Shown: piece by piece, positions 1 through 32,000 of the stretch | Position numbering within the stretch: the first letter of the stretch is position 1 | Layout: each line of letters starts with the position of its first letter | Assembly (NCBI RefSeq): GCF_000017845.1 | Contig: NC_010547.1 | Span: 90,001 to 122,000 of the forward strand | Reading direction: 5' to 3' | Source: Crocosphaera subtropica ATCC 51142 | GTDB taxonomy: Bacteria > Cyanobacteriota > Cyanobacteriia > Cyanobacteriales > Microcystaceae | DNA length: 32,000 nucleotides | Translations under genes and position numbers: made by a program | Notes under the pieces: model-generated | The model's input: the letters and a program-made list of their open reading frames with translations, nothing else | Databases searched by the model: none | What the model was told of the DNA's origin: nothing

Positions 1-496
1 AATCAAAGATTCCCTTGGCCCGAACGACTTCACCGTAAGCACCTTGGATAAGTTCCAGCCAAAAAGTAGCCAAACTGTTCATATCTAAGATTTCGCCTGT
101 CAAAACGCCCCGATGAATCTGTAAACCTGTGGTTGGTTTAATAATGTTAATTGCTGAAATAATTTCCTCGGCCCAACTCTTTAATTCTGTACCGTCTGTA
201 TCATCTGGAATGATAGCCACTCGATGAGAATTATCCGTTTGCAGTAAAGGTTCAATTCCCTCTTTATCTAAATACCAGGGAATTTCAACATAGGTGATGG
301 TGTCAGTGAATGCTGCTTCTTCTCCTGTCTGATAAAGCTTCAATTGAGGATATTTACTTTGGAGATAAATGGCATCAATGGGGATGGAATCGGTTTCGGG
401 GCTGAAATAGCCCACAGTTTTATTAGTTTGGGCTATTTGTTGATGAATCCAGTGGGTTTTGCCCGCACCTGGGGGACTAGCGACAGCAATAATCAT
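1..496 (-). CDS. P-loop NTPase, partial (C-terminus beyond window edge); degenerate CobW/COG0523-like accessory GTPase
   Basis: Minus-strand frame is open from the ATG (complement of 494-496) to position 1. N-terminus MIIAVASPPGAGKTHWIHQQIAQ has a Walker A loop. It is missing from the ORF track only because no stop lies in the window. A Zur-type palindrome lies 15 nt upstream. Confidence 0.55.
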   Translation of the reverse strand, partial: MIIAVASPPGAGKTHWIHQQIAQTNKTVGYFSPETDSIPIDAIYLQSKYPQLKLYQTGEEAAFTDTITYVEIPWYLDKEGIEPLLQTDNSHRVAIIPDDTDGTELKSWAEEIISAINIIKPTTGLQIHRGVLTGEILDMNSLATFWLELIQGAYGEVVRAKGIFD

Positions 497-510
497 AGAA
501 TGATATTTTG

Positions 511-527
511 ATAATGATAATCATTAT
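511..527. promoter_or_regulatory. Zur-type operator, perfect 8-1-8 palindrome ATAATGAT-A-ATCATTAT
   Basis: Perfect AT-rich inverted repeat directly upstream of the P-loop NTPase start. It belongs to the same family as the boxes at the other promoters of this locus. Confidence 0.6.
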
Positions 528-570
528 AGCCAAAAATTCAAAGTCTGTTGCAAGGAAAATTTGGAGGATT

Positions 571-1596
<1,026 letters not shown>

Positions 1597-1601
1597 TCAT
1601 C

Positions 1602-1643
1602 AAAATGATAATCATTATTATACAACGAGAATGATTATTATTA
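1602..1643. promoter_or_regulatory. Two tandem Zur-type boxes (AAAATGATAATCATTATTA and GAGAATGATTATTATTA) in the hemB promoter
   Basis: AATGAT-A-ATCATT palindrome plus a second half-degenerate box. Nearly the same 70-bp block recurs upstream of znuA (10210-10276). Confidence 0.65.
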
Positions 1644-1644
1644 T

Positions 1645-2472
1645 TTATTGTTTGACACGACGAGTTAAAGAAATTCCGCCGAAAATACCTAAGCTAATCA
1701 ATGAAAATAGACTACTTGGCTCAGGAACAGGAGCATAGTTAAACTGACTATTGAAAGTCACAGATTCTCCTGCATTTAGGTTAAAATCCCATTGAAAAGC
1801 GAAGGTATTATCACTCGGAGGAATCGGAAAAGGAACATTCAGAGAGGGATTATCGGGTAACGTTGTGGGACCATCAAGATCATTAAAAAACTTATTGTAA
1901 AGCGTCACAAAATCAGCAATTTCATAGTGAGATGGAGTGGGACTGACTTGGGTAAGAATTGATAGGGGTTTTGTCGCGCTATTCAGAATAATTGTCCCAA
2001 AATCTAATGCGATCGCCTGATCCTTTTGATTTGCCTGGTCAAACTTAATATCAAAATCACTGTAGTCAAAAAGGTGAAAATCTAGATTTTGCCCGGAAAG
2101 ATTAGTTAAAGTAACAGATTTATCAATAAAAGAGCGGCTACTCCCTAAATCTCCTCCCAATAACTCATAATTCACTACAGCTTGTAACTCCATTCCTGTA
2201 TAAGTCAATTCCAGTTGATTGCCTGTTTGTTGAGTCACCGTTGGGGTTCCCAATCCGTCAAAAAAGGGAGATTCGTTTCCTGTTAATCCAATTCGATAGT
2301 AATAATTGGAAAGAAACACATTATCAGGACTTCCATCCACATACCAAATAGTAATTCCGTTTCTATCATCCACCCTAATTTCACTGTTATTATCCGTCAA
2401 ATCAAACGAAGCCGCTTGAGCGGAGACAAGGGGGGCAGTTAACAGCAAAAGCGACATTATGGGGGTTTTCAT
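1645..2472 (-). CDS. Secreted PEP-CTERM sorting-domain protein
   Basis: C-terminus VPEPSSLFSLISLGIFGGISLTRRVKQ is a PEP motif, TM helix and basic tail. The internal Met at 2472 gives the signal peptide MKTPIMSLLLLTAPLVSAQA. The track start at 2541 is the alternative. Confidence 0.75.
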   Translation of the reverse strand: MKTPIMSLLLLTAPLVSAQAASFDLTDNNSEIRVDDRNGITIWYVDGSPDNVFLSNYYYRIGLTGNESPFFDGLGTPTVTQQTGNQLELTYTGMELQAVVNYELLGGDLGSSRSFIDKSVTLTNLSGQNLDFHLFDYSDFDIKFDQANQKDQAIALDFGTIILNSATKPLSILTQVSPTPSHYEIADFVTLYNKFFNDLDGPTTLPDNPSLNVPFPIPPSDNTFAFQWDFNLNAGESVTFNSQFNYAPVPEPSSLFSLISLGIFGGISLTRRVKQ

Positions 2473-2575
2473 CTGATTTTTACCTCTAATGACTTTAATA
2501 AAATCGGGGAGGAGTTTGGGCAGGAGAGGGGATTGAGTCATGAAACAAAGATTAAGTTGATGGACACAATTAAAA

Positions 2576-2643
2576 TGATAATGATTATCACATCATTAAA
2601 ATAATAATTATTATCACATCATTAAAATAATAATTATTATCAT
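2576..2643. promoter_or_regulatory. Zur-box cluster: perfect 7-1-7 palindrome TGATAAT-G-ATTATCA (2576-2590), then a 26-bp unit repeated twice creating two further AT-rich boxes
   Basis: Direct repeat TTATCACATCATTAAAATAATAATTA at 2585-2610 and 2611-2636. It lies between the divergent PEP-CTERM and arsR-family genes. Confidence 0.6.
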
Positions 2644-2713
2644 TTTTTTAGAAAGTGAAATTACGTGACTATCTCGTACTATTAAATTAAATAGATTTAG
2701 CCGTTACCCTTAA

Positions 2714-3082
2714 ATGCCCGTGAGTAAAACAAAAGTAGACGATATCTGTCAAGTAAGATGTTTCAACACCGAGTTAGTTAATCAAATTCGAGCAACTTTC
2801 CCCTCAGAAGATACTTTAGAAGAAATGACGGTTGTTTTTAATGCTTTAGCAGATCGCTCGCGGATTAAGATACTTTATGCCCTCAGAAACGGTGATGAGC
2901 TTTGTGTTTGTGATATTGCTGCCATGTTAAATGTCAAGATTGCTACTGCTTCCCATCATTTACGAAAAATGCGAGATTTAAAATTACTTAAATATAGAAA
3001 TGATGGAAAATTAGCTTATTATTCTCTAAGAGACAAGCGTATAACTGATATTTTGACTAATTCTTTACCAAGCTTTGTTTAG
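2714..3082 (+). CDS. ArsR/SmtB-family metal-sensing transcriptional repressor (alpha3N thiolate type)
   Basis: HTH core ELCVCDIAAMLNVKIATASHHLRKM. N-terminal Cys12/Cys16 plus the CVC motif resemble Zn/Cd/Pb sensors of the CadC/ZiaR/AztR type. Confidence 0.9.
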   Translation: MPVSKTKVDDICQVRCFNTELVNQIRATFPSEDTLEEMTVVFNALADRSRIKILYALRNGDELCVCDIAAMLNVKIATASHHLRKMRDLKLLKYRNDGKLAYYSLRDKRITDILTNSLPSFV

Positions 3083-3232
3083 ATATTATTTGCTATGTCT
3101 TAAATTTTATCAATTTAATTAATTTTACATTCCAATATTCTTTTGAACGTTAAATTAAAAATCATGTCAGAACACTGTTGTCAAAACAAAGCAAAGGAAT
3201 TACAAAAGCTGTAAAAACGTCAGGGTAAAATC

Positions 3233-3775
3233 TTGTGGATTCTTTTGGTAATTAATGCAGTAATGTTTTTGGTGGAATTTAGTGGAGGAATTAAAGCGTC
3301 TTCACTTTCTTTAACAGGAGATTCCTTAGATATGCTTGGTGATGCTTTAGTTTATGGCTGTAGCCTTTATGTTATTCAAAAAGGGAAAAAAGTCCAGGCT
3401 CAAGCAGCAATACTTAAAGGCGGCATTATATTTATGTCAGCAATCGCAGTATTTGCCAGAGCTACCTATCAGTTATTTGCTCAAACAGTTCCCACAGTTC
3501 AATTAATGAGTGGGCTTGGTCTTTTAGCTTTAGTAGCTAACTTAATCTGCTTTTTACTGTTAATTCGTCATCGTAATGACAATATTAATATGTCTTCGGT
3601 TTGGCTGTGTTCCCGTAATGACATCATTGCCAATACTTCAGTGTTGCTGACTGCTGGCTTAGTATTTTTAACTGGTTCGTTTTTGCCAGATTTTATTTTA
3701 GGGCTATTCCTCACCGTTGTTTTTGCTAAATCTGCGGGAAAAGTCCTCACTCAAGCAAGAGCGGAATTAATATAG
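3233..3775 (+). CDS. Short cation diffusion facilitator-like metal efflux membrane protein (possibly disrupted at its 5' end)
   Basis: Multiple TM helices; DSLDMLGDAL and SRNDIIANTS motifs sit in TM2/TM5-like positions. The track uses a TTG start. An in-frame upstream piece 3164-3211 (MSEHCCQNKAKELQKL) is cut off by TAA at 3212-3214. Confidence 0.65.
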   Translation: MWILLVINAVMFLVEFSGGIKASSLSLTGDSLDMLGDALVYGCSLYVIQKGKKVQAQAAILKGGIIFMSAIAVFARATYQLFAQTVPTVQLMSGLGLLALVANLICFLLLIRHRNDNINMSSVWLCSRNDIIANTSVLLTAGLVFLTGSFLPDFILGLFLTVVFAKSAGKVLTQARAELI

Positions 3776-3794
3776 AATAATAATGATTATCATA
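3776..3794. promoter_or_regulatory. Zur-type box AATAATAATGATTATCATA upstream of the alpha/beta hydrolase gene
   Basis: Imperfect 7-1-7 palindrome 13 nt upstream of the ATG at 3807. Confidence 0.55.
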
Positions 3795-3806
3795 CAATGA
3801 CTCGCT

Positions 3807-4706
3807 ATGACTAAAGCAAGTTTACTGAATCAACCTAATTCTAGTATTGGCGGGACAAAGAATGTTTACCACTGGAATTTTTTAGACAAACAATATCAAA
3901 TTGTTTACGAAACCATCGGAGAGGGAAGCCCCGTGTTGTTACTTCCTGCTTTCAGTACGGTTTCCAGTCGTACCGAGATGAAAGGGATTGCTAATATACT
4001 TGCTACACAATACCAAATTACGGTTTTAGATTGGTTGGGGTTTGGCGAGTCTCAATGTCCCCCTCTAGATTATAATCCCGTATTATTTCAGCAGTTATTG
4101 GGGGATTTTGTTAAATCTGTTTTTAATAACTCAATTATTCTTATTGCTGCTGGTCATGCTTCGGGATACGCTTTAAAATTGGTACAGGATAACCCAGATA
4201 TAATTTCTCAACTTATTTTAATTGCTCCTACTTGGCAAGGACCTTTAAGAGTTATGGGTTTACCTGATGGTGTCAGAAATGGGGTAAAAAATCTAGTAAG
4301 ATCGCCTTTGATCGGACAAGGTTTATATTATCTCAATACTACCCCTTCCTTTCTGCACTTGATGTATAAACGCCACGTTTATGTAGATGAAAGTAAACTA
4401 ACTCCCGAATTTATCGCCCAAAAACACCAAATCACCTCTAAAGAGGGTGCGAGATATGCCCCTGCGGCTTTTGTCACTGGTGCGATCGATCCTGTAGCAG
4501 ATAGAGAGGCGTTTTTGCAACTTTTAGATTCAATATCGATCCCCATATTAATTATTCTGGCGGAAAATGCACCACCCAAATCTTTAGTGGAAATGGAGGC
4601 GATGTCAGAGTCGGAACAAGTGCAAACAGTTGAATTAAGGGGAACGTTGGGCATTTATGAAGAATATCCCGAAGCTGTGACAGAAGCGATTCAGAATTTT
4701 CTCTAG
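3807..4706 (+). CDS. Alpha/beta-fold hydrolase family protein, function unknown
   Basis: 299 aa with an alpha/beta-fold pattern (VLLLPAFS, LDWLGFGES, AAGHASGYA elbow-like segment). Preceded by a Zur-type box. Confidence 0.75.
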   Translation: MTKASLLNQPNSSIGGTKNVYHWNFLDKQYQIVYETIGEGSPVLLLPAFSTVSSRTEMKGIANILATQYQITVLDWLGFGESQCPPLDYNPVLFQQLLGDFVKSVFNNSIILIAAGHASGYALKLVQDNPDIISQLILIAPTWQGPLRVMGLPDGVRNGVKNLVRSPLIGQGLYYLNTTPSFLHLMYKRHVYVDESKLTPEFIAQKHQITSKEGARYAPAAFVTGAIDPVADREAFLQLLDSISIPILIILAENAPPKSLVEMEAMSESEQVQTVELRGTLGIYEEYPEAVTEAIQNFL

Positions 4707-4793
4707 CATCAATGTTTATGGACAACGCTCCGCACTTCTAGGGCAAGGCTACGGACTCGGATAGCTAATTTTAGATTAAGAACGATCTTTTTG

Positions 4794-4823
4794 AAAATGA
4801 GATCAATTATCATTATCATTATC
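4794..4823. promoter_or_regulatory. Zur-type box region (AAAATGAGATCAATTATCATTATCATTATC)
   Basis: Overlapping ATTATCATT repeats 24 nt upstream of the COG0523 gene. Confidence 0.55.
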
Positions 4824-4846
4824 TAAAAGAGCTTAGGAATTAGATC

Positions 4847-5815
4847 ATGGTAGCGACAACCAACAACACTGTTCCCGTCACCGTACTAACTGGTTATCTA
4901 GGTGCGGGTAAAACTACTCTCCTCAATCGCATCCTCACCTACGAACACGGCAAGAAAGTAGCAGTCATCGTTAACGAGTTTGGGGAAGTGGGGATTGATA
5001 ATCAACTGGTGATTGATGCCGATGAAGAAATCTTTGAGATGAATAACGGCTGTATTTGCTGTACGGTAAGGGGTGACTTAATTCGCATTATCGGCAATTT
5101 AATGAAGCGTCGCAACAAGTTTGACCATTTGGTCATTGAAACCACTGGATTAGCCGATCCTGCCCCTGTCATTCAAACCTTCTTTGTTGATGAAGATATG
5201 AAAGATCAGATTGCTTTAGATGCAGTGGTGACGGTAGTGGATGCTAAACATATTCAGCAGCATTGGGAAGCAGATGAAGCACAAGAACAAATTGCTTTTG
5301 CCGATGTGATTCTCCTCAATAAAACTGATCTCGTTAGTCCTGAAGAATTGGATGAATTAGAAAACAAAATAAAAGCCATGAATGGCATGGCGAAAATCTA
5401 TCGTACCCAAAATTCTGAATTAGAAATGGACGCTTTATTGGGAGTAAAGGCATTCAATCTAGACCATGCTTTAGAAATTGACCCCGAATTTTTAAACGAA
5501 GCTGCCCACGAACACGACGAGACGGTAAAATCTTTTGCCATAGTAGAGTCTGGGGCAATAGATGGACAAAAACTAAATAATTGGTTGAGTAATTTACTAC
5601 AAACTAAAGGGGTAGATATCTTTCGCATGAAAGGTATTTTAAATATTGCAGGGGAAAGCGATCGCTTTGTGTTTCAAGGAGTACATATGCTATTTGATGG
5701 GAAACCAGATCGCCCTTGGAAGGAAGGAGAAACCCGTAAGAATGAATTAGTATTTATCGGGCGTAATTTGGATGAGGCACAATTGAGAGAGGACTTTAAG
5801 CAATGTTTGGTGTAG
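4847..5815 (+). CDS. COG0523-family zinc metallochaperone GTPase (CobW/ZigA/YeiR-like)
   Basis: Walker A GYLGAGKTTLLNRIL, CxCC metal motif GCICCTV, ETTGLADP, NKTDL, and a CobW_C-like tail. Confidence 0.92.
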   Translation: MVATTNNTVPVTVLTGYLGAGKTTLLNRILTYEHGKKVAVIVNEFGEVGIDNQLVIDADEEIFEMNNGCICCTVRGDLIRIIGNLMKRRNKFDHLVIETTGLADPAPVIQTFFVDEDMKDQIALDAVVTVVDAKHIQQHWEADEAQEQIAFADVILLNKTDLVSPEELDELENKIKAMNGMAKIYRTQNSELEMDALLGVKAFNLDHALEIDPEFLNEAAHEHDETVKSFAIVESGAIDGQKLNNWLSNLLQTKGVDIFRMKGILNIAGESDRFVFQGVHMLFDGKPDRPWKEGETRKNELVFIGRNLDEAQLREDFKQCLV

Positions 5816-6891
5816 GTGCGAAGGGAAAAATCTTATTTCAGCAACAGTGGCAGGGTAGTCTTTCAGAATACATTACCGCAGTAGCTTGGTCGCCTGATGG
5901 TTTATTAGCTGCTAGTTCGGCTGCCGGAGAAGTGGTTATATGGCAAGATAGTAACCTGATTAGTTTATTACCTGCAGATGTAACGTCAATCGACTGTTTG
6001 GCTTTTTCTTCTGATGGCAAGTTTTTAGCTGCGGGTGGGCAGGATGGCAAGGTTAGAATTTGGTCGATGACTTCTCCGAAAATTCGGGGAAAAAGAGAGA
6101 TATCTCCAGATTTTATTGCTAGTTTGGATAATGCGCCCTCATGGGTCGATAAACTGGCTTGGAGTCCTACTTGTAATCACTTAGCCTTTAGTTTGGGGCG
6201 TTACGTGCAAATTTGGGATGCAGATAGTCAAACAGTCATTACGACTCTACCCTTTGCTAACTCCTCTGTTTTAGATTTAGCTTGGCGACCCAATGGGGAC
6301 AATATCGCGATCGCAGGTAATGGAGGCATCAAAGTATGGTCTACTACAGATTGGGATGACGACCCCTATCTCATTGATATGCCTTCTGCTAGTATTGTTA
6401 CGGCTTGGTCTGGGGACAGTAAATATATTGCTTCTGCTAATTTAGACAATACCATCACAGTTCTAGAATATGGTAGTCCTCATCCTTGGATAATGCGGGG
6501 TTTTCCTGGGAAGATTTCTAATCTCACTTGGTCGCAACCATTATCAAATAACACACCTCTTTTGGCAGCGTCGAGTATGGAAGACATTGTCGTTTGGAAA
6601 AAAGAAACTGACGACAACGATGGTTGGAATGCCCGCGTTTTAACGATACATGATGGTAAGATTCAACAGTTAGCGTTTCATCCCCATAGTTTATTACTCG
6701 CTTCTGCTGCAGATGATGGTTGGTTGTGTTTATGGACAAAAGCCAAACAAGTAGGACAAATATTAGAACGTGCTATGAATGGTTTATCTTGTGTAGCTTG
6801 GAGTCAAGATGGCAAACAGTTGGCTGCTGGCGGTCAAAATGGAGAGTTAATTATTTTCTCCGAGTCTAAGCGTGGCAAGGGTTTTGGTTGA
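5803..6891 (+). CDS. WD40-repeat protein
   Basis: Repeated WD-like units (AVAWSPDG, LAFSSDGKFLAAGGQDGKVRIW, LAWSPT, LAWRPNG, VAWSQDGKQLAAGGQNGE). The ATG overlaps the COG0523 gene end by 13 nt. Confidence 0.85.
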   Translation: MFGVGAKGKILFQQQWQGSLSEYITAVAWSPDGLLAASSAAGEVVIWQDSNLISLLPADVTSIDCLAFSSDGKFLAAGGQDGKVRIWSMTSPKIRGKREISPDFIASLDNAPSWVDKLAWSPTCNHLAFSLGRYVQIWDADSQTVITTLPFANSSVLDLAWRPNGDNIAIAGNGGIKVWSTTDWDDDPYLIDMPSASIVTAWSGDSKYIASANLDNTITVLEYGSPHPWIMRGFPGKISNLTWSQPLSNNTPLLAASSMEDIVVWKKETDDNDGWNARVLTIHDGKIQQLAFHPHSLLLASAADDGWLCLWTKAKQVGQILERAMNGLSCVAWSQDGKQLAAGGQNGELIIFSESKRGKGFG

Positions 6892-6919
6892 TTGACGGAG
6901 AATGACTGCTCCGATTATC

Positions 6920-6979
6920 TATGGGCAATAATAGAATGATTTAACCTTGCTGACACCATAAAGCCATAATCAAAAACCC
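6920..6979 (-). pseudogene. 60-bp relic of a znuB-type 3' end (encodes ..GLGFLIMALWCQQG*); direct repeat of 7525-7584
   Basis: About 54/60 nt identical to the real znuB 3' end plus its downstream flank. The minus-strand translation parallels the ZnuB C-terminus FGFLIVALWCRQG*. Confidence 0.7.
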
Positions 6980-6999
6980 CAAACCAAAATGGGATATAA

Positions 7000-7014
7000 T
7001 AATAATGATTATTA
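7000..7014. promoter_or_regulatory. Zur-type box, perfect 7-1-7 palindrome TAATAAT-G-ATTATTA upstream of zur (candidate autoregulation site)
   Basis: Perfect inverted repeat about 105 nt upstream of the zur ATG. Confidence 0.55.
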
Positions 7015-7118
7015 TTCTACAAAATCTTAATAAATAAAATTAGCCTCAAGTTACTAGCTATTGTTCCTTTGGTTAATACCGAAGCAGAAAGTCACGCTAC
7101 TTAGAAAGTTAAAATATA

Positions 7119-7511
7119 ATGAAAGCTCAATACCCTCGTTCTCAAGCGCAAATTATTCAGGTACTCAAGTTGTTAAATTATGCTATTTCCGCCCAGGATT
7201 TATATGTAGAACTCAAACGTCGAGATCAGCCTTTAGGACTAGCAACAATTTACCGTGCCTTGGAAGCCTTAAAGGTTCGAGGAACTGTCAAAGCACTAAC
7301 TTTAACCAGTGGGGAAGCACTTTATAGTTTAATTTCTCAGCATCAACACCACTTAAATTGTGTTAGTTGTGGTCAATCGTTCGCAATCAATGAGTGTCCT
7401 GTCCATCATTTTGAAGAAAAATTAAAGCAGACTCATCATTTCCAAGTTTACTATCATACCTTAGAATTTTTTGGGCGATGTCATCAATGCCAGAGAAAAT
7501 CCGTTCTTTGA
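7119..7511 (+). CDS. zur: FUR-family zinc uptake regulator
   Basis: 130 aa with a winged-helix N-terminal half, a His-rich hinge (QHQHH) and two CxxC pairs (CVSC, CHQC). It sits next to znuABC and among Zur-type boxes. Confidence 0.85.
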   Translation: MKAQYPRSQAQIIQVLKLLNYAISAQDLYVELKRRDQPLGLATIYRALEALKVRGTVKALTLTSGEALYSLISQHQHHLNCVSCGQSFAINECPVHHFEEKLKQTHHFQVYYHTLEFFGRCHQCQRKSVL

Positions 7512-7545
7512 CTCCCTTTTAGTTTATGGGCAATAATAGAATCAT

Positions 7546-8361
7546 TTAACCCTGCCGACACCATAAAGCTACAATCAAAAACCCAAATAACTGAACTAAA
7601 ACAATACTAGGACCACTAGGTAGATCGATCGCACCAGAAATAACCATTCCCATTACCCCACTCAACGCACCCATACCAGCAGCAGTGGCTAAAAATGGGA
7701 CAAACTGCTGACAAATTAATCTGGCAGTTGCAGCAGGAATAACTAAAAAACCATTAACCAATAAAATACCAACAGCACGAATCGTTAGAGCGATCATAAT
7801 GGCTAAAAGCACGATAAAGAAATAACGATGGCTGCGAACAGGTACGCCTTTTACTACGGCTAAATCGCTGTTGAGGGTAAGTAATATTTGTTCTGGTAAA
7901 CTGATAATTATCCAGGCTAAAGTTACAGCTAAAAGTAATAACAATAAAATCAAATCTGTATTACTAATAGCGAGAATATCCCCAAACAAAATCGATAATA
8001 AATTACCCCGATATCCCTTTAAATAACTAAAACCAATTGTACCTAAAGCGATGGAACCTGATAGGGAAATACACAATACGGTATCGCTACCGAGATCAGT
8101 TCTATCAATTAAATAAATAACACCTAAACCAAAAGCAACAGTAAAACCCATCAACGTCCAAGTGGCAGGAAGGTTTAATAAAGCAGCTAAAACCACGCCT
8201 AGCATGGCCGAATGCCCCACGGTATCCCCAAATAGAGAAAGACGACGCAGGATTAAAAAACTGCCCAAAATTCCCCCTAAAATACCAAGCAGTACACCAC
8301 CTAGTATCGCCCGTTGCATAAAGGGTAAACTAAAAAGATTCAGGAAGTTTACTAGGTTCAT
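7546..8361 (-). CDS. znuB: Zinc ABC transporter permease (ABC-3 family)
   Basis: 271 aa polytopic membrane protein in an operon with the ATPase and the cluster-9 binding protein. Confidence 0.9.
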   Translation of the reverse strand: MNLVNFLNLFSLPFMQRAILGGVLLGILGGILGSFLILRRLSLFGDTVGHSAMLGVVLAALLNLPATWTLMGFTVAFGLGVIYLIDRTDLGSDTVLCISLSGSIALGTIGFSYLKGYRGNLLSILFGDILAISNTDLILLLLLLAVTLAWIIISLPEQILLTLNSDLAVVKGVPVRSHRYFFIVLLAIMIALTIRAVGILLVNGFLVIPAATARLICQQFVPFLATAAGMGALSGVMGMVISGAIDLPSGPSIVLVQLFGFLIVALWCRQG

Positions 8362-9118
8362 GATGATGACAAGTGGGACTAACTAAAGCACCGTATATGT
8401 GCAAGAGATTTTCGGGGGTGAGAGTGGTTTGAGGGGAACCTTGATAAAGTAAACGACGGTTTAAACAAATTACCGAGTCACAATAGCGACTAACTAAATC
8501 TAAATCGTGGGAAACTTCCAAAATAGTCCAGTTTTGTTCTTTTTGAAGATTATTGAGTAAAGCAGCAAATTCCATTTCTCCCGTTGCATCTACCCCGGCT
8601 AAAGCTTCATCAAGAATTAAAAGACGACGGGGAACCACTAAACAATAAGCTAATAAAACTCGCTTTAATTCTCCTCCGCTAAGAGTACCGATTTTTTGCT
8701 TTGCTTGTTTGGTTAGATGAACTTGTTCTAAAGCTTGGTGGATAATCTCTCGTTGACCTTTGTGATCGCACCACCAATACTTGCTATTTAAGCCTAAACC
8801 CACTAACTCCGATACCGTCAATGGAAAAGTGCGCTCAAAGGGAAACTTTTGGGGAATATAGCCAATTTCTTGTTTTAATCGCTTTGAACGTTTACCATTC
8901 CCATCAAACAAGCTAATTTCACCTGAGCGCGCTTCAATTAACCCTAAAATAGATTTAATCAAGGTACTTTTCCCTGCACCATTTGGACCAATAATGGCCG
9001 TATGAGTTCCTGACAATAATTCAAACGAAACATTATCTACTGCTAGATATTCCCCACGCATTACCGATAAATTTTTTACTTTAATGATGGGTTGGGTAAT
9101 AGATAGGTTTTGATACAT
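8330..9118 (-). CDS. znuC: Zinc ABC transporter ATP-binding protein
   Basis: Walker A GPNGAGKST, signature LSGGELKR, Walker B LLILDEA. The 3' end overlaps the znuB start by 32 nt. Confidence 0.9.
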   Translation of the reverse strand: MYQNLSITQPIIKVKNLSVMRGEYLAVDNVSFELLSGTHTAIIGPNGAGKSTLIKSILGLIEARSGEISLFDGNGKRSKRLKQEIGYIPQKFPFERTFPLTVSELVGLGLNSKYWWCDHKGQREIIHQALEQVHLTKQAKQKIGTLSGGELKRVLLAYCLVVPRRLLILDEALAGVDATGEMEFAALLNNLQKEQNWTILEVSHDLDLVSRYCDSVICLNRRLLYQGSPQTTLTPENLLHIYGALVSPTCHHHEPSKLPESF

Positions 9119-9173
9119 TCAATTCACTAATTTGATTCAAAAGAGTCGCAAAGAACAAAAAAATTATCATTTA

Positions 9174-10208
9174 TTAATTATTTTGACAGGCTCTTGACAA
9201 CGCCTCCAAATTACTCCGCATTACTTGAAAATAATATTGTGGATCGGTTTCCCCTGCCTCAAGAGGGTTAATCGCTTCAAGAGATAGATTTAAGTCACTG
9301 GATATTTGCTCAATGCGCTTGTCTTCAATTCCTGGTTCAGTTAATAAAGCTTTAACAGAATGTTCCTCAGTTATTTGTTTTATTCGTTGGATATCTTGGG
9401 GAGTCATGCTCTCTTCAGGAATTTCTACTATTGCTTCTTGTTCGAGTCCGTAGCGTTGCGCTAGATAGGGAAAAGCATCGTGAAAAGTAATAAAGTTACA
9501 ACCTTGAACGGGGGCTAATTTTTCTTTAAATTCATTATCTAGCTGTTGTAGTTGTTCAATATAAGCTTGAGCATTGCTACGATAACTATCTGCATTACTG
9601 GGGTCAATTTCAATTAACCTATCTCTAATATTAGCGACCTGTTGTTGCGCTAAAACAGGATCTAACCAGACGTGAGGATTTCCTTCTGGATGGTGATGTC
9701 CGTGTCCATGTTCATCATGTTTGTGTTCGTCATGTCCATGTTCATCATGTTTGTGTTCATCATGTCCATGTTCCCCTTCCATTGCTTCTATTCCTTCACT
9801 AGCATCAATTTGTTGAAGTTCAGAATTACCTGCATTGGCAACTAAATCTGATAGAAACGCTTCCATCCCCAAACCATTTTCTACTAAAACATCTGCTTGT
9901 GCCAACAATTTGGCATCGTCTGGGGTAGCTTGATAGTCGTGAACTTCTGCACCAGGGGAAATCAAAATATCGACTTGTCCGGTATCTCCAACTACAGCTT
10001 TAGTAAACAAATGAACCGGTAAGAAAGTAGTAACAATCTTGGGACCTGAACTTGTTTCGGGTGTGGAATCAGAACTGGTTGGAGGTGTGGGTTCTGTTCC
10101 ACAAGCGATCGCCATCAAACCAGTGACAGCAGTAATTACAAAGCGTTGTAAAGATGCCTTGGGACGAAGACGATGGAGTACATAGAGAGATTCAGCAGTA
10201 AAACTCAT
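9174..10208 (-). CDS. znuA: Zinc ABC transporter substrate-binding lipoprotein with His-rich loop
   Basis: Signal and lipobox-like ..GLMAIAC, cluster-9 SBP fold motifs, and the loop GEHGHDEHKHDEHGHDEHKHDEHGHGHHH typical of ZnuA. Confidence 0.92.
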   Translation of the reverse strand: MSFTAESLYVLHRLRPKASLQRFVITAVTGLMAIACGTEPTPPTSSDSTPETSSGPKIVTTFLPVHLFTKAVVGDTGQVDILISPGAEVHDYQATPDDAKLLAQADVLVENGLGMEAFLSDLVANAGNSELQQIDASEGIEAMEGEHGHDEHKHDEHGHDEHKHDEHGHGHHHPEGNPHVWLDPVLAQQQVANIRDRLIEIDPSNADSYRSNAQAYIEQLQQLDNEFKEKLAPVQGCNFITFHDAFPYLAQRYGLEQEAIVEIPEESMTPQDIQRIKQITEEHSVKALLTEPGIEDKRIEQISSDLNLSLEAINPLEAGETDPQYYFQVMRSNLEALSRACQNN

Positions 10209-10234
10209 GATGTTTAGTGGAGAACTGGTTCATT

Positions 10235-10276
10235 AAAATGATAACCATTATTATACAATGAGAATGATTATCGTTA
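10235..10276. promoter_or_regulatory. Two Zur-type boxes in the divergent znuA / FAD-oxidoreductase intergenic region
   Basis: AAAATGATAACCATTATTA and GAGAATGATTATCGTTA; paralogous to the hemB promoter boxes. Confidence 0.65.
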
Positions 10277-10293
10277 ATTTTAATTAAACCACA

Positions 10294-11505
10294 GTGGCAC
10301 TACCTAATTATATAGACCTAGCAATTGTTGGGGCAGGAGTTCAGGCTCTAACGTTAACCACCCATCTCTTACAAAAACGTGCAAAGTATTATCATAAATT
10401 TTTAGTTTTCGATCCCAGTCAAACTTGGCTGAGTCAATGGCAACAACAATTTGCAGCACAACAAATTCCTTGTTTAAGATCCCCTGCGGTTCATCACCCA
10501 GATCCTAATCCCCATCAATTAAGAACCTTTGCTGAACATCGGCATCATGAACTGTTCCCTCCCTATGATAGACCAGGTACGAAGCTATTTCATGATTTTT
10601 GTGATGAAGTTATTCGTCGCTGGAAGTTAGAAGATAAAGTTTATCGGGGCAAAGTCGTAGACATTTTACCCATTAAACGTGCTTTGCATCCTCGGTTTCA
10701 ATTGGTTTTAGATACGGAAGAAACCATTATGACTCGTAGAGTGGTATTGGCTACGGGAAGTGGGAAAATGCAGTTTCCTGACTGGGTAGAAAAGATTCCG
10801 CTCAATTATCCTTCAGAGACATTGTGTCATTCTCAACAGGTAAATCTCAACCAACTTAAGTTAACAGGAGAAAGGATATTAATTGTTGGTGGTGGTTTAA
10901 GTAGCGGACATTTAGCTAAAGGTGCAATAAATTTAGGTGCAACTGTTACTTTGATGACGAGAAAGCAGTTACAAGAAAAAATTTTTGATGCTGCTCCTGG
11001 TTGGTTAGGGCCAAAATATCTTAAAGACTTTCACGCTGAAACTGATTGGTATGTTCGTTATCAGCAAATACAGCAAGCACGTAATGGTGGTTCAATGACT
11101 CCTGAAATGATGCTGCAATTAAGAAAGGCATCTCATGAAGGTAAAATACAAATTGAAGAATGCTGTCAAGTTAGAGAGGCACATTGGCAAAATAATCTTT
11201 GGCAGGTTGGTTGTCACGATGGAAACAAGCATCAGTTTGATCGTATTTGGTTAGCTACTGGTACAACATTCAACACAAAAGAGCATCCCCTATTGCAAAA
11301 CGTACTGGAGACTTATCCGACAGAAATCGTTAACGGTTTGCCGGTACTAGATGAACATTTACGTCTGCCTAAGTCCAACTTTTTTATTATGGGTGGTTTA
11401 GCTGCTTTACAAATTGGCCCTGTTGCTAGAAATATTCATGGTGGGAAAATGGCTTGTCGACGTATTGTACCAGCCATTATTAAACCTAGTTTGGCCATTG
11501 GATGA
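10294..11505 (+). CDS. FAD/NAD(P)-binding oxidoreductase (flavin monooxygenase-like, two dinucleotide-binding motifs)
   Basis: GTG start. IVGAGVQALTL near the N-terminus and ILIVGGGLSSGHLA mid-protein. Divergent from znuA. Confidence 0.7.
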   Translation: MALPNYIDLAIVGAGVQALTLTTHLLQKRAKYYHKFLVFDPSQTWLSQWQQQFAAQQIPCLRSPAVHHPDPNPHQLRTFAEHRHHELFPPYDRPGTKLFHDFCDEVIRRWKLEDKVYRGKVVDILPIKRALHPRFQLVLDTEETIMTRRVVLATGSGKMQFPDWVEKIPLNYPSETLCHSQQVNLNQLKLTGERILIVGGGLSSGHLAKGAINLGATVTLMTRKQLQEKIFDAAPGWLGPKYLKDFHAETDWYVRYQQIQQARNGGSMTPEMMLQLRKASHEGKIQIEECCQVREAHWQNNLWQVGCHDGNKHQFDRIWLATGTTFNTKEHPLLQNVLETYPTEIVNGLPVLDEHLRLPKSNFFIMGGLAALQIGPVARNIHGGKMACRRIVPAIIKPSLAIG

Positions 11506-11630
11506 TTTTTTCCTTAAAGATGCGATTCTGAGTCTAGTCCACTCCACTCTTCAATATAGACTCCCCCATAGAGTTATTCGATTTGATCTATAAATAACAG
11601 ATTCTGAGAAGCTGAAACTTCTCTCATTTT

Positions 11631-11834
11631 CTATTGATATTCTAACCCATCGTCTTTTGTCCAAATTCCTTGAGTTTTTTCTAACAAAGCCTCAAAATCT
11701 TCTGATGGAGCTTCATTTTCTTCTTTAGTAACTTCAATATTAATTGTCAATTTAGTTCCTTTCTTAAAAGGTAAATTCTCAAGAACAATTTGCTGAGATT
11801 CATCTAAAGTTAGTTGAGTTTGATAAGAAGCCAT
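11631..11834 (-). CDS. Small hypothetical protein (antitoxin-like, 67 aa)
   Basis: Clean ORF with an acidic centre. No recognisable partner gene. Call is weak. Confidence 0.4.
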   Translation of the reverse strand: MASYQTQLTLDESQQIVLENLPFKKGTKLTINIEVTKEENEAPSEDFEALLEKTQGIWTKDDGLEYQ

Positions 11835-12025
11835 TTTTTCTAATTTATAAAGATATTTAAAAATATTTGAGAATCAGTCCAGTTAAACTTCCAATCCTAA
11901 TTTGTTTTGCTTAATTTGTTCCTCCTCATTATTATAGCCCCTCATTAGGGTTTGATTCTGTTCCAACAAACCTACCGATTTTCTTTTTGACAAATGTTTG
12001 ACAAAGGAAGAATCGGTTACTCGTG

Positions 12026-12033
12026 GCTAGCGC
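12026..12033 (+). promoter_or_regulatory. GCTAGCGC island motif, copy 1
   Basis: 32 nt before the ATG at 12066. Confidence 0.6.
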
Positions 12034-12065
12034 CGATAAGGTAAAAGCTATAGAGGTAACATTAT

Positions 12066-15000
12066 ATGAACACCGAACAGATGTCTCTATTCGGGTTAGG
12101 AGAATCCACTGTACCGACCCAGAAACCAAAGAAAACTTCTCGTCGACAAAAGCGTAAGAAACGTTCTTCCGATACAAATTCTTCAACCACCCAAGGCTCA
12201 TTATTCAGTGGCCTATCTCTGGCTAGTCCAGTGATTGAGTCAGGAACTTTACTAATGGTAGCCGAAAAGCTGCTTTCCTATCTGTCGATTAATCAGAAAA
12301 TAACTTCAAGTTTACTAAAACAGACCATGAACAATACCTTTGGCGGTACAGATAGCCAAGGGCGTTGGACTTGGAAGCAAGCCTACAATGCAGTAGAACT
12401 GTCTTTAGTGTTATGGGTAAGGAAATACAACGCAAAACTTCCTGATAATCCAAGGAAAGCGAGCGCAAAACTTATCGAGTTACAAACCCTGTTACCGACG
12501 CATACTCTACGCTCTGAAGAATCGGTAAAACTTCAACAGTTCAGTACCCCTTTACCTTTAGCGTATTTAGTGGGTGAAGCGGCTCAAATCACCTCTACAG
12601 ATGTGGTCTTAGAGCCAAGTGCAGGCACCGGACTACTCGCCATTTGGACTGAGATTAAAGGAGCATCGTTAATTCTCAATGAAATTAGCGAGGAGCGAGT
12701 CGACTGCCTAAAGCAAGGCTTTTCACACAAAGTCCATAGCTACAATGCTGAACAAATCGATAACTTGCTCCCAACTCAGCATAAACCGACTGTGGTAGTT
12801 ATGAACCCACCGTTTACCACTTATCTCCACAGCAAGAAGAAGGGTTGTAGTGCAGCTTTTGCTCACATTCGTTCAGCCCTGCACCGACTCAATCCCGGTG
12901 GAAGATTAGTCACACTCAGCTTAGATTCGTTCTCACCCAATAGTACAACATGGGGCGACGCGATCGCTGACCTACCCGGCAAAGTCGTCTTTAGTGTTGG
13001 TATCGAAGGTAAGACCTACTATAAGCATGGCACAACCATCGATACGCGCTTAACGGTAATCGATAAGGTTGACGACGCAGACTCTTACATTGTCGACAAA
13101 TGCTTAAGTCTCGATGAAATCGCTGACTTGATTGACACTAAAATTCCCCCTCGACAAGAGGTTCAAAAGCGTCAGTCCTCTGTGGTGGTTCCTATCACGA
13201 AACCGACTCAGAGCAAGAAGACAAGAAAAGTCAAAGAAGATACAAGGCCAGAAGCAAAGGTATCTTTCGATGATGTCATTACCGTTGATTACAAAGTAGT
13301 TGATTGGCGAGATGAGGGTGAGTATCTCAATGATGATGGGATTTATGAGCGTTATATGCCTCAAACCATCAATATCAAAGCAGCTAAAGTTCATCCAACT
13401 AAACTCGTTGAATCCGCAGCAATGGCTGCGATCGCACCACCCACACCAACCTACAAACCCAAGTTACCCAAAGCGGTGATTGAGCAAGGCTTACTTTCCG
13501 ATGCTCAATTAGAGAGCGTTATTTATGCAGGGAACAGCCATGAGCAATTCTTACCCGATTGGTTCATGTATGACGCTGACCATGACACTTTAGAACGAGT
13601 TCCTGAAGGAACCAAAGAAGCTAAGCATTACCGCAAAGCTTGGTTTAACGGAGACGGTACAGGGGTAGGGAAAGGACGCCAGTGTGCCGGGATTATTCTC
13701 GATAACTGGTTGAAAGGTCGCAGGAAAGCGGTATGGATTTCTAAGAGCAACGCTCTACTAGAAGATGCACGTCGTGATTGGAAAGCCCTTGGTGGTGATC
13801 CGACCCAAGTTGTCCCTTTGTCTAAATTCAAGCAAGGAGATCCCGTTGTTCTCAACGAAGGGATACTCTTCTTGACCTATGCCACACTCAGAAGTCCTGC
13901 AAAAGCCAACAAGTGTTCTCGCGTTGAGCAAATTGTACAGTGGCTTGGCGAAGATAGTGACAACGTGATTGTCTTCGATGAATCCCATGCCATGGCCAAT
14001 GCAGTAGCAGAATATGGCGAACGAGGACTGAAAGCAGCCTCTCAACAAGGACTAGCAGGGCTACGTCTTCAACGAGTCTTAGCAAATGCGAGGTTTGTCT
14101 TTGTATCAGCCACAGGCGCAACTAAGTTAGAAAATCTCAGTTACTTAGAACGGCTAGGTCTCTGGAACTCAGAGATTTTACCCTTTATCAATCGAGAAGA
14201 TTTCTTATCCCAAGTTGCAGAGGGTGGGATTGCTGCTTTAGAAGTCGTTGCCCGCGACCTTAAAGCAATGGGTCTCTACTTGGCTCGTAGTGTTAGTTTC
14301 GATGGTGTCGAATATGAGATCATTGAACACGAACTGAACGACGCTCAAGTGGCGATGTACAACCGTTATGCCGATGCTTATCAGATTATTTACCAGAATA
14401 TTGAGAAAGCTCTTGAAACTACGGGAATCAGCAGCAAATTCGGCAACACTAATGGCAGAGCAAAATCCTCGGTCTATTCTCGGTTTGAAAGTTGTAAACA
14501 ACGGTTCTTCGGTCATCTGATTACCTCGATTAAATGCCCGACGCTTATCAGGCAGATAGAAGCGGATATGAAAGAAGGTAAAGCAGCCGTCATTCAACTG
14601 ATTTCTACCGATGAGGCCCTCTTAAACAGACGACTCGACGAAATTCCAGTCAGTCAGTGGAATGATATCAACGTTGATATTACTCCACGAGAATACCTCT
14701 TTGACTATCTTATCAATGGGTTTCCTGTCCATCAGTATGAGAGCTTCACAGATGATAACGGAAATGAGCGTAGTCAAATCATGAAAGATGAAGAAGGTAA
14801 TCCTATACCCTGTCAAGAAGCATTGCGTCAAAGAGATGCTCTTATTGAAGAACTTTCCTTGTTTCCACCTTTGCCATCGGCATTAGACCAAATCATTAAC
14901 CATTTTGGTTATGAAGCAGTGGCTGAAGTAACGGGACGCTCTAAGCGAATTATCCGAGTCACGAAAGAGGGTAGCGATCGCATGACGGTCGATAAACGAT

Positions 15001-16484
15001 CAAGCTCTGCAAACTTAGCCGAATCTCAGTTATTCATGGATGATGAGAAGCAGATTCTTGTCTTCTCTCAAGCCGGGGGAACTGGTCGATCATACCACGC
15101 TGATAAGAGCTGTAAGAATCAACGTCCACGGGTTCACTACCTCTTAGAAGGAGGCTGGCAAGCTGATGTGGCGATACAGGGCCTTGGGAGAACTAATCGC
15201 AGTAACCAAGCTCAACCTCCTTTATACCGTGTAATCTGCACCGACATCAAAGGTGAGAAACGGTTTACTAGCACTATAGCCAGACGCTTGGCTAGTTTAG
15301 GAGCCTTAACCAAAGGTGAACGCAAAACGGGCAATCAGGGACTCTTCCGAGAAGAAGATAACCTAGAATCAGTTTATGCGAGACAAGCCTTACGAAACCT
15401 GTATTTCAGTCTCTATAAAGGGCTAGTCGAGGGCATGAGTTTAGCAGAATTCCAGAGGATTTCAGGATTGAGTCTTCTCACCAAAGAAGGGGACTTCAAA
15501 AGTGAACTTCCCCCGATGAAAACTTTCCTCAATCGAGTCTTAGCCATGCGGTTAGGAGATCAAGAAATCCTATTTACGACGTTGGAGATGTGCATTAGCT
15601 CTGCCATCGAGAAAGCAAAAGAAGCAGGAATCTACGAAGTCGGTGTCGAAACCATCAAAGCAGAAAAGCTGAAAGTGGTTAAGCGACAACAACTCTATCA
15701 AGACCCTGTGACCGGAGGAACGAGTTACGCCGTTGAAATCCAGAAGACTGAACGTAATCGCATACTCAGCTTAGATGGAGCTATTGCACTAGGTAGTTAT
15801 AGTGACACCTTCTTCGCTAAGAACCAAATGTCTAATCAGGTTGCAGTTGTCGCTTCAACCACCAGCGTAGTCAACAAAGATGGTATCAGCGAACCAAGAG
15901 TCAGCTTAATCCGTCCTTGTAGCACTACCAAGATGCGACGTTGGGAATTCGATAACTCACTTTGGTACAAAACAGACGTTGAAACCTTTAAGCAAGGATG
16001 GCAACGGCAAATCGCTAAAGAACCTGAGTTCATCGAATCCACTTTCTACCTGATTACGGGGGTTCTCTTACCCATTTGGAAACGACTCGACAATAACCAG
16101 ATGAGGATTTACCGCATTCACACCGAGGACGGTGAGCGGTTATTAGGTCGTGCTGTCAGTGAAAGCGCCATGACCTATATCGCCAGAAGCTTTGAGTTGA
16201 GCCACGAACGAACCATCGAGGACATTTACCAAGCAGCGATGACCGATGGAACTTCAGAGCAATTGACTCAGAAATTGCAACTGAGAAAAGCATTGGTGAG
16301 AGGGGATTATCGCCTTGAACTACTAGGTTACGAATCTTCTACTGAACTGCAATGGCTCAAACAACTAGGTGTCCAAAGCGAATACGTTAGCCATAAACTC
16401 CGTGCTTTCGTACCCCTAGAAAACGCGATTGCCGTTCTCAAAACCATCCAAGAATCCTATCAAAGAACTGATCGCTTCTCCTGA
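12066..16484 (+). CDS. Fusion protein: N6-adenine DNA methyltransferase domain plus strawberry-notch (Sbno)-type SF2 helicase plus large C-terminal domain
   Basis: MTase motif I VLEPSAGTGLLA and motif IV VVMNPPF. Sbno-type Walker A WFNGDGTGVGKGRQCAGIILDNWLKG, DExH VIVFDESHAMAN, SAT VSATGAT, motif VI QGLGRTNRSNQ. Confidence 0.88.
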   Translation: MNTEQMSLFGLGESTVPTQKPKKTSRRQKRKKRSSDTNSSTTQGSLFSGLSLASPVIESGTLLMVAEKLLSYLSINQKITSSLLKQTMNNTFGGTDSQGRWTWKQAYNAVELSLVLWVRKYNAKLPDNPRKASAKLIELQTLLPTHTLRSEESVKLQQFSTPLPLAYLVGEAAQITSTDVVLEPSAGTGLLAIWTEIKGASLILNEISEERVDCLKQGFSHKVHSYNAEQIDNLLPTQHKPTVVVMNPPFTTYLHSKKKGCSAAFAHIRSALHRLNPGGRLVTLSLDSFSPNSTTWGDAIADLPGKVVFSVGIEGKTYYKHGTTIDTRLTVIDKVDDADSYIVDKCLSLDEIADLIDTKIPPRQEVQKRQSSVVVPITKPTQSKKTRKVKEDTRPEAKVSFDDVITVDYKVVDWRDEGEYLNDDGIYERYMPQTINIKAAKVHPTKLVESAAMAAIAPPTPTYKPKLPKAVIEQGLLSDAQLESVIYAGNSHEQFLPDWFMYDADHDTLERVPEGTKEAKHYRKAWFNGDGTGVGKGRQCAGIILDNWLKGRRKAVWISKSNALLEDARRDWKALGGDPTQVVPLSKFKQGDPVVLNEGILFLTYATLRSPAKANKCSRVEQIVQWLGEDSDNVIVFDESHAMANAVAEYGERGLKAASQQGLAGLRLQRVLANARFVFVSATGATKLENLSYLERLGLWNSEILPFINREDFLSQVAEGGIAALEVVARDLKAMGLYLARSVSFDGVEYEIIEHELNDAQVAMYNRYADAYQIIYQNIEKALETTGISSKFGNTNGRAKSSVYSRFESCKQRFFGHLITSIKCPTLIRQIEADMKEGKAAVIQLISTDEALLNRRLDEIPVSQWNDINVDITPREYLFDYLINGFPVHQYESFTDDNGNERSQIMKDEEGNPIPCQEALRQRDALIEELSLFPPLPSALDQIINHFGYEAVAEVTGRSKRIIRVTKEGSDRMTVDKRSSSANLAESQLFMDDEKQILVFSQAGGTGRSYHADKSCKNQRPRVHYLLEGGWQADVAIQGLGRTNRSNQAQPPLYRVICTDIKGEKRFTSTIARRLASLGALTKGERKTGNQGLFREEDNLESVYARQALRNLYFSLYKGLVEGMSLAEFQRISGLSLLTKEGDFKSELPPMKTFLNRVLAMRLGDQEILFTTLEMCISSAIEKAKEAGIYEVGVETIKAEKLKVVKRQQLYQDPVTGGTSYAVEIQKTERNRILSLDGAIALGSYSDTFFAKNQMSNQVAVVASTTSVVNKDGISEPRVSLIRPCSTTKMRRWEFDNSLWYKTDVETFKQGWQRQIAKEPEFIESTFYLITGVLLPIWKRLDNNQMRIYRIHTEDGERLLGRAVSESAMTYIARSFELSHERTIEDIYQAAMTDGTSEQLTQKLQLRKALVRGDYRLELLGYESSTELQWLKQLGVQSEYVSHKLRAFVPLENAIAVLKTIQESYQRTDRFS

Positions 16485-16490
16485 TTTCTA

Positions 16491-16530
16491 AGAACAGGCT
16501 ACTTCGGTAGTCCCTGTTCTTATTCTTTTT
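16491..16530 (+). terminator. Rho-independent terminator
   Basis: AGAACAGG...CCTGTTCT stem with inner CTAC-TTCG-GTAG, followed by TATTCTTTTT. Confidence 0.75.
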
Positions 16531-16538
16531 GCTAGCGC
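16531..16538 (+). promoter_or_regulatory. GCTAGCGC island motif, copy 2
   Basis: Abuts the terminator T-tract; 36 nt before the ATG at 16575. Confidence 0.6.
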
Positions 16539-16574
16539 AAAGCTATTTCAGAAAACCTATCGCACTTAAAAATC

Positions 16575-17750
16575 ATGGATATATCCTGCATACCCACCGG
16601 GCTAATCAAAGCCTTAAGCCTAGCTAATAAAGTGATTCCTCATAACCCCACCCACCTAATCCTACTCAATGTCATTCTAAAAGCTGAACCCGAAATCCTC
16701 AAAGTAGAGGCATTTAATGGGCAGATAGCAATGAGTTGGACAGTGAGAGATGCTAATATCAACACCCCTGGCGAAGTGGCAGTGAATTGCAAAGATTTCC
16801 TCACCTTACTTAACAGCCTTAAAGACGAGGTAGCGATTACACTATCCTCTGACGAAGAATATCTTTACTTGAAAAGCCAACAAGGAAAGGAGGCAAAATT
16901 TGCTAAAGGGGATATCGAAGAAATGCCTTGGATTGACTCCCTGACAGAAGAAGAAATTGAACAAGTCTCCATAGAAGCTGATGATTTAATCCAAGCAGTT
17001 GAAGAAACAAAATACGCTGCAGCTACCGAGATGACCAAGGCTATTTTATGCGGTGTCTGTCTAAACTTCGATACCGACGAAGAAAACACCGTAGAATTCG
17101 CAGCGACGGATGGGCATCGATTAGCTAGGACAAGAGTATTGTACGAGCCTTCGGAGAATACCCCAGGAAATAAACTCGTCATGCCAACCGAAACACTTAC
17201 CCTAACCACTTATGCGCTGAAACAGATGGAAACCAGTGAAGAAATTGCTGAAATGGTGACAATCAGCTTTGACGAAAGCAAAATCCAAGTGGATTTTTCA
17301 GAAGGGTTTATCCGAAGTCGTAAGTTAGACGGGAAGTACCCAGACTACGAAATGTTAATCAACGGTGATGATTTTAGCCTGGACTGTACCTTTAAGCGCA
17401 AGCAACTCCTTGAGGCTCTGAAGTTCATCGATACGTTCGCCGTTGGTAAAGATTCCTTATGTTTCATCGATTTCGTCCCAGAAGAGAAGAAATGCACCCT
17501 TCGCTCAAAGGAAAACACGACAGGGAGTGCCGAAGATACTTTAGAGGTCGAAGATATCAATGGGCAAGCTCAGTCTTTAGGCTTCAACTCCAACTACCTG
17601 AAACAGTGCCTCAAAGCGATGCCCGGAGATACTGTAACGATGGAAATCACGGAAACAACGGGTGATCAACCTGGTCCTGTTTTCGTATCGCCCTCCGAGG
17701 AATACAAAACCTTTGGGTTAGTCATGCCAATTCAAATTAACGAAAGCTAG
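16575..17750 (+). CDS. dnaN: DNA polymerase III beta sliding clamp homolog (divergent, element-encoded)
   Basis: 391 aa, clamp length. Contains the hallmark FAATDGHRLA, a three-domain-sized architecture and an acidic composition. Confidence 0.8.
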   Translation: MDISCIPTGLIKALSLANKVIPHNPTHLILLNVILKAEPEILKVEAFNGQIAMSWTVRDANINTPGEVAVNCKDFLTLLNSLKDEVAITLSSDEEYLYLKSQQGKEAKFAKGDIEEMPWIDSLTEEEIEQVSIEADDLIQAVEETKYAAATEMTKAILCGVCLNFDTDEENTVEFAATDGHRLARTRVLYEPSENTPGNKLVMPTETLTLTTYALKQMETSEEIAEMVTISFDESKIQVDFSEGFIRSRKLDGKYPDYEMLINGDDFSLDCTFKRKQLLEALKFIDTFAVGKDSLCFIDFVPEEKKCTLRSKENTTGSAEDTLEVEDINGQAQSLGFNSNYLKQCLKAMPGDTVTMEITETTGDQPGPVFVSPSEEYKTFGLVMPIQINES

Positions 17751-17803
17751 AAATAAAAATGCTACTCCTTTGCGGGGGTAGCTTCGCCACTCAGGAGAGG
17801 AAA

Positions 17804-18154
17804 ATGTTCGACAATTTAAGTGAAAAACAATGCGACCTGATAATATCAGGTATAGTGTCTATTGCCATATTGACATTTGTTGCTTACAGCACCATAAAGG
17901 CGAATGAACGGGAAAAACGGCTTGAAAGCGAAGCCTATATGATAGAACGGCCAGAAAGAACGTTACTGATTAACGGACTGCAAAAAGAAGAAATCGATCA
18001 GTTAAACAGCGATGCTTTGTTAGGTTTAGGACCGACGGGGATAATTATATCATGTGGTTCACAAGAATTCCGATTCGGACGAGCTACAGACTACTATCTC
18101 CAAAAAGTTCCATCCAATTATCAGATACCGAACAATGTAATCGATTGTCGTTGA
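17804..18154 (+). CDS. Hypothetical single-pass membrane protein
   Basis: ATG at 17804 is preceded by SD AGGAGAGG. TM segment IISGIVSIAILTFVAY. The track start at 17759 lies inside a hairpin. Confidence 0.55.
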   Translation: MFDNLSEKQCDLIISGIVSIAILTFVAYSTIKANEREKRLESEAYMIERPERTLLINGLQKEEIDQLNSDALLGLGPTGIIISCGSQEFRFGRATDYYLQKVPSNYQIPNNVIDCR

Positions 18155-18173
18155 TCTTCGTTACATCGAGCGT

Positions 18174-18204
18174 AGCTACTCCTTCGAGGGGTAGCTCTTT
18201 TTTT
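18174..18204 (+). terminator. Rho-independent terminator
   Basis: AGCTACTCC-TTCG-AGGGGTAGCT stem followed by CTTTTTTT. Confidence 0.8.
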
Positions 18205-18312
18205 CGCCCAGAACTGATGTCGAAGTTTTGGCACAAGTTAATTTTGAGGTAGTAAAAATGAAGGACCAGAATGTCATCATTGATGCTCTCCGCACTTATA
18301 GTGCGAAAAGCA

Positions 18313-18870
18313 TCAAAGTATTCGAGATCGCAAAGCGCTTGACGTTCTGGGGAGTCCACAAGTTTCAAGGTGTAAAATTACTTCCTTGAGTGTTCTAGGA
18401 GGGTTCTTTAAGCTCAATTGAAGCCTGATTAAAGCCTCCAATACACCGTCTTCGTTTTGAGATAGTAGTTCTAAAATAAAGGTATCTGGGTCAACGGGGT
18501 CTATTCCATAAGGAGTTAGCAAAGATTTTGGAAAATCGGAAAGATTGAAAGTCACTAAAAAGTCACTTCTTGACTGGATTGCTGCTGCGAGTACGTGCCT
18601 GTCATTTGGATCAGGGAGGGTAAGATTGGGAATAAGCCACTCATGTCCAGTAACGAGAGCGTCGGGCATTGCACGGAACATGAGGTCTCTTGTTCGAAGT
18701 ATGCGATTTTTGGAAAGCTCCGCTCTATCACGAAGAAGAGAGCGTACCCATTCATCGTGGATTTCAAGAGTCCATCGAGGAGAAAAGACTTTCTGAGACG
18801 CAATACGAAGAAGAAAATCCCGTAGTGCAGCAGAATAAAGCACGTTGGCATCTAAAGTGGCTATGATCAA
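18313..18870 (-). CDS. PIN-domain ribonuclease toxin (VapC-like)
   Basis: N-terminal LDANVL, central DPNDRHVLAAA, and DFLVTFNLSDF acidic residues typical of PIN. Sits 2 nt downstream of the HTH partner. Confidence 0.8.
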   Translation of the reverse strand: MIIATLDANVLYSAALRDFLLRIASQKVFSPRWTLEIHDEWVRSLLRDRAELSKNRILRTRDLMFRAMPDALVTGHEWLIPNLTLPDPNDRHVLAAAIQSRSDFLVTFNLSDFPKSLLTPYGIDPVDPDTFILELLSQNEDGVLEALIRLQLSLKNPPRTLKEVILHLETCGLPRTSSALRSRIL

Positions 18871-18872
18871 AG

Positions 18873-19337
18873 CTAGAAACCAAGTTTCATATCCTGAGTC
18901 TGTTCTGTAAGCTCATCTAAAATTGACTCCCGGCGTTGGAATTCCTTTTCTTTATAGGCTAGGACGTCTTGCACCTTGACACGACGATAGACACCAACTT
19001 TCCTAGAAGGAATTACTTCTTGGTCTAAAAGCTGGTTTAGGTAAGGTCTAGAGACACTTAGAATATTAGCTGCCTCTTGGGTTCCTATCTCTGCTTCCTG
19101 TGGAATCAGGCTTACTGTCTCTCCGTGACTAATAAGTCCAAGTACCTCAACAATGAATTGAAATACCGAACTAGGTAAGGTTATTTCCACACCAGGGTTT
19201 TTTGGGTCAGTAAGCGTAAAAGTAAGAGAATGCGGAGGTTCGTCGCTGATTTTAGACAGACTTTCAATAGCGTCTGAAGCAGACTTTATTTCTTCAGGTG
19301 TTGGGCTAAAAAGCTGTAATGATTGACGATTGGCCAT
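18873..19337 (-). CDS. Excisionase/MerR-type HTH antitoxin partner of the PIN toxin
   Basis: TQEAANILSVSRPYLNQLLDQEVIPSRKVGVYRRVKVQDVLAY is an HTH_17-like motif. The internal ATG at 19337 (MANRQSL) is preferred over the track start at 19436. Confidence 0.75.
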   Translation of the reverse strand: MANRQSLQLFSPTPEEIKSASDAIESLSKISDEPPHSLTFTLTDPKNPGVEITLPSSVFQFIVEVLGLISHGETVSLIPQEAEIGTQEAANILSVSRPYLNQLLDQEVIPSRKVGVYRRVKVQDVLAYKEKEFQRRESILDELTEQTQDMKLGF

Positions 19338-19439
19338 AAATATTCCCACTATATGTTTTTCCCCTTTTCCTAGTATATCACTTAGACGAAACACACGCAA
19401 CGGAAGAAATAGCCGAAATGAAGTTATTGGATACAATAC

Positions 19440-19447
19440 GCTAGCGC
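19440..19447 (+). promoter_or_regulatory. GCTAGCGC island motif, copy 3
   Basis: 31 nt before the ATG at 19479; TACAAT lies immediately upstream. Confidence 0.6.
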
Positions 19448-19478
19448 ATTTTTACTTGATATAACAGTCAGAATTAAA

Positions 19479-19688
19479 ATGCGTTATTCATCAAAATTTC
19501 TCAAAAAAGACCATATCGAATTAGCCGGGGTTGACCAACCTCACATTTCAGACTGGCTAATCCAAGAAGTCCGCACCGAAATTAAAGCAAAACTAAAGAA
19601 AACTTCAGTGACCAGCGAAGACAAATTCCAAGAAATTGTCACGGCAACGGTAGCAGAAATAATGCCCTTATGGGTCTACAACGACTAG
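19479..19688 (+). CDS. Hypothetical protein (69 aa)
   Basis: ORF at the canonical distance from the motif. Confidence 0.5.
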   Translation: MRYSSKFLKKDHIELAGVDQPHISDWLIQEVRTEIKAKLKKTSVTSEDKFQEIVTATVAEIMPLWVYND

Positions 19689-19695
19689 GTAAACA

Positions 19696-19703
19696 GCTAG
19701 CGC
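19696..19703 (+). promoter_or_regulatory. GCTAGCGC island motif, copy 4
   Basis: 32 nt before the ATG at 19736. Confidence 0.6.
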
Positions 19704-19735
19704 AAATCATTACAGAAATTAACTTAATATCGACT

Positions 19736-20047
19736 ATGAAACGAATTCTTGAATTTATTTTCTTTCTGTGGATTGGTGCTAATCAAGTGGCTTCTCAAAT
19801 TGATTCTATTAGTCGTTTAATGGTCGAGTATGGCTTCAACTACTCAGATTGGTGTGAGGTTAAAAGTCATATAAAAGAACGAAATCTTATCGACGCGATT
19901 GTAACCTTGCCTCATTCGGATTCATCAAAGCTCTATGATAACAGGGCGCAAATCACACTGTCATTAAGCCAAAGCTATCCAGAATTTCAGTTTACTCTTA
20001 CTTTTCCAACGAAAGTAGCTCGCCTTAGATTAAAACGAAAAAACTAG
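19736..20047 (+). CDS. Hypothetical protein (103 aa), N-terminal hydrophobic segment
   Basis: Start re-set to the internal ATG at 19736 (MKRILEFIFFLWIG) using the motif-to-ATG spacing. The track start at 19670 overlaps the motif. Confidence 0.55.
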   Translation: MKRILEFIFFLWIGANQVASQIDSISRLMVEYGFNYSDWCEVKSHIKERNLIDAIVTLPHSDSSKLYDNRAQITLSLSQSYPEFQFTLTFPTKVARLRLKRKN

Positions 20048-20058
20048 CCAGTAACGTA

Positions 20059-20083
20059 AGCACCTACAAGGTGCTATTTTTTT
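20059..20083 (+). terminator. Rho-independent terminator
   Basis: AGCACC-TACAA-GGTGCT followed by ATTTTTTT. Confidence 0.75.
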
Positions 20084-20107
20084 GCTACAGTCGAAATAAA
20101 CACTACC

Positions 20108-20683
20108 ATGGACGATCGCCTAATCCTAGAAATAAACGAAGACAATGCCAACGTTAACATTACAGAAAGTTACGCAGCAGCCTACATCAATGTGAATCGA
20201 CATACCATACGACTGAATCTCTCTACTGCTGATTTTGAAGTAGGGGCTATTGTCAGACAGGCTGGCCTCAATTCAACAATTATCGGGAGTTCAAAGATCG
20301 ATTTCTTCTTAGCAGATAGTGGGGCTTTACTCGTCGGGAATGGCGGCGATGACAATTTGCAAGTAGCGGGGAATGGAGCCGAAAATTGCATCATTCTCGG
20401 TGGAACGGGGAACGACACCATCAAAGCACTCTCCACAGCAAAAACGACTGTGCCTTCCTGTGTTCTTAGCGGGGGTGAAGGCAGTGATACTTTTTTCGCA
20501 GTTGGCATGAAAATATTGGTGACGGATTTCGAGAAAGGCGATCGCATTTCCATTGGAGACCCTAACGTAAAGCAATTTATCAGCGACCAGGGCTTAGTAA
20601 TCAAGACTGAAAAAACTGAGGCTTTAATTCTAGACAGATTCGAGCCTATTCCTTTCGTAGAGGGTAATTATTTAGGTTTCTAG
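20108..20683 (+). CDS. RTX-like (GGxGxD repeat) calcium-binding-type protein, paralog 1
   Basis: GNGGDDNLQ, GGTGNDTIK and GGEGSDTFF nonapeptide-like repeats. The C-terminal LVTDFEKGD block is shared with the next gene. Confidence 0.65.
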   Translation: MDDRLILEINEDNANVNITESYAAAYINVNRHTIRLNLSTADFEVGAIVRQAGLNSTIIGSSKIDFFLADSGALLVGNGGDDNLQVAGNGAENCIILGGTGNDTIKALSTAKTTVPSCVLSGGEGSDTFFAVGMKILVTDFEKGDRISIGDPNVKQFISDQGLVIKTEKTEALILDRFEPIPFVEGNYLGF

Positions 20684-20691
20684 GTTAAGAG

Positions 20692-20699
20692 GCTAGCGC
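20692..20699 (+). promoter_or_regulatory. GCTAGCGC island motif, copy 5
   Basis: 47 nt before the ATG at 20747. Confidence 0.55.
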
Positions 20700-20746
20700 T
20701 ATTTGGTTTGAGAGATTCTCTCATGTAAAACAATCTACAAACCAAT

Positions 20747-21319
20747 ATGGATCTACAGATTACAACCTTACAACCTGCCGTCTTCACTCCGGTTCTCGGA
20801 ACTTGGAACACAATTACAGCCGATGCCAGAGGACTAACGAGCTACTACGATTTTGGAAACGCCGATGTTGGTATATCCACGCGAGTTCCTAACGCGGGTC
20901 GATTCTCCTACTTAGGCGGAAGTAACACCAGAGACTATCTATCGGGACAAGAGGGGTCGTGGATTCTCGGTCGTGATGGCGATGATGTCCTCACTACTTA
21001 TTCGGCACCTGATGATAGTCCGATTCGTTCTGCCTTATACGGTGGAGATGGCACCGACCAACTTACTACACTATTTACCGATGCTGTTTTCACTGGTGGT
21101 ACTGGACAAGACCAGTTCAGAGTCTTCAACGCCGATGTTGTAATCACTGACTTCACCGATAACGAAGATAGCCTCTGGGTATTGGGTAGTAACCAAGTAT
21201 CACAGATTCAAACTGATTTCGGGCTAATACTAGATAATGGAGCTTCCCAGATTCAACTCTTAGGAGTTACTAATTACTTGAACCAAGTTCAAAGCGGAGG
21301 AACCTCTGTATTTGTCTAA
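20747..21319 (+). CDS. RTX-like (GGxGxD repeat) calcium-binding-type protein, paralog 2
   Basis: GRDGDDVLT, GGDGTDQLT and GGTGQDQFR repeats, plus the VITDFTDNED block. Confidence 0.65.
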   Translation: MDLQITTLQPAVFTPVLGTWNTITADARGLTSYYDFGNADVGISTRVPNAGRFSYLGGSNTRDYLSGQEGSWILGRDGDDVLTTYSAPDDSPIRSALYGGDGTDQLTTLFTDAVFTGGTGQDQFRVFNADVVITDFTDNEDSLWVLGSNQVSQIQTDFGLILDNGASQIQLLGVTNYLNQVQSGGTSVFV

Positions 21320-21409
21320 GATAGCTTAGCTACCAGAGGCTTTTACCTGAGAAGGTTAGAGCCTCTGTCTTTAGAGAATAAACTACAAGCAATTTGAGAA
21401 GAAAAAGTC

Positions 21410-21700
21410 ATGAACAACCAAGGCTGCTTAGTACCTGCTTTATTTATGCTTTTAGGGTTTGGCTGGCTTATTCTAAATGACTTCGCTAAAGATCAAACGG
21501 TCTTACTTGTGAGTATCAAACAGTATCCAGACCAAACCTTCACGCTATCCGAGTATTCTCTAGATCAATTAGAGGAAAAAGGTTCATTAAAGATTAAGTG
21601 TGGCAAAACGATATTCAATGTCAAAGCCAACGAGGTATCGAAGATTAAGGGAGACTTTGAACTGACTGAAAACGAAGTAACTTCATGCGATCGCTTTTAG
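21410..21700 (+). CDS. Hypothetical membrane-anchored or secreted small protein
   Basis: N-terminal hydrophobic segment LVPALFMLLGFGWLIL. Confidence 0.5.
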   Translation: MNNQGCLVPALFMLLGFGWLILNDFAKDQTVLLVSIKQYPDQTFTLSEYSLDQLEEKGSLKIKCGKTIFNVKANEVSKIKGDFELTENEVTSCDRF

Positions 21701-21719
21701 AATAAAAGGAGACAATTTG

Positions 21720-21923
21720 ATGCCTCACGACTTATGGGAAAGCAAAGACTGGCAAAATGCTTCAATTGAAGCAGTTATCGCCGCTTTCTTCGACCCCCCT
21801 GCGTTTATTGATCCATGCGATATGACACAGATAAAACGATATCACCCTAGGGCATTTTTAGAGTATCAGAAAATATTCTACCGAGGGAGCATCGCTGATT
21901 ACGCGGCTAAGCCAAAACAGTAA
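21720..21923 (+). CDS. Hypothetical protein (67 aa)
   Basis: ATG at 21720 is preceded by SD AAAGGAG and tightly follows the previous gene. Confidence 0.5.
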   Translation: MPHDLWESKDWQNASIEAVIAAFFDPPAFIDPCDMTQIKRYHPRAFLEYQKIFYRGSIADYAAKPKQ

Positions 21924-21962
21924 ACAGCGAGGGACAGGCTACAGCTTGTCCTTTTTATTTTG

Positions 21963-21986
21963 AGTCTACGATTCGTAGACTTTTTT
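21963..21986 (+). terminator. Rho-independent terminator (second of two tandem hairpins; the first is at about 21931-21958)
   Basis: GTCTACG-ATT-CGTAGAC followed by TTTTTT. Confidence 0.75.
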
Positions 21987-22020
21987 CCTGATTAATTACT
22001 ACGACGAAAATGGGCTTAGT

Positions 22021-22028
22021 GCTAGCGC
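22021..22028 (+). promoter_or_regulatory. GCTAGCGC island motif, copy 6
   Basis: 31 nt before the ATG at 22060. Confidence 0.6.
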
Positions 22029-22059
22029 AATTAGGCTTAGCAAATATAAAGGATTGACG

Positions 22060-22569
22060 ATGATTATTGTAGTTTTAAGACCACTAGGACTTATAGACTC
22101 ATTCTTAGAAATATTCTCAGAAAAATACGAGGTATTTCTTGGGGACTTAGCACCTTTACTGGTTGAAGAAGTTGAAGAAACCGTCAAAGAGCAGCACCTG
22201 GAGACTTTCTTAGAAGAGATAGTCAACTTTTGCAAAGGAAACCAAGAACATAATCGTTTCGTTCGGGATCTTTACTGGGTAAATAAGAGGCTAAAACTTC
22301 GCCGCGGAGATATAATTCAACTTGATAATAGAGTTTCTGAAATTACACGACAGGGGATTGAAGAACTCGACAAAGAGCCGTTAATCCACGTAGCTCACAC
22401 CATATTACCGCCCGATGCAAACGAAGCAGAAGCAAGAGAAGACTTCCAAACATTAAGTCACGAATGGGTACAAGATGAAGTATTAGAGACAGTCCAACTA
22501 GGATGGCACTATATAGAAACTTGTATCAAGGCAGGAAGCCACTACCACAGACTTAGAACCTTCAAATAG
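22060..22569 (+). CDS. Hypothetical acidic protein (169 aa)
   Basis: ATG at 22060 is preceded by SD AAGGA. The track TTG at 22054 is less likely. Confidence 0.55.
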   Translation: MIIVVLRPLGLIDSFLEIFSEKYEVFLGDLAPLLVEEVEETVKEQHLETFLEEIVNFCKGNQEHNRFVRDLYWVNKRLKLRRGDIIQLDNRVSEITRQGIEELDKEPLIHVAHTILPPDANEAEAREDFQTLSHEWVQDEVLETVQLGWHYIETCIKAGSHYHRLRTFK

Positions 22570-22577
22570 TCATTAAA

Positions 22578-22609
22578 AACCGAGTAATATTCTCGGTCTC
22601 TTTTTTTTT
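22578..22609 (+). terminator. Rho-independent terminator
   Basis: ACCGAG-TAATATT-CTCGGT followed by CTCTTTTTTTTT. Confidence 0.8.
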
Positions 22610-22638
22610 CTACACATTAAAACTAACTTGCTTCTTGT

Positions 22639-22646
22639 GCTAGCGC
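22639..22646 (+). promoter_or_regulatory. GCTAGCGC island motif, copy 7
   Basis: 34 nt before the ATG at 22681; SD AAGGAG lies between them. Confidence 0.6.
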
Positions 22647-22680
22647 GTCACCATAGCAAACCTTTAAGGAGCAATTACTT

Positions 22681-23043
22681 ATGCCAACAATTAGCCTAGA
22701 AAACTTCATCATTATTTCTCTTGCAGATACGGCAAGACGTGCGGGATTCGGAGATATGCCGGCGACCACAGACTATGAAAAAAAGAAAATATCACTTCAA
22801 GAGCGTATTATTCTAAAACGTTTACTTGATATGGTCAAAGATCGAAATCCTAGTAAAAACGTAGAAATTAATGAATTGTACCTCTCTCCACAATTTACGA
22901 TGCTGATTCTTGACTCCGTAAATCAGGTAGAAGGTTATAGCAACGATGTTTATCCTTGCCAGCATCTTGTTGAGTGCGAGAATCGACTGACTTTTCGGGG
23001 AAATATACAGGATATATATGATCAGGTTATCAACCATCTATAA
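22681..23043 (+). CDS. Hypothetical protein (120 aa)
   Basis: Clean ORF with a strong SD. Confidence 0.55.
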   Translation: MPTISLENFIIISLADTARRAGFGDMPATTDYEKKKISLQERIILKRLLDMVKDRNPSKNVEINELYLSPQFTMLILDSVNQVEGYSNDVYPCQHLVECENRLTFRGNIQDIYDQVINHL

Positions 23044-23068
23044 TCCTTATTGTACCTGGGTTTTCACT

Positions 23069-23118
23069 ATCCGCAGCAACTCCCATTTTGGTTATAGTTT
23101 ATGGACTCTGCTGCGGAT
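23069..23118. promoter_or_regulatory. IR-N30 element E1: ATCCGCAGCA-N30-TGCTGCGGAT with TATAGT at spacer positions 15-20
   Basis: 10-bp perfect inverted arms. Upstream of the 23247 gene and nrdB, which have no terminator between them. Confidence 0.6.
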
Positions 23119-23191
23119 CGCATACTAGCATTTTCTCCTCCGACATTTACCATAATGTACTTAAGTCTTCTAGTTTGGTAACAGTATCTAT

Positions 23192-23199
23192 CGCTAGCG
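23192..23199 (+). promoter_or_regulatory. GCTAGCGC island motif, copy 8
   Basis: 47 nt before the ATG at 23247. Confidence 0.55.
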
Positions 23200-23246
23200 C
23201 TCGTTAGGGGGAATAAATTGCCAAACGAGTAAAGGACTTTAAACAA

Positions 23247-23663
23247 ATGCCTAGAGAAGTTATCCATGACGTAGACCGCCCCGACATCAACGGTGTCAAG
23301 CCCAAGATGCAAGCGATCGCAGATAGTCTTCGTGAATCGCTGCCACCTCTGCCGTTTTCTTCTTTGAAATGCGATGACAACTTAATGTCATCAATTCATC
23401 TGAAAGCTAGTTTCAATGACCGAGCCGAGTGGTCACATGGGATTTTCGAGAACTCGCTGTACTTCATGGTTAGTATCCATCCCCAAAAAGGGAAACGGTA
23501 CTACCAAGAAGGTGAAAAGATCAGCATCGAAATCAACAACAAATCGTACAAAATTCCCACAAAGTTTAGAAAATACACGGGAACCCCGGAGAAGGCGATC
23601 GCCAAGATCGTCGAGTGGATTGAAAAAGCAAAGTCCGAATTAGAACAAAAGAACCAAGGCTAA
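23247..23663 (+). CDS. Hypothetical protein (138 aa), probably co-transcribed with nrdB
   Basis: Clean ORF. Neither a terminator nor the motif lies before nrdB, 48 nt downstream. Confidence 0.55.
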   Translation: MPREVIHDVDRPDINGVKPKMQAIADSLRESLPPLPFSSLKCDDNLMSSIHLKASFNDRAEWSHGIFENSLYFMVSIHPQKGKRYYQEGEKISIEINNKSYKIPTKFRKYTGTPEKAIAKIVEWIEKAKSELEQKNQG

Positions 23664-23711
23664 CACTTCTCAGAAAAAGTAAATTCACTGTACAAGTTAT
23701 CAGGAGCAACA

Positions 23712-24755
23712 ATGACCTTCACCGAAATAAAACCTAGTCCAATCTTCAACCCTACCGGAAAGGACAACAAAGAAAAGAGACACCTCTGGGGCGGTGATAC
23801 CACCAACGTTATCAACTTAAACGAAACCCGATACGGATGGGCACGAACAATTTACCAAACCATGAGGGAGGGGTACTGGATACCCCAGCGAACCGACCTG
23901 TCTCAAGACAAGCTTGACTACGTCAACCTGATTCCAGGTGAACGTAGAGCGTTGAAGGGCATCCTGAGTTATCTCAACTTCCTAGACTCGGTACAAGTCG
24001 CCAATATTCCCGAACTTAGTCGGTATATCACAGCGCCAGAAGCCAGGATGTGCCTTGCCGAGCAAACATCGCAAGAAGCGATGCACGGGGAGACTTATCA
24101 GTACATTACTGAGAGCATAATCCCAGAGAATGAACAACACGAAGTCTATGACTTCTGGAAAAAGGATCTTCTACTTAATGAACGCTGCGAGTTCATCGCA
24201 AGTTACTATCAAACACTTGCTGATAACCCTTGTGGCGAAACTTACTTCATGGCCCTAATTGGAGACTATCTCTTAGAAGGATTGCTATTTTATCAGGGGT
24301 TCTTGTTCTTCTACAACCTCGCCTCTAGCCAGAGGCTTGCGGGCTGTGCCAAGCTCATCAAACAAATCAACATGGATGAATTGACCCATGTGAGTCTGTA
24401 CCAAAAGCTTATCACAGAAGCTAAGACCAAGTTCTCTTACTCTGAGGATGAAATCACAGAGTTGTTCGTCAACACGGTTGAGAAGGAAATCGAGTGGACG
24501 AACCACATCTTTGATGGGCAAATCTTAGGTGTTAGCGAAGCGAGTACCGAAGCTTATACCAAGTACCTAGCCAACTTACGCCTGAAGGCAATCGGCATTT
24601 CTGCCATTTACCCCGAAGTAGAGAATCCTTATGCTCATTTAGACTGGGCTGACTTCAAAGGAATCGGGAAATCAAAGGCTGCTTTCTTTGAAACAGAGGT
24701 CACAGGTTACGCCCAACCTACTGCCGTAAAAGGATGGGAGAAACTCAGAGTCTGA
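23712..24755 (+). CDS. nrdB: Class Ia ribonucleotide reductase beta (R2) subunit
   Basis: Di-iron/tyrosyl signature EAMHGETYQY (His then Tyr at +4), EGLLFYQGF and MDELTHV ligand motifs. 347 aa. Confidence 0.9.
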   Translation: MTFTEIKPSPIFNPTGKDNKEKRHLWGGDTTNVINLNETRYGWARTIYQTMREGYWIPQRTDLSQDKLDYVNLIPGERRALKGILSYLNFLDSVQVANIPELSRYITAPEARMCLAEQTSQEAMHGETYQYITESIIPENEQHEVYDFWKKDLLLNERCEFIASYYQTLADNPCGETYFMALIGDYLLEGLLFYQGFLFFYNLASSQRLAGCAKLIKQINMDELTHVSLYQKLITEAKTKFSYSEDEITELFVNTVEKEIEWTNHIFDGQILGVSEASTEAYTKYLANLRLKAIGISAIYPEVENPYAHLDWADFKGIGKSKAAFFETEVTGYAQPTAVKGWEKLRV

Positions 24756-24769
24756 CTGGCTTAGAGGCT

Positions 24770-24817
24770 TCCGCAGCAAGTTCAATATTTCTTATAGAAA
24801 ATGGACTTTGCTGCGGA
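24770..24817. promoter_or_regulatory. IR-N30 element E2: TCCGCAGCAA...TTGCTGCGGA with TATAGA at spacer positions 15-20
   Basis: Starts 15 nt after the nrdB stop. Followed by a degenerate motif, ACTAGCGT, at 24829-24836. Confidence 0.55.
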
Positions 24818-25090
24818 TCTAATCGTGAACTAGCGTTTACTACAGGGACATTAAGCTTCGATAAAATTATTAGCAGCTATCCCTGTACGAGGTATCATAG
24901 ACTATCATGCGCGTTTTGCGTCTTGAGAGATCTCAACGACCTGACCAACTCAACTCCTTACGATGAGGGTGTTTACCAAGAGTTAGTGGCATTTAAGAAA
25001 GTCTCTGGCTGGAGCTTCCAGCAAGGGCGATCGCTTTCCTCACTCCGCTGGCGCTTGTTTTTGAAACGGTTTTAAGGAGACTAAGAAAAT

Positions 25091-25597
25091 ATGAAAATAG
25101 CTACAGGACTATTTGGGTATTTTGGCGCAGTCGCATTGTCCTTTGGGACGATATTACCAGGACTAGGCATCATCACCACTATCTTAGTGGCAATATGTCA
25201 ATTACCTTTTGGGATTGTCACTACCATAGAATTTGGGTTTCTTTTCCCACTTCTTGGGTTAATGGCAATCGCCTATCTATTCATGGGGCGGCTCTTATAC
25301 TTCCTTGGATTAGCGACTGCTGCAATGGGGTCTATCCTAGGAATTTACTATTTGTCTTTAGACAAAACATTGGACGAGTGGTTACTGAATGCACCTCTCC
25401 AACCCCTTGACCAACTTCACCCTTTGGAGGGTTTGCTAATGCAGGAGTTGGTGGTGGGAAGCGATAACACGGCTATGAGGATCGGGATTCACTTCCTAGT
25501 TGCCACGTTCTCCTGGATAGGAATTGGCTTATCGTCTCTGTTGATGGCGATATTTCTTGAAGAGGTAAACTCTTTAATGGGGTGGGAAAAGAACTGA
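25091..25597 (+). CDS. Hypothetical polytopic membrane protein (168 aa)
   Basis: 4-5 hydrophobic helices; SD AAGGAG 8 nt upstream. Confidence 0.6.
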   Translation: MKIATGLFGYFGAVALSFGTILPGLGIITTILVAICQLPFGIVTTIEFGFLFPLLGLMAIAYLFMGRLLYFLGLATAAMGSILGIYYLSLDKTLDEWLLNAPLQPLDQLHPLEGLLMQELVVGSDNTAMRIGIHFLVATFSWIGIGLSSLLMAIFLEEVNSLMGWEKN

Positions 25598-25723
25598 GCA
25601 TATTATTCTATTCCATGCAGGGATAGGAGATTCGGTAATGGTCTTGGGAACTCTCCTATGAATTGCAAGGGCATTGTTTCCCGATGCTTTTCCCAAAGAG
25701 CTTTTGGTGGTAATGTCTGTTCT

Positions 25724-25871
25724 TTTATGTCGCATCATCGTCAAAATCAAAGACGAAAAACTGGCTTAGTTAAGGGCATACTGAAACAGCTTCTATCTCA
25801 GTCTGGATAAGGATTAGAGTAATCCGCAGCAGGTACTATTTTTCTTATAAATAAACGTGGTTGCTGCGGGT
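25724..25871 (+). repeat. ~145-bp leader repeat, copy A (contains IR-N30: CCGCAGCA 25824-25831 / TGCTGCGG 25862-25869, TATAAA in the spacer)
   Basis: Alignable with copies B, C and D over the whole length. Confidence 0.7.
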
Positions 25872-25888
25872 GAAAATCGGGTCAAAAA

Positions 25889-25896
25889 GCTAGCGC
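25889..25896 (+). promoter_or_regulatory. GCTAGCGC island motif, copy 9
   Basis: 32 nt before the ATG at 25929; 19 nt after the IR right arm. Confidence 0.6.
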
Positions 25897-25928
25897 ATCT
25901 GAGGATGATATTCAAAACCATAACGCAC

Positions 25929-26141
25929 ATGAGCAACTACGAAAAACTTCGAGATTTAGTCAGTGAGTGCAATCGTCTAGAGGAAAATTTCTTCGACCGT
26001 CTAATTCAAGAAGACGTACCCCTAGAACTGAAAATGATTTGGAACGAGTGGTCGGCGGCGCGAACTAAGCATAGAACCTTTCAAGGTCAAATGCTTGGGT
26101 TCAACATCCTAGACACCGAAACTCACAACGAAGTCGAATAA
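25929..26141 (+). CDS. Small hypothetical protein (70 aa; MSNYEKLRDLVSECNRLEENFFDRLIQEDVPLELKMIWNEW...)
   Basis: Start set by motif spacing. The track GTG start at 25857 lies inside the IR right arm. A decayed paralog is at 26781-26948. Confidence 0.55.
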   Translation: MSNYEKLRDLVSECNRLEENFFDRLIQEDVPLELKMIWNEWSAARTKHRTFQGQMLGFNILDTETHNEVE

Positions 26142-26164
26142 TAAAGAGATATTCTTTTAGAAAT

Positions 26165-26190
26165 GAGAAGCTATGTCTTCTCTTTTTTTT
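26165..26190 (+). terminator. Rho-independent terminator
   Basis: GAGAAG-CTATGT-CTTCTC followed by T8. An identical hairpin recurs at 26980-27003. Confidence 0.85.
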
Positions 26191-26333
26191 GTCGAATCAA
26201 GGTCGAATTTCAGCACGAAAATTCTACCGAGTTTAGGGCATTATAAACAAAGCTGTATTTCAGTCAGACTAAGGATCATAAGTATCCGCAGCAACTGCTA
26301 TTTTTCTTATAAATAAACGTGGTTGCTGCGGGC
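26191..26333 (+). repeat. ~145-bp leader repeat, copy B (IR arms 26286-26293 / 26324-26331)
   Basis: Same element. The downstream motif is degenerate (GCTAGAGC at 26396). Confidence 0.7.
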
Positions 26334-26537
26334 GGACATTTAGCGGTACTCAAGTCAATCTAGTTATCCTCCAACACGAAAACTTAATAAAGACCGCTAG
26401 AGCTTTTTCGGAGGATGTATTCTAGACAAACATCATCCCTTACCTTTGCCGATTGTAGTTTTCAGAATGCTCCGAACTGGGAACCGAAGACCAAGGGAAT
26501 GCCAAACGTAGGAGAGGTAGCTCAGAGCAGCTACTTA

Positions 26538-26572
26538 GGGAAGCCAAGTCCAATGCTTCCCTCTATTTTTTT
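26538..26572 (+). terminator. Rho-independent terminator
   Basis: GGGAAGC-N10-GCTTCCC followed by TCTATTTTTTT. Confidence 0.75.
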
Positions 26573-26573
26573 G

Positions 26574-26715
26574 CCAAATCAAGGTCAAATTTCAGCACGA
26601 AAATACCGTTAAGTTTAGGGCATTATGAACAAAGCTCTATTCTAGTCTGGATAAGGATTATAGCCATCCGCAGCAACTACTATTTTTCTTATAAATAAAC
26701 GTGGTTGCTGCGGGT
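26574..26715 (+). repeat. ~145-bp leader repeat, copy C (IR arms 26668-26675 / 26706-26713)
   Basis: Same element. The downstream motif is degenerate (GCTACCGC at 26732). Confidence 0.7.
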
Positions 26716-26780
26716 AAACTTCGGGCTTTAAGCTACCGCTTAGAATGAAGATGTTTACACCCTAATAGTAAGTAGAACAA

Positions 26781-26948
26781 ATAAGTCAATACGAGAAATT
26801 GAGAGAATTAGATGAGGAGAATAGTCAGCGAGAAAAAGAATTTTACATCCGTCTGATTCAAGACGATGTTCCTGTAGAACTTAAAATGCTCTGAAACAAA
26901 TGGGCTAACGCACGAAGGGAATATCATGATCTCAATTTAAAATACTAA
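26781..26948 (+). pseudogene. Decayed paralog of the 25929 small gene (start ATG to ATA; Trp TGG to TGA at 26892)
   Basis: The frame reads ISQYEKLRELDEENSQREKEFYIRLIQDDVPVELKML*NKWANARREYHDLNLKY*, parallel to MSNYEKLRDL...LIQEDVPLELKMIWNEW. Confidence 0.65.
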
Positions 26949-26979
26949 AAACTCTTCCCTAAGATAAACCTCCCAAAAA

Positions 26980-27003
26980 GAGAAGCTATGTCTTCTCTTT
27001 TTT
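26980..27003 (+). terminator. Rho-independent terminator
   Basis: GAGAAG-CTATGT-CTTCTC followed by TTTTTT. Confidence 0.8.
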
Positions 27004-27148
27004 CTGTTGAATCATCGACGAAATAGAACACGAAAATACCGTTAAGTTTAGGGCATAATGAAACAGCCTCTATCTCTGTCTGGATAAAGATTATAGCCAT
27101 CCGCAGCAACTACTATTTTTCTTATAAATAAACGTGGTTGCTGCGGGT
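27004..27148 (+). repeat. ~145-bp leader repeat, copy D (IR arms 27101-27108 / 27139-27146), upstream of nrdA
   Basis: Same element. Confidence 0.7.
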
Positions 27149-27166
27149 CTAAATCATAAGTCGGAA

Positions 27167-27174
27167 GCTAGCGC
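27167..27174 (+). promoter_or_regulatory. GCTAGCGC island motif, copy 10
   Basis: 34 nt before the ATG at 27209; 20 nt after the IR right arm. Confidence 0.6.
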
Positions 27175-27208
27175 TACCCAATCTGAAAATCAACTAATCT
27201 TAGAACTT

Positions 27209-28066
27209 ATGTCACCATCTGTAATCAAACGAGATGGCTCAGTTGCCAACCTCGATTTAAACGAGATCCGAGACGCGATCGCCTATGCCGTCGAAGGCTA
27301 CCCCTTGAATTCTCTGGAATTAGAATCAAGAGTTAATCTCCAACTTAATCAGCCTCGGACAACTAAGTTTATCCAAGAAACCTTAGTCAATACGGCTGTG
27401 CAATTAGCCACGCCGAAAGACCCGGAATGGCTCAACGTCGCAGGACGTCTCCATATCTGGAATTGGTCGCATGAAGTCATTGCCAAGCGAGGATACGGTT
27501 ATGGCCACTATGATGTTTTTGCTGATGAAAACTTGTTCTCTAAGTACACGAATCGACTGAAAGTATATAGCCAAGCTGACTTACAAGAAGCAGTGACCTG
27601 GATTGAACCCGAGTTGGACAAAGTATTTGACCATGCAGGAGCAACTCTCCTGACACAACGCTATTTAAGTGAAGATGAACTAATTCAAGAGGTCTTCTTA
27701 GTGACCGCTTTGGTATTAGCGATTCCAGAGCGAATGGACGAGCGATTGTCTTATGCCAGAGATTTCTACATGGCGATCGCTAATAGAAAGATTTCTTTAG
27801 CCACACCTATCTTAGCCAATCTTCGCTTTGAGGGTGGTTCTGGAACCAGTTGCTTTATCTTGTCAGTAGAGGACTCCATTGACTCTATCTTTGACAATGT
27901 AAAGAACACGGCACGGATTTCCCAGGAAGGCGGTGGCGTTGGGGTCAACCTCAGTCGAATCCGAGCAGTAGGCAGTTGGGTTCGCAATAAACCGAATGTC
28001 AGTGGCGGGCTGATGTCGTGGATTCGGATTTTGAATGATACGGCGATCGCAGTCAATCAAGGAGGT
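27209..28066 (+). CDS. nrdA: Class Ia ribonucleotide reductase alpha (R1) subunit, exon 1
   Basis: MSPSVIKRDGS start, GTSCFIL (Cys225-equivalent), GGGVGVNLSRIRA, ends ..AVNQGG. The track GTG at 27134 lies inside the IR arm. Confidence 0.85.
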
Positions 28067-28330
28067 TGAACTTTAGCCTCGGTATGCAGTAATGCCTACA
28101 AAAATAAACTCCTCTAATTGCTGGAAACTCTTGAAAGAGACAATCAGCAGCGAAGCCAGAGTAATCTGGAACGTTCATCGACTATCGCGCAAGCGAGTAC
28201 CCTAGAAGCGTCTGCTAGGGGAAATGGGGAGCTTCCCACCGGGAAGAAGATATAGTCAGTTCTTTGTGGTGACGCAAAGCAGTTCATAAGAGAACGGGGT
28301 AGAGAGTGGCGTCTCTACCTGAACATCAAG
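28067..28330 (+). ncRNA. Group I self-splicing intron (ORF-less, 264 nt) interrupting nrdA
   Basis: 5' exon ends in U. P1 pairs exon GAGGU (28062-28066) with intron GCCUC (28076-28080), including the U-G wobble. P7 pairs GACUA (28180-28184) with UAGUC (28253-28257), preceded by the core AAGAUAUAGUC. The last intron base is G at 28330. Exons join in frame to QGG-RRAGAVTV. Confidence 0.8.
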
Positions 28331-29659
28331 AGAAGAGCCGGCGCCGTAACCGTTGCCGCCGATATTTGGCACTTAGACATCCCTGAGTTCTTAGAAATGC
28401 GCTCCGAAGCGGGCGACCAACGCCGCAAAGCTTACGATGTGTTCCCTCAAGTGGTGGTAACAGACAACTTCATGCGGCGAGTAGAACAGGGAGCCGCTTG
28501 GACTTTAGTTGACCCCTACGAAGTAAAACAAGTTCTCGGAATCGACTTGCATAATCTCTGGGGAACCGAATTCGATGCTGCCTATGAGCAAATCGAAGAA
28601 GCGGTCGGTCTAGGTGAACTTACCCTAACCCAAACAGTAAATGCTCGGAACCTGTTCATTGATATTCTAGAAACCCAGGTGGAAACAGGCTTACCTTACA
28701 TTGCATTTAAGGATGCAATCAACCGAGCCAATCCAAATAAACACATTGGGATTATTCCCTCTGTCAATCTCTGCTGCGAGAGTTTCTCCGTAGTCGTTCC
28801 TGGAAAACTTGCCCATAGTTGTAACTTAGCCTCGGTGAACCTTGCCCAAGTTGAAGATGATGAATTGGCAGAGATTTGTCAGTTAGTCGTGCGGTTGTTA
28901 GACAATACCATCGATGTGACGACCGCGCCAATTGGAGAAGCAAGGAATCACAACCGGAATTTACGGACCATTGGAGTAGGGGTCTTAGGCTTAGCCGATT
29001 ACTTAGCCAAGCGAGGACTCCGATATCAAGACAAGCGAGAAATCCGCGAACTATTCAAAGAGTTCTCCTATCAGTGCTTGATGGGGTCTGTTCTTCTCGC
29101 TAAAGAGCGAGGAAGTTACCCGGCTATCAATTCCAGTGAGTACGGGATGTTAGAAATTCTCGGTAAATCACGAAGCCAACGTCCTGAATGGAAAGCTTTG
29201 TATGACTTATTTGATTTCTACGGGATTCGTAACAGTCATGTCATGGCGATCGCACCGAATACGTCTTCTTCTCTCATCCAAGGATGTACTGCGTCGGTAC
29301 TACCGCCTTACGCATTATTTAATGCAGAAAGCTTGGGTAAAGGCGACGTCATGAAAGCTGTGCCTTTCCTCCGAGAGTACGGGGATAACTACCAGGAGAA
29401 TCAACGGTTAGAGCAGCGCATTGTCGTTGATGCGATCGCTGAGATGCAGAACTGGGTCGATACCGGAATCAGCATGGAATTGGTATTTAACCTAAATCCT
29501 GATGTTTATGCACTGAATAAAACTGTATATGCTTCTGATATCTATGATACTGCATTGAGAGCTTGGAGACGAGGGCTTAAAGCGATTTACTACATTAGGA
29601 CGGTCAAGGAAGATCGTCTAAGCGAAGTCGATGGTTGTGGCGACAGTTGCACTTTGTAA
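28331..29659 (+). CDS. nrdA: Class Ia ribonucleotide reductase alpha (R1) subunit, exon 2
   Basis: RRAGAVTVAADIWHLDIPEFL aligns with E. coli VRGGAATLFYPMWHLEVESLL. Active site NLCCES; C-terminal Cys pair CGDSCTL. Confidence 0.85.
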   Translation, partial: RRAGAVTVAADIWHLDIPEFLEMRSEAGDQRRKAYDVFPQVVVTDNFMRRVEQGAAWTLVDPYEVKQVLGIDLHNLWGTEFDAAYEQIEEAVGLGELTLTQTVNARNLFIDILETQVETGLPYIAFKDAINRANPNKHIGIIPSVNLCCESFSVVVPGKLAHSCNLASVNLAQVEDDELAEICQLVVRLLDNTIDVTTAPIGEARNHNRNLRTIGVGVLGLADYLAKRGLRYQDKREIRELFKEFSYQCLMGSVLLAKERGSYPAINSSEYGMLEILGKSRSQRPEWKALYDLFDFYGIRNSHVMAIAPNTSSSLIQGCTASVLPPYALFNAESLGKGDVMKAVPFLREYGDNYQENQRLEQRIVVDAIAEMQNWVDTGISMELVFNLNPDVYALNKTVYASDIYDTALRAWRRGLKAIYYIRTVKEDRLSEVDGCGDSCTL

Positions 29660-29666
29660 TTTCTGT

Positions 29667-29700
29667 GAGGGGGTCTGTGAGACCTCCTCGTTTCTTGCTT
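29667..29700 (+). terminator. Rho-independent terminator
   Basis: GAGGGGGTC-TGTGA-GACCTCCTC followed by a T-rich tail. Confidence 0.65.
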
Positions 29701-29704
29701 TGAC

Positions 29705-29712
29705 GCTAGCGC
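29705..29712 (+). promoter_or_regulatory. GCTAGCGC island motif, copy 11
   Basis: 35 nt before the ATG at 29748; SD AGGAGG lies between them. Confidence 0.6.
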
Positions 29713-29747
29713 GTGGGAAACTAGCAAAATAAATAGGAGGCATAGCC

Positions 29748-30128
29748 ATGAACGAACATCTAGTTGCCTTTTTGCCCGATGACAGTGATTTACATATAGA
29801 TTACGGAGAAGAAACCTACAAAGGCGTAGAGGATCTCGCTGTAATGCTAGCTGAAGCATTCCTCTGGGTTTGTCGCAAAGATGAAACAGCAGAAACGGCT
29901 ATTTGTCGTATTTTCTACGAGTTTAATTACCCTGTAGATCCCGAAATTATCAATGATTTTTATCGCTGTTCCTCCCTTATACAAGGGTATGTAAGCCCCG
30001 AACAACTTGAACCGAAATATCAAGAATTCCTCCAAACCGTAGAATCAATCACTCCCAATTTCTACGATTTATTTGAAGCTTACAAAAGTCACTACTTAAG
30101 CGAATTAAACAACGACCTCCCCTGGTAA
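29748..30128 (+). CDS. Hypothetical acidic protein (126 aa); last gene of the island
   Basis: Clean ORF with a strong SD. Confidence 0.55.
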   Translation: MNEHLVAFLPDDSDLHIDYGEETYKGVEDLAVMLAEAFLWVCRKDETAETAICRIFYEFNYPVDPEIINDFYRCSSLIQGYVSPEQLEPKYQEFLQTVESITPNFYDLFEAYKSHYLSELNNDLPW

Positions 30129-30137
30129 AACTTCCAT

Positions 30138-30162
30138 GAGACCTAACTTGGTCTCTTTTTTT
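30138..30162 (+). terminator. Rho-independent terminator
   Basis: GAGACC-TAACTT-GGTCTC followed by T7. Confidence 0.8.
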
Positions 30163-30447
30163 CTCATCGAATATGTATGGAACCTTTCAATAATGAGGGT
30201 TAAGCTTTTATTTAGCAAGTCCTAATTATGGAACTGGGATTGCATGATGAGGTATTCGTTGCCAATCTCCTGATTCTAAGAGTTCGGCGAGTCCAACTTC
30301 TAGTTGTTGGAAGGCTTGTGCAGTTTTGTTGGTCTTTTGCTCCATGAGGTCTAGGAAAATTTTTTGCTTTAGATCAGCGCGAAGCGCAACAATATCACCG
30401 AAGATGCTACTCTTGAAAATAATAAAGATTATGAAAAAATAAAAATA

Positions 30448-31086
30448 ATGATTATTGGATTAGTCAACCAAAAAGGAGGGTGTGGCAAAAGCACCACAGC
30501 AGCACATTTTGCCTATTGGCTTTCCATTTCTGGGTCTGTTATTTTAATTGATGCTGATTCTCAACAATCAAGTTCAACTTGGATATCTCGATTAGAATCA
30601 GTGAAAATTCCTACTCAAGCGATTTTAGACCCTGAGCAATTATTTGAGACCATTGATACAATTTCAGATAAATATGATTCTATTGTTGTTGATGGTCCAG
30701 CCGGATTAAGTGAAGTTACAAAATCGATTTTAGATGTCGTTGATCTCGCTTTAGTGCCATGTCAACCATCGGGGCTAGACCTTAGTAGTAGTAGTAAAAT
30801 TCTTCAATTACTACGTCATCGACAAAAAGTTAGAAGAGGATTACCTAAAACTGGATTATTTCTGAGTCGAGCCGTCAAGGGAACTTTATTACTCAAAGAA
30901 GCTACACAAGCATTAGGGGTTGATCCTCGATTTCCTTTACTCAAATCTATTATTTATCAAAGACAATGTATTGCCGATGCTCCTATTCAACAAAAGACTG
31001 TTTTTGGATTAAGTAGCTCAGCCGCTAAATCAGCAAGTACCGATTATCAAAATCTATTCCAGGAGGCTTTGAAAATCCTTGACTAA
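30448..31086 (+). CDS. parA: ParA/Soj-family partition ATPase (small plasmid type)
   Basis: Deviant Walker A NQKGGCGKST; DADSQQS; 212 aa. Confidence 0.88.
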   Translation: MIIGLVNQKGGCGKSTTAAHFAYWLSISGSVILIDADSQQSSSTWISRLESVKIPTQAILDPEQLFETIDTISDKYDSIVVDGPAGLSEVTKSILDVVDLALVPCQPSGLDLSSSSKILQLLRHRQKVRRGLPKTGLFLSRAVKGTLLLKEATQALGVDPRFPLLKSIIYQRQCIADAPIQQKTVFGLSSSAAKSASTDYQNLFQEALKILD

Positions 31087-31105
31087 GACACAACATAGAC
31101 GGTCA

Positions 31106-32000
31106 GTGAGTGACTATTTATCTACATTACCAACTGAGCCTGAAACTGATTTACCCATTGAATTAATTTCTCTTGAAACCTCACAACCAAGACGTTATTT
31201 TGACCCAGAGAAGTTAGAACAACTAGCCGACTCTATCAGAAAATTTGGCATTATTGAACCCCTATTAGTCAGACAAAAAGGGTCTAGTTATTTCTTAGTT
31301 GCAGGAGAACGTCGCTACCGTGCAGCGAAAATGGCTGAACTGAAAACGGTACCCGTTGTTGTGAGAGAGTTATCTGATGAAGAAGCCTTGGCTGTAGCTC
31401 TGGTAGAGAACTTAGTTCGAGAAGACCTGAATCCTGTTGAGGAAACAGAGGGAATTCTTTGTTTACTGGCATTAGAGTTACAAATAAGTGTAGAAGAAGT
31501 CAAATCTTTATTGTATCGATTGGACAATGAGCAAAAGGGAAAAGCTACCAATAACGTTATTGGTAGCGAAAAACAAGCTCAGATTAAAAGCGTCTTTGAA
31601 GGCTTAGGACAAAGCTGGCAATCTTTTGTTAATAACCGGCTACCCTTGTTAAAATTACCGAATCGTATCCTCGAAGAAATTAGAAAAGGAACTATTGCTT
31701 ACACCAAAGCTAAAGCCATTAGTACCCTAAAAAACGAAGACCAGCAAAAAATATTGTTAGATGAGGCTATTGCCCAGGGTCTTTCTTTGACTGAGATTAA
31801 GCAGAGGATTAAGACGTTAAAAGAACAGCAACATAATAATAATGATGATGATGAAGAAAACTTGTTTAAACAACAGGTAAATAAAACGAATCTGTTGTTG
31901 AAAAAAGCTAAGCCTTTAAAAAATACTCGTCAACAAAAAAAATTGTTGAGGTTGCTCTCAGAAATTGAAACATTATTAACTAACACCGAAATATCTAAAG
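31106..32000 (+). CDS. parB: ParB-family partition protein, partial (runs off window)
   Basis: Frame is open from GTG at 31106 to the window end. ParB/Srx N-domain LPIELISLETSQPRRYFD, VAGERRYRAAKMA, ALVENLVREDLNPVEE. Not in the track because no stop is in the window. Confidence 0.8.
   Translation, partial: MSDYLSTLPTEPETDLPIELISLETSQPRRYFDPEKLEQLADSIRKFGIIEPLLVRQKGSSYFLVAGERRYRAAKMAELKTVPVVVRELSDEEALAVALVENLVREDLNPVEETEGILCLLALELQISVEEVKSLLYRLDNEQKGKATNNVIGSEKQAQIKSVFEGLGQSWQSFVNNRLPLLKLPNRILEEIRKGTIAYTKAKAISTLKNEDQQKILLDEAIAQGLSLTEIKQRIKTLKEQQHNNNDDDEENLFKQQVNKTNLLLKKAKPLKNTRQQKKLLRLLSEIETLLTNTEISK

Follow-up and report, generated by a model that had tools for sequence, protein, structure and literature searches.

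The octamer GCTAGCGC, found in 11 exact copies within an 18-kb block on the linear chromosome of Crocosphaera subtropica (Cyanothece) ATCC 51142, is on balance probably the core promoter element of transcription units specific to this block, one that would function without a -35 element and be recognized by a sigma-like reader. All 11 copies lie between positions 12026 and 29712 on the + strand of the window, that is, the whole stretch of 32,000 nucleotides that was analysed, and the reverse complement of GCTAGCGC has no match there. In 100 dinucleotide-preserving shuffles the octamer occurs 0.50 times on average and 3 times at most, in agreement with the sequence-only reading of this DNA, which counted 11 + strand copies where less than one was expected. 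Ten of the positions listed in that reading are exact, and the one given as 23192 should read 23193. The next + strand start codon follows at 31 to 36 nt in nine cases, as had been stated, and at 46 and 47 nt in the other two, for both of which 47 nt had been given (Table 1). The distance range matching the octamer sites covers 1% of the island positions (both strands counted), and the non-coding share of the island is 19%. The octamer is absent from positions 1-12000 and 30200-32000, which bears out the earlier statement that no copy lies outside 12-30 kb, as well as from approximately 35 kb of other host-type DNA of relatives (the L001 flank, L013, and L014). Its hexamer GCTAGC is found 12 times in the window, 11 of them within the octamer.

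The octamer had also been proposed as a ruler for the start codons at 19736, 22060, 25929, and 27209, which is circular, since the motif was partly used in choosing them. Independent support is available for 27209, where a Pfam ATP-cone domain begins from residue 4 of the model, and for 22060, which is the same as in the public gene call. With the publicly called 19670-20047 open reading frame, the octamer at 19696 would become coding.

Table 1. Octamers, variant octamers, and unit-closing intrinsic terminators in the window
Feature	Position	Strand	Distance to ATG (nt)	Downstream gene or remark
Copy 1	12026..12033	+	32	ATG 12066, 1472-aa strawberry-notch helicase/N6-methyltransferase fusion
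Copy 2	16531..16538	+	36	ATG 16575, beta sliding clamp
Copy 3	19440..19447	+	31	ATG 19479 (69 aa)
Copy 4	19696..19703	+	32	ATG 19736 (103 aa)
Copy 5	20692..20699	+	47	ATG 20747 (190-aa RTX-like calcium-binding repeat protein)
Copy 6	22021..22028	+	31	ATG 22060 (169 aa)
Copy 7	22639..22646	+	34	ATG 22681 (120 aa); after terminator 22579-22597
Copy 8	23193..23200	+	46	ATG 23247 (138 aa, PHROG 3308)
One-mismatch variant GCTGGCGC	25047..25054	+	36	ATG 25091 (168-aa membrane protein)
Copy 9	25889..25896	+	32	ATG 25929 (70 aa)
Degenerate octamers	26396..26739	+		GCTAGAGC at 26396, GCTACCGC at 26732
Copy 10	27167..27174	+	34	ATG 27209, ribonucleotide reductase large subunit
Copy 11	29705..29712	+	35	ATG 29748 (126 aa); after strong terminator 29665-29691
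Terminator	16497-16512	+
Terminator	18174-18196	+
Terminator	20059-20075	+
Terminator	21929-21954	+
Terminator	21962-21982	+
Terminator	22579-22597	+
Terminator	26165-26182	+
Terminator	29665-29691	+
Terminator	30138-30155	+

The 18-kb block, not recognized as such in the sequence-only reading, is a conserved phage- or plasmid-derived segment of the linear chromosome. It encodes a fusion of a strawberry-notch helicase with a methyltransferase, a beta clamp, a ribonucleotide reductase, and many unknown proteins. The N6-adenine methyltransferase noticed earlier is real and constitutes the fused domain, with matches to Pfam MTS and to a PHROG DNA methyltransferase and with an NPPF motif. No integrase is found in the island, and no match to it emerged from megablast searches of phage and plasmid collections.

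The island is a mosaic of small units, each containing an octamer, a short leader, one or more genes, and an intrinsic terminator. Copy 1 marks the left island edge; it has no terminator upstream, and an exact counterpart is found at the orthologous place in L018 and in L001, the syntenic island of C. chwakensis. Copy 2 directly adjoins the T-tract of the terminator at 16497-16512, and the clamp gene behind it forms one unit with a 116-aa gene (17804-18154). Copy 3 is divergent from a VapC/HTH_17 toxin-antitoxin pair on the opposite strand; this pair includes the sole helix-turn-helix protein of the island and is replaced in L001. At the orthologous site of copy 4, the L001 sequence is GCTAGCTC, with one mismatch and with the ATG 33 nt downstream. 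The unit of copy 5 also takes in 21410-21700 and 21720-21923 and is closed by the double terminator at 21929-21982, and the copy 6 cassette has as its counterpart in L001 an unrelated octamer-gene-terminator cassette. At copy 7, an AAGGAG sequence starts 20 nt past the octamer. The unit of copy 8 takes in the ribonucleotide reductase small subunit (23712-24755), and copy 9 lies approximately 20 nt past a copy of a 51-nt long-loop hairpin repeat. The large subunit gene behind copy 10 consists of exon 1 (27209-28069), a group I intron, and exon 2 (28397-29659). Copy 11 opens the last unit, whose terminator at 30138-30155 is the right island edge.

The variant GCTGGCGC at 25047, absent from the sequence-only reading, is likely a twelfth site, judging from its AAGGAG Shine-Dalgarno-like sequence and from the presence of all three extended positional features described below. 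The two degenerate octamers that had been reported at 26396 and 26732 are present, in a stretch where a 172-nt module and the 70-aa gene occur as decayed duplicates, and no intact gene follows them.

Terminator-like sites are found 31 times, versus 16.7 in shuffles, and the hairpin upstream of the clamp gene shows compensatory stem changes across five loci. When a + strand terminator is followed by a + strand gene, in the window or in L001, the octamer comes next in 11 of 12 cases. The earlier description of the motif as island-wide was slightly overstated, as the octamer is missing before at least one gene that follows a terminator (ATG 20108). The distance from the T-tract to the octamer ranges from 0 to 45 nt and is 0 or 1 nt in five cases, too little for a further promoter element to fit upstream. 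Shine-Dalgarno-like sequences begin at least approximately 20 nt downstream of the octamer, so the transcript would start within approximately 19 nt downstream of it. Taken together, the contact with the T-tract and the Shine-Dalgarno-like sequences approximately 20 nt downstream suggest that the octamer acts on DNA. By this geometry, no more than approximately 25 nt can separate it from the transcript start downstream, which places it at -10 to -25 of a putative promoter. Of the two positions previously considered for the motif, at or just upstream of the transcript start or within a short 5' untranslated region, the former fits these data and the latter is implausible, because octamers abut T-tracts.

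The octamer sites do not resemble those of the major sigma factor. A sigma-70 consensus scan of the island yields 23 matches, versus 31.4 in shuffles, none of them systematically at octamers. A sigma-70 promoter would have a TTGACA-like -35 and a TATAAT-like -10 hexamer 16-18 bp apart; no such pair accompanies the octamer, and the position matrix of the sites contains no TAnnnT or TTGACA at a fixed offset, in line with the earlier failure to derive any sigma-70 pairing. A -35-like or MotA-box-like role combined with leaderless mRNAs was rejected, as the start would cut the Shine-Dalgarno-like sequences approximately 20 nt downstream. A terminator-enhancing downstream sequence was rejected as well, given the variation in the T-tract distance from 0 to 45 nt, the lack of an upstream terminator at five of the 20 non-redundant copies, and the tight distance to the ATG.

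A quite improbable alternative is an element of the mRNA leader, such as a site where a polycistronic precursor is processed, the target of an RNA-binding protein, or a translational enhancer. It would account for the strand specificity and the fairly constant distance to the start codon, and also for the four octamers that have no upstream terminator. The upstream hairpins could then be 3'-end stabilizers after cleavage; in phage T7, hairpins stabilize 3' ends after cleavage. However, an octamer at a terminator T-tract would be transcribed by read-through only, copy 1 stands ahead of the very first island gene, where there is no precursor, and at 28 to 47 nt among the loci, the spacing to the ATG is too loose for ribosome contact. 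The leaders fold no better than shuffles (z of approximately 0) and share no structure; no secondary structure is conserved, and the unpaired probabilities are inconsistent. In the Rfam search, the group I intron alone scored above the gathering threshold, with no family matching at the octamers. Pairing of the octamer with 16S rRNA was rejected, the match being a partial one of only 6 nt, in what is presumably a buried helix.

Alignment of the 20 non-redundant octamers, which in the window span positions 12020..29724 of the + strand, reveals an extended signature. All 20 sites share a pyrimidine 6 nt before the octamer and a purine at the 12th nt past its end, and 13 of them have a T at the 4th nt past it. 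Nucleotides 9 to 11 usually include a pyrimidine ahead of this purine. The signature holds in L028 and L029, too, and these positions are consistent with promoter geometry. The two 3' bases (GC) of the octamer are as invariant as the GCTAGC palindrome, there is no mirror-image conservation on the 5' side of the palindrome, and the orientation is always the same, all of which argues for asymmetric recognition. The earlier suggestion of a dimeric protein bound to the palindrome is thereby weakened.

The main rival to a promoter element, possible although rather unlikely, is an operator: the octamer would be bound by a sequence-specific repressor or activator controlling all the units, with overlapping weak host-type promoters. 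Its nearest parallels would be the stoperators of cluster A mycobacteriophages with their monomeric immunity repressors, or KorA/KorB of IncP plasmids. Asymmetric sites in short intergenic spaces, with an orientation that follows transcription, are also seen in stoperators (PMC9283540), and the island looks silent and integrated, which is compatible with repression. In L031, a distantly related element, the core GCTA[A/G]CGC lies within a 14-bp inverted repeat, ACTGC-N4-GCAGT; it recurs in tandem with a spacing of 69-75 bp and immediately precedes a TAAAAAAT stretch, an arrangement typical of an operator beside a -10 element. However, neither a -10 (TAnnnT) nor a -35 consensus is found at a fixed distance from the octamer, and the window and L001 share no conserved repressor candidate. 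As a stand-alone protein operator, a sequence of 8 bp would be short; stoperators are 13-mers (PMC9283540). A restart of transcription after terminators is predicted for a promoter and not for a roadblock. If the octamer were a mere operator of a conventional regulon, it would represent an ordinary, though neat, case of element-wide control.

The relatives of the island provide further evidence for the promoter reading. L001 contains 10 exact octamers, and in three metagenomic relatives the octamer is exact upstream of the orthologous helicase (68% identity) and clamp (65% and 43% identity) genes. It is preserved before orthologous genes with 92%, 68%, 65%, and 43% protein identity, with diverged flanks. 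At the clamp gene, the block TTTTGCTAGCGCAAAG is unchanged across five loci whose clamps are as little as 43% identical. The 11 copies of the window, the 10 of L001, and 4 further copies are all intergenic and all co-oriented with the genes. This conservation, along with the fact that the degenerate octamers precede decayed genes, suggests that the octamer is under purifying selection. The earlier view of an expression-linked cis element is supported by this exact conservation in diverged relatives as well as by the unit architecture and the constraints on strand and distance. In the window, the 138-aa gene and the reductase small-subunit gene are contiguous, with no octamer between them, whereas in L001 a terminator-bearing cassette is inserted between the two, and the reductase gene has its own octamer. 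This insertion, with the octamer apparently acquired by the reductase gene, can be seen as a natural experiment favouring a promoter role. Relatives that have an 87-88% identical ParB but other inserts contain no octamer, which suggests that it travels with the island and not with the locus. In one relative, a family A DNA polymerase is encoded beside the helicase gene.

A DNA signal outside transcription, such as a methyltransferase or restriction target, a primase or replication signal, or a cassette junction or target-site duplication, appears very improbable. It would make use of the island's N6-adenine methyltransferase domain, since the GCTAGC palindrome has one adenine, and of the near absence of GCTAGC outside the octamer; the cassettes between octamers do differ between the window and L001, and the family A polymerase of one relative would suit a replication signal. 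However, none of these functions, methylation included, explains the tight distance to the start codon and the single orientation, and the two extra 3' bases are invariant even though they are outside the palindrome. The breakpoints of homology between the window and L001 fall 9-41 nt before the octamer or approximately 15 nt after it and never at the octamer itself. Nor is there an inverse-core partner (GCGCTAGC is absent from the + strand) or an integrase in the island. A polar sequence of the Chi or KOPS type was rejected, too: such sequences lie mostly in coding DNA, whereas the octamer is intergenic.

When the literature was searched for the octamer, its string turned up in cloning primers only. 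Among viral contigs, protein-seeded scans based on the clamp, the 191-aa protein, the polymerase fragment, or the helicase alignment gave no match, nor did the reductase small subunit when used for a metagenome scan. When viral contigs were scanned for exact ACTGCTAACGCAGT and TTTTGCTAGCGCAAAG, only single chance matches and no arrays were returned. K-mer counts in high-GC alphaproteobacterial elements with a helicase homologue revealed no analogous motif, and among cyanobacterial plasmids with dnaN paralogues, the replication cluster of pP742402 has no such motif.

In the proposed scheme, each unit would comprise the octamer, a leader of 17-36 nt, the gene or genes, and the intrinsic terminator. 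The octamer would occupy the -10 or extended -10 region, and we infer that the transcript probably starts at the pyrimidine-purine step approximately 10-12 nt downstream of it; no transcription start site map for ATCC 51142 was found in the literature. Recognition would be asymmetric and very sequence-strict, and with no -35 element involved this favours a single sigma-like or RNA polymerase-associated reader over a dimeric regulator. The reader may be one of the host's alternative sigma factors, or it may derive from the ancestral phage- or plasmid-like replicon and be encoded outside the window. The island itself contains no sigma factor, RNA polymerase, or obvious DNA-binding regulator, and searches for a reader protein in Pfam, PHROG, and NCBIfam at lenient thresholds and in PDB sequences were negative. 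No gp55- or gp33-like protein was detected at threshold; the only hit, to PF16805 with an E value of 0.12, comes from a protein that L001 does not have. For the 120-aa and 138-aa proteins, the quality of single-sequence AlphaFold models was too low (pLDDT of 40 and 57), and fold searches with them gave nothing below E = 1.

If the octamer is indeed a minimal promoter with a dedicated reader, this diazotrophic model cyanobacterium would offer a new orthogonal expression signal that is very compact and a candidate part for synthetic biology. It would also offer a handle on the switching or silencing of a mobile element-derived block on the enigmatic linear chromosome of ATCC 51142, one that includes a second sliding clamp, ribonucleotide reductase, and the helicase-methyltransferase.

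Several known systems of repeated short motifs can be compared with the octamer. The highly iterated palindromes of cyanobacteria (HIP1 and the like) are palindromic octamers spread over the whole genome, whether coding or not. True HIP1 (GCGATCGC) occurs 17 times across host and island DNA, mostly in genes, whereas GCTAGCGC is non-palindromic, confined to one strand, intergenic, and absent from the host flanks. An integron cassette array would have an IntI integrase and attC sites, which are imperfect inverted repeats with core and inverse-core sites at the ends of every cassette; the island has no integrase and no GCGCTAGC on the + strand, and its hairpins are ordinary GC stems with T-tracts. 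KorA and KorB are the global operator systems of IncP plasmids, with a dimeric regulator or a ParB-family protein. Their 12-13-bp palindromes have no counterpart here, there being no palindromic arms around the octamer, and the adjacent ParB (87-88% identity) is also present in relatives without the octamer. Phage morons are promoter-gene-terminator units, normally with varied sigma-70 promoters. Like morons, the island cassettes are independent and are gained, lost, and swapped between relatives, but they all share one non-sigma-70 octamer.

The cytoplasmic linear killer plasmids of Kluyveromyces lactis carry the upstream conserved sequence ATNTGA, and yeast mitochondria use a nonanucleotide promoter. 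The octamer resembles both in being a very short exact motif tens of nucleotides before each open reading frame, possibly with private transcription, and the island lies on a linear chromosome, comparable to their linear or organellar replicons. However, those systems are eukaryotic, cytoplasmic or organellar, and encode an RNA polymerase of their own, which is not seen in the island. In cluster A mycobacteriophages, stoperators are 13-mers that block elongation and are bound by a monomeric repressor encoded by the phage (PMC9283540). Systems of this type also involve overlap with an early lytic promoter. Stoperators share with the octamer the asymmetry, the short length, the many copies per element, the intergenic location, and the orientation following transcription. 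The octamer differs in its 8 bp versus the 13-bp site, in the lack of a repressor gene, including any element-encoded immunity repressor, in the island, and in its location after terminators, where transcription must restart.

Promoters of the FliA type (sigma-28) have an 8-bp -10 element, GCCGATAA. Cyanobacterial SigF promoters combine TAGGC at -32 with GGTAA at -12 (PMC2532724). As in these group 3 systems, the octamer would be a long, GC-containing, strictly recognized element of the -10 region read by a host alternative sigma factor. It fits neither consensus and has no -32/-35 partner, it resembles none of the described -10 elements, that of SigF (PMC2532724) included, and, judged on approximately 50 kb of host DNA, it is concentrated in one island and not dispersed over a host regulon.

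The phage T4 late promoter, TATAAATA, is likewise 8 bp long and is read by gp55 together with gp33 and the gp45 sliding clamp. The two sequences are unrelated, the octamer being GC-rich and the T4 element AT-rich; no gp55 or gp33 homologue is found in the island, and the island clamp is of the bacterial beta type and not a gp45. As in T4, however, an exact 8-bp sequence is the sole conserved signal, with no -35 element and with a predicted -10 position; many units of a single mobile genome are headed by it, and a sliding clamp, seen here as a gene, is encoded in the same block. It is conceivable, though unlikely, that a private -35-less transcription system, belonging to the phage- or linear plasmid-like replicon from which the block came, has left the octamer behind as its promoter code, with a sigma-like reader encoded elsewhere on the linear chromosome and possibly coupled to the island clamp as in T4 late transcription; such a system would represent a new promoter class in cyanobacteria.

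A pattern search of the 32-kb window finds 11 exact copies of the octamer, GCTAGCGC, all on the + strand, in agreement with the sequence-only reading, and no copy of its reverse complement. Dinucleotide-preserving shuffles of the window contain 0.50 copies on average and 3 at most. The coordinates listed in that reading hold for all copies but one, which starts at 23193 rather than 23192. Nine copies end 31 to 36 nt ahead of the nearest downstream + strand start codon, as had been proposed, and the other two 46 to 47 nt ahead, not 47 nt in both. Across both strands of the ~18-kb island, such gaps are possible at only ~1% of positions, and non-coding sequence makes up just 19% of the island. 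Of the 12 GCTAGC sites in the window, 11 belong to an octamer copy. The pattern is real, non-random, and under strong purifying selection. One-mismatch versions on the + strand of the window are few. The earlier association of degenerate octamers with decayed genes is borne out by GCTAGAGC and GCTACCGC (see the table), and GCTGGCGC, overlooked by that reading, is probably a working twelfth site.

The island is a series of units, each with an octamer, a short leader, one to several genes, and a terminator. In a terminator scan, terminator-like sites are about twofold more numerous than in shuffled sequence, and the strong + strand ones are located directly 3' of genes. In the islands of the window and of L001, the syntenic locus of C. 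chwakensis CCY0110, an octamer follows 11 of the 12 + strand terminators that precede a + strand gene, the sole exception being the gene at 20108. This gene has a good terminator upstream yet no octamer; only GCTACAGT is found ahead of its ATG, 16 nt upstream. Octamers directly following T-tracts, also described previously, are seen in five non-redundant cases, with a spacing of 0 to 1 nt. Shine-Dalgarno-like sequences (AAGGAG, AGGAGG, GAGG) start at least 20 nt past the octamer. Given these two limits, transcription would begin no more than ~19 nt past the octamer, so that the octamer itself would fall between -10 and -25 in the promoter used. Sigma-70-type -35/-10 pairs are under-represented in the island and are not positioned at octamer sites, consistent with the earlier failure to derive such a pairing. 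Folding of the leaders, taken from the octamer to at least 30 nt inside the coding sequence, is no better than that of shuffled sequences, and no structure is common to them.

Comparison of 20 non-redundant sites shows only three conserved positions outside the octamer: a pyrimidine 6 nt ahead of it (20/20), a T at the 4th nucleotide past it (13/20), and a purine at the 12th (20/20), usually preceded by a pyrimidine at the 9th to 11th. The clamp loci of two metagenomic relatives, L028 and L029, follow the same rules. Speculatively, a -10-like hexamer could end with this T; the usual 7-nt distance would then agree with transcription starting at nucleotide 11 or 12, a geometrically consistent arrangement. 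The sequence around GCTAGC lacks mirror symmetry, and the final two octamer bases (GC) vary no more than the palindrome does, so recognition of the octamer is asymmetric.

L001 carries 10 exact octamers, all co-oriented with genes, and between octamers entire cassettes are swapped or inserted relative to the window. In the window, the genes for a 138-aa protein and the reductase small subunit are contiguous, with no octamer between them. In L001, a small octamer-gene-terminator cassette separates them, and the reductase gene has its own octamer immediately past the terminator of this cassette, an insertion that works as a natural experiment. The exact octamer is found upstream of both the helicase and clamp genes in the metagenomic relative L018, and it also precedes the clamp genes of L028 and L029, whose identities are as low as 65% and 43%, respectively. 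Alignment of the regions upstream of five clamp genes shows TTTTGCTAGCGCAAAG as an invariant block, compensatory substitutions in the terminator stem, and a divergent leader. No copy is found in relatives with 87 to 88% identical ParB but other inserts upstream of parA, and two further relatives have neither island nor octamer. A role as a recombination site is disfavored because none of the homology breakpoints between the window and L001 coincides with an octamer. An integron-like system is not supported, as no integrase and no inverse-core sequence were found in the island.

The best-supported reading, which we consider somewhat probable, is that the octamer is a core promoter element of a mobile-element-derived block; each copy would restart transcription of its unit without a -35 element. 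A possibly related motif, ACTGCTA[A/G]CGCAGT, is found in L031, a distantly related cyanobacterial element located via its polymerase (52% identity with the L018 fragment), the only protein common to this locus and the island loci compared. Its six copies, one with the exact octamer, are partly tandem, adjoin a TAAAAAAT stretch, and lie 40 to 47 nt upstream of three start codons of small genes. A rough estimate puts at a few per thousand the chance that a repeated regulatory motif would match within one mismatch and with the orientation shared, which makes a family relationship between the putative proteins (readers) recognizing the two motifs plausible. The L031 core sits within an inverted repeat, a context that looks more like an operator. 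It is mainly for this reason that binding of the octamer by a global regulator, ranked second and rather unlikely, is kept as a serious rival to the core promoter. L031 also contains five iteron-like repeats (CGACACATAATCTGCGA) with 31-bp spacing, adjoining an AAA ATPase gene.

Pfam, PHROG, NCBIfam, and PDB sequence searches show no sigma factor, RNA polymerase, or conserved DNA-binding regulator in the island; the reader is therefore either supplied by the host or the product of a gene on another part of the replicon. The helix-turn-helix antitoxin cannot be a conserved reader because a MazF-type pair takes its place in L001. The 169-aa protein has a sub-threshold match (E 0.12; 12.7 bits versus a cut-off of 25) to PF16805, the family of phage late-transcription co-activators to which T4 gp33 belongs, a match that is probably due to chance since its gene is absent from L001. 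Transcript starts at the octamers, together with a novel sigma-like reader, would raise the interest of the system.

The replicon, which we take to be the linear chromosome of ATCC 51142, 429,701 bp in length, carries host genes on the left flank of the island (hemB, cobW, a WD40 protein gene, znuABC, and a flavin oxidoreductase gene) and parA-parB on the right. A published genome comparison reports synteny of this chromosome only with strain CCY0110 (PMC3187577). Nearly all genes at ~12.0 to 30.2 kb are on the + strand. The HIP1 palindrome GCGATCGC occurs 17 times in the window, 13 of them in the island, where it is as frequent as outside. Thus, despite its slightly raised G+C content (0.44 versus 0.38 to 0.40), the block is not compositionally foreign and is either cyanobacterial in origin or long resident. 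In L018 (helicase 68% identical), a family A DNA polymerase gene directly precedes the helicase-methyltransferase gene, and the closest non-trivial clamp relative is on a phage-like contig. Hence, the most fitting view is that the block belongs to a replicative element resembling a phage or plasmid; judging from the L018 gene content, the island seems to be a shortened form of a larger replicative element. A variable hot spot lies upstream of parA-parB, where close relatives have an integrase/Prim-Pol island, a sigma-70 and PIF1-helicase insert, or an acetyltransferase gene in place of this island.

The 51-nt element of the island has an 11- to 12-bp stem and an AT-rich loop of ~25 nt, without a T-tract. 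Every copy is 3' of a gene and 20 to 125 nt ahead of an octamer or degenerate octamer. Its role could be that of an additional type of terminator or of a stabilizer, or it could be a small mobile repeat. Two of the four copies of the 172-nt module contain a degenerate octamer and a decayed copy of a 70-aa gene, and the repeats look as if an octamer-gene-terminator cassette had recently been duplicated and had decayed. Among Rfam families, only the intron is matched; no homing endonuclease ORF is evident in it.

Features of the island and of related loci
Feature	Location	Strand	Remarks
One-mismatch octamer GCTAGAGC	26396	+	in decayed duplicate of gene module
One-mismatch octamer GCTACCGC	26732	+	in decayed duplicate of gene module
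One-mismatch octamer GCTGGCGC	25047-25054	+	36 nt upstream of ATG 25091; AAGGAG between; all extended positional features
51-nt element ATCCGCAGCAAC...GTTGCTGCGGAT	23069-23119, 24769-24819, 25822-25872, 26284-26334, 26666-26716, 27099-27149		six copies; also in L001 (about 20540)
172-nt module	25699-27147		four tandem-like repeats, spacings 382-462 nt
70-aa gene, intact copy	25929-26141
191-aa RTX-like gene	ATG 20108		region 20047-20108; terminator 20059-20075
169-aa protein	22060-22569
Strawberry-notch-type helicase fused to N6-methyltransferase domain	island	+	1472 aa
Divergent beta sliding clamp	island	+
RTX-like repeat proteins	island	+	two
Small proteins without assigned function	island	+	many
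Ribonucleotide reductase small subunit	island	+
Ribonucleotide reductase large subunit	27209-28069 and 28397-29659	+	split by group I intron
Group I intron	28057-28396		in large-subunit gene; Rfam RF00028, 82 bits
VapC(PIN)/HTH_17 toxin-antitoxin pair	18313-19394	-	sole opposite-strand genes of island
PemK/MazF toxin with 77-aa partner	L001, 16277-16854	-	replaces VapC/HTH_17 at the same place
Variable hot spot	30160-30447		also L013, L014, L170, L171 (parA-parB relatives with other inserts)
L018 features	73-861 and 7119-7787		family A DNA polymerase before helicase-methyltransferase gene; IS (DDE_Tnp_4) after clamp
L031 repeats	3174-3313 and 8305-9643		iteron-like repeats; ACTGCTA[A/G]CGCAGT copies

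Short promoter or operator codes used throughout an element are already known from T4 late promoters, stoperators, and the upstream conserved sequences of linear plasmids. What is new here is the missing reader, the octamer sequence, and its setting on a cyanobacterial linear chromosome.

What the first reader, a model, noticed from the sequence alone, without database searches (positions are those of the whole stretch)
23069..27148. Six copies of a fixed-geometry inverted repeat, CCGCAGCA-N30-TGCTGCGG, enclosing a -10-like hexamer and preceding both RNR transcription units
CCGCAGCA and its complement TGCTGCGG occur six times as pairs: 23071/23109, 24771/24809, 25824/25862, 26286/26324, 26668/26706 and 27101/27139. 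The gap is exactly 30 nt in all six, even though the spacer sequence has diverged between E1, E2 and copies A-D. In every copy, spacer positions 15-20 read TATAGT, TATAGA or TATAAA, preceded by a conserved ATTT..TT tract.

If that hexamer is a -10 box, the left arm covers the -35 position and the right arm covers the transcription start. That is the layout expected of a repressor-occluded promoter.

The elements sit in front of the 23247 gene plus nrdB, nrdA, a small gene and its pseudogene copy, and two units with no clear ORF. They may define an island-specific regulon centred on dNTP synthesis. The site does not resemble NrdR boxes or any operator I recognise.

Alternative readings are an RNA or ssDNA hairpin (10-12 bp stem, 26-30 nt loop), such as a single-strand promoter or a processing site.
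Basis: partly seen in the sequence, partly recalled or inferred. Interest (0 to 1): 0.72.

Follow-up and report, generated by a model that had tools for sequence, protein, structure and literature searches.

The report
Conserved split palindrome before replicon genes
A 46-base split palindrome with an AT-rich, promoter-like centre is repeated between genes on the linear chromosome of the cyanobacterium Cyanothece 51142 and its closest relatives; it is strongly conserved and most likely a portable promoter/operator cassette, but nobody has tested what it does.

Summary
In detail: six exact CCGCAGCA-N30-TGCTGCGG elements, none expected by chance. NrdB identity places the window on the Cyanothece (Crocosphaera subtropica) ATCC 51142 linear chromosome.

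The family has 46 copies: 6 here and 40 in Crocosphaera chwakensis CCY0110, Cyanothece BG0011 and strain SU3. It was not found in viral contigs, metagenome contigs or PLSDB plasmids. Spacing is 30 nt in 45 of 46 copies and both arms are exact in 42 of 46. By contrast, nrdB third-codon positions are only 69-82% identical and the flanking intergenic DNA is unalignable.

All copies are intergenic. About two-thirds point toward a gene start 35-96 nt away. The element also precedes clamp-loader, conjugative coupling-protein, TPR and orphan genes, so it is not an RNR regulon.

There is no covariation, and pairing next to the arms is at chance level. That argues for sequence-specific recognition more than for a hairpin. 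There is no Rfam, NrdR, parS or attC match.

Best model (confidence about 0.45): a promoter bracketed by a dyad operator. The copies also act as recombination points for gene cassettes, as the PeSL elements of T4-type phages do.

A second motif, GCTAGCGC, lies about 41 nt upstream of most start codons in this module and is unexplained.

The parts
23071..23116 (+). Palindromic element E1. It starts 27 nt after the stop of the 120-aa ORF and ends 130 nt before the ATG of the 138-aa gene that precedes nrdB.
   Evidence: Exact match; covariance model 59.3 bits on + versus 32.2 on -; orthologous copies at L125:4865 and L129:3985.
24771..24816 (+). Palindromic element E2. It starts 15 nt after the nrdB stop codon; the 168-aa ORF at 25091 lies downstream.
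   Evidence: 67.2 bits; orthologous copies at the same place after nrdB in BG0011 (L125:2234) and CCY0110 (L129:7599).
25824..25869 (+). Palindromic element A. It ends 59 nt before the ATG at 25929 of a 70-aa orphan gene.
   Evidence: 67.3 bits; member of the 172-nt repeat D1.
26286..26331 (+). Palindromic element B, upstream of the 65-aa ORF at 26415-26612.
   Evidence: 68.9 bits; the unit is 91% identical to BG0011.
26668..26713 (+). Palindromic element C, upstream of a decayed copy of the 70-aa gene.
   Evidence: 73.1 bits; the pseudogene is read directly from the sequence.
27101..27146 (+). Palindromic element D. It ends 62 nt before the nrdA ATG at 27209.
   Evidence: 73.3 bits; the orthologous copy L133:1439 lies 60 nt before the intron-less nrdA of CCY0110.
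26161..26332 (+). Reference copy of the 172-nt repeat: terminator-like hairpin with T-run, about 95 nt of conserved spacer, then the palindrome. The other copies are at 25699-25870, 26543-26714 and 26976-27147.
   Evidence: family D1, 66-80% identity; terminator-like site at 26165-26182; 15-copy alignment across three genomes.
23041..23070 (+). Example of the 30-nt upstream flank that is conserved with the palindrome (family consensus tAac.cagtctggataagg.TTt.A.ccaT). It includes a weak -35-like TTnnAn hexamer 17 bp upstream of spacer TATTTT.
   Evidence: Consensus of 44 copies.
23193..23200 (+). GCTAGCGC gene-start motif, 53 nt before the ATG of the 138-aa gene.
24830..24835 (+). CTAGCG motif (variant CTAGCGt), 13 nt after E2.
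25889..25896 (+). GCTAGCGC motif, 20 nt after element A and 39 nt before the ATG at 25929.
27167..27174 (+). GCTAGCGC motif, 21 nt after element D and 41 nt before the nrdA ATG.

Best explanation
The element is a replicon-specific composite regulatory cassette.

Its AT-rich centre carries a host-type core promoter. The -10-like TATTTT sits at spacer positions 6-11. The start is predicted at the A residues of TTATA(A/G)A, and a weak TTnnAn -35 lies 17 bp upstream.

The invariant 8-bp arms would form the dyad-symmetric binding site of an unidentified regulator, together with a second symmetric pair 10 bp further in (C..T and A..G, usually CTAT/ATAG). Bound there, the regulator would cover roughly -26 to +20 and occlude RNA polymerase.

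The many copies place replication, nucleotide-supply, transfer and orphan genes of this linear-chromosome or plasmid-like module under one control. Because the copies are homologous, they also serve as breakpoints for duplication, loss and exchange of the small gene cassettes between them.

Shown: the element's existence, its geometry, selection on arm sequence and spacing, its restricted distribution, its intergenic position, its orientation bias, and differences in cassette content between genomes.

Inferred: promoter activity, protein binding and repression.
For: 1. Selection on sequence and spacing. There are 46 copies; N30 holds in 45 and both arms are exact in 42. In the same genomes nrdB third-codon identity is only 69-82%, and the DNA next to E2 aligns at 47-50%, which is random level. 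The spacers differ while the arms do not, so gene conversion alone does not explain the pattern.

2. Sequence rather than pairing is conserved. No compensatory arm changes occur. The four positions next to each arm form Watson-Crick pairs in 58 of 168 cells, against 57.6 expected. All structure measures equal their shuffled controls.

3. A second invariant symmetric pair (C16/G37 and T19/A34 of alignment A1) lies one helical turn inside each arm. That fits same-face protein contacts.

4. Promoter-like features that the search pattern did not impose are conserved. At spacer positions 7 and 11, A and T are each present in at least 90% of copies (TATtTT). TT is at flank positions -10/-9 and A at -6.

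5. Position. No copy lies inside a credible ORF. Seventeen copies have a co-oriented ORF start within 0-130 nt, typically 35-96 nt. In A-D the order is terminator, about 95 nt, palindrome, about 60 nt, ATG.

6. The element is restricted to a few contigs: 3 of CCY0110, 4 of BG0011 and 1 of SU3. Viral contigs gave nothing, and the metagenome scan gave one hit in a human-gut contig, which I take to be chance. PLSDB gave no match.

7. Cassette turnover. Gene content between and just downstream of the elements differs among the three genomes. A TPR gene is flanked by two elements in CCY0110 where the window has one. The 168-aa ORF cassette is present only in the window. The number of A-D-type units varies, and there is a duplicated gene with a pseudogene copy.

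8. PeSLs provide a precedent for composite promoter plus stem-loop cassettes whose stem-loop overlaps or lies between -35 and -10 (PMC2839356).
Against: - No transcription start data and no identified binding protein. No regulator-like domain was found among the small ORFs of the window. The only DNA-binding domains seen in the module are an HTH_17/excisionase-like protein next to a PIN protein, and ParB.
- The -35 is weak. The consensus promoter scan did not call any of the six copies.
- About 30% of copies are flipped relative to neighbouring genes. Some abut the terminators of convergent genes. A face-to-face pair precedes the coupling-protein gene (L126:3240/3307).
- Arm centres are 38 bp apart, about 3.6 helical turns, so they are not in phase for a simple dimer.
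- Indel breakpoints lie 17-49 nt downstream of E1 rather than inside it.
- Most genes of the module start after GCTAGCGC without any palindrome. The palindrome is therefore not the module's general promoter.
Confidence: 0.45

Rival explanations
1. The element acts as a folded single strand. As an RNA hairpin it could work in read-through or leader transcripts as an insulator, attenuator, processing site or stability element. As a DNA hairpin or cruciform it could be recognised during replication or transfer. In this reading the invariant arms are the stem and the AT-rich part is a recognised loop.
For: - All copies fold well on either strand. RNA folds give -19.8 to -25.6 kcal/mol with z-scores of -3.9 to -6.9; DNA folds give -9.1 to -14.3 kcal/mol.
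- In several places the element occupies the slot right after a stop codon, 15-38 nt downstream. In neighbouring units that slot holds an intrinsic terminator.
- Flipped copies still sit in intergenic slots.
- One arm variant is a G-T wobble (L124:7458).
Against: - There is no covariation. Pairing beside the arms is at chance level, and the other arm variants break pairs.
- A strictly fixed 30-nt loop and an invariant stem sequence are not requirements of a simple hairpin.
- No T-run follows the stem on either strand, and the terminator scan does not list the elements.
- A-D already have a canonical terminator about 95 nt upstream.
- No Rfam family matches, even at E<=1.
- A 20-30-nt loop makes cruciform extrusion unfavourable. 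This last point is established knowledge, not tested here.
Confidence: 0.2
2. The element is mainly a recombination or mobility site with no direct regulatory role. It could be the boundary of mobile gene cassettes, analogous to attC, or a small non-autonomous repeat (MITE/REP-like) that has spread within this replicon.
For: - Small orphan genes lie between successive copies, and cassette content differs between the three genomes.
- The hairpin layout is outer stem, unpaired 4x4 region, inner stem and loop. It loosely recalls the R box, unpaired spacer, L box and variable loop of attC.
- Copies occur in both orientations.
- IS605-family TnpB genes and a group II intron lie in the same contigs.
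Against: - The attC core sites RYYYAAC/GTTRRRY are absent from the arms (sequence).
- There are no consistent bulged bases and the length is fixed.
- No tyrosine recombinase domain was found in any ORF scanned in the window or the related loci.
- nrdA and nrdB are unlikely cassettes.
- There are no target-site duplications, and the 30-nt upstream flank is co-conserved.
- Observed breakpoints are near the element, not within it.
- No decayed copies exist: covariance-model scores are sharply bimodal. That is unusual for a selfish repeat.
Confidence: 0.15
3. The palindromes are dispersed loading or silencing sites for the module's own ParB protein, which is encoded 4 kb downstream. They would work like the KorB operators of IncP plasmids or like the multiple parS sites of chromosomes.
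For: - parA (30448-31086) and a 313-aa parB (31079 to beyond the window end) close the module.
- All six window copies lie 3-7 kb upstream of parAB.
- No canonical parS was found that would otherwise account for ParB.
- KorB-type ParB proteins are known to bind palindromes scattered over a plasmid and to repress promoters (own knowledge).
Against: - Known parS and OB sites are contiguous 13-16-bp palindromes, not 8-bp arms 30 bp apart.
- Nothing ties ParB to this sequence.
- In CCY0110 and BG0011, copies also lie on contigs that carry other partition-like genes.
- The conserved asymmetric centre is unexplained by this model.
Confidence: 0.07

Closest known systems
PeSLs (promoter-early stem-loops) of T4-type phages (Arbiol et al. 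2010, PMC2839356; Comeau et al. 2014, PMC4122927)
   Same: Both are short composite motifs repeated in intergenic DNA. Both combine a host-type promoter with a sequence able to form a stem-loop; in PeSLs the stem-loop can lie between or overlap the -35 and -10 boxes. Both are concentrated in a variable region of small orphan genes. Both are associated with insertion, deletion and duplication of the flanked genes.
   Different: The host here is a cyanobacterial linear-chromosome or plasmid-like module, not a T4-type phage. The arms are an invariant specific 8-mer held exactly 30 bp apart and enclosing the promoter core, rather than a compact G/C-run hairpin beside it. The sigma-70 match is weak, whereas PeSLs have a consensus-strength match. 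About 30% of copies are inverted. Promoter and terminator activity were measured for PeSLs and not here.
Global operator networks of conjugative plasmids (KorA OA and KorB OB sites of IncP-1 RK2; the R388 repressor network). Own knowledge.
   Same: One palindromic site is repeated at many promoters of a single replicon. The sites overlap core promoter elements. The replicon encodes a ParB-family protein. The regulated genes cover replication, maintenance and transfer.
   Different: Kor operators are contiguous 12-13-bp palindromes. No binding protein is known here. The split 8+30+8 geometry with a second inner symmetric pair has no counterpart in those systems.
Repeated regulatory motifs of mycobacteriophages (stoperators of cluster A; start-associated sequences SAS/ESAS of cluster K). 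Own knowledge.
   Same: These are dozens of copies of a short conserved motif confined to one mobile genome. They are intergenic, mostly in one orientation relative to transcription, and positioned relative to gene starts. ESAS are imperfect inverted repeats with a spacer. The GCTAGCGC motif noticed here behaves like a start-associated sequence.
   Different: Stoperators are 13-bp asymmetric sites. SAS lie 3-8 bp from the start codon and include the ribosome-binding site. Neither has the 46-bp split-palindrome form, and there is no sequence similarity.
NrdR operators of ribonucleotide reductase genes (Rodionov and Gelfand 2005). Own knowledge.
   Same: They lie upstream of nrd genes. They are two sites about three helical turns apart that overlap the promoter, with a total footprint of about 47 bp.
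   Different: Each NrdR box is itself a 16-bp palindrome (acaCwAtATaTwGtgt). None is present in the window, even with 3 mismatches. The element here also precedes genes unrelated to nrd.

Membership tests
PeSL-type promoter/stem-loop cassette | Repeated intergenic motif able to form a stable stem-loop | tested here: met
   46 intergenic copies. Fold z-scores are -3.9 to -6.9.
PeSL-type promoter/stem-loop cassette | Contains a strong sigma-70 consensus promoter (-35, -10, AT-rich upstream region) | tested here: inconclusive
   A conserved -10-like TATtTT and a weak TTnnAn lie 17 bp apart. The consensus scan calls none of the six window copies. Activity was not measured.
PeSL-type promoter/stem-loop cassette | Flanks orphan genes in a variable region and marks indel boundaries between close relatives | tested here: inconclusive
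   Cassette content differs between the three genomes around the elements. The mapped breakpoints lie 17-49 nt outside E1 rather than within it.
PeSL-type promoter/stem-loop cassette | Resides in a T4-type phage genome | tested here: not met
   The host module carries parAB, dnaN, RNR genes and a helicase-methylase. Related contigs carry a TraG/TraD coupling protein, a DnaX-type clamp-loader subunit and topoisomerase III. There were no hits in viral contigs or phage records.
Repressor-occluded promoter (operator overlapping the core promoter) | Dyad-symmetric conserved half-sites at fixed spacing bracketing the -10 and start region | tested here: met
   Arms and inner C..T/A..G pairs are invariant, and N30 holds in 45 of 46 copies.
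Repressor-occluded promoter (operator overlapping the core promoter) | A transcription start within or just downstream of the site, and a protein that binds it | not testable with these tools
   No transcript-end data or binding data were accessible. No candidate regulator was identified.
NrdR operator | Tandem 16-bp palindromic NrdR boxes (acaCwAtATaTwGtgt) upstream of nrd genes | tested here: not met
   No match with up to 3 mismatches anywhere in the window.
Integron attC site | Core sites R''/R' (RYYYAAC / GTTRRRY), bulged bases in the L box, variable length, and an integron integrase nearby | tested here: not met
   The arms CCGCAGCA/TGCTGCGG do not fit the core sites. Length is fixed and the layout is symmetric. 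No integrase domain was found in any scanned ORF.
Intrinsic (Rho-independent) terminator | GC-rich hairpin with a short loop, followed by a T-run | tested here: not met
   The terminator scan does not list the elements. The flanks read ATC.../GTG... on one strand and ATGG.../AAGG... on the other. The loop is 20-30 nt.
Single-strand promoter of conjugative plasmids (Frpo type) | Long (about 300 nt) hairpin whose duplex stem reconstitutes the -35 and -10 boxes | tested here: not met
   The element is 46 nt. The -10-like sequences lie in the unpaired or weakly paired centre, not in a duplex stem. The Frpo features are from own knowledge.
Genome-wide dispersed repeat (REP/REPIN/MITE) | Many copies across the chromosome, decayed copies, target-site duplications | tested here: not met
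   In the two draft genomes that carry it, copies are confined to 3 and 4 contigs. No decayed copies were found and no duplicated flanks. The complete 51142 genome could not be scanned.
Known RNA family (Rfam 15) | Match to a curated covariance model | tested here: not met
   The only gathering-level hit in the window is the group I intron. There is no hit at E<=1 in 22900-27300.
ParB centromere/operator (parS, KorB OB) | Contiguous 13-16-bp palindrome bound by the replicon's ParB | tested here: inconclusive
   No canonical parS was found. The element's form differs from known sites. Binding cannot be tested here.

The most novel reading that the evidence does not exclude
The split palindrome and the GCTAGCGC motif could together be the signals of a private gene-expression system of the Cyanothece linear-chromosome backbone. 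GCTAGCGC sits about 41 nt before most start codons of the module, often directly after a terminator T-run and without any sigma-70-like -10 at a fixed offset. Such a system might be a dedicated transcription factor, sigma-like protein or polymerase encoded among the many domain-less proteins of these contigs. It might use hairpin- or box-dependent promoters, as phage N4 does with hairpin promoters. In that case host-type promoter logic would not apply to this replicon.
Probability: 0.12. Interest if true: 0.8.

Novelty: new variant of a known kind. Interest (0 to 1): 0.5.

Why it matters
Cyanothece 51142 is a model nitrogen-fixing cyanobacterium. Its 430-kb linear chromosome was the first found in a photosynthetic bacterium, and how that replicon controls its genes is not known.

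This element marks the plasmid-like backbone of that replicon: partition genes, a sliding clamp and ribonucleotide reductase here, plus clamp-loader and transfer genes in relatives. If it is a promoter/operator cassette, three things follow:
- It defines a replicon-wide regulon with a binding protein still to be found.
- It offers a compact regulated promoter part for cyanobacterial engineering.
- It extends the idea of mobile regulatory cassettes that shuffle genes from T4-type phages to cellular secondary replicons.

The organism is culturable and has published transcriptome studies (not examined here), so the predictions are cheap to test.

Tried and rejected
- **Loose collection scan.** CCGCAGCA-N20-40-TGCTGCGG in viral contigs returned only single chance matches with variable gaps, so I moved to a stricter pattern.
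- **Phage and plasmid databases.** BLAST gave no match.
- **Literature search for the arm sequences.** It returned only primer and tag noise. The same was true for GCTAGCGC.
- **G-U wobble asymmetry as evidence for a plus-strand RNA hairpin.** G-T cells numbered 39 against A-C 25. Shuffles gave 32.5 and 17.9, and Watson-Crick pairing was at chance. Rejected as evidence.
- **NrdR boxes, canonical parS and DnaA boxes.** None were present or enriched. TTATCCAGA in the upstream flank of A, C and D is noted but is not enriched overall.
- **The published predicted oriC of the linear chromosome, which 'contains a reverse repeat'.** Its DnaA boxes are not in the window.
- **Distant homologues of the 138-aa gene.** They lie in phage-like contigs that lack the element. 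One of those contigs has its own unrelated promoter-like hairpin repeat.
- **Unifying both motifs as '8-bp box, 4-5 nt, -10'.** TAnnnT is not enriched at any fixed offset after CTAGCGC. Rejected.
- **Search for a sigma factor, polymerase or regulator.** About 70 ORFs of the window and related loci were scanned. Nothing was found, and a 995-aa protein without domains has no PDB relative.
- **Fetching the NCBI record of the linear chromosome to extend the window.** Only short Logan contigs were returned.

Full report
**Observation.** The pattern CCGCAGCA-N30-TGCTGCGG occurs exactly six times in the window, at 23071, 24771, 25824, 26286, 26668 and 27101. None is expected from 100 dinucleotide-preserving shuffles. 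Twelve of the thirteen arm 8-mers in the window belong to these pairs. A covariance model built from 42 family members finds only these six copies in the window with filters off. The next hit has E=0.2.

**Context.** Positions 1-11.5 kb carry ordinary chromosomal genes: hemB, ArsR, a cation-efflux protein, CobW, WD40, Fur and ZnuABC. From 12 kb to the end lies a plasmid-like module:
- a 1472-aa methylase-helicase of the Strawberry-notch type
- a DnaN-like clamp
- a PIN/HTH_17 pair
- many domain-less small ORFs
- nrdB
- nrdA split by a group I intron (Rfam RF00028, 28057-28279)
- parA and a 313-aa parB that runs off the window

The NrdB protein is 100% identical to that of Crocosphaera subtropica (Cyanothece sp.) ATCC 51142, on a 429,701-bp record. 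I recognise that length as the strain's linear chromosome; published work describes it as a 430-kb linear element (PMC3187577). The same paper says this chromosome is syntenic only with Cyanothece CCY0110, which matches what follows.

**Family and distribution.** I scanned one genome per species for the arms plus the central TATA. Apart from two single hits that I take to be chance (Nocardia, Janthinobacterium), it returned only Crocosphaera chwakensis CCY0110 (3 contigs), Cyanothece sp. BG0011 (4 unitigs) and a 1.7-kb contig of unicellular cyanobacterium SU3. Viral contigs gave nothing. The metagenome collection gave one hit in a human-gut contig, which I take to be chance. PLSDB plasmids and phage records gave no match.

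With the covariance model the family has 46 copies, 6 in the window and 40 in relatives. Scores are sharply bimodal: every copy scores at least 53 bits on its better strand, and nothing lies between E=1e-5 and E=1. The spacer is 30 nt in 45 of 46 copies; one copy has 31. Both arms are exact in 42 of 46, and one copy lacks the TATA. Within the retrieved loci, 82 of 92 arm 8-mers are in exact N30 pairs.

**Strength of selection.** The three genomes have diverged substantially. nrdB third-codon positions are 69-82% identical. The non-coding DNA after E2 aligns at 47-50%, which is random level. Spacers of paralogous and orthologous copies differ at many positions while the arms do not. Homogenisation by gene conversion therefore cannot by itself explain the invariant arms. 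Conservation extends beyond what my search pattern imposed:
- C and T at spacer positions 5 and 8, and A and G at 23 and 26, are invariant or nearly so.
- T at spacer positions 10, 11 and 14, and A at 20, are present in at least 90% of copies.
- A 30-nt upstream flank has the consensus tAac.cagtctggataagg.TTt.A.ccaT.

**Structure or sequence?** Each copy folds stably as RNA or DNA on either strand, as any palindrome must. Comparison across 42 distinct copies gives no support for a selected helix. Percent paired, compensatory pairs and covariation score all equal their shuffled controls. The four positions adjoining each arm form Watson-Crick pairs in 58 of 168 cells, against 57.6 expected. The four arm variants comprise one G-T wobble and three disruptions, with no compensation. 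No Rfam family matches, even at E<=1. No T-run follows the stem on either strand, and the terminator scan does not list the elements.

An invariant sequence, an invariant spacing, and a second symmetric pair one helical turn inside each arm all point the same way. They favour recognition of specific base pairs by a protein over a requirement for pairing. A hairpin role is not excluded.

**Position and orientation.** No copy lies within a credible ORF. The conserved centre is asymmetric, with a 13-30 bit difference between strands, so each copy has an orientation. Seventeen copies have a co-oriented ORF start 0-130 nt downstream, typically 35-96 nt. Several begin 15-38 nt after the stop codon of the preceding gene.

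The downstream genes include:
- the 138-aa gene and nrdB, nrdA, a 168-aa membrane-like ORF and small orphan genes in the window
- a DnaX/HolA clamp-loader operon, a TraG/TraD-type coupling protein, TPR proteins and other orphan genes in relatives

The idea of a regulon centred on dNTP synthesis therefore fails. The element belongs to the backbone of the replicon. About 30% of copies are flipped relative to adjacent genes. Some sit next to the terminator of a convergent gene, and a face-to-face pair precedes the coupling-protein gene in two genomes.

**Promoter features.** Nine bases upstream, spacer 6-11 reads TATtTT. Its A at position 2 and T at position 6 are each conserved in at least 90% of copies, and it lies 17 bp after a weak TTnnAn hexamer in the flank. 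With that -10 the start would fall on the A residues of TTATA(A/G)A. The left arm would occupy about -26 to -19, the right arm about +13 to +20, and the dyad centre about -3.5.

The left half of the centre (CTATTTTTCTTATA) is the best-conserved part after the arms, which fits this reading. The consensus promoter scan does not call any of the six copies because the -35 is weak. Weak -35 elements are common in cyanobacteria (own knowledge). In the 15-copy A-D subfamily, a further 100 nt upstream is conserved, directly after a terminator T-run. It offers a third candidate, TTTAGG-N18-TATTCT, which would place the whole palindrome in a 5' leader. Only transcript mapping can choose between these.

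**Cassette turnover.** Gene content around the elements differs among the window, BG0011 and CCY0110:
- CCY0110 has a TPR gene flanked by two elements, plus three more ORFs, where the window has the single E1.
- BG0011 has a 301-aa ORF at the same place.
- The 168-aa ORF between E2 and A is present only in the window.
- The number and order of A-D-type units differ.
- The window holds a gene plus its pseudogene in successive units, which share a 172-nt repeat.

The mapped breakpoints near E1 lie 17-49 nt downstream of the element, close to a CTAGCG motif, rather than inside it.

**A second signal.** GCTAGCGC is strand-specific. There are 77 CTAGCGC sites in 142 kb, against about 17 expected, and G precedes the motif in 52 of 53 gene-proximal copies. 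It lies 37-55 nt upstream of the ATG of ORFs throughout the module, most often 40-43 nt. This includes genes without a palindrome: the helicase, dnaN and the ORFs at 19479, 20747, 22060, 22681 and 29748. It is nearly absent from the chromosomal part of the window. It often follows a terminator T-run directly.

In 19 palindrome copies it lies 8-23 nt after the right arm. In about 7 copies a divergently oriented GCTAGCGC unit lies 27-70 nt from the left side. No TAnnnT is enriched at a fixed offset after it, so it does not look like part of a sigma-70-type promoter. I could not explain it.

It matters for the finding because the palindrome is an add-on placed upstream of a more general gene-start signal. 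It could be the promoter of those units, with GCTAGCGC in the leader. Or it could be an operator or insulator acting on a GCTAGCGC-type start.

**Explanation and rivals.** I commit to a composite promoter/operator cassette at 0.45. A host-type core promoter sits in the AT-rich centre. The invariant arms and inner pair would be the binding site of an unidentified regulator that would occlude it. The homologous copies double as recombination substrates that reshuffle the cassettes between them.

The rivals are:
- a functional RNA or single-strand DNA hairpin (0.20)
- a recombination or mobility site without a regulatory role (0.15)
- ParB loading or silencing sites (0.07)

The remaining probability is unassigned. 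Tests of NrdR, attC, intrinsic-terminator, Frpo and REP/MITE membership were negative.

**Comparison with what is known.** The closest described system is the PeSL of T4-type phages. PeSLs are repeated promoter plus stem-loop cassettes. The stem-loop may lie between or overlap the -35 and -10 boxes, and the cassettes flank orphan genes and mediate modular shuffling (PMC2839356; PMC4122927). The present element differs in four ways: its host replicon, its invariant arms held 30 bp apart around the promoter core, its weak sigma-70 match, and its inverted copies. Plasmid global operator networks (KorA/KorB) and the stoperators and start-associated sequences of mycobacteriophages are functional analogues that I cite from my own knowledge.

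One distant relative of the 138-aa gene lies on a 180-kb phage-like metagenomic contig. That contig carries its own unrelated promoter-like hairpin repeat, TTGTTGCACC-AGACGGG-N6-CCCGTCT-GGTCTATG, in about 19 copies. This suggests such cassettes arise repeatedly.

**Verdict.** The feature is real, strongly selected and confined to one replicon. I found no description of it. By form it is a new variant of a known kind of element, and its mechanism is untested. Interest is moderate at 0.5. It would rise if the palindrome and GCTAGCGC prove to be signals of a private expression system of the Cyanothece linear chromosome.

Noticed in passing
window + strand: 12027, 16532, 19441, 19697, 20693, 22022, 22640, 23194, 25890, 27168, 29706; also 60+ sites in L121-L137: The strand-specific 8-mer GCTAGCGC lies 37-55 nt (most often 40-43) upstream of the ATG of most ORFs of the plasmid-like module. 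It often follows a terminator T-run directly. There are 77 CTAGCGC sites in 142 kb against about 17 expected, and it is almost absent from the chromosomal 1-11.5 kb. No -10-like hexamer sits at a fixed offset. It behaves like a start-associated sequence of unknown mechanism.
   Followed up: partly
whole window: The window's NrdB is 100% identical to that of Crocosphaera subtropica (Cyanothece sp.) ATCC 51142, on a 429,701-bp record that I take to be the strain's linear chromosome. The species-representative genome scan did not return this genome.
   Followed up: partly
window 28057-28279 (intron about 28071-28330): A group I intron (Rfam RF00028, 82 bits) splits nrdA. The CCY0110 orthologue (L133:1545-3731, 728 aa) is continuous and lacks it.
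   Followed up: partly
window 30352-32000 versus L133:3864-5512: The parA-parB segment is 96% identical to CCY0110, while the rest of the syntenic module is 72-89% identical. This suggests recent exchange or much stronger constraint on the partition genes.
   Followed up: no
L141 (JGI metagenome 3300045125, 180.8-kb contig), e.g. 1003-1042, 7910-7949, 12291-12330: This phage-like contig encodes a 52%-identical homologue of the window's 138-aa protein. It carries about 19 intergenic copies of an unrelated promoter-like hairpin cassette, TTGTTGCACC-AGACGGG-N6-CCCGTCT-GGTCTATG, each followed by AAGGAG and an ATG.
   Followed up: no
window 25802-25810, 26646-26654, 27079-27087 (minus strand): [quoted passage not shown] Such near-matches are not enriched in the window overall (7 found, 8.3 expected).
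   Followed up: partly
L126:3240-3352 and L137:338-447: Two palindromic elements stand face to face about 20 nt apart, in the gap between a 300-aa ORF and, in CCY0110, the TraG/TraD-type coupling-protein gene. The arrangement is conserved in CCY0110 and BG0011.
   Followed up: no
L132:495, L132:1429, L136:1265, L127:1371 (downstream flanks): A subfamily of palindromes is followed by an A-run and GCAAyCCC(C)AAAA rather than by GCTAGCGC. Separately, at two BG0011 copies (L136:1492 and L136:1927) the A-run is followed by a short hairpin, which on the opposite strand reads as the terminator of a convergent gene.
   Followed up: partly
L121:2544-4454, L121:6416-7678, L122:4024-5256, L136:3541-4515: The related contigs carry a group II intron reverse transcriptase/maturase with an HNH domain and three IS605-family TnpB genes, so these replicon segments are rich in mobile elements.
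   Followed up: no
window 20108-21319: Two adjacent ORFs of about 190 aa show weak similarity to RTX-type calcium-binding repeats (NCBIfam E-values of about 1e-5, far below the family cut-offs).
   Followed up: no
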